A DNA stretch of 64,000 bases from the IMG/VR virus record IMGVR_UViG_3300020122_000155, positions 32,001 through 96,000 of that record, one strand, 5' to 3'. Positions within the stretch are counted from its first letter, which is position 1; every line of letters begins with the position of its first letter. The notes under the pieces were generated by a model that saw nothing but the letters and a program-made list of their open reading frames with translations, was not told the origin of the DNA and made no database searches. The position numbers and the translations under genes are program-made. The stretch is from a virus. Below are positions 1 through 64,000 of the stretch, piece after piece.

Positions 1-1
1 C

Positions 2-175
2 ACAGACCTGAAGCACGCCGCCGCACTCGACGCAACGCTGACGAAAACCGCCTACTGGATCACCGACGTTGGCAGGAAATTGGTGCCGACGCAGGCAATT
101 TCACACATCAATGGCAACATCTACGACAACCGCCCTGAGAACTTGCGTATCGTGACGCTGAAGGAAAATCTATGA
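2..175 (+). CDS. Partial (5'-truncated) HNH-motif protein
   Basis: Manual translation from nt 2 ends ...SHINGNIYDNRPENLRIVTLKENL*, an HNH_3-like motif; ATGA overlap with the next gene. Confidence 0.7.
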   Translation, partial: TDLKHAAALDATLTKTAYWITDVGRKLVPTQAISHINGNIYDNRPENLRIVTLKENL

Positions 176-529
176 GCTACGACATTTATCTGAACGATGC
201 GGACGGAGAAACTCTTAATCTCCCGTCTCGCCACGTCCTAAAAGGCGGAACCTATGCACTTGGAGGAACATCCCAAGCATGGCTGAATATCACTTACAAC
301 TACGCGCCATTTTTTTTACAAGCTGATCGACGCGGAGAAGGGAATCCGCGCGATCTACGGAAAAACCGGGCGCGAGTGTATTCCCATTCTCGAATCCGCC
401 ATCAAGGAACTCGGCACGGAACGCGATACAGAGTACTGGAAAGCGACGCCGGGGAATGCCGGTGCGGCACTAGCCGATCTGCTAACGCTTGCAGTCGCTT
501 TACCTGACGGCATTTTCGATGGCGACTAG
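172..529 (+). pseudogene. Conserved-type phage protein interrupted by a +1 frameshift in a T8 run (310-317)
   Basis: Removing one T gives ...NITYNYAPFFYKLIDAEKGIRAIYGKTGRECIPILESAIKELGTERDTEYWKATPGNAGAALADLLTLAVALPDGIFDGD*, a coherent protein ending in TAG at 527-529. Confidence 0.7.
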
Positions 530-696
530 CTTTCTCGCCGGGTGAACTTCCCGCCGCTTCCTCGAACGACCCCTGAGCAACGCGGGCATACGGAAACCGC
601 CGACGATTTGACTTTACGGCCAATCGCAAGCTGGTATCCCAGTGCGAACGCGACCGCCGCCGTCAGAAGTTCTAGACCAAATATTCCAAAACCCAT
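526..696 (-). CDS. Small membrane protein (56 aa) with CxxC
   Basis: Manual translation MGFGIFGLELLTAAVAFALGYQLAIGRKVKSSAVSVCPRCSG...; one hydrophobic helix. Confidence 0.45.
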   Translation of the reverse strand: MGFGIFGLELLTAAVAFALGYQLAIGRKVKSSAVSVCPRCSGVVRGSGGKFTRRES

Positions 697-782
697 TTGT
701 CCGCTCGCTCCCGCGCAATTTCCTCAGTTAATCCACTGGCAATGCAGCTGATCATCCGTCCTGAAAGCATAGAAAAACCATG

Positions 783-977
783 CTAGCTTGACGATGACGT
801 AGCTGACTTCGCCTTGGGCTTCAGGATGCTCCTCAGCCATTCGTTCACCAACCTGAGACTCTGTAGTTCCCGCTCGCGATATGGCTCCGTGGCTTGCGCG
901 AGAACGCTTTGGCGATATAGTAGCCGCGCCGTTTCGTTCTTGTCGCGCTTTGCTCCGTCGCTCCAGAAGGTTGCCAT
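783..977 (-). CDS. Hypothetical protein
   Basis: ORF track; abuts neighbouring minus-strand genes. Confidence 0.5.
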   Translation of the reverse strand: MATFWSDGAKRDKNETARLLYRQSVLAQATEPYRERELQSLRLVNEWLRSILKPKAKSATSSSS

Positions 978-1196
978 TCACGCTGATGCCGCCGAAGTCT
1001 TGCCAGGGGCACGTTTCAATAGCCCACCCGATGGAGGCCGAAACCGGCGCGCAAAGAAGTCTGGAGGCTTGATGCCGATGGATCGCAGGAAATCGCACAG
1101 CCGCGAAACTTCAGACGGTTCATGGCTCAGTAGAAATTCGATTTTCTCACGGTCGCTTTCGATCTGAGCGCGCCAACGTCCCCATCCCGTATTCAC
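978..1196 (-). CDS. Hypothetical protein
   Basis: ORF track; GTGA overlap with upstream gene. Confidence 0.55.
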   Translation of the reverse strand: MNTGWGRWRAQIESDREKIEFLLSHEPSEVSRLCDFLRSIGIKPPDFFARRFRPPSGGLLKRAPGKTSAASA

Positions 1197-1387
1197 TTAT
1201 GGCCCGCTTCCCGCCTGCGCTGTAGCTCAGCTAGCCATGCCACACGCGCGGGGTCATCTTCGTCCGAACGGGCTACAGAATATCTCTTGCCGTCACGCCG
1301 CGCATCGACTGCCGTCTTACGCACGGCTGGTGCGTCGTAGTCAGGTCCTCGCCCGTAGTCGTCAGGAGACAACCGCAACGTGTTCAT
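1193..1387 (-). CDS. Hypothetical protein
   Basis: ORF track; tight operon packing. Confidence 0.6.
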   Translation of the reverse strand: MNTLRLSPDDYGRGPDYDAPAVRKTAVDARRDGKRYSVARSDEDDPARVAWLAELQRRREAGHK

Positions 1388-1390
1388 AAC

Positions 1391-1690
1391 TCAACCGATG
1401 GACCTCGTTGACTGACAGCCAGGGGTACCCTTCAAAGCAAAGACGAAGCCGACATTGAGCGCCTGCTTGAACCCTTCCCCGTCATGACTGAAGGCCGCTA
1501 AGCTTGTCCGTGGCTTCTCAAATGCCCTCCGCAAGTTCCCTCGTTTGTTGAACTTGAGAGTGAAGTGCCCGCGATTTAGCCAGAGGAAAACGTAATCGAC
1601 GTACTCCACCTTGCCGGAGCACCACTGAAGAGGTATCAGGCCGTCTGATTGTTTAGACACGAGGGGTATTGGAGGCTCAGTCGGGATCAA
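1391..1690 (-). CDS. Hypothetical protein
   Basis: ORF track; tight packing downstream of the promoter at 1804-1832. Confidence 0.5.
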   Translation of the reverse strand: MIPTEPPIPLVSKQSDGLIPLQWCSGKVEYVDYVFLWLNRGHFTLKFNKRGNLRRAFEKPRTSLAAFSHDGEGFKQALNVGFVFALKGTPGCQSTRSIG

Positions 1691-1803
1691 CTACGGCGCG
1701 ATCCGGCGCTTTACTTCTGGCGGTTGATGAGCGTTGCCCGCATGGAAACACACTCCGGCCCGCAAGCATCTACCGGGGATCGGTGAAGGGAATCCACGTC
1801 GTG

Positions 1804-1832
1804 AGCATAATCCGCCAACTCAGTAATGTCAA
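1804..1832 (-). promoter_or_regulatory. Sigma70-type promoter TTGACA-17-TATGCT
   Basis: Perfect -35, 17-nt spacer, TAnnnT -10 on the minus strand. Confidence 0.7.
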
Positions 1833-1850
1833 GTTTTTGTTTTGAGAAAG

Positions 1851-2114
1851 TTACGAGGAGGGAGCTAAAAGGACGTGGATTGTTCGGCCAATTGTACGAG
1901 TCGATATTCGCCAATCCCCGCTATGGTATCGCTTGCCAATCATGAGAATTGTTGAGCGGAATTGGGGGACTTTCATTTCAGGAGGGCAGGATATTTGCAG
2001 GGTTTCCCCTGGCTCAAGTGATTCTATTTTACTTGCTAAAAAAGACCAGTCGGCCCGTTGACCTTGCTTTGCAAGATCGCTGAGCCGACCTTTTTGTATC
2101 GTGATCTTCGCCAC
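1851..2114 (-). CDS. Small hypothetical protein, last gene of the Ro60-like operon
   Basis: ORF track; 3 nt downstream of the previous gene. Confidence 0.65.
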   Translation of the reverse strand: MAKITIQKGRLSDLAKQGQRADWSFLASKIESLEPGETLQISCPPEMKVPQFRSTILMIGKRYHSGDWRISTRTIGRTIHVLLAPSS

Positions 2115-2117
2115 GCC

Positions 2118-2444
2118 TTATCGTGCGGCCTTCGCTTTTCCGAGGCCGAGCTTGTTTTGCAAATCGGCCAACCGGCGCTGCGCTTCCGTGCGCTTCTCGC
2201 TGACCGTCTTGTAGCCTTCCAGTTCGGCTTCGAGTTCGCGCATCCGCGCCAGATCCGAAGCATGGGTACGCCGCTCAATCTCCGTGCGGAGCGTACTCTG
2301 CGCCGTCTGGAGCCACTGAGGGACCGGCAACTCCAATTCGGTGAACTCACTGTCCAGCGTGCGAGCCTCAGCCGACAACGCCACGGCATCCTCCAAATCC
2401 AGGAGCCGATCAACGTTCAACTGCTTTAGTGTTTGGATCGACAT
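2118..2444 (-). CDS. Coiled-coil protein
   Basis: Heptad-like E/L/R-rich sequence; SD-like GAGGAG upstream. Confidence 0.75.
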   Translation of the reverse strand: MSIQTLKQLNVDRLLDLEDAVALSAEARTLDSEFTELELPVPQWLQTAQSTLRTEIERRTHASDLARMRELEAELEGYKTVSEKRTEAQRRLADLQNKLGLGKAKAAR

Positions 2445-2457
2445 TTTTCTCCTCTCC

Positions 2458-3045
2458 TCACCGCGACCTTGGCTTTGCGGTGATCGCTCTCAATTTGTCC
2501 AATTGCCTCACCAAGTCTTCGTTTGCATTCTGCGCCGCTGGCGAAAGATTCCCGACGCGCTTCATGTACTCGCCGGAATCAATCCAAGCTTCGTATTCCA
2601 TATTCCCGCGCGTTTTATTGCACTTCTTGCACGCCGAAACCAAATTGTCCTCGACCGTCGCGCCGCCATTTTCCCACAGAATCACATGGTCAACAGTTAG
2701 CGGAGCCTTAGCGCCGCAGTACCGGCAACGGTACCCGTCCCGCTCGAAGACGCGCCACGCCATCCACTGATCGATTTGTCGCTGGCTCTTACGGAGCACG
2801 GCTTTCCCCGGTCCCTGAACTTCGAGCACATCGCTCTGATTTAGGAATCGCTCCCACTCCGCGCCGTCCAGATTCAGAACTTCCCAAATATCGGTTAGCT
2901 CCTCATCCGGCAGCGGGACTACGAACGTCCGCCCCTCGCCGGTCCACACAGCACCGGCAAGCTGAATCGTATTCCCAATCGCCAGCAGGTCCAGTTGATC
3001 GAACGTCACCGGCTCCGAACTGATCGAGCACATTCTGGCGATCAT
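2458..3045 (-). CDS. HNH endonuclease with an N-terminal extension
   Basis: VFERDGYRCRYCG...LTVDHV...GG.T...NLVSACKKCN motif; ATG at 3045 overlaps the stop of the TROVE gene (ATGA). Confidence 0.85.
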   Translation of the reverse strand: MIARMCSISSEPVTFDQLDLLAIGNTIQLAGAVWTGEGRTFVVPLPDEELTDIWEVLNLDGAEWERFLNQSDVLEVQGPGKAVLRKSQRQIDQWMAWRVFERDGYRCRYCGAKAPLTVDHVILWENGGATVEDNLVSACKKCNKTRGNMEYEAWIDSGEYMKRVGNLSPAAQNANEDLVRQLDKLRAITAKPRSR

Positions 3046-4574
3046 GCGTGCTGCACCAGCGCCGGTAAGACCTGATCCAACGTCACCAACGGGCACGCCA
3101 TGATCTTTTCGACCACGCCAAATCGCGAAGCATTCATCGATTGCACGATATTCGGGATGCTGTAATAATCCACAGCACCACTCGTCAAATCGAACTCCGT
3201 GAACTGTCGCCCGACGCTGCCCATAATCTGCCCGAACATCCGAGGGTCAGGCTGACCAGGAGGACAGAAAGTCCGGTAAAGATACGTTGGAAGTACCTTG
3301 CCGAACCGCTTCTCATAGGCTATGTGCGCCTGAGCGTAGTGCTGCGTATTTTCCCCTCCGTCGCCGACAATCGCCACGCCGTCAAGCTGCAACCCTTTTT
3401 CGATTGCCCATGCGAGCCCGACGCCGTAGGACGTATTACCAGCCGCGATCACTAGCTTAGTCCGCGCCTGTAACTCCTCCAGCGTCTTTCCGGTCGCCTC
3501 CATCGGCGTCACGTCCGAGTTACAGAACACCAGCCACACTTGCCCGGTAACGAACTTTGCGATAGCCGCTGCGATGTGCGTACCAAGCGCAATCGCCGTT
3601 TGCTGGCTTGCGCTACGGTCACAAATCACCAGCCAGTTGCCGTCGATCCCTCGCCCCGATTCCTTCTGAGCCTGAATCTGCCGCTCCTGAAGTTCCCGCA
3701 GCATCGTCTTCATGCTCTCGTCTTCGACTTCATCCGCCGCGACCGAGGTCTTAAGCGTAGCCTTTTTGCTCTTGGTCGCCTTCGATACTTTCTTTCGAAA
3801 GGCGTCTTTCAGCACGGCATCCTTGCCGACGCCGCGCTTCTCCAGACTTTTCGCGCGGCTGACGACTTCCGTATCGCTCATCTGATCCATCGTGGCCTGA
3901 ACGACCTTCGCATCGTCCTGCTTCGCCTTCGCGCCAGCAAGCGCCCCGCTGACCACCAGCGGAGAAAGATGCCACTTCTGAATCGCCGCCGCGACCTGCG
4001 CGGAATCCATCAGCTTCAAATTGGCGATGTCTGCAAAAATCGATCCGGGGAGATACTGAGCGCTGATCGGCTTCCGATTTTCCTTGTCCTGATTCTTGAA
4101 CAGCAACGCCGATGCCCACGGTGCCATTGGCGCATGGGTCCGCGCATACAGATCACGCAAGCTGCGCCGATGCCGCACCGCCAAGCGGTTCCACTTACCC
4201 GGCTCCGATTCCTTGACTGCCAGATAGCGCCGGATCGTTTTCTCCAGCAACTTCTGACGCCGCGCCGGAGCGCCGCTGTCAATCGAGAACTTCAGCGCCT
4301 TTACCAGTTCGCGCGGCGGCTGCATCGCAAGATGCGCCACGGAGTTCTCGACCAATTCATCCGGGAACTCTTTTGACGCCAGCGTGATCACTGGCAGCGC
4401 AATCTTCGTGTCCTTGATTTGCCCATTAACGAAATCGTAGGCAATCAAGTGCGCCATGAACTCGGCGTCCTCTTTGCACGCCTGCCCAATCACCGCGTTG
4501 TATTCTGTGAGTTTTCCGTGAACTGAGAGGTTAAGCTTGTTCAGGATTTCAGAGCGAACCAGACCTTTTTCCAT
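3042..4574 (-). CDS. TROVE + vWA domain protein (Ro60/Rsr-like RNA-binding protein)
   Basis: Helical N-terminal region with DAEFMAHLIAY and SLRDLYARTHAP (TROVE-like); C-terminal vWA MIDAS elements CDRSAS, GNTS, VGDGGEN; adjacent to Y-RNA-like genes; start placed at MEKGLV. Confidence 0.8.
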   Translation of the reverse strand: MEKGLVRSEILNKLNLSVHGKLTEYNAVIGQACKEDAEFMAHLIAYDFVNGQIKDTKIALPVITLASKEFPDELVENSVAHLAMQPPRELVKALKFSIDSGAPARRQKLLEKTIRRYLAVKESEPGKWNRLAVRHRRSLRDLYARTHAPMAPWASALLFKNQDKENRKPISAQYLPGSIFADIANLKLMDSAQVAAAIQKWHLSPLVVSGALAGAKAKQDDAKVVQATMDQMSDTEVVSRAKSLEKRGVGKDAVLKDAFRKKVSKATKSKKATLKTSVAADEVEDESMKTMLRELQERQIQAQKESGRGIDGNWLVICDRSASQQTAIALGTHIAAAIAKFVTGQVWLVFCNSDVTPMEATGKTLEELQARTKLVIAAGNTSYGVGLAWAIEKGLQLDGVAIVGDGGENTQHYAQAHIAYEKRFGKVLPTYLYRTFCPPGQPDPRMFGQIMGSVGRQFTEFDLTSGAVDYYSIPNIVQSMNASRFGVVEKIMACPLVTLDQVLPALVQHA

Positions 4575-4582
4575 AAAAGTAA

Positions 4583-4704
4583 TGGCGGCATATCGGTCGA
4601 GCAATATCCCTTGCGGGACGGTTGGAGTCGAACCAACTACCTATTGATTTCAAGTCAATTGCTCTAGCCAAATGAGCTACGTGTACGTCGGCCAGTCGCC
4701 GCCA
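4583..4704 (-). ncRNA. Y-RNA-like tRNA mimic 1 (canonical D-anticodon-T order, UGA anticodon, long stem replaces the acceptor end)
   Basis: Terminal stem TGGCGGC/GCCGCCA; D arm GCTC-ATTTGGCTA-GAGC; anticodon arm ATTGA-CTTGAAA-TCAAT; T arm GTTGG-TTCGACT-CCAAC; no CCA end. Confidence 0.8.
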
Positions 4705-4711
4705 AATTCGA

Positions 4712-4856
4712 AGGAAGTTATATCGGTGGACTTTAGTGCTTTTGGAACTGACGCTCTACCGTTGAGCTACTCCCCCATAAGTGTTTTGGGGGAAGAAGGG
4801 AATCGAACCCTCAACATTCAGTGTAATGGCGTGTATGTCCGCACAGTCAACTTCCT
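4712..4856 (-). ncRNA. Y-RNA-like tRNA mimic 2 (YrlA-type permutation, opened at the anticodon loop)
   Basis: Terminal stem AGGAAGTT/AACTTCCT; order is ACTGA, T arm GAGGG-TTCGATT-CCCTT, closed acceptor hairpin CTTCCCC/GGGGGAG, D arm GCTC-AACGGTA-GAGC, TCAGT. Confidence 0.85.
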
Positions 4857-4894
4857 AACTCACTGCCCGCTAAACAACAACCGGGCGAACTTTA

Positions 4895-5053
4895 CGAGGC
4901 ATATCGATGGACCGTGTTTGCTGAATGCAACCTTAGAAGGGTTGTGCCTTAACCGTTAGGCTACTCCCGCGCTCATGGCTCAAAAAAGAGCAATCAGAGC
5001 GGGAGGCTGGAATCGAACCAACATATTTGCGTGTATGTCCGTCACTCGCCTCG
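4895..5053 (-). ncRNA. Y-RNA-like tRNA mimic 3 (opened at the variable loop, retains a UCU anticodon arm)
   Basis: Terminal stem CGAGGC/GCCTCG; T arm GTTGG-TTCGATT-CCAGC; closed acceptor CTCCCGC/GCGGGAG; D arm region TAGCCTAACGGTTAAGGCA; anticodon arm CAACC-CTTCTAA-GGTTG. Confidence 0.8.
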
Positions 5054-5060
5054 AAGAAAT

Positions 5061-5090
5061 AGATTACCTTGTTACCTCGTTACCTGTCAA
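5061..5090 (-). promoter_or_regulatory. Promoter TTGACA-18-TAATCT with three AGGTAA direct repeats; drives the Y-RNA/Ro60 operon
   Basis: Minus strand TTGACAggtaacgaggtaacaaggTAATCT; predicted start about 5054, at the 5' end of RNA 3. Confidence 0.7.
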
Positions 5091-5369
5091 GAACTATTTT
5101 TAGGAATCTTTCACGCCGCCATCAGCGCCATCTTGTGCTCCGCGCATGGACCGTTGGGTTGAGTAGTAGCGGGGGAACCAGCCTCTTGTTCTCTTGGGTC
5201 GTTGAGTTGCTCTCGAACGTATTCCAATCGGCCATTGCAACTACCGGCCTTTTGTTCACCGCCGCAATCACTCACAACCATCGGCGGCTACTCGTCATGC
5301 CCGTCTTCCCAAGGTCCCATACTGCGAGGACTTCCGGCTCCCCCTATCGTGGTGGGATGTCGAAATAAA

Positions 5370-5399
5370 ATGCTATCACTAAAACGCTGATCCGGTCAA
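5370..5399 (-). promoter_or_regulatory. Putative promoter TTGACC-18-TAGCAT with an extended -10 TG
   Basis: Minus strand TTGACCggatcagcgttttagTGaTAGCAT. Confidence 0.5.
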
Positions 5400-5806
5400 C
5401 GGATTTCTTTGGAAGGTATGATGCTCACACGCAGCCCAGGATGCAGGGCTTTTAGCAACCGAAGTTTGAGAGAAAAAACCGCAGTGACCATGCCTTTCAC
5501 GTCGATTAGCTCCTTGGTCTGGTCGTGGTGTAATAGCTCGAAATCAAAGATCATCTTGCAGACCGTTACGCCGTTCACCTTCAGCGGGACGGGTACCTGA
5601 CAGTAATATTCCTCGATGTCTCCTACTCGCTTGCGTTGTTCCAGCATGGCGCAATAACGACACTCCGCTTGGCTGTCAAACGTTCGTCCGTTGAACGTCC
5701 GCGCCTGCTTGCCGGCGTCTGATACATCCACGCCGTATTTGCTCTTAAGTTTTCCGCCACCCAGCCCCATCCGGCGCGCTGCCGATTCTGAGATACGGAG
5801 CGTCAC
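5396..5806 (-). CDS. DUF1064-family PD-(D/E)XK nuclease
   Basis: SKYG...FDSQAECRY...QVP...DF...LIDVKG motif pattern. Confidence 0.8.
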   Translation of the reverse strand: MTLRISESAARRMGLGGGKLKSKYGVDVSDAGKQARTFNGRTFDSQAECRYCAMLEQRKRVGDIEEYYCQVPVPLKVNGVTVCKMIFDFELLHHDQTKELIDVKGMVTAVFSLKLRLLKALHPGLRVSIIPSKEIR

Positions 5807-6054
5807 GGCTTCGCCCGCAATTCCGCGATGGCTGCATCGATGTCGTCAAGCCGCTGCTTTACCGCCCAGTCGGGAATCTGCACCGCCGCGAAGCTATTGA
5901 CAACGTACCCTCGCTCGTCTTTCGTCTGAACCGACACCACGTAATTCGCTAGATAATGGCGCAGAAATGCGGCATCGGCACACAACGTATTCAGTGGATC
6001 TGTCTCTGATTCGTTCACCTGCACAACTCCCTGCTTTTTTCGAGACAAGCCCAT
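5803..6054 (-). CDS. Hypothetical protein
   Basis: ORF track; overlap with next gene. Confidence 0.6.
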   Translation of the reverse strand: MGLSRKKQGVVQVNESETDPLNTLCADAAFLRHYLANYVVSVQTKDERGYVVNSFAAVQIPDWAVKQRLDDIDAAIAELRAKP

Positions 6055-6245
6055 ACCGCCGCTGGATTATCGTGATCGGCGGTAAGAATCTCGAACAGAT
6101 CGGTGCAAAGAGACAGTAGATACTTCGCGCGCGCCTCATCGCCTCGTTCCGCCGCTTCGAGGCAGGCATCCCTTAAAATCAGTCGCACTCTTATAAGCTC
6201 CTCACGAGATACCATCATCGCTTGGCGTGCTTTGCCTTCGCGCAC
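6015..6245 (-). CDS. Hypothetical protein (start uncertain)
   Basis: ORF track. Confidence 0.5.
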   Translation of the reverse strand: MREGKARQAMMVSREELIRVRLILRDACLEAAERGDEARAKYLLSLCTDLFEILTADHDNPAAVWACLEKSRELCR

Positions 6246-6343
6246 TCCACGCAGTACTTGCGAGTGCGGCTATTCGTCACCACTGATTTGAGGCAACGCC
6301 TGCACTTGATGCGCTGCCGCCGATTTTCGAGACAGAGGGACAT
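6215..6343 (-). CDS. Small Zn-ribbon protein (CRRC...CVEC)
   Basis: MSLCLENRRQRIKCRRCLKSVVTNSRTRKYCVECAK within ORF 6215-6427. Confidence 0.55.
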   Translation of the reverse strand: MSLCLENRRQRIKCRRCLKSVVTNSRTRKYCVECAKAKHAKR

Positions 6344-6345
6344 GG

Positions 6346-6696
6346 CTACTCTTCGGAGAATAGCGGCCCCGGTCGATCCGCTTCCGTCATCGGAACCGTC
6401 TTGATGACAGCGAGCGTGCGCTGGCAAATATACTGTTTCATGCCTTTCGTCGGCTGATCGAAAACAACGTCGCAGGGAGTCGGCGTGATCTCATAACCAC
6501 GCGTGATTTTTGTTGAAAGATCGCTGATGGCGGTCTCGCACTGGTTGATCTCATCCTTGAAGTGATCTGCCGCCTGCTTTTTCTGTTCTTCGAGCGAACG
6601 GATTTGTTCGTGCATCTGCGCCGCGAGCTTGCCCATTTCGAGAATCTCCGCGTCCGAGAATTGACGCTGGACGTGCTCGATGTATTGATTGTTCAT
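6346..6696 (-). CDS. Phage coiled-coil hypothetical protein
   Basis: ORF track; AAGGAG SD upstream. Confidence 0.75.
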   Translation of the reverse strand: MNNQYIEHVQRQFSDAEILEMGKLAAQMHEQIRSLEEQKKQAADHFKDEINQCETAISDLSTKITRGYEITPTPCDVVFDQPTKGMKQYICQRTLAVIKTVPMTEADRPGPLFSEE

Positions 6697-6712
6697 TTTT
6701 CTCCTTAAAGTC

Positions 6713-7108
6713 TTAGCAGGGCACCGTCTTGTATTGCCCGTTGAGCGAAACCTTGACGCCGCGAGCCACCTGCTTACCCAAGTCCGTTAGGACGTAGCCC
6801 CTTTCTTTGTTGCGCTCTAGCCGCGAGAACTCATCGAGCTTGTTTAAATGCTTTTGGATCGCGGACTGATCGTGCTTGGCTGCTGCTATCTTGATGGCGT
6901 TCCAGCATTCTTTCTTATCGGCATCACGATTAGGCGGCTCGACTGCTACTAGACGCATTATGCCGAGGTCAACCAATCCGCAGCACCGATAATCCGAGAT
7001 CGTTTTGGGAGCGTTCGTAGCGGCCTTCATGATCGCCCGCGTCTCATCGGCAGTCAGCCGAATAGTGGCCGTATCGATTACCTTGGTGGAAGTCTCTGAC
7101 TGTTTCAT
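6713..7108 (-). CDS. Hypothetical protein, possibly winged-helix
   Basis: LVDLGIM...YVLTDLGK pattern; ATGA overlap. Confidence 0.6.
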   Translation of the reverse strand: MKQSETSTKVIDTATIRLTADETRAIMKAATNAPKTISDYRCCGLVDLGIMRLVAVEPPNRDADKKECWNAIKIAAAKHDQSAIQKHLNKLDEFSRLERNKERGYVLTDLGKQVARGVKVSLNGQYKTVPC

Positions 7109-7521
7109 TTTCCCTCGCAATTCGTTTGTTCCGCGATTCGAATCCCCGCATCCAACCCAGTCCCGGCGAGCACCAGCGCCGTATATTTTTCATTCGGCAA
7201 GTTGTAGCGCTTTACAATCTCGCCTATGGTCCACTCCGCCCGCTTCTCGACGTGCCGCTTGAGCGCTTCGAAGCTCTCCGCGTCCGACCTCCAGCGAGCG
7301 TACCCTAGCGGCCCAGGACGTGCCCCGGCTTGATTAGCAAAGAGTAAGCAGCCCACGTTTCTAGGGCAATTTTCGTGCGCGGCAATCGCCTTTGCGACGG
7401 CCTCCACGTAGTAGCTGCGCTCATCGATGCAAACCGCGTGAAACGTTGGCGCGATCAGGTTAGACTTGGGCGCTAACAGAGTCAGCAGCGATGGCAAAAC
7501 GATGCGAAAGAAATACTTCAC
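7105..7521 (-). CDS. Secreted or membrane-anchored lysozyme-like fold protein
   Basis: Hydrophobic N terminus; AIAAHE...NVGCL...YARW.S..E...AL...TIGEIVKRY pattern recalls phage lysozyme-like proteins. Confidence 0.5.
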   Translation of the reverse strand: MKYFFRIVLPSLLTLLAPKSNLIAPTFHAVCIDERSYYVEAVAKAIAAHENCPRNVGCLLFANQAGARPGPLGYARWRSDAESFEALKRHVEKRAEWTIGEIVKRYNLPNEKYTALVLAGTGLDAGIRIAEQTNCEGK

Positions 7522-7670
7522 TTACCCTGCTTTCGCTTTCGCGCCAGTGCCGCCGCTTTGCTAGCTTTCGTAGCCCGCGCGATTCGTTCGGCTTGCGTCA
7601 TCGTCTCAAGGCTCCGCTTACCGCCCTTGCGGCCCATTTCCGCAGCGGTCATGATTTTTCTACTTGACAT
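7518..7670 (-). CDS. Small basic GRKGG-motif protein
   Basis: Manual translation MSSRKIMTAAEMGRKGGKRSLETMTQAERIARATKASKAAALARKRKQGK*; the second Met may be the real start. Confidence 0.65.
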   Translation of the reverse strand: MSSRKIMTAAEMGRKGGKRSLETMTQAERIARATKASKAAALARKRKQGK

Positions 7671-7697
7671 GCTATACCTTAGCGATTAGGCTGTCAA
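7664..7697. promoter_or_regulatory. Overlapping bidirectional promoters (+ TTGACA-17-TAGGCT; - TTGACA-17-TAGCAT)
   Basis: TTGACA at 7664-7669 and TGTCAA at 7692-7697, each 17 nt from a TAnnnT hexamer. Confidence 0.7.
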
Positions 7698-7699
7698 TA

Positions 7700-8017
7700 G
7701 CGTGATCGAAAGATAACGCCGGTCGCCCGATTCCCAGTTCTATAAGGCGGGGAGATGTTCTCTGCCGACGAGTGTACGCGCCATGCAGTTCAGCGGGTGT
7801 TCCGCTTGAATGGTGTGATCCGCAAGAGCGTACAGAGGGACCCTCTAGGTCGTTAGGGGCAGTAGCCGTGAGGTACTGATAGCAGAATGAGGGAAAGAAA
7901 ACAGGATCGCGTCTCCGAGAGCAAGCACGCGGTGACAATCGACGGTTGGCTCCGTTGGCATGTCGCATTTGAGAATTGGAGCGGTGCGCCGCCCTCTTCT
8001 CAGTGTGCCTGCTCTCT
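7700..8017 (+). ncRNA. Candidate structured RNA (about 320 nt) upstream of an HNH gene
   Basis: No convincing + strand ORF; multiple stems: GAAA hairpin at 7700, GGCGGGGA/TCTCTGCC, TGTACGC/GCGTACA, CAGTA/TACTG, GAGAGCAAGCACGC/GTGTGCCTGCTCTC. Confidence 0.5.
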
Positions 8018-8037
8018 GATTCCACCATCAGCATAAC

Positions 8038-8391
8038 ATGCAAAACGAACAAGATGCATACGACAACATGAACGCAAACAAGTTCCTTGTAGGCGTTCAG
8101 AAGCGAGAAATAAAGGAACGAAAACTGAGGAAGAAACTCCTCAAGTTCCTGCGCCAGGATAGCATTCCGTGGCGACATCGTTACCGCGAGTACATCAATT
8201 CCATGCGTTGGAAAAATCTCCGCAAAAGAATAATTGCGGAGCGCGGTAGGATCTGCGAAAGATGCGGTAGCGCCGAGATTTCCGTCGATATTCATCACCT
8301 AACCTATGTTCGCCTTGGAAGCGAACTCCCTTCGGATTTGAAGCTGCTTTGCCGTCCATGCCACAAGCTTATGCACCCCGGATGGAAGTGA
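8038..8391 (+). CDS. Small HNH endonuclease
   Basis: YREYINS..W...R...CERCG...IHHLTY.RLG.E...DL..LCRPCH motif. Confidence 0.85.
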   Translation: MQNEQDAYDNMNANKFLVGVQKREIKERKLRKKLLKFLRQDSIPWRHRYREYINSMRWKNLRKRIIAERGRICERCGSAEISVDIHHLTYVRLGSELPSDLKLLCRPCHKLMHPGWK

Positions 8392-8599
8392 TCAGAGACT
8401 TTTCCGTCCGCTCAGTTCGCGCGTGCTTCTCACGGTACTGCCTGTGCGCTTCCCGATACGCTTCGCGGCCTGCCTGATGCGAGAACAACCAGACGCTAAA
8501 CGCTTTCGCCGCCTTGGGACTCTCGCGCAGCACCAGCAAGCCGCAGCCACAGCCGACCACGATCAGCAGCAGAAACGGATTTACGGTGTCCATGCTCAC
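8369..8599 (-). CDS. Small membrane protein
   Basis: N-terminal hydrophobic helix. Confidence 0.6.
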   Translation of the reverse strand: MSMDTVNPFLLLIVVGCGCGLLVLRESPKAAKAFSVWLFSHQAGREAYREAHRQYREKHARTERTEKSLITSIRGA

Positions 8600-8874
8600 C
8601 TGCGTCCCCGCGTTGCGCTACGATGGTCCTCGCGTGGCCGAGCTTCGTTGACATTCAGTGTGCGACCCATGAAGTCCTGTCCGTTGGCCGCGTCGATAGC
8701 GGCATTCGCTGTGTCGAGGTCAGCTAGCTCCACAAACGCAAAGCCTCTTCTCTTACCGGATTCGCGGTCGGTTGGCATCTCGATCTTTAGCGGTGCGAAC
8801 CCCAAGCTCTCGAAGAACTCTTGGACATCCTGTTCCTCTGCACCAAAATTCAGATTTCCTACAAAGATTCTCAC
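8596..8874 (-). CDS. RRM (RNP) RNA-binding protein
   Basis: RNP2 IFVGNL, RNP1 RGFAFVEL, C-terminal LNVNEARPRE. Confidence 0.95.
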   Translation of the reverse strand: MRIFVGNLNFGAEEQDVQEFFESLGFAPLKIEMPTDRESGKRRGFAFVELADLDTANAAIDAANGQDFMGRTLNVNEARPREDHRSATRGRR

Positions 8875-8940
8875 TGTCGTCTCTCCCTAAAAATGTTTTG
8901 ACGAAGCGCGACCGGTCCAACCAGCCGCGCCCCATTCCCC

Positions 8941-9549
8941 TTACCGCTTAACGTTCTGGCGCATCCTAGCGCACAGAATCAGCGCTATACCAGCCGCCGC
9001 AAAATAAGCCGCGTTCGGCTCCGGCACGTCCCCATTTCTACCGGCGTTCTCGAAGTTGATCGCCTCCAGCAGTACATTTGCGCCCCCTGCCGTCCCCATA
9101 TTCTGAAACGTCAGGTAGCTCATCGTCGGAGCGATTGCATGGAATACTCCCTCATCGCTGCCGGTCATAATTAGAGTGCCGACCACCCCCAGCGTGTTTG
9201 ATTGGCTCACTCTCCACTGCTCCCCGTCCGTGGTGGAGTTCATCTCGAACGAAAGCCCGTGCAGTCCGCTGACAAGGATCTGAATGAATCCGAGCCCGCT
9301 GATCTCGTTGTCGGGGAAACCGTTCAGGCCGAGTCCCTGCTCATCGTTTCCGAGATCCTTGCCGTACAGCTTTTGCGGCGTGCTGACATTCGAGAATCCG
9401 TAGGCTGTTGTGAATCCGCCGTAGGACTGGCTTACGCCGAGCGTGCCGGTCGGGTTGTCGAAAAACAATGTAGTTGCGCTGGCCGTCATACTGATAGCCA
9501 CCACTAAAAGTGCGAGTGTTATGTGCTTCATATTCATTCTCCGAATCAT
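8941..9549 (-). CDS. PEP-CTERM sorting-domain surface protein
   Basis: Signal peptide ending ASA; C-terminal VPEP, hydrophobic helix and basic tail. Confidence 0.9.
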   Translation of the reverse strand: MIRRMNMKHITLALLVVAISMTASATTLFFDNPTGTLGVSQSYGGFTTAYGFSNVSTPQKLYGKDLGNDEQGLGLNGFPDNEISGLGFIQILVSGLHGLSFEMNSTTDGEQWRVSQSNTLGVVGTLIMTGSDEGVFHAIAPTMSYLTFQNMGTAGGANVLLEAINFENAGRNGDVPEPNAAYFAAAGIALILCARMRQNVKR

Positions 9550-9740
9550 TTCAATCTGTCAATACGTCTGAAAACTTCGTCTACCCCAAGAAAGAGCCAT
9601 GCACGGTCATGGTAGGCGTGAACCGCGAACTCGGCCTTAGCGTCATCAATCGTCTGCGCCTGTTGTTTGCAGGCTGGCCAGAGGACATTCAAATCGATCT
9701 TTCGCAATCGTGCGTACCATAAACCGTAAAGCCAATTCAC
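9546..9740 (-). CDS. Hypothetical protein
   Basis: ORF track; overlapping start and stop codons. Confidence 0.65.
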   Translation of the reverse strand: MNWLYGLWYARLRKIDLNVLWPACKQQAQTIDDAKAEFAVHAYHDRAWLFLGVDEVFRRIDRLK

Positions 9741-9979
9741 GAGGCGCTCCTGTCTCGGTTTATGATTGTATCAGGACCGATGAACCCCTTTAGCGAGTCG
9801 GCCAATGCCTGTTCGGTTTCCCCGTACATGATCATCAGGTCGATTTTGTAGGGGAGATTCAACTCCTCCAAATGGAGATGGATTGGCTTCCCTTGCTGTA
9901 ATCGCTCAACATTCCCGGCGCTGAGCCCTAGCCCGATCATCGTTCTCCCGTTTTCGCCGCTCGCCGTGAACTTGATCAC
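9737..9979 (-). CDS. Hypothetical protein
   Basis: ORF track; AGGAG SD. Confidence 0.7.
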   Translation of the reverse strand: MIKFTASGENGRTMIGLGLSAGNVERLQQGKPIHLHLEELNLPYKIDLMIMYGETEQALADSLKGFIGPDTIINRDRSAS

Positions 9980-9988
9980 CCTACGCTC

Positions 9989-10585
9989 CTAATCCCAGTA
10001 CTTGCTGGCGTCGCGCCACTCTGGATAGTGTTCATCCAGCCACGCCAAGGCTATTTTATCGTTAACGTACTGCGCCGCCCAGCGCTCATTGTCGTTGGAT
10101 ACCGGCGTCTCTGGCGTCGAGAATATGACGGCCTTGCGGTCGCGGACATGAGCTACAGAGACTCCTCTCTTGCGAGCGTCTTCCCCATAGTCCGCCCCGT
10201 AGGAGTATCGGCGCGTTGCGTTAAGATGCGCGGAGCGATCATAAAACGCGGCCTTGTAGAACATTGCCGCCCGTTCACGCCCCTTGTCGTCCACTAGGTT
10301 AGACCACATCGAATGATCGGTTGGAATCTTCTTCCAGCCCTTCGGCAATTCGACGTAGGTGAACATCGGATCGCCCTCGACGGCATCCATGAACTTAACG
10401 CCTGCCGCTTCTAGCTCCCGCTTGTCGTCATCGCCCATCCTAGATGGAAGAGTGTCGCTGCCAACGAACGACCGCTGCCCTTGTGATTCTTGCCCCATGA
10501 TTGCGCCGGATGCCCCGCGTGTCATCGCGTCCATAAGGAATCCGAGCGGATCATGTTCCGCCGCTGTGTTGATAGGTCGCTTCAT
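9989..10585 (-). CDS. Conserved-type phage hypothetical protein
   Basis: LPKGWKK.PTDHSMWS.LVD.KGR.RA..FYKAAFYDR.A motif; start at MKRPIN. Confidence 0.75.
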   Translation of the reverse strand: MKRPINTAAEHDPLGFLMDAMTRGASGAIMGQESQGQRSFVGSDTLPSRMGDDDKRELEAAGVKFMDAVEGDPMFTYVELPKGWKKIPTDHSMWSNLVDDKGRERAAMFYKAAFYDRSAHLNATRRYSYGADYGEDARKRGVSVAHVRDRKAVIFSTPETPVSNDNERWAAQYVNDKIALAWLDEHYPEWRDASKYWD

Positions 10586-10587
10586 GT

Positions 10588-10827
10588 TCACGCCGCTTTC
10601 TTGGCTTTCTTCGGTTGCGCTCCACGTAGCTTCGCCCAGCGTGCCTTCTGTGCCCGCGATTGAGCCAACTTCTGCGCCGCCGTCCACTGCCTGCGCCCTG
10701 CCTTCTTGACTGGCGCTGTCGGCGTGCTGCTGAACGGACCGAACTCGAACACAGGTCCGCGCAATAGCACGATGGCCTTGTCCAGCTTGTCTCGTTCCGC
10801 AATCAATAACTGAATAACATTGTTCAT
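10588..10827 (-). CDS. Small basic putative DNA-binding protein
   Basis: N-terminal coiled coil ERDKLDKAI; C-terminal AQKARWAK..KKAKK. Confidence 0.75.
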   Translation of the reverse strand: MNNVIQLLIAERDKLDKAIVLLRGPVFEFGPFSSTPTAPVKKAGRRQWTAAQKLAQSRAQKARWAKLRGAQPKKAKKAA

Positions 10828-11009
10828 AAGTGTCCTTTCAAATCAAAATTCGAGAGCGCCGGTCGGAGGAGAACGACGCTCCCGCTCCGTCGTGGAAAAT
10901 TCACCTGTGGGAGGCAAAACCACGACGGAGAAACTCTGCCCAGTTGCTTCCCCTGTACCGGGCTAACAGGTCAACGTCGCTAAACGGATGCCCTACAAAT
11001 CACTTTGGT

Positions 11010-11180
11010 TCATCCGCCAGCCGGAACTTTCAGCGTATCCAGCATCATTTCGATCTCGTCCTTGATTGATTTCAACGTAGCCTTCGTCGTTTCGCGGTCA
11101 ACTGACGTGTCTGAAAACACATCATCGACAGCCGACTTCGCCGTCTCAAAGAGAATCTGGTGCTTGGACTTGCGGCCCAT
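11010..11180 (-). CDS. Hypothetical protein
   Basis: MGRKSKHQILFETAK... within ORF 11010-11315. Confidence 0.6.
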   Translation of the reverse strand: MGRKSKHQILFETAKSAVDDVFSDTSVDRETTKATLKSIKDEIEMMLDTLKVPAGG

Positions 11181-11181
11181 G

Positions 11182-11388
11182 TTACGCCGCCTGCTTCTTT
11201 TCGCGCGGTTTGCGCGGAGCCTTCCACCCAAGCTGGCGAAGCTCTGTGTTGATGGCCTCAATGCGCGTCTCGCAGTTCTGGCGCTCCGCAACCAATTCCA
11301 CTTGCCGATTGACAAGAGCTTGCTCCGCCGCGTGCTTTTGCGCCAGCAATGCCGATGCCGTACTTCCTGCTTCGTTTTCTGTCTTCAT
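11182..11388 (-). CDS. Small coiled-coil protein
   Basis: ORF track. Confidence 0.65.
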   Translation of the reverse strand: MKTENEAGSTASALLAQKHAAEQALVNRQVELVAERQNCETRIEAINTELRQLGWKAPRKPREKKQAA

Positions 11389-12164
11389 AATCCGTTGCTC
11401 TCCATTTCTTTCAAAAATCTTGTGGCCTCTTCGCTGCGCTGATCGTCCACTCGACCCTCGCGCTGCGCGGCCAAAATCCTTTCTACATCCTCGTCAGTGA
11501 TCGCGTCTTTATCGGCGACCACTTCGGGCTCTGGCGACAGCCGCGTGAATGGTCCGAACCGGCGCTCCAACTCTTCGCGCTTCGCCAGCATCACATCCAC
11601 GAAGCTGCTTAACGCTGGACGCATCTTAGCGATCATCTCCTCGTCCCTGCGAACTCGGACTGCTGGCAGTGGCAACCGAGGATGGTAACTGAAAATGTCA
11701 ATCCACTCTCGTTCATGGATCATCAGCCTGCCTTGAAGCTGTATCCGGTATTCGTCGTCAACCGTGTCGCCGAGCGCATAGGAAATTTGCGTGCTGAGTT
11801 TTGGAGCTTTCGCCTCCATGTCTCCGACCGTTCCAACAAGCCGATCAGGACTACATCCGAGCATCCCATCATCGGTCGTGAAAAATCCTCCGAGGGAAGT
11901 TTCCACATCGTTCAAGCATTCATACGCAGAAACGCACGCATCTTCCCACTCAATACCCCTCTCCATCCACATAGACTGGTAATCATTTTCGTCGGGCTCT
12001 CCCGTTACCCATTCTCCGAGCAAGCGATACATCAACGCGGGAGCCTGCTTGGAAAGTTCGAGCTTTTTCGCGGTTATAATCCGGTGAAACTCCGAGCTAC
12101 ATGGTATTCCTAAACGGAGTTTTTTCCACTCTTCGCTTCGTGGCTCGACCGGATAGAAGATCAT
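11385..12164 (-). CDS. YqaJ/lambda-exonuclease-like nuclease
   Basis: SEEW...RLG...SSE; MERG..WE; GCSPDRL; E.KAP; Y..QLQG. Confidence 0.9.
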   Translation of the reverse strand: MIFYPVEPRSEEWKKLRLGIPCSSEFHRIITAKKLELSKQAPALMYRLLGEWVTGEPDENDYQSMWMERGIEWEDACVSAYECLNDVETSLGGFFTTDDGMLGCSPDRLVGTVGDMEAKAPKLSTQISYALGDTVDDEYRIQLQGRLMIHEREWIDIFSYHPRLPLPAVRVRRDEEMIAKMRPALSSFVDVMLAKREELERRFGPFTRLSPEPEVVADKDAITDEDVERILAAQREGRVDDQRSEEATRFLKEMESNGL

Positions 12165-12763
12165 CTCGCCCTCTGCTGGAATCCCAGGACTTCTTCCAGC
12201 GGCCATCCGTAAGACAGCCTTGAAAAAATAGTTGCCCTTTTAACGCCCACCTTCCTCGACCATTGAGAAACTGTAAGCGTAGATCCCTCGAATGTAAGCC
12301 ATCGATTAGCCCTAGTGTTATTGCTCTGCTCCTGCCGAGTCGCCCAACGAACATTCCCTGGCTGATAGCCAAGGTTATTATCAATGCGATCCAGAGTCAT
12401 TCCAGGGTTCGGCCTAACTCCTACGTCTGCTATGAAATTCTCATATTTCTTCCACCTATCGCATACCTTTACGCCCCGCCCTCCATAGTAGGAGTAGCAA
12501 ATATTTTTCGGGTTGGTGCATCGCTGCCACATCTCCCTCCATATGCCATTCTCCTTGTCCCTGTGTCCGCCATGCTTTATCCTGGATTCAATCTCCAGAC
12601 ACCCACACGATCTTGTTGACCCAGAACAAAGGTTTGACACCATGACAGAAGTGGTATTTCCGCAATCGCACACGCATTCCCATTTGGTGTGCCCCTTTGC
12701 CCTACCAGCAAAGCGCACCAATACAAGCCGCCCGAATCTTTGTCCTGACCTATCCTTTATCAT
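12161..12763 (-). CDS. Free-standing HNH homing endonuclease
   Basis: GQRFGRL..CVCDCG; YGGRGVKVCDRW; TLDRIDNNLGYQPGNVRWAT..EQ.NN. Confidence 0.9.
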   Translation of the reverse strand: MIKDRSGQRFGRLVLVRFAGRAKGHTKWECVCDCGNTTSVMVSNLCSGSTRSCGCLEIESRIKHGGHRDKENGIWREMWQRCTNPKNICYSYYGGRGVKVCDRWKKYENFIADVGVRPNPGMTLDRIDNNLGYQPGNVRWATRQEQSNNTRANRWLTFEGSTLTVSQWSRKVGVKRATIFSRLSYGWPLEEVLGFQQRAR

Positions 12764-13506
12764 GACGGCCTTTTTCTCATCGCCTGCAATAAATTAACCG
12801 CCGCAGGAAACGCCGCACGGGGAATTTCCGCAAAACTCTTTGCGCCCATAGTCTCCAAAAACTTTGTAACTCGTTCTGGGGTCAAACTAATTTCATGAAT
12901 AAGATCCTGGAGAGAGTCCAGTTGTTGCTGGGTCACGAAACTAACAATACTGTTGCCGTCCCGGTCGTCCGTGAATACTAAATTCCAGATCATCGCCTCC
13001 AGGTAGCGCCGCAGATAGCTAACCGACGATCCGAGCCCCTGAATGCCCGTCTTAGTCGCGCCACCCTTCGGCCCAGCAGTATCCAGTTCGCCGGTTAACT
13101 CATAGTCTTTTGAGAACCCGCCGACATGGAGCACCGTACAGCAGACCGTGGCGTACCCCTTGTCCGCTGGTTTGGAATTGAAGCTCAGCGCAAAGCCGTG
13201 CTTCGTATAGATCGGGCGGGCGATGGCGTCCACCGCTTCGAGGTCCGCAAATGTACTGTTGGTGCTCGGATTCTTGCGGTTCTTCCAAATAGGGGCCATT
13301 TCGCTCTGAGCAACACGCATCGCTTCGGAGAAAACCTTTTCAGCCTCGCGACGCTCCGCGCGCTCCTGAAGCTGCATGAATTGCGCGATGCGATCCGGGT
13401 CTACTGATGGATCACGGATTAAGCGCTCGATCATACTCAGCATGTCCGGCTGCTGGCGCTCCAGTGCGGCAGATTCGGCCAGCGTAAGTTGTTTTTCGTC
13501 GCTCAT
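12760..13506 (-). CDS. ERF-family single-strand annealing protein
   Basis: FADLE...PI..KHG.; QGLGSSVSYLRRY...D.DG; paired with the exonuclease. Confidence 0.9.
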   Translation of the reverse strand: MSDEKQLTLAESAALERQQPDMLSMIERLIRDPSVDPDRIAQFMQLQERAERREAEKVFSEAMRVAQSEMAPIWKNRKNPSTNSTFADLEAVDAIARPIYTKHGFALSFNSKPADKGYATVCCTVLHVGGFSKDYELTGELDTAGPKGGATKTGIQGLGSSVSYLRRYLEAMIWNLVFTDDRDGNSIVSFVTQQQLDSLQDLIHEISLTPERVTKFLETMGAKSFAEIPRAAFPAAVNLLQAMRKRPS

Positions 13507-13670
13507 TTTCCGTCCAGTCGCGAAAGTACGATGTCTTTCCACGTATCGAGAATCTCCTCGCGTACTACGGAGTCGATCTCCTCCCACACATTTCCCAATC
13601 CGCTGCGGCCTTCGATGTCTTTCACGATGGCCTCAACGATCAGAGTGGCCTTGATTGCTTCTGCTGTCAT
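13503..13670 (-). CDS. Hypothetical protein
   Basis: MTAEAIKA...; overlapping start and stop codons. Confidence 0.65.
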   Translation of the reverse strand: MTAEAIKATLIVEAIVKDIEGRSGLGNVWEEIDSVVREEILDTWKDIVLSRLDGK

Positions 13671-14227
13671 CGACGGCCCCTTGCGCGATTCGCAATCACG
13701 CACCACGACTTCATCCAGCCGTCCTCTACGAGATACTTCTTGAACTTGCGGCTCAGCTTCGCGGCGTCCTTTGACGTGTCCGCGTTGAAGTGCCCCCAGA
13801 TGTCGAAATAGATCGTGTCGTATCGAGCATCCTTCGGCGGATTCCACTCATAGATGTCCGCGTGGATCACCTTTACCTGCGGGAAGTAAGGCCCAACCAG
13901 ATCGATCACGTCCTTGTTTTTCTCGATGACCGTAACCGATTCGCTCTGCTCCATGATCGGATCTAGGATCAGGCCGATTCCCAATCCGGCGATCAGAACA
14001 TGGCCGCAAGCCTCGCGGACAAAATCGGCGTTGGTCGCCCGTTCAAATTCGGCGTCCGTCATCATGATCGAGCCGTTTACCAACAATCGCGCATACTTTT
14101 CTCGGTGGAGCGGCATACCGTGCAGCGCGCCCATCATGCGCTCTATTTTGCTCGGCTCATCGTGAACCAATTCCGCCGTTCCGACCTTCCCCGGCTTCAC
14201 GCGCTCGATAACATCCGTGTATTTCAC
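13667..14227 (-). CDS. Class I SAM-dependent (spermidine-synthase-like) methyltransferase fold protein
   Basis: VLIAGLGIG, VTVIEK, HAD, YDTIYFDIW motifs. Confidence 0.8.
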   Translation of the reverse strand: MKYTDVIERVKPGKVGTAELVHDEPSKIERMMGALHGMPLHREKYARLLVNGSIMMTDAEFERATNADFVREACGHVLIAGLGIGLILDPIMEQSESVTVIEKNKDVIDLVGPYFPQVKVIHADIYEWNPPKDARYDTIYFDIWGHFNADTSKDAAKLSRKFKKYLVEDGWMKSWCVIANRARGRR

Positions 14228-14388
14228 GCCTGTTTCCCTCTCCTGAAATCCCTCACCGCCGCCAGCCACGCCTCGTAACAAGTCACTCTCAACTTATTCC
14301 ACAAATCCCCCATCTCCGTCCCGGCGCACTCTACTACTCGCCTGTCGGCAAGCAGGAAGCGTTCGCGGGCCTCTTGGAGTACGGTCAT
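14224..14388 (-). CDS. Hypothetical protein
   Basis: ORF track; overlaps. Confidence 0.55.
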   Translation of the reverse strand: MTVLQEARERFLLADRRVVECAGTEMGDLWNKLRVTCYEAWLAAVRDFRRGKQA

Positions 14389-14609
14389 GCTGTTTTTCTC
14401 TGCGCCATCTCGCCCTCGATGAATTGCGCGATCTCCCGAAGACATCCGGCGTCAAAAACTGTTCCCTCTCCTGGCATAAAACAATAGCGACGCCACGAGT
14501 TGTACCACTTCACCCGACCGATTACGCAGCCATCGAGCGAGCAAACATCCCACAGGGAGGTTTTGCCGGTGATCGTCCCCTTGTTCTCGAACTTGAGGAA
14601 ACTTTTCAT
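14385..14609 (-). CDS. Phage hypothetical protein
   Basis: KT..W.V...IG.VKWY..WRRYCF.P...TVF...CL.EIA.F motif. Confidence 0.7.
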   Translation of the reverse strand: MKSFLKFENKGTITGKTSLWDVCSLDGCVIGRVKWYNSWRRYCFMPGEGTVFDAGCLREIAQFIEGEMAQRKTA

Positions 14610-14947
14610 GCGGACCTCCGATCTCGCACGGGGAAGTAGTATACGTAATCGCGCCACGCCGATCTCTCTCGAAGTTGTGGCAAATTGGCAATGATCGCCT
14701 TCCGCGCGTCCTGGTACATGAACGGTGCGACTTCGAACGATACACGCTCTCCAAGAACCTCAGTCTGGAAGCTGATCCCGTTCACAGCCAAGCACTCCTT
14801 GATCGCCCGGTGCGCGTCCTGCGACTCGGTATGCACAACAACTACGGGCGCTTCGTCTTTCGCGCTGTGCGGATTGGCGCGGATTGCGGCTAGATCACGC
14901 TCGCAGCGCTCCTTGCTTTGATCTACAACAGTCAAAAATGGGCTCAT
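14606..14947 (-). CDS. Hypothetical protein
   Basis: ORF track; ATGA overlaps. Confidence 0.65.
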   Translation of the reverse strand: MSPFLTVVDQSKERCERDLAAIRANPHSAKDEAPVVVVHTESQDAHRAIKECLAVNGISFQTEVLGERVSFEVAPFMYQDARKAIIANLPQLRERSAWRDYVYYFPVRDRRSA

Positions 14948-15270
14948 GCGCCCTCCACTAGTTCGTGAAACTTGCGATCACCTTCGTCGGCTTCGCTGTA
15001 CGCCTGCGGCTCCGGCATCAGGCCGAGCGTCATCAAAAGCTCGCACAACTCGTCGCGCGTTTCGCCTTTGCCCATCTCGACAAGGAACTCATAATCACAT
15101 TCCCGCGTGCAGATCCACTTGCCCTTACTGAAAAAGACGGCGTAATAACCATCGGGCGTAAGGAACACTTGATTGTCGTGCTCCTGCCACTTGAGAGAGA
15201 GCAGCGTTGAGCGAATGTTACCGTAGGATGCAGACGGCCAACCTTCGGGACAAATGGCAAGTGGGCTCAT
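14944..15270 (-). CDS. Hypothetical protein
   Basis: ORF track; ATGA overlaps. Confidence 0.65.
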   Translation of the reverse strand: MSPLAICPEGWPSASYGNIRSTLLSLKWQEHDNQVFLTPDGYYAVFFSKGKWICTRECDYEFLVEMGKGETRDELCELLMTLGLMPEPQAYSEADEGDRKFHELVEGA

Positions 15271-15455
15271 GACACCTTCCTAACTGCGTCTATAATCTTG
15301 CGCCGCCTAGAAACATATCCCCGAAGGAATTTTTCAAGCGCATCAGAAATGGACATACCGTCAATCGCAGCGATGCGCTTGGCGTCTAGCCATAATTGCT
15401 TGTCACGCAGGATAAACGTTCGATTGCCAAGCTGTTCCGCTGTTTTTCTCTTCAC
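15267..15455 (-). CDS. Ribbon-helix-helix regulator
   Basis: RTFILR-DKQLWLDAKRIAAIDGMSISDALEKFL; first gene of the leftward arm. Confidence 0.7.
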   Translation of the reverse strand: MKRKTAEQLGNRTFILRDKQLWLDAKRIAAIDGMSISDALEKFLRGYVSRRRKIIDAVRKVS

Positions 15456-15456
15456 G

Positions 15457-15515
15457 CATAAAAAATGTACCACGTGAAGAAACTTATTGCAAGAGGAAAA
15501 TTTTTATGTTTTACT
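15457..15515. promoter_or_regulatory. Divergent promoter pair sharing one palindromic TTGCAA -35, flanked by inverted CATAAAAA boxes
   Basis: TTGCAA at 15487-15492; minus -10 TACATT (17 nt), plus -10 TTTACT (17 nt); CATAAAAA at 15457 and TTTTTATG at 15501. Confidence 0.6.
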
Positions 15516-15524
15516 GGTTCTTCC

Positions 15525-15749
15525 ATGAAGCGCTCACTCGGTCGCACGCTGCGAGAGATAAAAGAGCCCCGGCATAGTATGGTGCGCAATGAAGCATTTG
15601 AAATTCGCGTGGCACAAGCAATGCTTTTGCTCAAGGGTGGCGCAGATCCACGCGATTTGCGGGATGAGCACGGTGGGGTTGTGGTGAATGATGCGCTGGA
15701 GCGCATAGCTGGGCGGAAAGAGGGTAGGTATGAGCGAGAACGGAAATAA
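15525..15749 (+). CDS. Hypothetical protein, first gene of the rightward arm
   Basis: ATG just downstream of the plus-strand promoter. Confidence 0.6.
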   Translation: MKRSLGRTLREIKEPRHSMVRNEAFEIRVAQAMLLLKGGADPRDLRDEHGGVVVNDALERIAGRKEGRYERERK

Positions 15750-16200
15750 TCACCTGACATTGCAGTTGACTGTACCGGCGCTGCTGAAGTTATTCGAAGG
15801 TGATCCCGATGTCGTCCTGCATATTCGCAAAGCGGCAGTCGCGGAGTTCACGCGGCGGAAAATCGGCACACTTCTGGATGCAGCATCCAAAGCGCTTGTG
15901 GAATCCGAAGTTGCAAAGCAGGTCGGTACCATCAAGGGCTATCCGGCAAAGATCACCTTGGCCGAGCCGATCTTGAATACGTTGAAGGAATCTTGTGCGA
16001 CGGCGATGAAGGAGCACGAAAAGGCGATGTGGTCTTTGGTCCACAAGCAGATCGCCACGCAAATAGACGCGCACCTTGATTCTATCCAGGAGAAAGTTTC
16101 TGCCGAGGTTAAGCGCCGCATCGACTCTGAGATAACAGCGCGGATCAATACCGGGGTGCGTGAGCGTCTGGACGCAGTTATCAAGGCCGCGAAGGTATGA
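15730..16200 (+). CDS. Helical hypothetical protein
   Basis: ORF track. Confidence 0.7.
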   Translation: MSENGNNHLTLQLTVPALLKLFEGDPDVVLHIRKAAVAEFTRRKIGTLLDAASKALVESEVAKQVGTIKGYPAKITLAEPILNTLKESCATAMKEHEKAMWSLVHKQIATQIDAHLDSIQEKVSAEVKRRIDSEITARINTGVRERLDAVIKAAKV

Positions 16201-24606: not shown

Positions 24607-25316
24607 GCGAACCGCGCGAAAGGCCGATCCTTTTTTCTTCGCCGATGGTCCGCGCTATTCTATCCGGCGCTAAAGTTCAGACACGCCGGATCGTCAAGCC
24701 GCAGCCGGTGCGAGACCACGAATACCTTGGTGGGTGGGCGATCAAGACGAAGCGCAATGACGTGTCAGTCGCTAGTATCAACCAGGGCATCTATCCCGAA
24801 GCGTGCCCATACGGAAAAGTGGGAGATAAACTTTGGGTCCGAGAGGGGCTTCACCGGCCAGATGGAGATCCTTGGCTGTATCGCGCCGACGACTTGCCCG
24901 TGATGGTTGACAAGGCGGAAGAAACCGCGATGCTCGTTTGGGCGCACCACAAAGAGCAAGACTATTGTCCCGGTATTCACGCGCCGCGTTGGGCCTCGCG
25001 CATCACGCTTGAAATAAGCGGCGTCCGCATCGAGCAATTGAATTGCATCACCGAAGCTGACGCACTCGCCGAAGGCATCCATCGATTCAAATTGCCGAAC
25101 GGAAATGTGTATGGATACGATCCGAATGGGACGCCAGGAAAGATGGTCATGGATTCGGCTACCGACGCCTACGCCGCGCTCTGGGAGAAGATCAACGGAG
25201 CCGGTTCATGGAAGAACAACCCCTTTGTCTGGGTGGTTTCATTCAAACGAATTAAATGCTACGTCGAACCCGCGTTAAGCGCAAACGCACAAAGCCGCGC
25301 CGAGGGAGAATCGTAG
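24603..25316 (+). CDS. ASCH/PUA-like phage protein
   Basis: ERPILFS.PMVRAIL.G.K.QTRR; CPYG..GD.LWVRE; PRWASRITLEI; NPFVWV.SF. Confidence 0.85.
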   Translation: MSEPRERPILFSSPMVRAILSGAKVQTRRIVKPQPVRDHEYLGGWAIKTKRNDVSVASINQGIYPEACPYGKVGDKLWVREGLHRPDGDPWLYRADDLPVMVDKAEETAMLVWAHHKEQDYCPGIHAPRWASRITLEISGVRIEQLNCITEADALAEGIHRFKLPNGNVYGYDPNGTPGKMVMDSATDAYAALWEKINGAGSWKNNPFVWVVSFKRIKCYVEPALSANAQSRAEGES

Positions 25317-25591
25317 ACCGCGAACGCTTGGCGTGGACGGCGCTTCAGCCATGCTGGATAACCGGCGAGATTCCGGCGACTGTGCATCATGTACGTTTCT
25401 TCGGATCACCCAAAGACGATACGCGCACCATCCCCCTAGTCGCGCGGCTGCACATGCTCACGCATGAAATCTCCGGTCAGTTTTGCATTGAACGAGGGAA
25501 ACGAGTGTTCGAGGAATTTTGGGGCGTAAACATCGAGGACGGCGTTGCTAAGTATCAGCGGCTCTACGCGGAGTTTTGCGGCAAAAATTAA
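25256..25591 (+). CDS. DUF968-like degenerate HNH protein
   Basis: LAW...QPC.ITG....VHH...KDD..TIPL...H. Confidence 0.65.
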   Translation: MLRRTRVKRKRTKPRRGRIVDRERLAWTALQPCWITGEIPATVHHVRFFGSPKDDTRTIPLVARLHMLTHEISGQFCIERGKRVFEEFWGVNIEDGVAKYQRLYAEFCGKN

Positions 25592-25595
25592 ATTA

Positions 25596-25623
25596 TTGAC
25601 GAAGTGCAAAAATGGTGCATAAT
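25596..25623 (+). promoter_or_regulatory. Promoter TTGACG-16-CATAAT; probably leaderless to ATG 25630
   Basis: Hexamers; ATG follows the -10 after 6 nt. Confidence 0.6.
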
Positions 25624-25629
25624 GAGTGC

Positions 25630-25821
25630 ATGGCAAAGCGCATCCCGGTATGGAGGAAAGATCAAAAGCTAGAGCGCTTGCATCCAAAGCCATTACGATC
25701 CCGCCTCAATCTTCACATTCCAGAATCGTTAAAAGATCGCCTGAGAATGCGAGCAGAGCGCGAAGGGGAGACCTTAACGGCGTGTGCTATTCGCCTACTC
25801 AAGGATGGCGTGCAAAGATGA
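25630..25821 (+). CDS. Ribbon-helix-helix regulator
   Basis: RLNLHIPESLKDRLRMRAEREGETLT. Confidence 0.75.
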   Translation: MAKRIPVWRKDQKLERLHPKPLRSRLNLHIPESLKDRLRMRAEREGETLTACAIRLLKDGVQR

Positions 25822-25830
25822 GGAGATTTT

Positions 25831-26121
25831 ATGAGCGAACAATGCGGGTGCCGGATCGAGACGAACGGGGACAAAGAACGTGTATTCGGCAAGGAGTTAA
25901 AGATCGCCTACTGCCCCCTTCACCGAGCGGCAGATAAGCTGCTGGAAGCGTTGCGGAATTGTTTATGCCAAACATGCGGTCATCGCTTTGGCTGGACGGA
26001 GCCGCATGGTCCAAGAGACTCGCAAAATATGAGAAGTGACTGGGCTAAGTGCTCGACTTGTAAATTGCCACGCGCCGCCATCGCGCTTGCTGAAGGTGAG
26101 TCAGTGAAGGCGGGGAAATGA
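25831..26121 (+). CDS. Hypothetical protein
   Basis: AGGAG SD; AA..LLEAL...RAAIALAEG phage motif. Confidence 0.7.
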   Translation: MSEQCGCRIETNGDKERVFGKELKIAYCPLHRAADKLLEALRNCLCQTCGHRFGWTEPHGPRDSQNMRSDWAKCSTCKLPRAAIALAEGESVKAGK

Positions 26122-26720
26122 AATGGCGCATCGCAGGAATTGTGCTGGCGTGGCCTATTTCTACCGTCATTGTGTGGGGATTGCTTGCGATCACGGCACA
26201 TTGTCAGGTCATGGCTACGATGGAGTTCATGTCGAGCGCGGGGACTGCGCCATTGATCGGGAGAGGTGTAGCGGCTGCGACGGTTAACATTCATGTCTGC
26301 CCCGTAGGGCCGCTTCCAGTGTCTTTCGACTGGCTGCGCTTCGAGTTCCCTGAGATTCGCTTGTACAGCTTGGAGCAGCAATCAGCAATTCTTTCGCAGC
26401 GTGTGGCGGAATCTCTGCCTGCTAGAATCGCGAAGTGGGGCGGGCGCGCGGTCGAAGTAGGCGGCGTGGCGGTGCAAGCTGAGTCGGCACTGAAGAAATC
26501 TCCCTCGCAGGTGGGAACGGTGGCGACGGTTAGCGGGCTGGCGATCCAGCTTGCAGTGGCATGGGCGTCGAAGGATGTGCCGAAGTATGTGATTTCTAAC
26601 CCAGTTCCGCAAACCCTGACGCTCAAGGATTGCGCGGATTACACCGCCTTAGCAGTTTATGGGAAAGCGCCTGCGGTGGTCGGCCCTAGGCGCGTGGACC
26701 CGATAGGAGTGAAGCCGTGA
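26118..26720 (+). CDS. Secreted or membrane hypothetical protein
   Basis: Hydrophobic N terminus. Confidence 0.6.
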   Translation: MKWRIAGIVLAWPISTVIVWGLLAITAHCQVMATMEFMSSAGTAPLIGRGVAAATVNIHVCPVGPLPVSFDWLRFEFPEIRLYSLEQQSAILSQRVAESLPARIAKWGGRAVEVGGVAVQAESALKKSPSQVGTVATVSGLAIQLAVAWASKDVPKYVISNPVPQTLTLKDCADYTALAVYGKAPAVVGPRRVDPIGVKP

Positions 26721-27253
26721 AATTCGCTTACGCAGACCCACCATATATCGGGCAGGCCAAACAGCATTACTCACACGACCCGCTCTGTGCGGAAGTGGAT
26801 CACCGTTTGTTGATAGACCGCTTGATGACGGACTTCCCTGATGGGTGGGCGCTGTCGGCCAGCACGCCTTCTCTGTCTGTGATCCTGCCGATGTGTCCTC
26901 CAGGTTGGAGAATGGGCGCTTGGTGCAAATCGTTCTGCGCTTTCAAGCGCAACGTGCGGCCTGCCTATGCTTGGGAGCCTGTAATCTTCTACGGAGGCCG
27001 CAACCCGATGAATGGCCATCGGGCGGCTATTCCAGAGAAGAATGGCAAGCAGACGACCCCGAAAGACTTCATTGTTGCGCCCATCACGCTTCAGAAGGGG
27101 TTAGTGGGAGCGAAGCCGATAACGGTTTGTCACTGGATTTTGGATCTCCTTAATTTCCAACAAGGCGACACGATGGAGGATCTTTATCCAGGAACGGGAG
27201 TGATGAGCATGGCTCTCGCCCAAAGAACAATAGTGGCCCTAGGATTAGCATGA
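26717..27253 (+). CDS. Amino-type (N6-A/N4-C) DNA methyltransferase-like protein
   Basis: YADPPY catalytic motif; KP; C-terminal DLYPGTG SAM motif. Confidence 0.8.
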   Translation: MKFAYADPPYIGQAKQHYSHDPLCAEVDHRLLIDRLMTDFPDGWALSASTPSLSVILPMCPPGWRMGAWCKSFCAFKRNVRPAYAWEPVIFYGGRNPMNGHRAAIPEKNGKQTTPKDFIVAPITLQKGLVGAKPITVCHWILDLLNFQQGDTMEDLYPGTGVMSMALAQRTIVALGLA

Positions 27254-27444
27254 CAGCCAAGCGAATTGCGGAGAGGGCGCTGGAACAAGGGCAAACGCAA
27301 GCCCTGCTTGGTAGAGAGGTGGGTAGCCTTTGTGTTCTGTTGGAGGCTTTTAATTTGATTGCGAAATACGGAAATAATATTCCGCAGCGTTCATCCACCG
27401 AGCCCGCGAAGCCCGAAGCCACAAGGAACGAGGCCGGGAAATGA
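27250..27444 (+). CDS. Hypothetical protein
   Basis: ORF track. Confidence 0.5.
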   Translation: MTAKRIAERALEQGQTQALLGREVGSLCVLLEAFNLIAKYGNNIPQRSSTEPAKPEATRNEAGK

Positions 27445-27692
27445 GCTGGAGCGCAGAATGCCTGCATAGAATGTGTTCTGCCTGCAATTTTGAGGATTGT
27501 GAATGCAGGCATCATTTATTAGAGGCGATGGATGATGATGTGTCCACTGCGGATTATGTTGTAACGGAGGTAAGTCAGGAAAGGGTTGTCTATGGCTACT
27601 GCATCTTGTGTGAAGCATTTGATGGATATAAGGCAGGCGTGATGCTGTGCGATGAATGTCAATCCGGCACATCCAGCGGCAAAGGGGAGTGA
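27441..27692 (+). CDS. Cys-rich hypothetical protein
   Basis: ORF track. Confidence 0.55.
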   Translation: MSWSAECLHRMCSACNFEDCECRHHLLEAMDDDVSTADYVVTEVSQERVVYGYCILCEAFDGYKAGVMLCDECQSGTSSGKGE

Positions 27693-27693
27693 G

Positions 27694-27915
27694 ATGGCGG
27701 AAAATAGCAAGGTGCTGACGCGGGCGCAGTTGGATGTGATTAAGGACGAAGTTTGCTGCAACGATGTTGTCATGTTACTTGCCTTCATCGAGGACCATCT
27801 CCTGCCAATATGCAAATTAGCAGGAAGCGATACAACGCATTATGCAGAAGGGGCTGGAGGGCTTGAGGATTTGCGTCGTAAAGCCAATCGCATTGTTCGC
27901 GAAGGGGGCTACTGA
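27694..27915 (+). CDS. Hypothetical protein
   Basis: MAENSK... with GGGGAG SD. Confidence 0.6.
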   Translation: MAENSKVLTRAQLDVIKDEVCCNDVVMLLAFIEDHLLPICKLAGSDTTHYAEGAGGLEDLRRKANRIVREGGY

Positions 27916-27916
27916 G

Positions 27917-28795
27917 ATGGCGGAACAAGCGGGAATGACGGAAGGGATGTCGGAGCGCGAGAAGTTTATTCGAGGGGCACAGTTCTGCATTCACGACGAA
28001 GATGCGGGAAATTATCTCATTGGTGTCATAGACGTAATCCGCGAGGATAGAAATCGCCTACGCTCCGAGAACGCGGCAAAGGACGAAGAGATTGCGCGGC
28101 TAGGATTCGCAGTACGGAACGTGATGGAAGCGACTGGCATCACATTGGATAATCCATCTGGAGATCTGGCTGACGAACTAGCTAATGTCATGCAGGCGTT
28201 CATCATGGACAAATCGAACGACGTGAAAGCAGTCCAGGCGCAACTGGCCCAGGCCCGTAGGATTCCAGGATGCCCTGAAGGGATGCGGGTGGTAAAAATT
28301 GGTCCCTTGGTATTTTCAGATCGTGGGGATATTAGGCAGGCATGGCTGGAGCCCTCCGAAGAGGGCGCGGCCTCGCAATTTCACTACGACGTTTCGCGTG
28401 ATGCGAGCGGCTCGATAAAGTTCCAAATCAACGAGTCGGATATTCCGCGAGCGTTTCATCCGCTGAATGCCGCTGAGAACAAGGGCTCCACTTCGCCCGT
28501 ATCTGCTGAGGCCCCGGCCTGTACGGAATCCGAATCGGCCATCAAGTACAAACATCCCGGACCAGTGGGAACGAACTTCCTAGATGCAGAGCAAGCAGAG
28601 GCGATGGTTCGGCACATGATAGAAGGCCTACCATCCGTGCCAGCGGAGACGCCAAAGGTGAGCATTGAATATCTCGGAGAAGTGTTCATGGAGACAGGGG
28701 GGTCTATTTATGGGAGCGATCAAGATCTTGATAATGGCATCCGTGCCGTAGCCCGCGCCTTGGGGTGCGAGGATCGAATCGAGGAGGAGAAATAA
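27917..28795 (+). CDS. Mosaic phage hypothetical protein
   Basis: ORF track; start at MAEQAG. Confidence 0.7.
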   Translation: MAEQAGMTEGMSEREKFIRGAQFCIHDEDAGNYLIGVIDVIREDRNRLRSENAAKDEEIARLGFAVRNVMEATGITLDNPSGDLADELANVMQAFIMDKSNDVKAVQAQLAQARRIPGCPEGMRVVKIGPLVFSDRGDIRQAWLEPSEEGAASQFHYDVSRDASGSIKFQINESDIPRAFHPLNAAENKGSTSPVSAEAPACTESESAIKYKHPGPVGTNFLDAEQAEAMVRHMIEGLPSVPAETPKVSIEYLGEVFMETGGSIYGSDQDLDNGIRAVARALGCEDRIEEEK

Positions 28796-28796
28796 G

Positions 28797-28979
28797 ATGC
28801 TCGGATTTCCGAACGCAGAACAGTTGAAGGCCATGGAGGTCGAAGGGATTCAGCAATTCCTAGACGGCATCAGGGCGCAGATACCGCAGTTAGTCGCAGC
28901 GCTTGCGAAGCTGGGGGAGACGCATCGAGCACGGATTACCATGCCAGCGGACGGCAAGGGCGGGGTGATCGTGGAATAG
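28797..28979 (+). CDS. Hypothetical protein
   Basis: GAGGAG SD. Confidence 0.6.
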   Translation: MLGFPNAEQLKAMEVEGIQQFLDGIRAQIPQLVAALAKLGETHRARITMPADGKGGVIVE

Positions 28980-28990
28980 GAGGAGAAGGC

Positions 28991-29296
28991 ATGAAATTCT
29001 TCGAGAACACTCAGAGGTTCGATCTAGCTGGCCGCTTTTCTGTGGAACAACGTCGCTTTGGATGGATGCTAAGAAAGCACCCGAAGGCGAAGGGTATTTG
29101 TAGTAAGCGCGGGGCGCATTGGCAACTAATAGTTCATCATGACGGGTTATCTGATTTATCCGATGCTGACTTGGATGCCGTTCACGACGATGCCCTAGCG
29201 CGAGTGTGGTCGGTGATGCGGGCCATCGGAGAAGAGAAAAAGAGACGAGCAGAGCCCGTCCAAGACGCAACGCTGACGGAGGCCGAAACGAAATGA
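28991..29296 (+). CDS. Hypothetical protein
   Basis: AGGAGG SD. Confidence 0.65.
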   Translation: MKFFENTQRFDLAGRFSVEQRRFGWMLRKHPKAKGICSKRGAHWQLIVHHDGLSDLSDADLDAVHDDALARVWSVMRAIGEEKKRRAEPVQDATLTEAETK

Positions 29297-29622
29297 ACAA
29301 CGCCGATAAATTGGCCTCAGGCAGCATCCCGGCTTCGCTCGAATCGGAGCAAGTTCGACAGCCGACCAAGGTTGGCATCGCGGTTGAATGCGTGGTGTGC
29401 GGCCTTCGCAAGGTTCCGCGTGGAAGGTCAGCCCCGCTGGAAATGGCGAACTCGATGTGCGACTACGAATGCCACGGCTATTATCAGAAGCCTTTCGTGG
29501 GCTGCTTATGGCCGGGAGAAACCGACGCGGATTTTGGTTATCCGTGCGGTGATGACGGAATAGTAGCTTTTGTGCCCTCCTCCTCAGTCAGCACCGAAGC
29601 GCAGAACGAGGCCATCAAATGA
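29293..29622 (+). CDS. Cys-rich hypothetical protein
   Basis: CVVCG.RK.PRGRSAP...C..EC.GY...G.LWPGE. Confidence 0.6.
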   Translation: MNNADKLASGSIPASLESEQVRQPTKVGIAVECVVCGLRKVPRGRSAPLEMANSMCDYECHGYYQKPFVGCLWPGETDADFGYPCGDDGIVAFVPSSSVSTEAQNEAIK

Positions 29623-29873
29623 GCGAATCGGCGTTAGGCGGTTGGGCAAATCATGGAGGCAAGGTAGCCGGATTATCGCAAGCCCTGGCGTGTCCGTTCT
29701 GCGGCGAACAGCCACTCATCGTTCCGTGGCATGGCGGCGGTCCGCGAAAGCGAAATGTGTTTTGCGCAAACGACACCTGCTTAGTGCAGCCGGGGGTTTG
29801 TGGGACTACTGAGAATCGTGCCCTTGAGAATTGGAACTATCGACCACCTAGGAAAAGGAGCGTAGCGGCATGA
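29619..29873 (+). CDS. Lar-like (restriction alleviation) Zn-ribbon protein
   Basis: L.CPFCG..P...V.C...C...A...WN.R pattern. Confidence 0.65.
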   Translation: MSESALGGWANHGGKVAGLSQALACPFCGEQPLIVPWHGGGPRKRNVFCANDTCLVQPGVCGTTENRALENWNYRPPRKRSVAA

Positions 29874-30073
29874 ATGACGAACAGCAATACGACTATGCCT
29901 TCTCCGTACCAATGGGAGAACCATCCGCAACACCCGGCGAAGAACGCATCGATGTAGATTACCGCACTGCAGCATACGCAGAAGCGGGGCAGATAAACCC
30001 TGATCCAGAGGAGTGGTCTCTAGCCACTTCGGAACAGATCGCAGCCGTAAAAAAGGAGCATACTGAAGCATGA
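29870..30073 (+). CDS. Hypothetical protein
   Basis: ORF track. Confidence 0.55.
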   Translation: MNDEQQYDYAFSVPMGEPSATPGEERIDVDYRTAAYAEAGQINPDPEEWSLATSEQIAAVKKEHTEA

Positions 30074-30417
30074 CAACATTCGCAGAGGCCGCAAAAGTGG
30101 CAAAGGAATGCGATGGCACGGCCAGTCCGCTGCCAGAGTATAGAAGCCACAAGCACGTTTACGCACTTAAGATCAAGGAAGTTATTTCAGCGCCTAAGCC
30201 CACCATCGAAGAACTCGATGCAATTTTGAATGGCAACGGCCGCGAGGACATCGGGGGATTCATAGTCCCAGAAGATCGCTTTGCACCGATTGCAGTCAGT
30301 CGCGATTGGTTGTCGAAACATGAACCACAAGTTGGAGGCTATCTCGTATTTTACAAGGACGGCTACCGCTCTTTTTCACCTGCTCAAGCATTCGAGGAAG
30401 GATACACACGAGTATGA
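30070..30417 (+). CDS. Conserved-type phage protein
   Basis: P.Y.SHK.V.ALKI...KH.P..GGY.V.Y.DGY.SFSPA.AFE.GY. Confidence 0.75.
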   Translation: MTTFAEAAKVAKECDGTASPLPEYRSHKHVYALKIKEVISAPKPTIEELDAILNGNGREDIGGFIVPEDRFAPIAVSRDWLSKHEPQVGGYLVFYKDGYRSFSPAQAFEEGYTRV

Positions 30418-31220
30418 GCACCATCCCCGGCACTTTTGCCCAACGACCGCCGACGCCCGCGACCTCGCCCTACGGCATGAGCGAGCTTTACCTATACGGC
30501 ATCTTCACCCGAGCATCGGCCAAGGCTGCGGGACTGCCAGAGAGTTGCACGCCGCCGTTCAACCCGGCACTGCCCGTCAAGAACTGGGTGGCCCTCGATG
30601 TGGACGACACGGATGTGAACTCGTTCCTGACGCTCAAGACGGTCAAGATGGGCGATGTCAGCCAAGTTGTGCTCCCGGCCAAGTTCGTCCCGTTCCTGAC
30701 GCAGGCGGGGCAGGCGAGCACGCTGAACCTGCCTGATGAAGCGGCGAGTTACCCGCCGTATGTGGTTGAGCCCACCGGAGCTTATGTGAACAACGGAGGG
30801 CCTATTAATCCTGAGTATTTGGCGACTCTGGAGCAGGCGCAGGAAATGCGTAAAGCGCTTGGCGCGGAGGGTGCGGCGATTGTGGCATGGCAACCGACCG
30901 GAGGGCCGGGAGGATTCCAGATCATCTATCCAGCAGATGAGCATCGCCGCTGGCTGCAATTCACGGACGGATTCGGCCAAGTCCAGACGGTGGGCGTGAT
31001 GCTCCGCGCCATGAACCAGAACGGCGTAGGCGCTCCCGGTCAGTGGGTGAACGATGGCAAGACGTGGCAGTGGCTCCCGACGCACTCAGCGCCGTCTGAC
31101 CCGCCGCACGGCCCGATCTTCCCGATGCCGATGGGCAGACTGCTGCCGGAAGAGAGCATTATCACGGAGTTCTCAATCGGCCCGATGATTTCAAACTCGA
31201 AGTTGCCGCAAGGCGTGTAA
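30414..31220 (+). CDS. Pro-rich hypothetical protein
   Basis: 268-aa ORF with strong GC3 bias. Confidence 0.75.
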   Translation: MSTIPGTFAQRPPTPATSPYGMSELYLYGIFTRASAKAAGLPESCTPPFNPALPVKNWVALDVDDTDVNSFLTLKTVKMGDVSQVVLPAKFVPFLTQAGQASTLNLPDEAASYPPYVVEPTGAYVNNGGPINPEYLATLEQAQEMRKALGAEGAAIVAWQPTGGPGGFQIIYPADEHRRWLQFTDGFGQVQTVGVMLRAMNQNGVGAPGQWVNDGKTWQWLPTHSAPSDPPHGPIFPMPMGRLLPEESIITEFSIGPMISNSKLPQGV

Positions 31221-31231
31221 GAATATTTTAT

Positions 31232-31380
31232 GCTGGCGTCAATCTTGATGATGAAGGATACGGGGCGTAGCGGTGAGGTTCCTTCGAAGTCCGACGCACG
31301 CCACAGGTAAGCAGCGTCAAAGAGACTGCAAGCACCTGATGGTGGAAACCTCAGCCGGGTTAGAACCGGCACGCCAGCCA
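31232..31380 (+). ncRNA. Candidate tRNA-like RNA (about 150 nt) with a large structured insertion
   Basis: End-to-end stem GCTGGCGT/ACGCCAGC directly after the T-like arm GCCGG-GTTAGAA-CCGGC; D-like hairpin ATCTT/AGGAT; internal GAGGTT/AACCTC. Confidence 0.6.
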
Positions 31381-31406
31381 ACCAATTTTAGTAAAGAGGA
31401 GACCAA

Positions 31407-31643
31407 ATGTTAAAAACTGACCTGATCAAAGCAAAGCAGGACGTGGAGGCGGGGAATAGCGCCATCCAAAACGCGATCAACCGCTACGGATCACTTCTCG
31501 CGGAAGATAAGCGGCAGCAGTTCTTTGATTTCCTGCGGCTATTACAGCCGGAGTCAATGGGTGGAACGCACGGAAACGGTGTGCTAAACGAGTTCACGGC
31601 GGCGTTGCAGACGCTGATCGACTCGACGCCGGATGGGGAGTAG
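31407..31643 (+). CDS. Hypothetical protein
   Basis: GAGGAG SD. Confidence 0.65.
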   Translation: MLKTDLIKAKQDVEAGNSAIQNAINRYGSLLAEDKRQQFFDFLRLLQPESMGGTHGNGVLNEFTAALQTLIDSTPDGE

Positions 31644-31645
31644 CC

Positions 31646-32053
31646 ATGCGAGAACTTACAGACCATATCGTGAGCGGCGATCAAGCTGTGCAGTTGAAGA
31701 TCGAAGTTACTGACGAGCCGGGGGCTGGGGGCGCAAACCATCGATACGAAATAACGGGCTTCGACACCAAGCCTAATCCCTCCGCGAAGGATCGCGCTGG
31801 CTATATGTCCAGCTATTCGCGGGAGTTGGTGCTGTTTCAGAATGGCCCAATCAAAGAGGCTGGCGTAAACGGCATAACGCAAGAAGCGCTACTGGCTATT
31901 GTGATTGACCGCCTGCGGAGTTTCCAGGCTGGCCCGTTCGCTTGCCGCGAGAATGCAATCTCGTTGACCCATTGCGAGGAAGCGCTGATGTGGCTCCAGC
32001 GACGCACGGTCGCACGCATCAAGCGCGGCGTCGAAGGAACGAACGTAAAGTAG
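31646..32053 (+). CDS. tad1: Tad1-like anti-defence signal-sponge protein
   Basis: G.GGA.H.Y.I...FQNGP....VNG....LL.IVIDRL.SFQAGPF.CRENA..LTH.EEALMW..RR...RI.R.V.GT closely follows the Tad1 family pattern. Confidence 0.85.
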   Translation: MRELTDHIVSGDQAVQLKIEVTDEPGAGGANHRYEITGFDTKPNPSAKDRAGYMSSYSRELVLFQNGPIKEAGVNGITQEALLAIVIDRLRSFQAGPFACRENAISLTHCEEALMWLQRRTVARIKRGVEGTNVK

Positions 32054-32068
32054 GAGTAGAATAACCCC

Positions 32069-32200
32069 ATGCGAACCATTCTCTTAACCCTTCTCGCGGC
32101 CTTGCTGTTGAGCGCCGCGCCGATCCACTCCCAGCGGGACATCAACCCCTGCGGTAATAACTGGCCTCCGGTTTCGCCGTGTCCGGGGAGCGGGCAGTAG
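32069..32200 (+). CDS. Small secreted Cys/Pro peptide (43 aa)
   Basis: Manual translation MRTILLTLLAALLLSAAPIHSQRDINPCGNNWPPVSPCPGSGQ*; AGGAG upstream. Confidence 0.65.
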   Translation: MRTILLTLLAALLLSAAPIHSQRDINPCGNNWPPVSPCPGSGQ

Positions 32201-32492
32201 TCACCAATGATTATAAAGGGAAAACACAAGGACTATCCAAAACTGTGGATTCTGCCACGTATTGAGTCAAACCCTTTTAGTATTGGTGTTGTGTGGCTTT
32301 GGTGGGGCATAATGCTGCTTAAGGATAGCAAGGAACACAAATGAAATTCCATCCCTCATCCTCAATAGGATGTGGTTGCGATCATCCGAAGACTGACCGC
32401 GATTCGGCTGAATGGATGGTATGTGCGGTCTGGCTTGCGCTCGCCTCTTTTGGGTGGGCGCAGGTCACCACAGTTCCACCCACTAGCGCAAA

Positions 32493-32756
32493 ATGAGACT
32501 GCATCGAGACAGCTATCACAGAGAGTTCGGCCAGCATTCCGGCATCCCGGAGTGCTGCATCGAGCACTTCATCTCAGGAAACTACCTGGAGGGTTTCACC
32601 GAACACCTTGGCTACCGCCGATGCGATTCCTGTCGAGCCAGCGGGAGGATCGCGGAGATTCACACTTGCTCGGAAGAATGCGCTCCGTTTTTGCGGAGCA
32701 TCGGCATGAGCGAGGATGCGATTGAGGGGCACGTGTCGCGCTTGGTGTCCAAATGA
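32493..32756 (+). CDS. Cys-rich hypothetical protein
   Basis: ORF track. Confidence 0.6.
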   Translation: MRLHRDSYHREFGQHSGIPECCIEHFISGNYLEGFTEHLGYRRCDSCRASGRIAEIHTCSEECAPFLRSIGMSEDAIEGHVSRLVSK

Positions 32757-33028
32757 GACTCGCCCTGCTCGGCCTCTGGACCTCGGCGGCAATTTACGCT
32801 TGGTGGTTAATCTATCTTGAGGATGCTGACTCTGTACCTTCCTGGATTCAGCCAGTGATCGTGATGTTAGCCGTGTCGGGAGTCGCAGCGCTCCCCTTGG
32901 TTTGGTTCTGTTTTCTTATGGACTCACTGGGAACTTCGCTTGATCCCCGCTCGCCAGCACCGCGTTCCCGCTCGTCAAGTACTGCGTCTGGAGGAGATAA
33001 TCCCCTTGCCGCACATCCAGGCCGCTGA
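32753..33028 (+). CDS. Small two-TM membrane protein
   Basis: Two hydrophobic segments; converges on the late arm. Confidence 0.5.
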   Translation: MRLALLGLWTSAAIYAWWLIYLEDADSVPSWIQPVIVMLAVSGVAALPLVWFCFLMDSLGTSLDPRSPAPRSRSSSTASGGDNPLAAHPGR

Positions 33029-36000
33029 GCGAACAAGGACTGCTGGTGCAGGTGATCGTCGTCTGTGCCCCGTTGGGAGCCGTGAGGATCGCCCGGAACT
33101 TCGCCGCCCCGCTCACGCCCGATAACGAGAAGCTGATCGGATAGGTCTTCAGGTTCGCGGGCTGCACCGGGCTCAAGCACGGGAAGCTCGCGCAAGTCCT
33201 AACCGCCTGATACGCGGGCTGCGTCGAGATTCCATCCATGAGCCCGTAATACTTTGGGCTGGCGACGTTACCAGGAACGGTCGCGTAGGACCCCGTGGGC
33301 GGATTGTAATCCGGTAATCCTCCTGAGTTCGTCCATGCCGCCCCGAATAGCGCATCCCCGAGAGTCTTGAAGCCAGTCGTACCCGACAGTCTATACGCCC
33401 ACGAGACGCCCCCGGCAGCTTCCTGCGCCGTCACACGTTCGCCGTAGGGCAAATTGCCGGAGTTACAGGGATACGGATTGGCGGATGGCGGCGAGCAGTT
33501 CACAAACCCCGCGCCCTGCCACACCCCCTGAGTCGCCGGGTTGTAGCCCACATTCGCGATCCAGTTGGCATTGTCCGAAGCGTACCCGGCCAGCAATCCC
33601 GACACCGTGTTGCTGCAATTCGTGGGCACCCCCGGCGAGGTACAAGCGGTCGCCAAGGACGCGATGGCAAAGCCTTCGGCCTCCAGCCCGCACATAAACG
33701 GCTGGCAGCCCCAACCGATATAGGGCACATCCGCGCCGCTGTTGAAGATCGCATATCCCTTGGCTCCTCCAGTCGTGCCTGAATAGTTCGCCGCGAGGTA
33801 CAGATTCGAATTCCCGGCCTTGTTGGATGCGAACGTTGCGGTGAACGTGGAGCCGGTTACCCCGGATGCTGTGACCAACTCGGTGTTGCTCCCATCCGCG
33901 TTCTGGCTGATGAGCGACACGCCGTTGGTGATCCCGGCCATGCTCGCGGGAGTGACTGTGCGAATGCCAGCTGTGATCGAAGCTGAAATGGTCGTTGGCG
34001 TTCCCGTTCCGAGGATCAGGTGCGTCGCGTCCTTGAACACTGGGATGTAGAACGCGGAATCCCCGACAGCATTGTTTGCCGGTCGCGTTCCGGGAGTTGG
34101 GAACATCCAAATCGTAGAAGTTGGTCCAAAGTTTCCGAAAGTTGTGCTTGTTCCCGTCACGTTAGGCGATCCGTTCACCACGCTCACCGAGGAGCCCGAG
34201 CCCCAGGAATTGCTGGTCCAGTAGAGAATCGGGAAATATGGGAATGCCCCATCCGCAGTATCTCTGGAGTTGGTAATGGCGTTATTCGTCACGTCCACCA
34301 ACGCTTGTCGGCATGTATTCGCGTAGGAGTTCGGATCAAACAAGGCACACTGCGCGACCCGGATCATGGCATAACCGAACTCTCTTTGATCGGTGTATAG
34401 ATCGGCGATCTGAGTCAATCCCGCCTGGGTCAGCTTCGCGATGTCCGTTCCGAACACGTACTCCAACCCGGTCCAATAGGAAGGCTGTCCATCGAGCGCG
34501 CGAAGAATCACGCCGGAGAGACCCAAAAGCCGCGAGGAGACCTGTCGCCCGGTCCCGTTTATCCCCGATGGATCGATTGTGGTTGTATACTCATCTCCGA
34601 GGTTGATAGCTGGTTGCCGGAACCATCGATCAGCGCGCGCTCTTGCTTGAGTAAGATCCGCCGCAAGACCGCTCTTAAAAGCCTTGTAATAGTCACCCAA
34701 AATGTTATCGTAGTAGTTCCCGTTGTTCTGAAAACTGTTGTAAGTGGGCCATGCTTGATTGTCGAGAGCGTACTGGACCCCGGACGAGGTTGGGTATCTC
34801 CATGCGAGTCCATTGGCCTGCTCGATCACCATGGAAGTATCCGAGTTGCAGCCCAGGATATTCAGTTGGTTCCGAATCGTCGGAAATGCCGTATTGGGCG
34901 CAGGCGTTGCGCTCCACGGCATGATGGTCATGTTGTTCTGAGCGATGTTCGCCGTCGTATAAGTTCCGATCACAAACCCAAGGAGCGCGTAGGCATTGTT
35001 CGCCACGGTTTGAATGGCGAGCGATCCGCTACCTCCGGTCGTAGCAGTCCTGATCTGAACCAATAAGCCGTTATAGGTTGGTGCGGCAATCCCAGTGCCG
35101 CCAATTGCGGTTTGAATATCTGCCCCTATCTGTGCCGGATTACGTGATCCGGTCGTTAGATTTACAGTGATCGGAGAGCCACCGTCAAAGACCAATTTGA
35201 GAACGTTGTTACTGCCCGTCACGGTGTACGTGTCGGCTGTGTGGATTCCGGCAGATATAGATGCCACGGCTCCTGCTTGCGCTGTCGGTTCTGTTGTTCC
35301 GCAAGCGCTTGTGAGGAATGTCGTTCCGCTCCCGACAAGGACGTATGAATTTTGAGTTGCCGTAACCGTTCCGGCTTGTGCGTAATCAAAAAATGCGATT
35401 CCGTTCTGGAAGACCGATCCGCCATTTATCGAGGAAGTCTGAAAGTCCTGTGCCCGAAGACTCTGCTGGAGTCCGTGGAGCGTGTCGAATAACGGCCAAT
35501 TAGCAACGGGACTCATCCACTTCTGGAGCGGCCCAAGCATGATGTCCGTGGCGGAGTTTGCGGGCAACGCCGCGCTGTTAATGGCGATATCGTTGGCATC
35601 GGTAGCCACCGTACCCATGTGCTGAGCAAGAACTCCAGTAGTTGGCGTCGCATCCGTAACGCTGAGTTGGAGGGTATAGTCCCCGGCAGTGAGCCCGTTC
35701 ACCGTCGCACTTGCGGAGGTCCGCCCGGTTACAATCGGTGGCGCGATTGGATAAGAGAGAAATTGCCAGAACTGATTGGGTATCGACGAGCTAGCATCCG
35801 CCTGAGTGAACGAGGAGGATGAAGATACGGTCTGAGGGTTTCCTGCCCTCCATGTAGTCTGGGAAAGCGTAATTACCGGAATCGGATTTTGATAAAGCGT
35901 GGTGCAATAGCTCGTAGCGGTAGACCCACACGTCCCGGACGGCGTTGATGCGTCCGACATAACCGCTGTCCAACCGTTCCCCGAGGCATCAGTAAACGAT

Positions 36001-36596
36001 CCATCGAATTTCCAGTGAACAAACCATGAGCCGGAGTTCAGCGGTCCAACATCTGCCGTTGCGGGCATCCTGGAATGCGGAGGAATCAGCGTGGTCCCGA
36101 AGCGGAAAAAATGGAACCGCTGAGTGGAAGTGTTTCCATTCTGAGCTAAGTAAATTCCGGCACTGTTCGATCCGGTAAAGCTAGTATATGCCTGTGCTTC
36201 AAAAAACTGCTCGACATTGTTTATGTCCCACGCCTCGCAGTAATCGGTCTTCGCCGTGCCAACCGAACCAGTATCATCGTGCATCAGGCGGACGTAGGCA
36301 TACCCGTTCACAAAGGATGCTATCGGGATGTCGCACACTCCCGGCCCCACGTCGCGAAGAAACGCGATGCGAATGTACGCGCCGCTGGAATAGTCTAGTT
36401 CTATTCCTATAGCGTTCAATTCCGCAAGCGCACCGCTTCCTGGGCTAGTGATGTCCGATAGTTCAAACTCGGCGATGATCGCCTGGGAAGTCGTCTGCGC
36501 GGTGATGGAGCCGTTTTCCACGCGCACATTGGATAGCTTAATGCCCTGTCCGGCGAAGGCTAAGGCGGAAGCCAGTAGGCCGAGTATAGTCTTCAT
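32916..36596 (-). CDS. Large signal-peptide fibre/adhesin-like protein (PKD/LamG-like segments)
   Basis: MKTILGLLASALAFA signal; HWKFDG..DASGNG; GLTAGDYTLQLSVTD. Confidence 0.75.
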   Translation of the reverse strand: MKTILGLLASALAFAGQGIKLSNVRVENGSITAQTTSQAIIAEFELSDITSPGSGALAELNAIGIELDYSSGAYIRIAFLRDVGPGVCDIPIASFVNGYAYVRLMHDDTGSVGTAKTDYCEAWDINNVEQFFEAQAYTSFTGSNSAGIYLAQNGNTSTQRFHFFRFGTTLIPPHSRMPATADVGPLNSGSWFVHWKFDGSFTDASGNGWTAVMSDASTPSGTCGSTATSYCTTLYQNPIPVITLSQTTWRAGNPQTVSSSSSFTQADASSSIPNQFWQFLSYPIAPPIVTGRTSASATVNGLTAGDYTLQLSVTDATPTTGVLAQHMGTVATDANDIAINSAALPANSATDIMLGPLQKWMSPVANWPLFDTLHGLQQSLRAQDFQTSSINGGSVFQNGIAFFDYAQAGTVTATQNSYVLVGSGTTFLTSACGTTEPTAQAGAVASISAGIHTADTYTVTGSNNVLKLVFDGGSPITVNLTTGSRNPAQIGADIQTAIGGTGIAAPTYNGLLVQIRTATTGGSGSLAIQTVANNAYALLGFVIGTYTTANIAQNNMTIMPWSATPAPNTAFPTIRNQLNILGCNSDTSMVIEQANGLAWRYPTSSGVQYALDNQAWPTYNSFQNNGNYYDNILGDYYKAFKSGLAADLTQARARADRWFRQPAINLGDEYTTTIDPSGINGTGRQVSSRLLGLSGVILRALDGQPSYWTGLEYVFGTDIAKLTQAGLTQIADLYTDQREFGYAMIRVAQCALFDPNSYANTCRQALVDVTNNAITNSRDTADGAFPYFPILYWTSNSWGSGSSVSVVNGSPNVTGTSTTFGNFGPTSTIWMFPTPGTRPANNAVGDSAFYIPVFKDATHLILGTGTPTTISASITAGIRTVTPASMAGITNGVSLISQNADGSNTELVTASGVTGSTFTATFASNKAGNSNLYLAANYSGTTGGAKGYAIFNSGADVPYIGWGCQPFMCGLEAEGFAIASLATACTSPGVPTNCSNTVSGLLAGYASDNANWIANVGYNPATQGVWQGAGFVNCSPPSANPYPCNSGNLPYGERVTAQEAAGGVSWAYRLSGTTGFKTLGDALFGAAWTNSGGLPDYNPPTGSYATVPGNVASPKYYGLMDGISTQPAYQAVRTCASFPCLSPVQPANLKTYPISFSLSGVSGAAKFRAILTAPNGAQTTITCTSSPCSLSGLDVRQGDYLLQTQYLTSGNAVLASGDQAKFPVSP

Positions 36597-37708
36597 AGTT
36601 GGGTCATCCTAAGATGACTGATGGGATTGTTCCCCGTCGATGAGTTGAAATCAATGCGAAATATCGTGGTAGCAAAATTGAAAGTTTGTGTCTGGTGCGA
36701 TAGCGGCCAAAAGTTAACCCCGGCATTCGCAGACCATACCGAGCCCCAAGCATCTGCGAGACTAGCCGAGCCTATGGTTACTGAAATTGTGAAGAGCGCA
36801 GTGGTTGTGTCCTTTAGCGTGATGTTTGGAACTGACGGATTTGCAGGATCTCCAAAGGCTCCATCGATTTTCCAATATCCAGCGGCGGGTAAATCACAAC
36901 GCCACGTTGCGGTAGTGCTGGCTGCAAGGTAACTCATACCTTGCAGCCGGTTGTCGCCACTGAGGTTATTGGCTCGATTTACAGAGGCTACCGATGCTCC
37001 GCCCGTTTCCCATCCGCATACCATCGACTGATTATTGGCATTTGTGAATATGTGAGGATAGGCCATTGTTCCCAGGGTAGTTTGGTCTGTAGCATAGACC
37101 GCAAAGCCCTCTTCTCTAACAGTTCCTCCGGGTCCTCCTCCGAGGGTCGCGCTGGAACGGAAGTCGAACCCAAAGTCCAACTTTGTTCCACCCACGCTTC
37201 CATTGGAAGCCGCCGTGATCCGGCCTTTGGCGTCCACTGTCAGGTTGGTGCTGGTATAACTCCCTGGAGTAACAGCAGTGTTCGCCAGCGTAATCGCCTG
37301 CGATCCACTGCCGGGTCCTGCCGTAGCGTCTCCAGTAAGCTGAGTGATCCCGCTGCCACTCGTCTGCGGGTTTTGAAGCTGGAATTGAGTGCCATCTGGG
37401 ATGACGCACATCCATGTACTCGCCTTGATATCATTAGCGACTAGCGCGACCGTTCCATTTTTAGTGATAGCAGTAGCCGTCAACGTCCCGTTTGGGGTCG
37501 TAATGGCCAAAGTTGGAGCCGCTCCCGTATTCGCTGCGCTTGCCTTCCAGCACACTTGCGGTTGGCCGGATGACAGCGAATAAGGCTGCGTGATGGTTAC
37601 AGTCTGCGCTTGAGCGGTGCCGCCACCTGTGCCATAGAAAGAAATTAGGCCGGGAGTGGATTGTGCTAACGCCAACGACGAAGCGATCAAAAAGAGTATG
37701 GTCTTCAT
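36593..37708 (-). CDS. Signal-peptide tail-fibre-like protein
   Basis: MKTILFLIASSLALA signal; LTGDAT...VTPGSYT...TVDAKGRITAASNG fibre repeat. Confidence 0.8.
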   Translation of the reverse strand: MKTILFLIASSLALAQSTPGLISFYGTGGGTAQAQTVTITQPYSLSSGQPQVCWKASAANTGAAPTLAITTPNGTLTATAITKNGTVALVANDIKASTWMCVIPDGTQFQLQNPQTSGSGITQLTGDATAGPGSGSQAITLANTAVTPGSYTSTNLTVDAKGRITAASNGSVGGTKLDFGFDFRSSATLGGGPGGTVREEGFAVYATDQTTLGTMAYPHIFTNANNQSMVCGWETGGASVASVNRANNLSGDNRLQGMSYLAASTTATWRCDLPAAGYWKIDGAFGDPANPSVPNITLKDTTTALFTISVTIGSASLADAWGSVWSANAGVNFWPLSHQTQTFNFATTIFRIDFNSSTGNNPISHLRMTQL

Positions 37709-37711
37709 AAA

Positions 37712-40700
37712 TTATTTAGCGACGGCAGAACCTAGAACCTTTCCGCTTCCAAGGCGCACGCTTCCGCCGCCTGTCACCGAGCCAGATAATGGTGTAAACG
37801 CCGAACCATTCCATGCCCTTGCATAGAGTTGCTGAGTGCTGGAACCCCAGTCCTGTTCGTTAAATGCAACCACTGGCTGAGAATTGTAGTAGGCAAGAGA
37901 AGCCCGCTGAACGGACCCGTAAAGAGCATCAGCGTTAAATGCAGTCCCCAGAAGCGCCCAGGAGGAAGTGAATTTCGCCACATATCCCTGAGCCCGTTCT
38001 TCTGAGGGCTCCCCGCTTACATAAGCATGAGGAGGTTGATATTCCACCCAAGCAACATATAGATTCGTACCGTCGCTTGCAATAGACGGATGAAAGGCCC
38101 AACCATTGCCGTTCGGGTCCTGGTTAATCGATCCGCTCCCGACCGTCGCCCACGCCCCGGCTGATACTTTTCGCACCCAAAGTTGGGCATTCCCGGCGAG
38201 CGTTCGTTCGGTAAAGGCTACATATGGCGTCCCGGAGACATAGATCAGCGACGGGTCGATGGCGTAGTTGTTTGCGTTTACATTTGCGATTCCTCCGCCC
38301 TGCACTGTCCATGCCGAACTGATATAGCAGGAAAGATGAACCTTGGCTTGCCCTGAGGTGATCAGATCGCCATTATCGACCGTATAGTCGGCCCAAGTCA
38401 CGCATGGGTGTGTTCCGTCGCTTGCAATTGCGTAATTCGGAGAGGCGGCGGTTCCGGTTGCATTTAGCGCTCCGCTGCCGACAAGCGTCCAGGCGCTTCC
38501 ACTCCAGGAGTATACAAAAATTTGGTTGTGCGACGGCGGGGAGTTAGCTGTCGGAGTTTCAAACGTGGCCGCATAGGCCGTTCCACCAACGTCGGTAAAT
38601 TGAATCCCTCCAGCACCTCCTGTCGAACTGGATTCGATCGCGAATGGTGCCGCGCAGTTCACACTAAAAGACGTACCGCTCGCTTGTGTCGCGAAGAGTA
38701 ATCGGTTATTGCCCTGCGTTCCGTAGGTTCCCAGCCACCACACACCGCCAGCATAGGCAATTGTGGAATTATGCCACAGTCCGCCAGTCCCGCAGGAGCC
38801 GCTGAATGTAACCGTCCATGTTGTCCATGAAGATCCATTCCAAGAGTCAACATATGATGTGGGAAACGGGGTTTGCGCGCCGACGTTAAATGGATCAGAT
38901 AATTCGGAGCGGGATATATTGAGCAAGCTGTTGCCCGTCGAGGTCATAGGCTTCTGAGCCCAACCGTTCGTTGTAGTGGTTCGCGATCCCGTCTGCACTT
39001 CACTAACGAACGGATTGACGGCACTGACGATATTTCCTCCAACCGCTCCAGGAGAAGCGCCGAGGGTGATGCCAGGAGACGGTCCGGTGCCTCCGTAACG
39101 ATAGAAATAGGTTGCTGCAAAATTCTGGCTGGCGGTAAAGGACGGCGAGTCGGCGTAGAACGCACACGACCCCGTGTTGCATGGAGGACTCACCAGGATG
39201 TGTATGTTGTGAACCGGATCATACGTCATGCCTTCCCACGGTGCGGCTGTATATACACTGGGCGTTGTCCCGCTGGGACTAAGCTGCGTCCACGCTGGAG
39301 AGGCGAGATTCATTGCCCAAAGATCCGTTACTATGCCGGTGCCACTGGATTCTCCGCAACTGCTTGCCTGACCTGCGCAGGCCCCACCGAATAAAAGCAG
39401 CACGTTATTGGTCGTGTCAATATCAATAGCTGCCCAACCGCGCCCGCTTGGAGGCGTGCCTGTTGGTTGAAGTTGTGTCCACGTCCAAGTGCTTGCCGAG
39501 TAGCACAGCTTGTATAACCCGTTTAAAAAATTCCCAGCGCCGGTAGTTCCGCCAAACAGATATCCACATCCGTCGCCGGAATTGTAAGCGGTGGCCGTTG
39601 AGAATAGCAATCCAGGATCGGCATCGCAAGCACCGCCCCCAGCTTTGGTGCAGGCTGGAGATTGAGAAGTCCATGTATTTGACGTGATATTCCAGTTCCA
39701 CACGCCACGACCGCCAGTCATCATCGTATAGGCTCCGTAACTGGGAATGAATTGAGACGATGGTTCAGCCGGGCGATCCGGGGATACGGTCGCTCCACTG
39801 GTCGAAAATGTTTGCTTCTCCAGACCTATTTGTGATCCGAGATCGTAAAGCCAAGTGCGGTAAATCCCCTCAAATCCACTTGACCCGGAACCACAACACC
39901 AGCCCTCATGTGTATGGTTTGCGGTGTCGTAAGTTAACCAGAATCCGTCCTGGTGTCCGCTCTCCGGGAAGTGCTCATCGTGGTATGGCTCTGTACGTGC
40001 CATAAGCATCCAGTTGTTTAGTTCGTAATCATAGGCGAACACCGCATTGTTTGCTTCGCTATTCGCATCGTGATAGTTGCCCCAAAAGATGAGCTTGCTT
40101 AGATCTGGATTCCATGTTTGCTTGGTCCAGCCAGGATTTCCGATGGGGACGCCATGGGTTTGCATCGTGTACCAAGTATTATTGGCGAGAGACGCCCACG
40201 CCTTGACCATGAAGTTCGCTGCGGTAAGATTTGTCTGTCCTCCGCAAGCGCTCGATGCTACGGTGATGGTCTGCGTGGTGCCGCTGGGGGCCGGGAGGCC
40301 GGTTACTTCCGTAGCCGCCCACCAGTTCTGCTGTGTCGCGGGGTTTCCAATCCAGGTATTAGTGCCGGGGTCGAACCCGATGTTCTCGACCAAGGAAAGA
40401 GCGCTGGATGTAGCGCATTTCAGACGGTAAGCCGTGGCACCAGGGGGGACGTTAATGTTCACACTATAGGTCGTGGTCCCGGTAACGCTTGTGATTTTGG
40501 CCAGCACGAGAGACTGTCCCGATGTGGCTGGTGCTGCCGTCCCGACGTTCGCGATCACATTTAGCACCTGTGCGAACTGGTAATTGTTGAAGTCGTCAAC
40601 GTTTCCGTCCGCCAAGACCCGTTGATAGGCCGTGAGAAACTTGTCCTTCCAGATCGAGACGGACCCATTGTAGAGGTTCTGGAAATAGTATCGATTCACG

Positions 40701-43381
40701 GTCGTTTCAATCCCGTTGTTCGGGGTCGGAGTGTAATAATCGAAGGTATTCCCGGTTGCAGCACATCCGCGAGGGACATTGTTCGCAGCGTCAATTGCGA
40801 GATAGTAGCGGGCTCCTTGAGTAGCCCAGGACCCGGTTCCATCCTGATAATAGTCTTCGGTCAGTTCAAACTGGCTGGTCCCATAGATCAAGTCGAATGC
40901 CTCTGTGTAATATGTCCAACCGGACCCGAGTTCGTTTCTCAGTTCCCAAAGCCCCCCCTCAAGAATGTCCTGCTGAAACGCACCCGCTATCCGGTACGGA
41001 GAGGCATTTGCGCAGATCGCCGAGCCTTCCGCTGTGGTGACGTTCTGATAAGTCCCTTGCTGCATTCCACGGAGGCGGCTCACTCCCGCTTGATAGTTGT
41101 CCGCCGATCCGACGATGCAACCAGGAGGGTTCGTCCCTCCAGGAACAGCTACACAAAGATCCGGGTGGACTTGTTTCGTATAAACATTCTGGCCTTGCGT
41201 GGATACACCCGCCGCATCGGTAGAGTCACCCACTGAAGTCAGGAAGTTATGCGCTCGCGCTGCCCAGGAGGAGGCCACCCCGACTGAGCGCGGGTTGATA
41301 TACCCGCCCTTATTCCCGTAGAGACCGGACCATGAACTGCTATAGAGATCAAGCGCCCCGGCTGATGCCCCGACCGTGGACGTACCCACCGGAGAAATAG
41401 CATCATGAACATTCTCATCGCCAGTCAGGTAGTAGTAATCGAAGATCCCGTAAGCGTGGCAGTGCTCCTGCCCGCAGAAGTCCCACCGTCCCGACCAACC
41501 ACCAGGATAGACTTGGGCTGCATTGGTCGGGGTGAACAGATTCGGATAGCCCCGCTGGTCAATATCGCCAGTGTGCGATGACCATTGATCTCCGAGAAGG
41601 TAAGGGAAGCTAGTACACGCCACGAATCGATACCACTGCGCGGCGTTGATATAAGATCCGCCCCATCCTCTACGGATGAAATTAAGCAGTTCAGACCAGT
41701 GAAACTCGATTTGATTCCCGCCTCCGCCGCCTTCCCATGAATAGTAAAGATACGCCAGAATCGGATAGTTCGAGTTTCCGTCCGTGCCGAGATCGCGCCC
41801 AGTGAAGGATGCGCTAAAAGAGGGCTTCTGAGGGGCGAATGTAGCGAAGAAATTATCCTCCACGGACGGCGCAACTAGCGCCCAATCGTTCTGGGTGGTG
41901 AGCGCGGCAGTTGTGTTGTACCACGTATACGCCGCGTGCCCGATCAAGGGAAGCTCGAAGGATAGGAAGTCATTAGCTGCAGACGATGGAAGAGAGGTGA
42001 AAAACTCCAGAAACGTATCGGACATTTTGCGTTCCTGCCATGCCTGATAGTAAAAACTCGTTCCTGTCCCTGGCCCTCCTGTTGGGTTTCCATTCTCACT
42101 GGCAAAAATACCAATCCGCACATCCGCCCCGCCGTTGTCGAACTCCAGAGAGCGAGGGCCATATGCCGCCATCTGATTCGAGCCGACAACCATGCCGACA
42201 TTACTGGAGTTGTAAATCTCGCCCCATCCGGCAGGATAGGCAGACGTGCCGCCTGATGCTGTTGTACTTCCTCCATTACGGACCAGATAGCCGGTGTCGG
42301 GGGTGTAGGCGGCGGGCAGCGCTACGGTGCCATTGGTCATGAAGTTGGACTGACCTTGGTACATGTACACGTTTGTCGTGCTGCTGACCGTCCCCGAGCA
42401 CACGCCGGAAGTGCAAGCCGTGGGATCGGCTCCGAATTTCCAGTTCAACGTACCACTGATATTTGGGGTGATCTTCAGTTCATATGCGGCCATGCCCTTG
42501 AACGCGCTGGTGAGATTAGCGGTCGCGGAATACCCTCCATTTAGAATCGTGTTTGTAACCCGGACCCACTGCTTGCCATAGTAGAAATAGAGTCGCACGA
42601 CGAAAGTAGTATATGGATTCCCGCTCCCATCCTTCATCGTTCCGGTGATTCTGATAACCGCTTTCGCTGGACCGTTCTCCTCGATAGTTGCGGTGGAGGA
42701 TGTGTCATTAGTCGAGGCGTAGACCGTCGTGCAGGTGCCACAGGCGCTGTTTCCCGCCGAGGGGCCGTGGAGCACGAGGCCTGCCGACGCGCCGGATGAA
42801 ACAACCGTGGTGGAACCTATTTGCACCTGATGGATGATGTCAGTAGAGGCTTTGAGAATCGTGAAACAGATCGCCGAGCCCGCGCCGCATGTCCCACCAT
42901 TGGTTGAGACTGTAATCGTGGTTCCATTGTCAGTCGCTATCGTTCCCGATCCGCCAAAGTTTCCTGAGCCAGTATTGACGAGGGTATAGGACGTGTTGAC
43001 CGCACCAGCGCTTACGCTTGCCTGAGTGTCTACCTCAACCCACTTGATATTGGTAGAGGCAGAACATGAAGTCGCAGGAGTGCCGGTCGGCGTTCCGCCG
43101 CCCCAGCAGGAAAGCACGCGGAACTGGCCAATCGATGCCCCGGTGATCCCGAGGCCAGAAGTAGAGTTGATGCCGTCTGCACCATTCGTAAGCGGAACGC
43201 CAAATGTCACCGGGTCATTTGTGCGAGCAATTCCCCCTCTCGTGGTGAAGGAGGGAGCGGTCGTGTTGGTAACCGTGCCGGTCGGATCTCCAGGATAGAG
43301 CGCTTCCTGGATGGTCAACTGTTGGCTGATCGTAGCAGCAAATAGAGGAAGTGCGAGCAGGAAGGAAAGTATTTTCTTCAT
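37712..43381 (-). CDS. 1889-aa signal-peptide protein with a PcRGLX/YetA-like N terminus and Kelch/beta-propeller repeats (putative receptor-binding or depolymerase protein)
   Basis: PVTFGVPL..QFRVL..W...IKW; YLFGG / LLFGG...DLW...WTQL Kelch motifs. Confidence 0.7.
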   Translation of the reverse strand: MKKILSFLLALPLFAATISQQLTIQEALYPGDPTGTVTNTTAPSFTTRGGIARTNDPVTFGVPLTNGADGINSTSGLGITGASIGQFRVLSCWGGGTPTGTPATSCSASTNIKWVEVDTQASVSAGAVNTSYTLVNTGSGNFGGSGTIATDNGTTITVSTNGGTCGAGSAICFTILKASTDIIHQVQIGSTTVVSSGASAGLVLHGPSAGNSACGTCTTVYASTNDTSSTATIEENGPAKAVIRITGTMKDGSGNPYTTFVVRLYFYYGKQWVRVTNTILNGGYSATANLTSAFKGMAAYELKITPNISGTLNWKFGADPTACTSGVCSGTVSSTTNVYMYQGQSNFMTNGTVALPAAYTPDTGYLVRNGGSTTASGGTSAYPAGWGEIYNSSNVGMVVGSNQMAAYGPRSLEFDNGGADVRIGIFASENGNPTGGPGTGTSFYYQAWQERKMSDTFLEFFTSLPSSAANDFLSFELPLIGHAAYTWYNTTAALTTQNDWALVAPSVEDNFFATFAPQKPSFSASFTGRDLGTDGNSNYPILAYLYYSWEGGGGGNQIEFHWSELLNFIRRGWGGSYINAAQWYRFVACTSFPYLLGDQWSSHTGDIDQRGYPNLFTPTNAAQVYPGGWSGRWDFCGQEHCHAYGIFDYYYLTGDENVHDAISPVGTSTVGASAGALDLYSSSWSGLYGNKGGYINPRSVGVASSWAARAHNFLTSVGDSTDAAGVSTQGQNVYTKQVHPDLCVAVPGGTNPPGCIVGSADNYQAGVSRLRGMQQGTYQNVTTAEGSAICANASPYRIAGAFQQDILEGGLWELRNELGSGWTYYTEAFDLIYGTSQFELTEDYYQDGTGSWATQGARYYLAIDAANNVPRGCAATGNTFDYYTPTPNNGIETTVNRYYFQNLYNGSVSIWKDKFLTAYQRVLADGNVDDFNNYQFAQVLNVIANVGTAAPATSGQSLVLAKITSVTGTTTYSVNINVPPGATAYRLKCATSSALSLVENIGFDPGTNTWIGNPATQQNWWAATEVTGLPAPSGTTQTITVASSACGGQTNLTAANFMVKAWASLANNTWYTMQTHGVPIGNPGWTKQTWNPDLSKLIFWGNYHDANSEANNAVFAYDYELNNWMLMARTEPYHDEHFPESGHQDGFWLTYDTANHTHEGWCCGSGSSGFEGIYRTWLYDLGSQIGLEKQTFSTSGATVSPDRPAEPSSQFIPSYGAYTMMTGGRGVWNWNITSNTWTSQSPACTKAGGGACDADPGLLFSTATAYNSGDGCGYLFGGTTGAGNFLNGLYKLCYSASTWTWTQLQPTGTPPSGRGWAAIDIDTTNNVLLLFGGACAGQASSCGESSGTGIVTDLWAMNLASPAWTQLSPSGTTPSVYTAAPWEGMTYDPVHNIHILVSPPCNTGSCAFYADSPSFTASQNFAATYFYRYGGTGPSPGITLGASPGAVGGNIVSAVNPFVSEVQTGSRTTTTNGWAQKPMTSTGNSLLNISRSELSDPFNVGAQTPFPTSYVDSWNGSSWTTWTVTFSGSCGTGGLWHNSTIAYAGGVWWLGTYGTQGNNRLLFATQASGTSFSVNCAAPFAIESSSTGGAGGIQFTDVGGTAYAATFETPTANSPPSHNQIFVYSWSGSAWTLVGSGALNATGTAASPNYAIASDGTHPCVTWADYTVDNGDLITSGQAKVHLSCYISSAWTVQGGGIANVNANNYAIDPSLIYVSGTPYVAFTERTLAGNAQLWVRKVSAGAWATVGSGSINQDPNGNGWAFHPSIASDGTNLYVAWVEYQPPHAYVSGEPSEERAQGYVAKFTSSWALLGTAFNADALYGSVQRASLAYYNSQPVVAFNEQDWGSSTQQLYARAWNGSAFTPLSGSVTGGGSVRLGSGKVLGSAVAK

Positions 43382-44157
43382 GGCTTGTAAGCGGCGATGA
43401 CGCCATAGACAGAGGTATTACCTGTCGTCGTTCCGGCAGCGGTAAATGTTCCAGAACTGGTAGCAATCTGGTGCCAAGTCACCATCTCATGAGCGCCACC
43501 ATCAGTGACGGTATTATCTAGACCAAAAGGAGCTGTGACAGTGTAGGTATTAGAGAAGGCAAGCTGGTGTGAGAATCCAAGAACTAGATCATTAGAAACA
43601 GCAGCGGAATTGCTAGGGCCAATTGACCAGCCGAACGGACTACTACCGCTGACGGCCACGCCGAAGTCAAGTGCGGCCCCATCTGGTGCACAGTGATTGG
43701 TGCCGCAGGTATATTCGCCAACTTCAGCAACAGTATAGGTGGTGCCACCCGTAAACGTTATCGTGATCGCATGGCTTGTTCCACCGCTGATATTGGAAGC
43801 TCGATAAATTGCTCCTGTTCCCTGTGCTCCTGCATTGCTGGCAGGGCCATAATCCGTTACCCAGGTATTACAGGGAGAAGCACACCCAGTATGCGTATCC
43901 GCAATCGACCAAGGGAGTTTCGCGCTTGGATCTGACGAGTTGTAGTAATCCACGATCTTAATGATGATCGTATTCCCGGAGGTCGTAGAACTGCCGAATG
44001 TCAAAGTGATTGACGCTGCGGGGAAGGTGTTGCCAGTCTGAAGTTGCACCTGAGTAATGGACCCGCCGCCTCCACCCAATACATTCCCGCCCGGACCGGG
44101 AATGCGAACCTGTGCAAATACAGATAAACAGATGATCAATCCTAGGATAATCCTCAT
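43378..44157 (-). CDS. Signal-peptide fibre-tip-like protein
   Basis: MRIILGLIICLSVFA-QVRIPGPGG; T/G/S-rich beta sequence. Confidence 0.7.
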   Translation of the reverse strand: MRIILGLIICLSVFAQVRIPGPGGNVLGGGGGSITQVQLQTGNTFPAASITLTFGSSTTSGNTIIIKIVDYYNSSDPSAKLPWSIADTHTGCASPCNTWVTDYGPASNAGAQGTGAIYRASNISGGTSHAITITFTGGTTYTVAEVGEYTCGTNHCAPDGAALDFGVAVSGSSPFGWSIGPSNSAAVSNDLVLGFSHQLAFSNTYTVTAPFGLDNTVTDGGAHEMVTWHQIATSSGTFTAAGTTTGNTSVYGVIAAYKP

Positions 44158-44159
44158 AG

Positions 44160-47100
44160 CTAGTTCACCGTGTAGACGACATGAACAACGAAAAACTTTG
44201 CCGTCCCGCCTGGAGTTCCGCTTACGAGTTCAAGATAGTCGCCTGCGTTAAGACCTGTATTTTGTAGTGTAGCGGAGCAGGTCGTCGCACCATTTATGCC
44301 TGTTGTTCCACCCGTATTGGAGCAGGCAATCCCGCCACTAGCCGCCGTTGCAAGGGCCGAGGAGACGATGTTTACTATCGTACCGGCACGGTTTCTACCC
44401 ACAATCACGTTGGGCGTCCCCGCGTCTGCGTTCACGTCCATCTCAACGATGGTCGCTGCGGCGGGGATAAAGCATACACGGGACTGGGGTCCCATCTGGC
44501 CGGAAGTGATTGCACTTCCCGATGTGTCATTGATTGGGATGTCGCAAACCCGGCGCGTATTGACCACGGCCATTTTTGAAGAGGAGACGGCATTGGCCGC
44601 AATCGTTGTCGCAACGCTTCCGCTAGTCGTAACATCTCCTGTGAGATTTCCAACAGCTCCGGTTTGGGTGAAGACGCTCGTAACTGGCGCGCCTGGAATC
44701 CACGCCGCCACATTGGTACTCGTGATCGTCGGAGCGCCCGTCGTTGTACTCCATGTCGCTACCACATCGAGTGCCTGCGTTGCCGTCGTGTCGATGGTCC
44801 AGGTTGAACTGGTCTGCATCGCCGCTTCTCCCGGCGTCAGTGTGGAACCAGTCCCTTCAAAGATACAGTTAGCAATCTGTGTTCCGCTTGCACCAGAGGT
44901 GCGTGTGGTTACCGCACAGCGAAGCCTCCAAACTCCGTTGGTGACAGAAGCGATCTGAACCACTGCGCCCGTCGTAATTCGCGGCGTTCCCCCGATGCTG
45001 AGGGCAATCGTCAGACTGGCCGGGGTCGCAGGAGTCGAGGAGAAGCCCTGCGCCACAAATTCAAGCACCTGCCCCGCCGTGAAGGTGTTCGCGGGAACCG
45101 TGGTCGAACCTGTTACGGTGCCGATCAGCGTGGTAGGGCTTGTGGCCGTTACGGTCGTGGAGTTCGTAGTCGAAAACAGGGTTGCGCCTGCCGTACCGCT
45201 TCCGCCCGATCCGCAAGCTGCTCCCGCTGTATCCAACTTGTAGTTTGACCCGCTCACAGTCCATTTCGCGCAATCGCCATTCCCAGGGGTGACTGTGAAC
45301 TGGGGGATTTTTGCATCCGCGCTCGATTGTGCCGCGTGGAGCATGTTATTGGTCGAATCGTAACCGATCCCGCCGTTAACGGCAGTTGTCAATCCAGCAC
45401 CTACTGGAATCTTGAGAGCGCTCGCTGCCGTGGACGCGCTCATGTCTAGAGTCATCGCAGCCGCGCCCGAGTTCGTGGTGTCTTTACGAACTACGTTCGA
45501 TGCTAAGAATCCAGCATCAGCGGGAACGTTGGACGCCCCAAACGAGACGAGATCACCGTTTGTCCCGGAGAATGTTCCGCCGTTTAGCTTAGTGCAAGTC
45601 AACGTGAAGGAACTGCTTGCGCAATCACCACTGAGTTCTGCGGGGGTGGATTGCGTCTCTACGTTCGAGGAATTGGTAACACGGAAGAAACCCGTGCCTG
45701 CAACACCAGCTAGATCTAGCCTATAGGCCGTAACTGAGGTGGGGGCCTCGATAACAATGCTGTTCGCTCCCGGAGTGCTCGCAGTGCCCTGGTTGAATTG
45801 GGTTCCGCCAGCTACGCCAGAACCAGAACCCGTGGTCAAGGTTCCCGGAGTGGAGATGTTCCCGCTGCCGTCCATTGTGGCCGTCGCGGAGGGGGTCTGG
45901 ATGGTCGTAGTTCCCCCGCCCGTCACAAGGGCCGTGCTGGTGAGTGAACCTGCGCCGACTACGGTGACAGTGCCAGAGCCAGTCGGAGTCGCGCACGCAC
46001 CGTCTCCACGTAGGAAAGTGCTACTGGAGCAGGTCCCCGACCACAGCCCATAAACGTCTGACGCCGCCGCGTCCGAGATCGCTCCAGTGGTAGTAGTGTT
46101 CTTGACGATGCCGGTTCCGAGGGTGGCCCAATTTTGATTCGAACTCCCCAAAGTGAGCGTGGCGGTATTTGCAACTCCGGTGCCCCCTTGTCCGGGGGTG
46201 ACAGCGGCATTCGTCGTCAATACCGTTGTCGATGCGTTGGGAAACGTATACGTCTTGGCCGAGGTAGCAGGTCCAGACACGGTGAAGAACGCATTTGCCG
46301 TTCCCCCATTGGCTGTCGGTAGGATGCCGGTCACCTTGGTCGTCAGATCAATAGTGGACGCGGCGATGTCGGCGTTCACTACCGAACCAAAAGCGGGATT
46401 ACCGGCTGCATTCCCATGCAGCAATGTAGTCGTAGTCCCCTGATTGGCGAATTGCGCTCCCGCAAGGGTGAGGGCAGTCCACGCAGCAGTTGTGGCGTTG
46501 CTCAGGAGCACGGTGTTGGCTGCGCCGATACCGAGCCGAGCGAGCGCCGGAGTTGCGTTGACCAGGAGGATGTCTCCTTGGGTAGTGAGAGGCGTATTAG
46601 CCAATGCCAGAGCGCCTGTGATTGTCGCTGCCGTGCCGGATGTGTTACCCGTCACATTGCCAGTCAGGTTTCCGCTGAAAGTGCCCGTGGTCGTTCCGGG
46701 GAGCGTGGGGCTGGTAGGAATTGATAGGGTGATTGCCCCGGTAGAAGCCGATGCTGTAATTTGATTCGCTGTGCCAGTGATAGTAGTTGGAAGTGCCGTA
46801 CAGGTTTCCGAGTTACCGGAAGCATCCACACCTAGGGGGAATTGACCAGCCGAACAATTCGTTCCATTCGCCGCCAAAGCCGTCGCTGTCGTCGCCGCGA
46901 TAGTACCGCTGCCCGACACTGCGAGGGATGCACCTGTACCTACGACCATTGCGGCTGTTGTATTAGTGGAGCCTGTAATGGCTGAGAAAGCATTTGATCC
47001 GCCGCCCGCACACGCAGATCCAGTGGCTAGACAGATTGCTCCCGAACCTGATACAGCCGTTCCTAGCGCCGTTGCTACGCCCGTCCCTAGCCCCGAGACT

Positions 47101-48230
47101 CCAGTGCTGATTGGCAATCCAGTGCCATTTGCCAGAGTAATCGTAGGTGCCGTTCCGAAGACCAAGGCCCCGGTTCCTGTTTCGTCCGTAACTGCCGCTG
47201 CTAGATTTGCGCTTGTCGGTGTCGCAAGGAAGGTACCTATCCCGGTTCCCATCCCTGATATGCCACTAACCGGCACAGCCGTAGCCGTGATTGCTCCGCT
47301 GCCAGTAGCGGCAAGGGACGCCCCGGTTCCGACCACCATTGCCGCCGTGGTGTTCGTAGAACTGGTAAGCGCGGAAAACGCACCCCCCGAATACTGGGGG
47401 ATATTCAGCGTGTTGGTGGCCTGGGTCCAGGTAGCTGCCCCACTAGAACCCGTTGTCGTCAGCGTAATTGGCAATTTTGTAAGATTAGAAGCATCTCCGC
47501 TTACTGGAGTTCCGAGCGCCGGAGCGATGAGGGTAGGCCCATTTGCAAAGACGAGTGCCCCCGTACCAGTCTCACCGGTTACGCAGGCGGCAAGATTTGC
47601 GCTCGATGGGGTTATCAGCCACGTCACGCAGCCAGTTCCTATCCCGGACACTCCGGTACTGATCGGAAGCCCAGTAAGGAGTGCCGCATCTACGGCTGGT
47701 AGTTGCGCCGATCCATTTAGCTGAACCAGATTGTTCGCGCCTGTTCCGACCGTATACGAGGTTCCCCACGCGGCCCCGGTTGAATTGGCGATGCCAGAGC
47801 CAGGATAAACCGTGGGACCCGCTGGGCCGGTAGCTCCGGCTGGGCCAGTTGCGCCCGCCCCACCGTTGCTATTCACGTTGCAGTAGGCGTTCGAAACGCT
47901 GGATGCGAGCGTGACAGTCAGAGTCGCGATTGGTGTTGCCGCCGTGTAGGTATAGGAAGACACGCCCACCGATGTTTTGGTAGCGCCCGTCCCTGTGTAG
48001 CAGAGTATCTGCGCCGATGTGATCGTGGAAGCGGTAAGATTCAGCGTCGATAATGCTGGAGTCGCTGTTGCATCCACGACTACCGATGTGCCTGGACCGG
48101 CAACTGTGGCAGAAACCACATTGAGCGCCCCGACGCCGACTCCGCCGCCAGACGGAGGCGTAATTGTCTGCGCCCTTAGCGCGAAGGAAAAGGGGATAAT
48201 CAATAGTAAGCGTTTTAGCATAATTGTCAT
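44160..48230 (-). CDS. Signal-peptide tail-fibre protein with a short collagen-like stretch and internal repeats
   Basis: GATGPAGATGPAGP; repeated TPxSANLAA.VT.ETGTGALVF and FSA.T.STNTTAAMVVGTGASLA. Confidence 0.85.
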   Translation of the reverse strand: MTIMLKRLLLIIPFSFALRAQTITPPSGGGVGVGALNVVSATVAGPGTSVVVDATATPALSTLNLTASTITSAQILCYTGTGATKTSVGVSSYTYTAATPIATLTVTLASSVSNAYCNVNSNGGAGATGPAGATGPAGPTVYPGSGIANSTGAAWGTSYTVGTGANNLVQLNGSAQLPAVDAALLTGLPISTGVSGIGTGCVTWLITPSSANLAACVTGETGTGALVFANGPTLIAPALGTPVSGDASNLTKLPITLTTTGSSGAATWTQATNTLNIPQYSGGAFSALTSSTNTTAAMVVGTGASLAATGSGAITATAVPVSGISGMGTGIGTFLATPTSANLAAAVTDETGTGALVFGTAPTITLANGTGLPISTGVSGLGTGVATALGTAVSGSGAICLATGSACAGGGSNAFSAITGSTNTTAAMVVGTGASLAVSGSGTIAATTATALAANGTNCSAGQFPLGVDASGNSETCTALPTTITGTANQITASASTGAITLSIPTSPTLPGTTTGTFSGNLTGNVTGNTSGTAATITGALALANTPLTTQGDILLVNATPALARLGIGAANTVLLSNATTAAWTALTLAGAQFANQGTTTTLLHGNAAGNPAFGSVVNADIAASTIDLTTKVTGILPTANGGTANAFFTVSGPATSAKTYTFPNASTTVLTTNAAVTPGQGGTGVANTATLTLGSSNQNWATLGTGIVKNTTTTGAISDAAASDVYGLWSGTCSSSTFLRGDGACATPTGSGTVTVVGAGSLTSTALVTGGGTTTIQTPSATATMDGSGNISTPGTLTTGSGSGVAGGTQFNQGTASTPGANSIVIEAPTSVTAYRLDLAGVAGTGFFRVTNSSNVETQSTPAELSGDCASSSFTLTCTKLNGGTFSGTNGDLVSFGASNVPADAGFLASNVVRKDTTNSGAAAMTLDMSASTAASALKIPVGAGLTTAVNGGIGYDSTNNMLHAAQSSADAKIPQFTVTPGNGDCAKWTVSGSNYKLDTAGAACGSGGSGTAGATLFSTTNSTTVTATSPTTLIGTVTGSTTVPANTFTAGQVLEFVAQGFSSTPATPASLTIALSIGGTPRITTGAVVQIASVTNGVWRLRCAVTTRTSGASGTQIANCIFEGTGSTLTPGEAAMQTSSTWTIDTTATQALDVVATWSTTTGAPTITSTNVAAWIPGAPVTSVFTQTGAVGNLTGDVTTSGSVATTIAANAVSSSKMAVVNTRRVCDIPINDTSGSAITSGQMGPQSRVCFIPAAATIVEMDVNADAGTPNVIVGRNRAGTIVNIVSSALATAASGGIACSNTGGTTGINGATTCSATLQNTGLNAGDYLELVSGTPGGTAKFFVVHVVYTVN

Positions 48231-49777
48231 CGGGTTACACTCTTGCCACGAATTGTCACCTTCCCTCTAAGTTGTAGGTTTGCAGATGGAGGTAACGTCC
48301 ACCCCGCGCCCCCATTCCAAAGCGTATCGCGATCAGCCGACGTAGCAGCAACGCTGGCAATCCCGTTTTCGTCGATAATACACAGGCATTGTTGCGCAGC
48401 GCCAACGCCATTCCCGCTGTGTTTGTTGGAACCTACCCAAAAAGGCAACGTAGAGGCGGCTGGGGTCAAGCCACTTAATACATGAGAACAAGATGCCGCT
48501 CCATGATCCAGATCGAGATGCAGAGTTTGGGCTGGCTGATCGAACCACACTATAACGAGATGGAAGCCTGTCGTATCAGTGAAAGGCACCGAGCAGTCTT
48601 GAAAACTGCCCGCATTGTTACCCATCAGGAAAAATAGATTACCTCCGGCGAGTTGCACCAGCCAATCTATATTGGTATTGTTCTGATCGTAGAACCCCTC
48701 TATTGTCTGAGTGGGGCTCGTGTTCTGACTCTTTAACCAGAACCACGCAGTCTTAGAGTTGTTGCCAAACGTAAGATCTGAGGAATTGGGAGCCTGCACG
48801 CTCGAAACCGGCTGATTGTCCCAGGCTGCTACCCCATTATTGGCATATGGTCCCGGAGCCGCGACGAACTGCGCCCCGTTCGCGATTTTAGCCGCGACCG
48901 CCCCCGGTTGCACATTTCGCGCGAAAGTAAAGCTAGTCCCATTGTTCACGGATGCGCTCATGATGGAGGTCGTCGCGTTGAACTGAGAGGCGATAAAGTA
49001 CCACGTCCCCGTGCCGGGGGCCGTTCCAGCACCAATAGGCAATACGCCGTTTGCGTATAGCCCATTGTCATTCCCGAGATCAATATTGAAGTTGTCGCTT
49101 GTCCCTTGGTAGTACAGAATTTCGCCCGTTCGAGGAGTGCCGGAAAGAGTAATCTGACCCCAGATGATCGATTGCCCCCCGGATGGCTTCGTGTGCAAGT
49201 TGACCCAGCATCCGACGCTAAACGTGAAGTTCCCGCTCTGTAAATCAGCCGTGGGCGGATTGGCTTCAAGAAATGCGCCGGGTGTTAGCTGAGTGCCATT
49301 GCCGACCCCGAGCGGCCCAGTTACCTGCGTCGTAGTGCCGGATCGCGTGAGTGTGTTTCCCCGGCCCGTTGCATCGGCATACGTTGCAGAGTTGCTGGAT
49401 TCGTTAAGCAGAAAATAAGCTACGGCATCCTGCAAACTGGTAGTGGTAGAGAATGGCCACTTTTCACCCCCGGCGAGCGCTGCGAGTTCGGTTGGTGTGA
49501 ACGCCCGATTCCACTTGCCACAATTGGCCAAGCTACCGTCGAGGTTTTGGGAGACGCCGCCCGAGTTGGCTCCAAGCCGGAAGGGAAGAGTGGAAGCAAC
49601 CGCCCGCTGATCTGGATTCACCGTCAGCGTATGCCCGCGTCCCGTAGAGTCGGCATACGTATTCAGGACAGCTAGGCTTGCCGGAGCGGATTCATCATAC
49701 TTCCAATAGGCGGTGATATTCGATGTAATTTGTGCAAACATCGGCACAGCCAATAGGAAGGTTATTAGACGTTTCAT
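48227..49777 (-). CDS. Signal-peptide LamG/concanavalin-like protein
   Basis: AYWKYDE / AYFLLNE..ADATGRGNTLT repeats; W.N, GTWY, IDE motifs. Confidence 0.8.
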   Translation of the reverse strand: MKRLITFLLAVPMFAQITSNITAYWKYDESAPASLAVLNTYADSTGRGHTLTVNPDQRAVASTLPFRLGANSGGVSQNLDGSLANCGKWNRAFTPTELAALAGGEKWPFSTTTSLQDAVAYFLLNESSNSATYADATGRGNTLTRSGTTTQVTGPLGVGNGTQLTPGAFLEANPPTADLQSGNFTFSVGCWVNLHTKPSGGQSIIWGQITLSGTPRTGEILYYQGTSDNFNIDLGNDNGLYANGVLPIGAGTAPGTGTWYFIASQFNATTSIMSASVNNGTSFTFARNVQPGAVAAKIANGAQFVAAPGPYANNGVAAWDNQPVSSVQAPNSSDLTFGNNSKTAWFWLKSQNTSPTQTIEGFYDQNNTNIDWLVQLAGGNLFFLMGNNAGSFQDCSVPFTDTTGFHLVIVWFDQPAQTLHLDLDHGAASCSHVLSGLTPAASTLPFWVGSNKHSGNGVGAAQQCLCIIDENGIASVAATSADRDTLWNGGAGWTLPPSANLQLRGKVTIRGKSVTR

Positions 49778-49781
49778 TTGT

Positions 49782-51317
49782 TTATGGAGTTGAAGTTACT
49801 AGCAACATCCGATTTGAGACCGTTTCGGTGCCCGATGCGAACAAGCAATGTTGCACCTTGATGGTATGGCTACCAGAGGCTAGGCTAGCCGCATACGTAG
49901 ACTGACAAGCGGTAATGAAGTTGGCGTTGTTTTGGTCGCACTTTGTCAAAGTAGCCGAAACCAGGGAGCCATCCACGTTGAACTGGTTTTGCACTTCCGC
50001 GCCATTCTGATTTACCGAGAAAGAATAAAGGAATTGCGCCGCGATATTGGTAGTAGCTGAAAGCGTAAAGGTAACGCTATCTGGTGTGGTCAGGTCCACA
50101 AATGCCGTGCCACATAATGACGTGGTGGTCTGAGCCGTGGACACCCGTGAGACGCCGACCGGACCAAAGCCGCCGCCGCCGCCGCCCGTACCGGGATTGT
50201 TCACACTTGCAAAATAGTTTGTACCATCTGAAACCACGTAGGAATCCGAGGGAGCCGTAGCCGACGCCGCGTTTAGGGTCAGGCTTGCGGTTCCCCCATT
50301 GATATTCTGCCCGCTTCGCGCGATGGTGACGACGCCGCTACCGTAATTAACAACTTTAATGCACTGCCCTGAAGCCGGTTGAGAACCGGACGCCACCAAC
50401 GTAACCGTGAACGTCCCCGATGCTATGGTGATCGTTTTGCAACCAACAAAATCCGCCGCGAGTACCTGATAAGTGCCCGTTTGGGCATTAGGGGCAAATA
50501 ATACTACGGCACCGGTAGCCGTGTTCACGCTAGTAACAGGAGTTGCACCGCCAGAGACGGGCGTACATGTAAGCACATGAGAAACGTAGGTTAGGGCATG
50601 AGCGCCATCACCCGCACATGCTGGAACCGCCTGCGTACCCGGAACCGCCGTTCCCGCCGTGAAGTTGCCAAAGATATTATCCGCCGAAATACTGGCCAAG
50701 CCACCAGCGGGCAACCCAGTGCCCAATGACAAATCAATCGTCGGAGCCGTGGCCCTCACCACATTTCCGGTACCCGTAAATCCCACTTGTGTAAGCGCCA
50801 CGGTATTCCCCGTGGCTGTGCCCAATACGAATCCAGTAGCCGCCACGGATGGCCCTACCCACTGAAACGAAGTAGCAATGGAAGCATTCGCATAGATCGA
50901 CCAAGCGTTTGCTGGGAACGTCCCCGGACCGGTGCCCTGAACCATATCTATTGCACCAGCCGCGCTACTTCCGACACCGCTACTAAGCGAACTAGGGCAC
51001 GCGAATGCACCAGCCGTAAAAGTGCATCCCGTAAAGAAATTGGTCGTCGCCACACTCGAAGAGGCGTCACCGGGAGAAGGCGTAGGGGCCTTCAGCGTGG
51101 TCAACCCGGAAAGATCGATCAAGTTGAGACCTAAATTTACCACTGTATTAGCCACGCTTCCAATGGTGGTGCTCCCCGTATAGACGGCCAACTGTGTTAC
51201 CGTTCCTGGCGAAACCGTACCACTCCCGCTTCCGCTCCCGCCAGATGGCGGCGTAATCCTCTGCGCGCGCAAGGCGACAACAAACACGAGCAGCGGTAAA
51301 AGTTTTAAGATTTTCAT
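49782..51317 (-). CDS. Signal-peptide tail-fibre protein
   Basis: APTPSPGD.S..VATT.F and VTSVN..TGAV.L fibre motifs. Confidence 0.8.
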   Translation of the reverse strand: MKILKLLPLLVFVVALRAQRITPPSGGSGSGSGTVSPGTVTQLAVYTGSTTIGSVANTVVNLGLNLIDLSGLTTLKAPTPSPGDASSSVATTNFFTGCTFTAGAFACPSSLSSGVGSSAAGAIDMVQGTGPGTFPANAWSIYANASIATSFQWVGPSVAATGFVLGTATGNTVALTQVGFTGTGNVVRATAPTIDLSLGTGLPAGGLASISADNIFGNFTAGTAVPGTQAVPACAGDGAHALTYVSHVLTCTPVSGGATPVTSVNTATGAVVLFAPNAQTGTYQVLAADFVGCKTITIASGTFTVTLVASGSQPASGQCIKVVNYGSGVVTIARSGQNINGGTASLTLNAASATAPSDSYVVSDGTNYFASVNNPGTGGGGGGFGPVGVSRVSTAQTTTSLCGTAFVDLTTPDSVTFTLSATTNIAAQFLYSFSVNQNGAEVQNQFNVDGSLVSATLTKCDQNNANFITACQSTYAASLASGSHTIKVQHCLFASGTETVSNRMLLVTSTP

Positions 51318-51319
51318 TA

Positions 51320-51796
51320 TTACTTGTCTTCGATCTTGACGGCCTCTGTTTTCGCCACGGCATCCGTTGGATGCTTGGGGGTCGCCGGTAGAATTTCCGT
51401 CGAAGTTGATGCGGATGCGGTCTTGCGCAACACAGCACCAGTTACTAGCGTTAAGAACGCTCCCTCCAGGTTGTTGATTAGACCATTCACAAACTGCAAC
51501 TGCGTGGTATCGCCGCCGTGATGAAGGATATGCAGGTTATAGGACAGCAGCAACGCCCACACGAAGACCACCAAGTATTTGTCGGAACTATCGCGGAACC
51601 ACATTCCCCAGAGCGGTTCACTCGGCTTGCTCACTATGACCGTGGAACTCGTTGGCGCTGCCGATAAGGGCGATGCTGGCAGAGCCGGTGGAGTTTTTCG
51701 TCGAAAACAGATGATCCACCACGCCAAAAAAGCGACCAACAAAACCGCCTGTAGCCACTTAGCTACCCATTCGTACTCTTTAAAAAAGTTCATCAT
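51320..51796 (-). CDS. Holin-like membrane protein (3 TM)
   Basis: Three hydrophobic segments, charged C terminus, close to the endolysin gene. Confidence 0.55.
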   Translation of the reverse strand: MMNFFKEYEWVAKWLQAVLLVAFLAWWIICFRRKTPPALPASPLSAAPTSSTVIVSKPSEPLWGMWFRDSSDKYLVVFVWALLLSYNLHILHHGGDTTQLQFVNGLINNLEGAFLTLVTGAVLRKTASASTSTEILPATPKHPTDAVAKTEAVKIEDK

Positions 51797-51840
51797 AGAG
51801 TAATTAGCTCGCGCTCTCGGACGGTGCCATTGTTTTCATT

Positions 51841-51869
51841 TTGATTTTGGTCCCTTTCGTGCTTACAAT
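51841..51869 (+). promoter_or_regulatory. Promoter TTGATT-17-TACAAT for the antisense membrane gene
   Basis: Hexamers 9 nt upstream of ATG 51879. Confidence 0.65.
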
Positions 51870-51878
51870 CCTAGACAG

Positions 51879-52556
51879 ATGCCAACGCTTAGCCTGTCTG
51901 TTCTGCCGCTGATTTTTTCGCAGTTGACGATAGCGCTCCTGTTCCGCGCAATTCGTTGGAACATACCAATAATCGGCTATCCCGCCTTTTTTGTTATGAT
52001 TGCGTTCTTGGCGCTGCGATCCGTGGCATGGTTTGTCGCCCCATATTCGATCATCACCGATTTGTGGACGTGGTTCCCGATGGTGCAACTATTGGTAGTT
52101 CAGGAATCACTTTGGCAGACGGCTCCGTGGATTCTGGAGCTTGAAGCGCGCCCCTACATCTATACTTTTTGCTGGGCGGTCGGTGCTTTTTTCTCGTTCC
52201 TTGTCGCGGACTATGGCTGGCACTGCCGGATCGAAATGGCGATGACCATGGCTCTCGTGGCGAGCTTGCTCTTGCTGCTTGTCACGGGAGGGCACCACCT
52301 TACGAGCGACCGTTTCATCTGGCACCAGACGTTTTTGATCATGTACACCGCCGCGTGCATGATGCCGAACCTCATTCCAAACTGGTTCGACAGCACGGCG
52401 CTAACGCAGATGATCCAGATCGTTAGCCTTGTCGGTTTCCACTGGAATCTCGAAGTTTTTGAACGATCCGATCTTCGATGTCCTCTAACTCGTTTCGATG
52501 CTCCAGCCCGGAAATCCGTTGTCTTACCTGTTCGAGTTGCGACCCAACACGATTGA
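51879..52556 (+). CDS. Polytopic (about 7 TM) membrane protein, antisense within the lysis region
   Basis: Alternating hydrophobic helices; has its own promoter. Confidence 0.75.
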   Translation: MPTLSLSVLPLIFSQLTIALLFRAIRWNIPIIGYPAFFVMIAFLALRSVAWFVAPYSIITDLWTWFPMVQLLVVQESLWQTAPWILELEARPYIYTFCWAVGAFFSFLVADYGWHCRIEMAMTMALVASLLLLLVTGGHHLTSDRFIWHQTFLIMYTAACMMPNLIPNWFDSTALTQMIQIVSLVGFHWNLEVFERSDLRCPLTRFDAPARKSVVLPVRVATQHD

Positions 52557-52758
52557 ATCCAGCTTTCGTTTCCTGAGAGTGCTTCTCTAGCGACTCCTGA
52601 ATCTGCCGGAGTCGGCTCTTGCGGTAAAAGTTGAGTTTCAGGAAGCTGAGAATCGCAATGACGGCAGCGGATATCGCCCCAACTTTGTCAATATCCGGTG
52701 TCGTGTGGTTTGGATCTGGTGTCACCATTAGCGCATCAACTTCCTGTGGAGTCATCAA
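52423..52758 (-). CDS. One-TM plus coiled-coil protein (holin-like)
   Basis: TM segment followed by a heptad region; AAGGAG SD. Confidence 0.55.
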   Translation of the reverse strand: MMTPQEVDALMVTPDPNHTTPDIDKVGAISAAVIAILSFLKLNFYRKSRLRQIQESLEKHSQETKAGFNRVGSQLEQVRQRISGLEHRNELEDIEDRIVQKLRDSSGNRQG

Positions 52759-52765
52759 TCTCCTT

Positions 52766-52936
52766 TCACTTCGCGAACAGCTTGTGACTGAGGACCGTCG
52801 CCACCAGCGTCTTGATGTCCGCTGGCGTCAATTGCATATTCGCCTCGTCAAGAAGTGCGAGGATGCCTTTCGTGATTCTTGCGGATGCTCCGTCTCCGCC
52901 TGGACCTCCAGGGGGGATCGGTGGGGGTGATGCCAT
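52766..52936 (-). CDS. Small hypothetical protein
   Basis: Manual translation MASPPPIPPGGPGGDGASARITKGILALLDEAN...; AAGGAG SD. Confidence 0.5.
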   Translation of the reverse strand: MASPPPIPPGGPGGDGASARITKGILALLDEANMQLTPADIKTLVATVLSHKLFAK

Positions 52937-53379
52937 TATGTATCTCCTTTTTTGTTGAAATCGGGCAGTACTGCGACTACGGTCATCTTCGTTTCGCCAT
53001 CGGCGACGCGGCGACCGATGGCCGCGAGGTCAGCGTAAGACTTGAACGTTATGCAGCCATCCGAACTTGCATTCGTGCCATCCGGTGCAACGTGATTTAG
53101 ATTGCGAAGATGGAGAAAAAATCCGCCTCGTGGCGGCTCGCCCATATTGTTCGCAGGATCGGGTGTGAGCACGCATCCCAGGCTATGCACGGCGGGTTGC
53201 AGCTTGAGCGGACCAATTGTATAGACTCCTTGCGGCAAAGGCCCACGGTCGTGGATGAACTGGGACGCCGGATTGTTCATATCCTCGCCGATAAGATTGT
53301 TCCCGGCGAGGCATCCAGTCACGAGAATAACCCCATTATCGTCCGTCCAGACGCCGGTTGGCTGTTCGTAAAACATCAT
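52936..53379 (-). CDS. Tlde1/DUF2778-type L,D-transpeptidase-fold peptidoglycan enzyme (probable endolysin)
   Basis: GPLPQGVYTIG...L.PDP.N.M..RGGFFLH...SSDGCI. Confidence 0.8.
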   Translation of the reverse strand: MMFYEQPTGVWTDDNGVILVTGCLAGNNLIGEDMNNPASQFIHDRGPLPQGVYTIGPLKLQPAVHSLGCVLTPDPANNMGEPPRGGFFLHLRNLNHVAPDGTNASSDGCITFKSYADLAAIGRRVADGETKMTVVAVLPDFNKKGDT

Positions 53380-53582
53380 AGCTGCTTTTCTGTTTCTGCC
53401 CGCGCTAGCGCCGCAGCGACTTTCTCGCGATGCGTCTTCGACCGTAAATGCGAGAGCACCGACTGATGACCAAGCGTTATGAATTTCGGCCCACCGCAGT
53501 CCTTACAGCGTAGAATGTCAGGGGCGACTCGTGTGAAGTGTGCGGCGACTAGCTCCGCGAAGTTGCGAACTAAGATTGCCAT
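53376..53582 (-). CDS. Small C2H2-like Zn-finger protein
   Basis: CKDC...SHLRSKTH. Confidence 0.6.
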   Translation of the reverse strand: MAILVRNFAELVAAHFTRVAPDILRCKDCGGPKFITLGHQSVLSHLRSKTHREKVAAALARAETEKQL

Positions 53583-53596
53583 TCAAGGCATTATAG

Positions 53597-54745
53597 TCAT
53601 ACTTCTGTGTTCTGTGGAGAAGAAAATCCGAGACTTTTCAAATGCGTCGCTAATTCTGGTGGTAAATTGTCATGATTCCCGAAATTCCGAGCGATAAGAG
53701 GAGCGTAATTAGCCCGTTTTGCTGGACTTGCCGCCGATGCCACCGCGAGAAGCTGGTCATTCGGCAGATCCTCAGCATCCTCCGGCTCTGGTAAAGATTT
53801 GTCTATGGCAGAACTTACCTCGTCGTGCGTTAAATGTCCGGCGTCCACTGCTTTTTGCGCAACAGCCTTAATTCTCCCGAAATTTCCGGGGTGGATCGTC
53901 TGAGCGTACTGGGCAATCTTGCCGAGCGCGTCTTGTGCCTGAGATCCTTTATCTGGGATATTGAACGGCGTCGAGCCATGGCGGATTAGATAAACACCGG
54001 GAGCGAGTGGAGCTTTGTCGTCCAAATCGACATCAGAAATTTCCCATTCCCCTTGCTCATCGGGGAAAAGACGAGACACTGTTCCGGGAGCCTCGGATTT
54101 CTTGTCCATTTCTCCCGGCTTGATCGAAAAATCGTCCGGTGCCCCGTTAGCGAGCCACCCTTTCGTCAACTTAATTACTGAGGAGTGAATCGGAACACCA
54201 ATTTTCGCGGTTGGATTTTCCGCTAGGCTCTGCATGACCCCGCGAATCGCCGGGAGCGCGCGCATCCTATACTGATCGAATGATTCTCCTGGCCGCGTCG
54301 TGATTGCGCCCTGCCCTGGAATCACAGCACGGGGATTCTTTCGGATGAGGTCACGGATTTGCGCCTTTACCGCCTTCTCGGGTTGCCCCTCCAGGTTCCC
54401 CTGCGCCCAGGACTCTAGGCCCTGATCCGTGCTCACTGGCGGCGTTTTGGGATCGGCAGCAGCCACTTCCTGCGCGGTTTGTGCAGTTCGAACGGACGGA
54501 CTCGCTACGATCTTGTCTAAGCCGCCCTTCGCGGCGAGCTTTTGCCCGGTTTCCTGGACTTGCTCAACGCCTTCGGGAGAAAGGGCGTCTTCCGTGCTTG
54601 ACCCCCGGTTTATGTCAATCCCCGATGCCGCCATCGCCGCCGTTTCTTGCGGTGTCGGCGGCGGAGCGTTGGGATCTACCTTGGGCGCAGTTTTCCTTGC
54701 GGCGCGCGCATTCTTGCGTTCAAATTTCGACCGTTTGATTGCCAT
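53597..54745 (-). CDS. Histidine phosphatase superfamily protein, apparently circularly permuted
   Basis: LSPEG..Q, SPSVRT.QT, LE.W..G.LEG, GES and IHS precede the YLIRHGST motif. Confidence 0.75.
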   Translation of the reverse strand: MAIKRSKFERKNARAARKTAPKVDPNAPPPTPQETAAMAASGIDINRGSSTEDALSPEGVEQVQETGQKLAAKGGLDKIVASPSVRTAQTAQEVAAADPKTPPVSTDQGLESWAQGNLEGQPEKAVKAQIRDLIRKNPRAVIPGQGAITTRPGESFDQYRMRALPAIRGVMQSLAENPTAKIGVPIHSSVIKLTKGWLANGAPDDFSIKPGEMDKKSEAPGTVSRLFPDEQGEWEISDVDLDDKAPLAPGVYLIRHGSTPFNIPDKGSQAQDALGKIAQYAQTIHPGNFGRIKAVAQKAVDAGHLTHDEVSSAIDKSLPEPEDAEDLPNDQLLAVASAASPAKRANYAPLIARNFGNHDNLPPELATHLKSLGFSSPQNTEV

Positions 54746-57700
54746 TATGGAGGCGGCATCCTTCCGCTGATTGGTTGTCCGAACACCGGCCTAGCTGGGG
54801 CAGGTGGTGCTGATTCTGCCGCCAACTTCGCAGCGTCACGCGCAGCCTTTTGCGTTTTTGCGTACTCAAAAGCCTGCTCTAACGCCTCAGCGGGCGTCGG
54901 CGGTTCCGTTGGCCGAGCGAAAAGAGATGGTGGAGCGCTGTATTCGCGCGCGTCCTCAGCATATCGGGCTAGCGCCTCTGTCAATTCGCGTGTCGGGATC
55001 TGCTGGAAGCGCTTGGCCATCGTCACAACGTCGGGCGGGAACTCTTGCCCGAGCAATCCACCCTGCTTGAGATAGTTATCAATGCCCTTGTAGCCCTGTG
55101 CGCGCGTTTCCTCGATCAAATCCATTGCTTGATGGATTTTGGGCGTGATATTCCACTCTCCCGTTTCTGGATTGTCGATGCTGGCGAGATTTGCCGCTGA
55201 TCGCTCGATTTTGTTCGTAATCTTGGGCGAAATCGTGTCGAGTTGCGCTGGATCGCGGAAGAACCGGCCCAATAGAAGCTTCGAAATGCGAGTCTGCCCA
55301 TCTTTCGTGAGCACGTCATCCTTGGCATACGCCGCACGCTGCTGTGGCGTGATAACGCCGTCATCGATCAGCTTGTCCAGTACCTCTGTGCCGTTCTTCC
55401 CTTGGAGAAGTTGCGCCAGAGTCGTTCCCTCGCCAGCTTCATCGAGTCGCGCAGAGAGATCGTTGAGCGTACCGAGCGAAACCCGGCGCGAATCGGAGAT
55501 TGCTTGCTCCGATGGCTTCAGCGCCGCCGTTCCGGTCTTGTTGAAATCCGTAATCGCGTGCCCCTTATTGACGATATCCTGATCGGAAATCTCGCGCACG
55601 AGCACCGGTTGCTTCATTTGCGCGATGGCTTGGGGGTCCTGTCCGTACTGCGCCGCCTTTTTCATCAAAAGCGAGCGATATCCGAACGCATCCTTTGGGT
55701 CAGCGGCGTACACGCGATGGAGTTGCATCGTGCGCCCGTTTCCGCCGAGAGCGTTCCCTTGGCTGTCGATCAGGATTGGGCCATTGGCGGCATCCGGGTT
55801 GTCCGTGATGTGCAGGGACGGCTTGAAAAGCCCCTTGGTCGATTGAGAAGCGACTTTATTGCGGTCGCTGGAACTCGTATATGTGCGGTCGTTCTTGAGC
55901 GAGTACTTCGGATTCGGCTGGAACGTGTTCCCGTTGTGCGAAGCCTGGATGTCAACTAGTTCACGGACTTTGTACTGCGCTGGGAAGCTACGGCCTTCGC
56001 CGGGGATGAGGACTTCCGTAGTCGCTGGAGAGCTTGCGTCGAAGCTTGCTGGATTCGCGCCATTATTCGCTTGCCCTTGTCCTCCGCCTTCAACTCCGGC
56101 AGCGGGTTGAGCGGCTTGGGCTCCGGCGCTTTCACCGGGGACTTGACCGATGGCGCTAGGGGTGCTCCCGGTGGCGGCATGTTCTGGCGAAACATTTGAC
56201 GGATTCAGTATATCACCAGCGGCGGCTGGCGCAACCGGCTCCGCGTAAGCCAACGGCGCGTTGTCTTCTTGACGGACAATCGGACGAGCTTCTGGCTGTC
56301 GCACTTGCTGACCAGGAGCCTCGTCTAGATACATCGCCGGATTACCGTCTTCTTGTAGGGCAACGCGGCGACCGTTTAAAACCCCTTCGCGCATCGCTGG
56401 CGCTTCGGCTGGACGATTCGCCTTTGCGATTACCTGCCCAAAGTTTCTCGCCGCGCTTGGCGCATCGGTCGTCCTGAAACGAGTTTGCGGCGTCTGCGAC
56501 TCGCTCGAATAACTTACAATCTCGCCGGTCTCCGGGTCCACAATCGGCATCGCGTTCGTGACGCGCATTTGAGGCGCAGCGAGCGGATCGCCACCGACCG
56601 GCTGCATTTGTTGCGGGGGTGGAGGGAGGCTGCGGGCAGGCGGGAGTGTCCCAGGGCTTTGGCCCGGAGGGGCCGACTCGGTAGTGTAATATCCACCGCT
56701 GGGGGCAGTTGGATCAGTTACCCAGCGCGCCGTCGAAACATTGATCCCGCTGGGTTCTTCCATCGGCGAGACGGGCGGCGGCGGGGCTTCACCCGGCATC
56801 TTGATTGTGGGCGCTGGCAGTTGGCGCTCAGGCGGGATTCCCTCATTGCGAACACGCAGTCCTTGCGGAACAGTTGGCGGAATTGGACCGCTCGAATCGG
56901 GCGCGGCAGGCATTCTGACCGATCCTGGACCGAGCAAGCCAGCGGGAGGCGCGGCGGTCGGCATTGAAACCGGAGCGGGAGTAGGACCGCTGTAGTTATC
57001 AAACCCTTTCTTGATGAGCGCGTTGGTGGTTTGCTGTTCTTTGACGTATTTCGCCGCCGCGCGCGCGGCGAGGGCTCCGCCAATATCAACAGCAGCGCCA
57101 ACTGGATTATGGGTTAAGCCTTTTATTAACCCTCTGCCCATTTGCAGACCAGCGCCGACCTTTCCGGCCTGTTCCATCAGGTTGTCGGGCTGCTGCCGTG
57201 CCGCGACGTTGCTTCTGCGTTGAAGCTGATCTTCGATGTTCATTAAAGCGCCGTAGCGACGCTTCAGTTCTGCCGGAGCCGCACCTTCCCCTTCGGGATC
57301 AATGGATTTGTAGATTGCATCGCGATATGCGCGAGCTTCTCCCTCTAATCCCGCGACGTATGGGTCTGAGGCGAGTGCAGCGCGTTGCGCAAGCGGGAAC
57401 TTCGCATAGTAGGCGCGGAGTTCGGCATTTGTGGTCGCCAAGTAACTCTCAGCGGTTTCGAGCGGAACCTGCGTTCGGTACTTCGCCGCCGAATCGCGAA
57501 TCGCCTGTGCCCCTTCGGGATTCTCAAACTCAAACTTGGGAGAAATCCCGGCAATGCGCGCTTCGGCAATCGGGCTTAGATCGACCTGAGTATTCCGCGC
57601 CTTCGCCGGACCCGCCGCCTGCTCGTACTGCTGCCAAATGTTGCGCTTTGCCTGTTGCGCCGCCGCAAGCGCGCTATCGACATCCTCGATTGGCCCCGTC

Positions 57701-58536
57701 TGCATCTCCGCAGCGACCTTCATCTCGGGGACTGCTAGGTGTAGATCGTCGGCGAAACGAAGGTTTGAGTTCCCCGGCTTAATGCCGCGCATCAGACTGT
57801 CGTGCCAATCAACCGGAAAGACCTTCTTGCTCGCCGCTGTTGCCATATCTCCGACAGCACTCTTGGCTTTGCCGACAACCTTCCCGACCGCCGTACCTTC
57901 CCCGGCACCAAGCGCAGCCCCAGCAGCGCCTACGACTGCTTTCCCGAGCGCACCAGCAACGTTCGGTGCGCGAGTTGGTCCGACTTGCCGAGGAGAAGCC
58001 GGTTCACCAACGGCAGTCTCAGCAATGTCCGCCGCCATTGGCCCAACTCCAGGAGTGAGTGCCGCAAGCCCATGCCCAGCAGCTTCGGAATAACGCCCCT
58101 GCTTCGCATAATCGACGGCCTGATTGAACTCATTGACATGTGATCCGATAACAGCATCGGCGACGCGCCCCTGCGGTCCCTTAACGGCATAGTTGGCCGC
58201 TCCGAGCGCAGCTTTCCCAAGGTTCCCCTGCATAACATCCGTTCCGATGTTCCCAAGTTCTTCCGTTCCAAGAGCACGCTTTGCTACCCCCGAGGCGGCA
58301 TCCCAAACGCCGCCAAGAAAGCGACCGGCTGCGCTCCCCTGATCTTGCATGTATTGCGGATATTTTTGCTCAAGGGTAGACTTTGTGTCGGAAGCGGTCC
58401 CTGAAGGTGGCTGAAAGTGAGTAGATCGAACCTGATCCGCGAGAGCGGCATAGTCCACTGGAGAAGACGCAGAAGTAGCGGACTTCTGGCGAACTTGGTC
58501 CGCGATGGCGCTGTAATCAATAGCAGGGCTACTCAT
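54745..58536 (-). CDS. Large internal virion protein with a DdrB-like ParB domain
   Basis: Y.VREL..I.ASH..F.PNP.Y...DR.Y; A.NGPILI...GNGRTM.L; PVLVR. Confidence 0.7.
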   Translation of the reverse strand: MSSPAIDYSAIADQVRQKSATSASSPVDYAALADQVRSTHFQPPSGTASDTKSTLEQKYPQYMQDQGSAAGRFLGGVWDAASGVAKRALGTEELGNIGTDVMQGNLGKAALGAANYAVKGPQGRVADAVIGSHVNEFNQAVDYAKQGRYSEAAGHGLAALTPGVGPMAADIAETAVGEPASPRQVGPTRAPNVAGALGKAVVGAAGAALGAGEGTAVGKVVGKAKSAVGDMATAASKKVFPVDWHDSLMRGIKPGNSNLRFADDLHLAVPEMKVAAEMQTGPIEDVDSALAAAQQAKRNIWQQYEQAAGPAKARNTQVDLSPIAEARIAGISPKFEFENPEGAQAIRDSAAKYRTQVPLETAESYLATTNAELRAYYAKFPLAQRAALASDPYVAGLEGEARAYRDAIYKSIDPEGEGAAPAELKRRYGALMNIEDQLQRRSNVAARQQPDNLMEQAGKVGAGLQMGRGLIKGLTHNPVGAAVDIGGALAARAAAKYVKEQQTTNALIKKGFDNYSGPTPAPVSMPTAAPPAGLLGPGSVRMPAAPDSSGPIPPTVPQGLRVRNEGIPPERQLPAPTIKMPGEAPPPPVSPMEEPSGINVSTARWVTDPTAPSGGYYTTESAPPGQSPGTLPPARSLPPPPQQMQPVGGDPLAAPQMRVTNAMPIVDPETGEIVSYSSESQTPQTRFRTTDAPSAARNFGQVIAKANRPAEAPAMREGVLNGRRVALQEDGNPAMYLDEAPGQQVRQPEARPIVRQEDNAPLAYAEPVAPAAAGDILNPSNVSPEHAATGSTPSAIGQVPGESAGAQAAQPAAGVEGGGQGQANNGANPASFDASSPATTEVLIPGEGRSFPAQYKVRELVDIQASHNGNTFQPNPKYSLKNDRTYTSSSDRNKVASQSTKGLFKPSLHITDNPDAANGPILIDSQGNALGGNGRTMQLHRVYAADPKDAFGYRSLLMKKAAQYGQDPQAIAQMKQPVLVREISDQDIVNKGHAITDFNKTGTAALKPSEQAISDSRRVSLGTLNDLSARLDEAGEGTTLAQLLQGKNGTEVLDKLIDDGVITPQQRAAYAKDDVLTKDGQTRISKLLLGRFFRDPAQLDTISPKITNKIERSAANLASIDNPETGEWNITPKIHQAMDLIEETRAQGYKGIDNYLKQGGLLGQEFPPDVVTMAKRFQQIPTRELTEALARYAEDAREYSAPPSLFARPTEPPTPAEALEQAFEYAKTQKAARDAAKLAAESAPPAPARPVFGQPISGRMPPP

Positions 58537-60608
58537 TTATGTTGTAGGGCGTTAATCTGGCGCTGAAATTCGTCGGCTTGAGCCTTAGTATCGAACGGAT
58601 GTGTCGATCCATCGGGCGCTACTACCGTAAATTTTGATTTTGAAAGATCCGTCTTCCCCTGTGGAGCGTTCATCCCAGGAACGCCCTTCTCTAATCGACT
58701 GACCACCTGCTCGAATTTATTAAGCTGTTCCTGCATGTACTGCGTTGACGGACTCTTGCCGCTCGGGATCGTGTGGCGAATCGCATCGCGCATATCCATC
58801 GCGCCTTGGCCCATCCCGGCGAGACTTCTGATCGCCATCGCATTTTCGGACAATTGCGCAATCGCCTGGACCGCCTCTTGCTGTTGCGGCGTCATCGCTT
58901 GCGCTACTTCGCCCCTTAACCAAGTTTGAAGCGCGCTGTGGGGATCTGTGTCGCCCAGCGCGAGCGCCAACTGCGCGCGGGTGGTAGCATCCATTGTTCC
59001 GAGCCCCTGAATGGCCTTGCGCGCCGTCCCGATGTTGTAGTGCAAGTCTTGGAAGATCGCATTTTTGCTCATCGCGCGACTGCCAGCCCCAGCCGGAGCA
59101 TAAAGGCCAGGATTGCGATTGATTTCCTCTGGATTCCTAAATTCTAATTCGCCAGTCTCTTTGTTAATGACCTGCTGTTCGCGACCACCGACAGAAACCT
59201 GCATCCGCTGAACTCCAGCCGTAGTTGTCGATGCCGGAGTCGGATTTGTAGCGAGATACCCGAGTGCCGCAGACTTTTCATCTGGGTCGAGATGTGTTGA
59301 TCCTTGGATTGCGTGGTGCAGCGCGGTAATGTCGGTGTTCGCCTGTGCTGGGAGTTCTCCCGCCGCCGCTAGTTTGGATAGCGTCGATTGGAACGCCAAT
59401 TTGGGACCTTCTGCTTTATTCTGTCCCTTTGCCCCTTCCTTTTGAATCTCTGTCAACGCCTTCGTCGCATTCTGGAACTCGCTGTGAGAGATCGGATCGC
59501 CCTCTTTCGCTCCGGGCAGGAACGGCAGAAGCGCAGCCGGTGCCGGACGCCATGCCGGAGGAACAACAAAAACAAATCCTGGACGCTCAGGGTCGGGGAT
59601 CGCTTCATATCCTGGTGGCCTTGGCTCGAAGGACTGCTGGTATGTGGCGTCAGCCTCACGACCCTTTAACCGGTCGGCAATAAACTTACGATTACGCTCG
59701 GACGTTTGAGCCTTGAGCCGATCCTCGATGGTAAGGCGCTGATTCTCACGCTTGTCCGCGTAGTCGGCAGCGAGCCCGCGTTTCTGCTCCGCCGTAGCCT
59801 CTTTTGCTTCGATGTTAGCAGCGGTGCTCGCAGCGGTATCCTCTTCCTTCTGCCGTTTCTCAAGATCGGCTTGCTCCGCCAGATATGCAGCGTTCTGTGA
59901 TGCCCACTTCGGATGAATAAGCTGATTCGCAATAGGACCAAACTTCGTCATCGACAATACGGCCAATCCAAGACGCTGTGCCCAGTTGTTCGGTGCAGCG
60001 TCGGGACGTTTTAGCGCGGCCAATTTGTCGGCGGCGGACTGAGCTTCTGGCTTTGCAGCGGCGGGCGAGGTTGCTCCAGGAACTAGCGCCCCGGCTGGGA
60101 GAGTCTGCGTATTCGCTGAGGTCGCGGGACTCGCGGCAAACGCGCCCTGCGGAATTGCCTGACTTTCTGGCTGCACCGCTTCGGGATGATCGCGGAATGC
60201 TTCAGCCGCTCCAAGCGCGCCTGGGATTACGGTTGGGCTTCCATTCAGCGGCGGCAGCGCTACATTGCTTGCGCCAACTTCGGCGTTCGTTGATCCACCG
60301 GGCGGCGGCATTCGGGCAGACTTGTCCTCTTTTGCGAGCGCACGCAGTCCGCGATAGCCTGTCTTCTCGGTGGGTAGGTCTACTCTTTGATTGTCGATTT
60401 GTCGTTGCTGCGAAGTGTCGTCAAGCGATAGCGGACGAATGTCATCGGGCTCCGGGGAAACTGGGTTTGGAGACTGTGCGGATGACTCCAAGGCATTAGG
60501 ATTAAAAGCGTCGTCCTCGTTTAATTCTGGACTCAGTACGCCAGGAGACACGACCGGTTGCCGACCGAATTGACTTCGATATCTTGACGGAAACGCCAAT
60601 AATGCCAT
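58533..60608 (-). CDS. Putative internal virion (DNA ejection) protein
   Basis: A/Q/P-rich with a coiled coil; lies among similar proteins. Confidence 0.6.
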   Translation of the reverse strand: MALLAFPSRYRSQFGRQPVVSPGVLSPELNEDDAFNPNALESSAQSPNPVSPEPDDIRPLSLDDTSQQRQIDNQRVDLPTEKTGYRGLRALAKEDKSARMPPPGGSTNAEVGASNVALPPLNGSPTVIPGALGAAEAFRDHPEAVQPESQAIPQGAFAASPATSANTQTLPAGALVPGATSPAAAKPEAQSAADKLAALKRPDAAPNNWAQRLGLAVLSMTKFGPIANQLIHPKWASQNAAYLAEQADLEKRQKEEDTAASTAANIEAKEATAEQKRGLAADYADKRENQRLTIEDRLKAQTSERNRKFIADRLKGREADATYQQSFEPRPPGYEAIPDPERPGFVFVVPPAWRPAPAALLPFLPGAKEGDPISHSEFQNATKALTEIQKEGAKGQNKAEGPKLAFQSTLSKLAAAGELPAQANTDITALHHAIQGSTHLDPDEKSAALGYLATNPTPASTTTAGVQRMQVSVGGREQQVINKETGELEFRNPEEINRNPGLYAPAGAGSRAMSKNAIFQDLHYNIGTARKAIQGLGTMDATTRAQLALALGDTDPHSALQTWLRGEVAQAMTPQQQEAVQAIAQLSENAMAIRSLAGMGQGAMDMRDAIRHTIPSGKSPSTQYMQEQLNKFEQVVSRLEKGVPGMNAPQGKTDLSKSKFTVVAPDGSTHPFDTKAQADEFQRQINALQHK

Positions 60609-60627
60609 TTATTTTGTTTTCCCCAAT

Positions 60628-60658
60628 AAAAATGGCCGCGATATTACTCGCGACCATT
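60628..60658 (-). terminator. Intrinsic terminator-like hairpin
   Basis: Minus strand TGGTCGCGA-GTAATA-TCGCGGCCA-TTTTT. Confidence 0.6.
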
Positions 60659-60762
60659 ACCATGCCTATGGCTAACCACGGCTAACCCAAACTCACCAAG
60701 GCATCAACTCGCCTCAGCTTGGCTTGCCGCCAACGTTAGCATGCCACACTTTGATCCAAAAG

Positions 60763-61347
60763 TTACCGATTTACGCCGCTCGGTCTTAAAGGCACGTCGG
60801 CTCTTTCCGGCTTATATCTCGCTGAGGCATTCGGGCCGCTTGGCCTTCTCCATCTAGTTTTCATGCCGAGTCCTTGACCAAGCATCTCGCTACTAACTTT
60901 TTGTCCCGGCTGTGACAACAAAGGAAGCACCATCTCGGGCTGATGTTCTCCTACTAATGCGATTGTTGGCCGCGTCACGACGGCTCCGCTGCCCATCGCC
61001 TGAATTCCGTCCATGGACCCGCTGAATTGATCGCCCGCATCGAACGCAGCAGCACCCTGACCGCCGTAAGTATTGCTCTGCTGTTGCGGATCGCCGCCGA
61101 CCTCATCCGCATAGCCGATTGGCTGTTGCATTCCTTCATCTTGTCCGGGCGGAGTTAGGGCCGGGTTCGCTTCCGCGACGGGGCTTCGGTCCATGTGAGT
61201 CGCAGGACTTGGATTCGCTGCTTGCTGTTGGGCCTGTCTGTAGCGATTTACGCCGCCTTGAATCGCCCTGCCGATTCCGCTGCGTTCGAGGCGATGCTGC
61301 GCGTAATTCTGCGCCGCCGCTCCGAGCCCTGAAAAGAATGCTCCCAT
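60763..61347 (-). CDS. Putative ejection/pilot protein
   Basis: G/Q-rich; GAVVTRPTIALVGE..PE.VLPL motif. Confidence 0.65.
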   Translation of the reverse strand: MGAFFSGLGAAAQNYAQHRLERSGIGRAIQGGVNRYRQAQQQAANPSPATHMDRSPVAEANPALTPPGQDEGMQQPIGYADEVGGDPQQQSNTYGGQGAAAFDAGDQFSGSMDGIQAMGSGAVVTRPTIALVGEHQPEMVLPLLSQPGQKVSSEMLGQGLGMKTRWRRPSGPNASARYKPERADVPLRPSGVNR

Positions 61348-63183
61348 TTATGCGGCCTCCGAGTATTGGAATGCTGGATCACCATCTTGCGGCTGCTGTT
61401 TTCTCTTATTGTAAGGAGTCCCAACAGGGCCGACCCACTCCGGTCCCTTTTCCGCAATTAAATGGACTTCCGGTTCCGTCACCACGTCGCCTTTGGCTGA
61501 CAAGAACGCGCCAGCCATGCTCGTGATGTCCTTGATCACGCTAGGCTGATTGGTCTTCATATTACCGGCTGCGGCAGTCGAGGCATTCAGCCCACCCGTC
61601 TGCGTTCCGTAAGCAGATTGCTGTGCGCCCATCGCCTGTTGTCCGCCTTGCTGATTGTACTGCTGCTGACCGGCGACGCCTGCACGATAAGCATTCTGCC
61701 CAGCGATCTGCTGATTGCCAACCGCCTGCGCGCCGCCTGAAGTGAGTTGAGCGCTTCCGGTTCCCTGATTGTACTGAGTCTGGTTGACATTCGCCTGCGT
61801 CGCCTGACGATTTCCAGCGAGTTGCGCCGCGCGCGCCGCCGCCAACTGTTCGGCGGTTGCCTGCGCTCCGTACTGCTGATTCGTCATCGTGTCTTGCTGA
61901 TTGATCGCGGTCTGTCCATACTGATTCGCGGCGTTGATTCCCGCTTGCCCGTAGGTGTTCGCCGCATTGATCCCAGCCTGCCCTACGTTCTCCGCAGCAC
62001 CAATGCCCTGAACGCCTGCGAGTTCGGCGGCACTCAAACCCTGCGTACCGGCCAAAGCCGCCGCCGCCTGCGCCTGCGATTGTTCGGTCGTCGCCGCGCC
62101 AGCCCGAAGTCCGGTTGCCGTCTGAACTGCGCCCTCGCGCTGAGCCTCGATCTGCGCTGCGCGGGTCTGCTGCGCCTGTTTCGCGGCGATCTCCGCGTTC
62201 GTTTCCGCTTCCCCTTGCTGAGAGGCTTCCTGCGTCTGCAATCGCGCATTGGCCGCTGCAATCGCTAGCGGAGACGTATTCCCAGCAGCAGCCGCATTCC
62301 GCTGAAGCTGATCCTCTGCCGTCCGGTAAGAATTTCCGACAGTCGTCCCGGCTGCGGTCTCCATCTCCTGAACGTCGGCATCGGTCAACTGCCGTTCGGT
62401 GTTGTTCGGATCGAAGGCCAATCCTGGATTGTTGACAGCCGTGTCGAGCTTCGAAAAGCCGGACTGCGCACCCTGCAAACCAGAGGCAAGTTTCCCGACC
62501 GCCGCACCGGTCCCCGTATTCAGAGTGTCGAGCGCTCCCTTGGTGTAGTTGGAATAATTCCCGACTTGCCCAGACAGATTCTCTCCGTAAGCGCCGACTT
62601 GCGCACCGAGATTGGCTCCGTAGGAATTAAGCTGATCACCCTCGTTCTGAGTGCCTGTGTACGCCGCCTGAAGCGGCCTGTTAGGATCTCCCGCGATGCC
62701 TCCCTGCTCGCCTTGCGTCAGGAATTGCGAATTGAGCGCCCCCGGCGTCGTGTTGTACTGACTGTAATCGACGTTGATTTGGCCAGCCTGTCCAGGCGTG
62801 TAACCAGGATTCTGCTGTAGCTGTTTGAGAGCTTGAGCTTGCGCCTGATCGTATGTCGCCTGTTGAGGTCCATAGTAAGCGAGTTCTCCCTGCGCTTCCT
62901 GATTCAGTTGTTGGCCCTGTTGATTGATGTACTGCTGGTTGTTGTATGCCTGTTGAAGAATGTCGTTCTCGTCGTTGCCGGTGCCGCCCTGCCCGACATT
63001 GCTCCAAGTAGGATTCGCAACGGATGTAGGATTTGGCGCATTGCCGTAAACGCCGCCATAGGGCGAATTCGGCGGATTCAGAATCGAGTTCGGCGGAGTC
63101 AGAGCGGAGTCCTGCATCGCCTGCGGATTCTGCGATGCCAAGAATTGAAGATAGCTCGAATACGGGGTTGCGGCTGCGGCCAT
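61348..63183 (-). CDS. Gln/Ala/Gly-rich DNA-transfer (pilot-like) protein
   Basis: Quasi-repeats GQAGINAAN.Y; C-terminal AKG.VV..P...LIAEKGPE.V motif. Confidence 0.7.
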   Translation of the reverse strand: MAAAATPYSSYLQFLASQNPQAMQDSALTPPNSILNPPNSPYGGVYGNAPNPTSVANPTWSNVGQGGTGNDENDILQQAYNNQQYINQQGQQLNQEAQGELAYYGPQQATYDQAQAQALKQLQQNPGYTPGQAGQINVDYSQYNTTPGALNSQFLTQGEQGGIAGDPNRPLQAAYTGTQNEGDQLNSYGANLGAQVGAYGENLSGQVGNYSNYTKGALDTLNTGTGAAVGKLASGLQGAQSGFSKLDTAVNNPGLAFDPNNTERQLTDADVQEMETAAGTTVGNSYRTAEDQLQRNAAAAGNTSPLAIAAANARLQTQEASQQGEAETNAEIAAKQAQQTRAAQIEAQREGAVQTATGLRAGAATTEQSQAQAAAALAGTQGLSAAELAGVQGIGAAENVGQAGINAANTYGQAGINAANQYGQTAINQQDTMTNQQYGAQATAEQLAAARAAQLAGNRQATQANVNQTQYNQGTGSAQLTSGGAQAVGNQQIAGQNAYRAGVAGQQQYNQQGGQQAMGAQQSAYGTQTGGLNASTAAAGNMKTNQPSVIKDITSMAGAFLSAKGDVVTEPEVHLIAEKGPEWVGPVGTPYNKRKQQPQDGDPAFQYSEAA

Positions 63184-63211
63184 TTTTGGAAGACTCCTTT
63201 TTAACGAACGC

Positions 63212-63796
63212 TTACACGAGTGGATTAGATTTCTTAGCGGGGACCTCGGGCCTGCCCGGAGCTTGCTGATCGTTCATCGGCGAACCCGGAGGGGTCATTC
63301 GAGGCCGAGCCTGCTCATTCTGCGGACCTTGAGGGGATTTTGGAGGTTCAGGAGCGCCCCATCGCTGTTCCCCGGATGGCCCACCCGGTTTGTAATTGTT
63401 GAAGCCGAGATTTGCTTGGCCGATTTGTTGATCGCCACCCTGTTGCAGCGGCGGGCGATCTGGCATAACCTGATTCCCGCCCATCGGCGGTCCCATTTGC
63501 GGTCGCGGCGGCGGCATCATGTTCGGCCTGCCCATTGCGGCACCCTGAGCTATCCCTGGAGTTGCCGGAGCGCCCGGTTGACTCATCGCCATAACCGGGC
63601 GCGGCGGCAAGGATGGCATCCCTGTCATCGGCGGAGCGCTCGACGGCATCCCCGGTGTATCCGGCATGGCAGGTTGCGCCGTAGTGATCGGAGGTTGCCC
63701 GACTTGATTCGGCATACCCATTTGCGGCGTCGGCGCGGGCATACGGCTATCGCGGCGCGGCGGGATCTGTCCTTGAGGCGGCATTGCTGGATTCAC
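63212..63796 (-). CDS. Pro/Met/Gln-rich disordered protein
   Basis: GTG at 63796 overlaps the upstream stop; low complexity. Confidence 0.6.
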   Translation of the reverse strand: MNPAMPPQGQIPPRRDSRMPAPTPQMGMPNQVGQPPITTAQPAMPDTPGMPSSAPPMTGMPSLPPRPVMAMSQPGAPATPGIAQGAAMGRPNMMPPPRPQMGPPMGGNQVMPDRPPLQQGGDQQIGQANLGFNNYKPGGPSGEQRWGAPEPPKSPQGPQNEQARPRMTPPGSPMNDQQAPGRPEVPAKKSNPLV

Positions 63797-64000
63797 TGTG
63801 GGCCTGCTTTCTTTTTGTCGGTCGGTTGAGTTGGCGGATCGGGGATACGAGATACCGTCATTGTGTCCGGGTTGATCTTGCACTTTTCCAGAGCAAGTTT
63901 TTGCGCGTCGCAGATTGTCTTGACGAGAGCGTGTTCCTCGACGCCGAGCGCGTTAAGTTTCAACTGATTAATCTCCGATTGAAGGGCGAACACCTGCTTC
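63793..64000 (-). CDS. Partial hypothetical protein (runs off the window)
   Basis: ORF track, open to the window edge. Confidence 0.55.
   Translation of the reverse strand, partial: KQVFALQSEINQLKLNALGVEEHALVKTICDAQKLALEKCKINPDTMTVSRIPDPPTQPTDKKKAGPQ

Follow-up and report, generated by a model that had tools for sequence, protein, structure and literature searches.

Seven consecutive genes on the minus strand of the window (the whole 64,000-nucleotide stretch of phage DNA analysed), spanning positions 32916-51317, encode proteins whose N-termini are confirmed, at the level of sequence, as Sec/signal-peptidase-I-type signals. Export through Sec and oxidative folding, and hence folding outside the cytoplasm, are well supported by indirect evidence, since the anatomy of the signals fits, cysteines are even in number and paired, the signal recurs in hundreds of diverged homologues and is directly followed there by the mature domain, and a habit of placing Gln at +1 is matched by a glutaminyl cyclase gene in the lineage of the candidate host. 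The preliminary description had proposed that these fibre- or adhesin-like proteins are exported to fold, and then either join the virion or decorate the host surface. Its first part is supported; of the two outcomes in its second part, joining the virion is mildly favoured.

The block belongs to a complete, circularly assembled (the contig ends overlap by 127 bp), 105-kb tailed phage from soil, an uncultured one, whose large terminase matches phrog_38 (E 1e-101). The phage is probably short-tailed, and its host is probably a member of the Acidobacteriota (Terriglobia).

The seven-gene block and its signals

The block lies on the strand of the terminase-to-ejection-protein module and closes that co-directional late operon, in the slot of the late structural operon where fibres and spikes are encoded. 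It takes up 18 kb, 17% of the genome. Five large proteins encoded just upstream, all devoid of cysteines, look like ejection proteins. Directly upstream of gene 1 is an ORF (51320..51796, minus strand), ending 3 nt ahead of the gene 1 start, for a 158-aa membrane protein with hydrophobic segments, which found no match in family searches; it is a holin-like candidate, and may link the block to the late/lysis region. Promoter and terminator signals above chance were not found inside the block.

In the direction of transcription, the block includes gene 1 (511 aa, 49782-51317; signal at residues 1-18, nt 51264-51317), gene 2 (516 aa, 48227-49777; residues 1-15, nt 49733-49777), gene 3 (1356 aa, 44160-48230; residues 1-20, nt 48171-48230), gene 4 (259 aa, 43378-44157; residues 1-15, nt 44113-44157), gene 5 (1889 aa, 37712-43381; residues 1-15, nt 43337-43381), gene 6 (371 aa, 36593-37708; residues 1-15, nt 37664-37708) and, last, gene 7 (1226 aa, 32916-36596; residues 1-15, nt 36552-36596), all on the minus strand. 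The seven ORFs are thus where they had been placed, and the N-termini quoted for them match the translations in every letter. Each gene begins at the first ATG of its frame, and starts either 0-4 nt past the preceding stop or in overlap with it, as in gene 3, where the start ATG and the gene 2 stop overlap. None of the seven starts is preceded by a Shine-Dalgarno motif, and no internal start led by such a motif stands out in any of the genes.

Signals were counted in the genome, in protein families and in IMG/VR by a crude rule of our own, a stand-in for a trained predictor. By this rule 10 of the 139 candidate ORFs of the whole 105-kb genome are positive, and seven of the ten are the block genes; as the background is only 3 in 132, seven signals in a row are not a matter of chance. 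The claim that all seven proteins carry Sec signals is borne out by their anatomy. All have one or two Lys/Arg among the first 2-7 residues, no acidic residue before the cleavage site, and an uncharged hydrophobic core of 12-13 residues (mean hydropathy of the best 9-residue window, 2.5-3.5), which is too short to serve as a membrane anchor. Predicted signals measure 15-20 residues. Ala is at -1 in all the predicted sites, and Ala, Leu, Val or Met at -3, the least typical being Leu (genes 1 and 3) and Met (gene 2); a lipobox Cys at +1 is absent throughout. In the AlphaFold model of gene 1, residues 7-16 form a separate helix within the signal. Gln is found at +1 in five proteins (genes 1, 2, 3, 4 and 6), Gly-Gln in gene 7, Ala in gene 5.

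Relatives keep the signals. The gene 1 family comprises 532 representative clusters; a signal is present in 114 of 137 (83%) representatives starting with Met, and in 105 of these 114 a small residue followed by Gln comes after the hydrophobic core; all 38 complete gene 1 copies from IMG/VR carry a signal. So do all 40 gene 5 homologues, in most of which a conserved mature N-terminus directly follows, and nearly all gene 7 homologues: among the 17 found, those whose alignment covers most of the length have both the signal and an invariant Ala-Gly-Gln junction. A glutaminyl cyclase (PF05096, E ~1e-95) is encoded in 3 of 5 Acidobacteriota MAGs holding gene 5 relatives.

Closely spaced cysteine pairs, noticed early on, withstood a statistical check. 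The mature proteins of genes 1-7 contain 10, 6, 20, 4, 31, 4 and 18 cysteines, an even number in all except gene 5. Cysteines come in consecutive close pairs: median gaps are 4.5-44 residues per protein within pairs but 55-130 from one pair to the next, and none of 10,000 random placements reached the combined pairing score observed. The 20 cysteines of gene 3 form ten such pairs (p = 0.0001), the four of gene 4 two tight ones (gaps, 4 and 5 residues), and the 18 of gene 7 are likewise close-paired (p = 0.0004). Even numbers prevail in the signal-bearing representatives of the gene 1 family as well (103 of 114, 90%); in sequence terms, this rule is the signature of disulfides made by periplasmic enzymes. 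Relatives lacking the signal have few cysteines.

Fibre-like, lectin-like and enzyme-like bodies

Phage fibre motifs had been reported in the bodies of these proteins, and genes 1, 3 and 6 indeed match known fibre or spike modules; for genes 2, 4, 5 and 7 the likeness is only a general one, to carbohydrate binders or enzymes. A short start made of Gln, Pro-Pro and a Gly run is common to genes 1, 3 and 4. In gene 1, the signal is followed by Gln, then by a Pro-Pro-x-Gly-Gly motif and its Gly/Ser linker, and by a fibre-like body; residues 279-376 (nt 50190-50483) form a beta-sandwich module that is conserved. The module is modelled with high confidence (pLDDT ~90), the rest of the protein mostly with low confidence. 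In fold comparisons the module comes closest to the Pa223 capsid spike (Z 9.8), a baseplate chain of Klebsiella phage KP1 (Z 9.6) and residues 87-181 of CBA120 TSP4 (Z 9.2); lower matches range from Z 8.6 to 6.4, and all others are at 4.4 or below. The gene 1 family was found in none of 301 sampled Acidobacteriota genomes.

Gene 2 is made of two LamG/concanavalin-like, lectin-type halves. It matches no Pfam or PHROGs family; protein-atlas feature matches (0.97) to Laminin_G_3 clusters, many of them viral, are to be taken as a lead only. The mature gene 3 protein opens with Pro-Pro-x-Gly-Gly, as gene 1, plus a short collagen-like stretch, and at residues 168-378 (nt 47097-47729) carries a fibre motif in repeated form, which is 57-62% identical to segments of four phage records, one of them being a structural-module protein, devoid of a signal peptide, from Pseudomonas phage PfAn1. 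In gene 4, a Pro-Gly-Pro-Gly-Gly/Gly-run linker leads to a small body, with no match in Pfam or PHROGs.

Gene 5, the largest, contains a PcRGLX-like region of polysaccharide-lyase type (PF21345; residues 170-283, nt 42533-42874; 42 bits against a cut-off of 23.5), then Kelch repeats (residues 1261-1375, nt 39257-39601), for which a marginal family signal goes with matches to KLHDC2 chains in a PDB search, and ends with a separate repeat region. All eight genome matches of gene 5 are Acidobacteriota MAGs, and the chromosomal relatives lie next to glycosyltransferase, flippase, deacetylase and epimerase genes, that is in exopolysaccharide loci. Gene 6 includes a widespread tail-fibre motif (residues 124-174, nt 37187-37339), common to about 1000 proteins and to the annotated tail fibre of Pseudanabaena phage Pam2, and weakly matches phrog_38058 ('tail fiber protein'); no fold was recognised in its C-terminal domain. 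Among the best 120 proteins with this motif, 11 have a signal, the others having ordinary fibre N-termini and few cysteines. In gene 7, a weak PKD-like domain and a C-terminal beta-sandwich accompany a probable (alpha/alpha)6 toroid of glycoside-hydrolase-like type (about residues 621-1142, nt 33171-34736), judging from a low-confidence model (pLDDT 53) whose best fold matches, the GH76, GH105, GH88 and epimerase toroids, score Z 13-14, borderline for helical folds. The gene 7 family was found in one of 401 sampled Acidobacteriota genomes.

No family or structure match was obtained for the region behind the signals, and a recognisable virion-anchoring N-terminal domain was not seen in any of the seven proteins. 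The signal occupies the position that the anchoring domain has in signal-less relatives.

Related phages and known systems

The same layout recurs in an unrelated 107-kb phage and at about 40 IMG/VR loci, and fibre modules are shared in a mosaic fashion with another phage. It is also found in Tunturi_1 (PP887698), a cultured phage of Tunturiibacter (Acidobacteriota), described as podovirus-like in a paper that mentions neither signal peptides nor virion proteomics (Demina et al. 2025, PMC11924767). Behind its tail protein gene comes a run of large proteins, namely gp12, gp13, gp14 (annotated as 'tail spike protein'), gp16 and gp17 (annotated as 'virion structural protein'), all of which begin with signals of the same kind that end in Ala-Gln or Asn-Ala, and which hold 10-32 cysteines. 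Among the annotated proteins whose N-termini were checked, all the large spike- or fibre-like ones carry signals, except gp31. The genome is however smaller (63 kb), its block precedes the internal proteins, whereas that of the 105-kb phage comes after, and sequence similarity between the two phages is detectable only in HNH endonucleases.

Canonical fibres and tailspikes have much in common with the block. The gene 1 beta-sandwich resembles the N-terminal region of CBA120 TSP4 (PDB 7rej), the PfAn1 fibre-like protein shares 57% identity with the gene 3 repeat, and the gene 6 motif, the genomic slot and mosaic evolution are shared. Yet the canonical proteins (TSP4, gp83 of Acinetobacter phage Solidus, those of T7 type, PfAn1) lack signal peptides, have few cysteines and fold in the cytoplasm, with the virion-anchoring domain first, where the block proteins have a predicted cleavable export signal. 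Late proteins with a Sec signal are not foreign to phages: secreted and signal-anchor-release endolysins of tailed phages use the host Sec system without being virion parts, and the coat proteins pIII and pVIII of filamentous phages are exported before being assembled at the membrane during extrusion. Tailed phages, unlike filamentous ones, assemble in the cytoplasm and exit by lysis. We found no published account of tail-fibre proteins with export signals in tailed phages, and to our knowledge there is no precedent for docking after holin action.

PslG and AlgL are glycanases of exopolysaccharide loci. A further one, WceF of Pantoea stewartii, is an exported enzyme with a tailspike-like fold, encoded in a polysaccharide biosynthesis cluster, which trims the polymer of its own cell (PMC7949094). 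The chromosomal relatives of gene 5 are found in a similar context. WceF, a bacterial protein exported by the Tat pathway, folds as a beta-helix, whereas gene 5 belongs to a phage, starts with a Sec-type signal and combines PcRGLX-like and Kelch regions; it resembles such enzymes but stays outside the cellular set because of its location in a phage late operon. The preference for Gln at +1, with its stabilising effect, has been described as the Q-rule for signal peptidase I substrates of Bacteroidetes (PMC5837995, PMC10653852). Five of the seven block proteins and some 90% of the signal-bearing gene 1 family follow it; the Q-rule survey did not include Acidobacteriota, the candidate host lineage of this phage, in which a glutaminyl cyclase gene is present. 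Phage proteins fitted to host export have been noted before, in the Q-rule signal proteins of unknown function reported for phages of Porphyromonas gingivalis (PMC10367356); these are small, while the block is a fibre/spike set.

Possible fates of the seven proteins

Artefactual gene calling, with true starts located downstream and N-termini untranslated or hydrophobic by chance, could be invoked on the ground that Shine-Dalgarno motifs are missing before all seven starts. We regard it as extremely improbable, given that every start is the first ATG after, or overlapping, the preceding stop, convincing internal starts are missing, homologues independently called from many sources open with the same type of signal, and seven in a row exceed chance. 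It is also improbable, if less so, that signals are present but unused in infection, in which case precursors would stay in the cytoplasm, virions would be assembled conventionally, and disulfides would form after release; late in infection Sec might be blocked or saturated by the phage, and the hydrophobic N-terminus would have another role, such as membrane-proximal assembly or delayed folding. Such a scenario removes the topological problem, and fits with signals being short (15-20 residues) and with translocation not being evident from sequence as such. Conservation of the cleavage site and of the +1 Gln in hundreds of diverged homologues weighs against it, as it makes sense only when signal peptidase and the periplasmic machinery see these features; so do the strict even-cysteine rule and the cellular gene 5 homologues, which bear the same signals and are secreted in the ordinary way.

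A less remote alternative, though one we hold to be rather unlikely, is that the seven proteins are exported and never become virion parts, acting as free or envelope-associated late proteins. The enzymes, working from within the cell and around it, would thin the host exopolysaccharide, receptors would be masked or destroyed by the fibre- and lectin-like binders, and the progeny would thereby escape matrix and debris and reach stripped neighbours, adsorbing through signal-less proteins. All the evidence for export fits equally well, and a role outside the virion is kept alive by the nearest relatives of gene 5, chromosomal secreted proteins of exopolysaccharide biosynthesis loci, as WceF (PMC7949094), and by the lack of a recognisable anchoring domain in any of the seven. 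Secreted carbohydrate enzymes encoded by phages are known, about 5% of prophage CAZymes having signals (PMC13507307), and the Q-rule proteins of Porphyromonas phages, of unknown function (PMC10367356), may be added. The same phage encodes an 883-aa signal-less protein, which could be the true tailspike; its pectate-lyase-type match is weak, below the Pfam cut-off and with no other support. In turn, 18 kb in the fibre slot is a large outlay for non-structural proteins, the modules of genes 1, 3 and 6 otherwise come from virion fibres and spikes, the gene 1 and gene 7 families are essentially limited to viral contigs, and the large spike- or fibre-like proteins among those checked in Tunturi_1, gp31 excepted, bear signals.

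Attachment to the virion is favoured because the modules are homologous to those of real virion fibres and spikes, and because the block lies in the fibre slot. That the block encodes an exported host-recognition set which docks on the virion after holin action is a proposition for which we see the chances as evenly balanced. Export parts the proteins from the cytoplasm, the site where tailed-phage particles are assembled, and genes 1 and 7 are for the most part modelled with low confidence; both points tell against docking. All steps past translation are what we infer from sequence. According to the docking model, the last seven genes of the late operon would be the host-recognition set of the phage, with genes 1, 3 and 6 of fibre type, gene 2 lectin-like, gene 4 a small component, and genes 5 and 7 large sugar-cutting enzymes directed against host exopolysaccharide. 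Late in infection, precursors would reach the periplasm via Sec, and be cleaved by signal peptidase I, mostly exposing Gln, which host glutaminyl cyclase may convert into pyroglutamate. Local disulfides, which the reducing cytoplasm is unable to form, would lock the proteins, while fibre-less, DNA-filled particles are built in the cytoplasm. Opening of the inner membrane by the holin would let both compartments mix while the outer membrane is still closed, and matured fibre and spike proteins would dock on the tails, perhaps joined into a branched complex by the TSP4-like module of gene 1. Undocked protein, once released, would loosen the surrounding polysaccharide. The likely benefit is that disulfides and a blocked N-terminus would harden virion parts for life in acidic soil.

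Signals, cysteines and modules of the seven proteins

The region 32916-51317 of the window is filled without gaps by seven minus-strand ORFs, hereafter the block (genes 1-7; 511, 516, 1356, 259, 1889, 371 and 1226 aa). All seven start at the first ATG of the frame, abutting or overlapping the preceding stop, and no credible internal starts have been seen in genes 1-7. At the N-termini, one or two basic residues precede a hydrophobic stretch, 12-13 residues long and free of charge, and the predicted cleavage sites feature Ala at -1 and, at -3, a residue either small or aliphatic, with Cys absent from +1; in five of the seven proteins Gln directly follows the predicted site. A crude rule of our own, not a trained predictor, flagged 10 of the 139 candidate ORFs of the genome as signal-bearing, and 7 of the 10 are block genes. 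What the preliminary description had noticed, signals on seven consecutive tail-fibre/adhesin-like genes, is confirmed, far beyond chance, and general. Uncleaved signal anchors have been dropped because the h-regions are too short, lipoproteins because Cys is absent at +1. The T9SS C-terminal domain family is absent from the Pfam results on the seven proteins, and neither PEP-CTERM tails nor lipoboxes have been seen in their translations; further sorting signals are thus not evident. In a promoter/terminator scan of the block, sites were no more frequent than in shuffles.

The mature products of genes 1-7 contain 10, 6, 20, 4, 31, 4 and 18 Cys residues, respectively, arranged as consecutive close pairs; the combined observed score was reached by none of 10,000 random placements. 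The gene 3 product hosts ten such pairs; the two Cys of a pair lie 7-40 residues apart, and successive pairs are separated by 50-257 residues. All seven proteins have very few charged residues, and much Thr, Ser, Gly and Asn. The mature proteins encoded by genes 1, 3 and 4 (N-termini at 51200-51263, 48110-48170 and 44050-44112) start alike, with Gln, two residues, Pro-Pro or Pro-Gly, and a Gly run, and the same start is found in 25 of 114 signal-bearing gene 1 relatives. This stretch may be a flexible linker only, or a docking or sorting peptide made by signal peptidase.

Searches of the seven proteins against Pfam and PHROGs returned almost nothing, and for gene 4 nothing at all, so that this gene stays without assignment; zero matches were found among 50,697 phage records, either with the block by megablast, or with genes 1 and 5 by tblastn. 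PDB sequence searches with genes 3 and 7, and with two tail-region proteins of 883 and 728 aa, gave nothing useful, and gene 7 had no usable matches in the protein atlas. The whole-protein model of gene 1 is confident only in a conserved module of ~100 residues (279-376), the fold of which matches the Pa223 capsid spike at Z 9.8, a baseplate chain from a Klebsiella phage at Z 9.6, the CBA120 tailspike 4 (TSP4) over residues 87-181 at Z 9.2, and the tailspike of an Acinetobacter phage at Z 8.6; two more matches score lower, at Z 8.0 and Z 6.4, and all others listed are at or below 4.4. The matched region of TSP4 helps to keep several spikes together. By analogy, the gene 1 module might be a spike-joining element, which is a lead only. 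Gene 2 looks like two LamG-type lectin domains. The gene 3 repeat shares 57% identity with a segment of a structural-module protein of Pseudomonas phage PfAn1 that lacks a signal. Gene 5 combines a PcRGLX-type lyase domain, above the Pfam cut-off, with Kelch repeats. Gene 6 carries a motif of ~50 residues common to about 1000 proteins; signals occur in only 11 of the 120 best carriers, the others having ordinary fibre N-termini and 0-3 Cys. A Pseudanabaena phage protein annotated as a tail fibre matches this motif too. In the C-terminal half of gene 7, modelled at low confidence, helices match (alpha/alpha)6 glycoside-hydrolase toroids with Z 13-14, borderline values for helical folds. Fibre segments of the block occur as a mosaic in another phage, and mosaic sharing is the usual behaviour of receptor-binding genes.

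Conservation of the signals and the probable host lineage

Signals persist in the relatives of the block proteins. All 40 full-length homologues of gene 5 found start with a signal peptide, followed in most after two or three residues by a conserved mature N-terminus. For gene 7, 17 homologues were found; the signal is present in those aligned over most of their length, and in these the Ala-Gly-Gln junction is invariant. Searched with the same family, IMG/VR yielded one distant locus only. For gene 1, an exhaustive profile-free search retrieved 532 representative clusters. A signal-like N-terminus is present in 114 of the 137 listed representatives starting with Met, and several of the remaining ones resemble truncated calls; members with ordinary N-termini are few, and mostly Cys-poor. 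Among the 114 signal-bearing representatives, a small residue and Gln follow the hydrophobic run in 105, and the number of mature Cys is even in 103, the chance expectation being about half. In IMG/VR, all 38 complete ORFs containing the gene 1 module carry a signal. A signal persisting despite sequence drift, a fixed junction and an even-Cys rule are what is expected of translocated, cut and oxidised proteins, and this evidence, though indirect, is hard to account for in another way. We regard it as highly probable that the block proteins are exported, cleaved, and provided with disulfides in the periplasm. The two remaining explanations of the signals poorly fit the conservation data: that they are present but unused is improbable, and that they are an artefact of gene calling scarcely credible.

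The gene 5 family gave eight matches among 185,579 species genomes, all in Acidobacteriota MAGs (Bryobacteraceae, Acidobacteriaceae, Terriglobia). At the loci checked by Pfam, its relatives are surrounded by genes for glycosyltransferases, a flippase, a polysaccharide deacetylase, an epimerase and an asparagine synthase, and such surroundings are, judging from gene content, an exopolysaccharide locus. The situation parallels that of Pantoea WceF, an exported glycanase with a tailspike fold (PMC7949094). The gene 1 family was found in none of 301 sampled Acidobacteriota genomes, the gene 7 family in only 1 of 401, and both appear to belong essentially to phages. One Acidobacteriaceae MAG (contig L016/L020, ~123.6-166 kb) has a chromosomal cluster in which two gene 5-like giants adjoin a signal-bearing protein of 822 aa with segments resembling genes 1 and 3, next to polysaccharide genes and a ParA-like gene; the cluster could be the remnant of a phage fibre module, or reflect a cellular use of the same parts.

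The preference for Gln at +1 recalls the Q-rule of Bacteroidetes, described in a survey which did not include Acidobacteria (PMC5837995). Glutaminyl cyclase and the Q-rule stabilise exported proteins (PMC10653852), and a glutaminyl cyclase gene (E about 1e-95) resides in three of five Acidobacteriota MAGs taken from those with gene 5 relatives. A Bacteroidota host, suggested by the Gln habit, has been dropped, the matches to the gene 5 family being all in Acidobacteriota MAGs.

The phage genome and the spread of its layout

The window corresponds to positions 32001-96000 of a single contig of 105,065 bp, the first 127 bases of which are identical to the last 127, so that the assembly is circularly closed. 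The large terminase gene lies at 12698-15076 of the genome (minus strand; phrog_38, E 1e-101), and a co-directional module runs from it, across the contig junction, and ends at window position 32916. Elsewhere the genome consists of small phage-type genes, one of which encodes an Acb3-domain (CBASS inhibitor) protein. For all these reasons the contig is a complete tailed-phage genome, and a bacterial island is ruled out. Sheath, tube and tape-measure proteins have not been recognised in it. Just upstream of the block, five consecutive large proteins of 382, 1263, 691, 611 and 223 aa (53597-63883, minus strand) hold no Cys at all; the 382-aa protein bears a histidine-phosphatase domain, the 1263-aa protein a ddrB-like ParB domain. 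They look like the internal ejection proteins of short-tailed phages, and we infer a podovirus-like morphology.

Other genes deserve mention. The Acb3-family protein (388 aa, 21834-23000, plus strand; PF25187, E 1e-36) is encoded next to an AAA ATPase gene. A tRNA with anticodon CTA, of the amber suppressor type, was called by ARAGORN at 18210-18283 (plus strand); the long ORFs of the window stay open under Table 11, so that there is no sign of wholesale recoding. At 52936-53379 (minus strand) lies the gene of a Tlde1-domain (L,D-transpeptidase-like) protein of 147 aa, close to small membrane and coiled-coil ORFs (51320-52758) and to a 158-aa membrane protein upstream of the block. Together they may form a lysis cassette of an unusual type, broken up by an oppositely oriented ORF (51879-52556) for a polytopic membrane protein of 225 aa. 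Outside the window, between the terminase and a putative portal gene, a 394-aa protein (L001:11164-12348 in whole-contig coordinates, minus strand) features a signal peptide followed by Gln-Gln, and ten mature Cys forming five close pairs. It is 99.5% identical in a relative where the neighbouring genes are 84-99% identical, and a family search with it gave zero matches. In the head-gene region, a 192-aa ORF (L001:10035-10613, minus strand) has Lys-Arg-Arg-Asn-Val-Phe ahead of a hydrophobic stretch, and by eye its N-terminus looks like a twin-arginine (Tat) signal.

The pattern of signal-bearing blocks is repeated at about forty IMG/VR loci, and many have Cys-free giants at the same place. A 106.7-kb IMG/VR phage shows the same order, with Cys-free giants (3151, 509 and 332 aa) followed by five or six large Cys-rich signal-bearing proteins; the terminase of the present phage is undetectable in it, hence the two are not close kin. 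Tunturi_1 (PP887698), a cultured phage of Tunturiibacter (Acidobacteriota), has been called podovirus-like by Demina et al. 2025 (PMC11924767), who mention neither signal peptides nor virion proteomics. Its gp12, gp13, gp14 (annotated tail spike), gp16 and gp17 (annotated virion structural protein) carry signals and 10-32 Cys, yet the proteome has only HNH endonucleases in common with that of the present phage. The trait follows the host phylum, and not one phage lineage. About 5% of prophage carbohydrate enzymes bear signals (PMC13507307), and Porphyromonas phages encode Q-rule proteins of unknown function (PMC10367356). Literature searches turned up Sec-exported phage lysis proteins; no description of tailed phages whose tail fibres bear signals was found.

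Possible fates of the proteins after their probable export

The preliminary description proposed export, oxidative folding, and then late attachment or decoration of the host surface. Its first half, export with oxidative folding, is established as far as sequence can tell; the second, the fate of the exported proteins, is not. We give about even chances to their attachment to the virion once the inner membrane has been opened by the holin. Virion attachment is favoured because the block sits in the fibre slot and takes 17% of the genome, because genes 1, 3 and 6 hold virion-type modules, because the families are phage-restricted, and because Tunturi_1 has the same layout. Alternatively, the proteins could be exported and never become virion-bound, working unbound, as enzymes that thin the polysaccharide and as binders that mask receptors. 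For free proteins speak the ancestry of gene 5 and the lack of recognisable anchor domains in the block proteins, and the 883-aa signal-less protein, which has a sub-threshold pectate-lyase match, might be the real spike; we hold the free-protein outcome to be possible, though less likely than not.

If the exported proteins do attach to the virion, heads and tails would be made in the cytoplasm, while the whole receptor-binding complex would be exported by Sec, trimmed, blocked at the N-terminus, and locked by disulfides in the periplasm. The complex would dock onto the particles only once holin action has opened the inner membrane. Docking would be feasible, since from the triggering of the holin until the outer membrane ruptures, the particles share one closed space with the periplasmic proteins, both being highly concentrated. 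The docking element might be, speculatively, the short conserved N-terminus left after cleavage by signal peptidase, or else the gene 1 module that resembles TSP4. That tailed phages of Acidobacteriota run such a two-compartment assembly line, down to docking by either element, is put forward tentatively, at a little under even chances.

Sec signals are a known kind of part, and so are tail fibres or depolymerases; it is the combination that is not known to have been described, and that would imply a new branch of tailed-phage assembly, a process wholly cytoplasmic in the textbook view. If the host-recognition proteins do mature in the periplasm, a signal peptide could not serve to tell "auxiliary secreted enzymes" apart from depolymerases of the virion structure in soil viromes, and recombinant receptor-binding proteins of this kind would require an oxidising compartment. 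With Tunturi phages and their hosts in culture, the question can be tested directly. Should periplasmic maturation be true, a large and globally common group of soil phages would deviate from cytoplasm-only assembly, and virion assembly would include a step relying on the Sec system, signal peptidase and disulfide-forming enzymes of the host, and perhaps on its glutaminyl cyclase. Morphogenesis would then take in the timing of lysis, and all these functions of the host would be unrecognised determinants of phage susceptibility.
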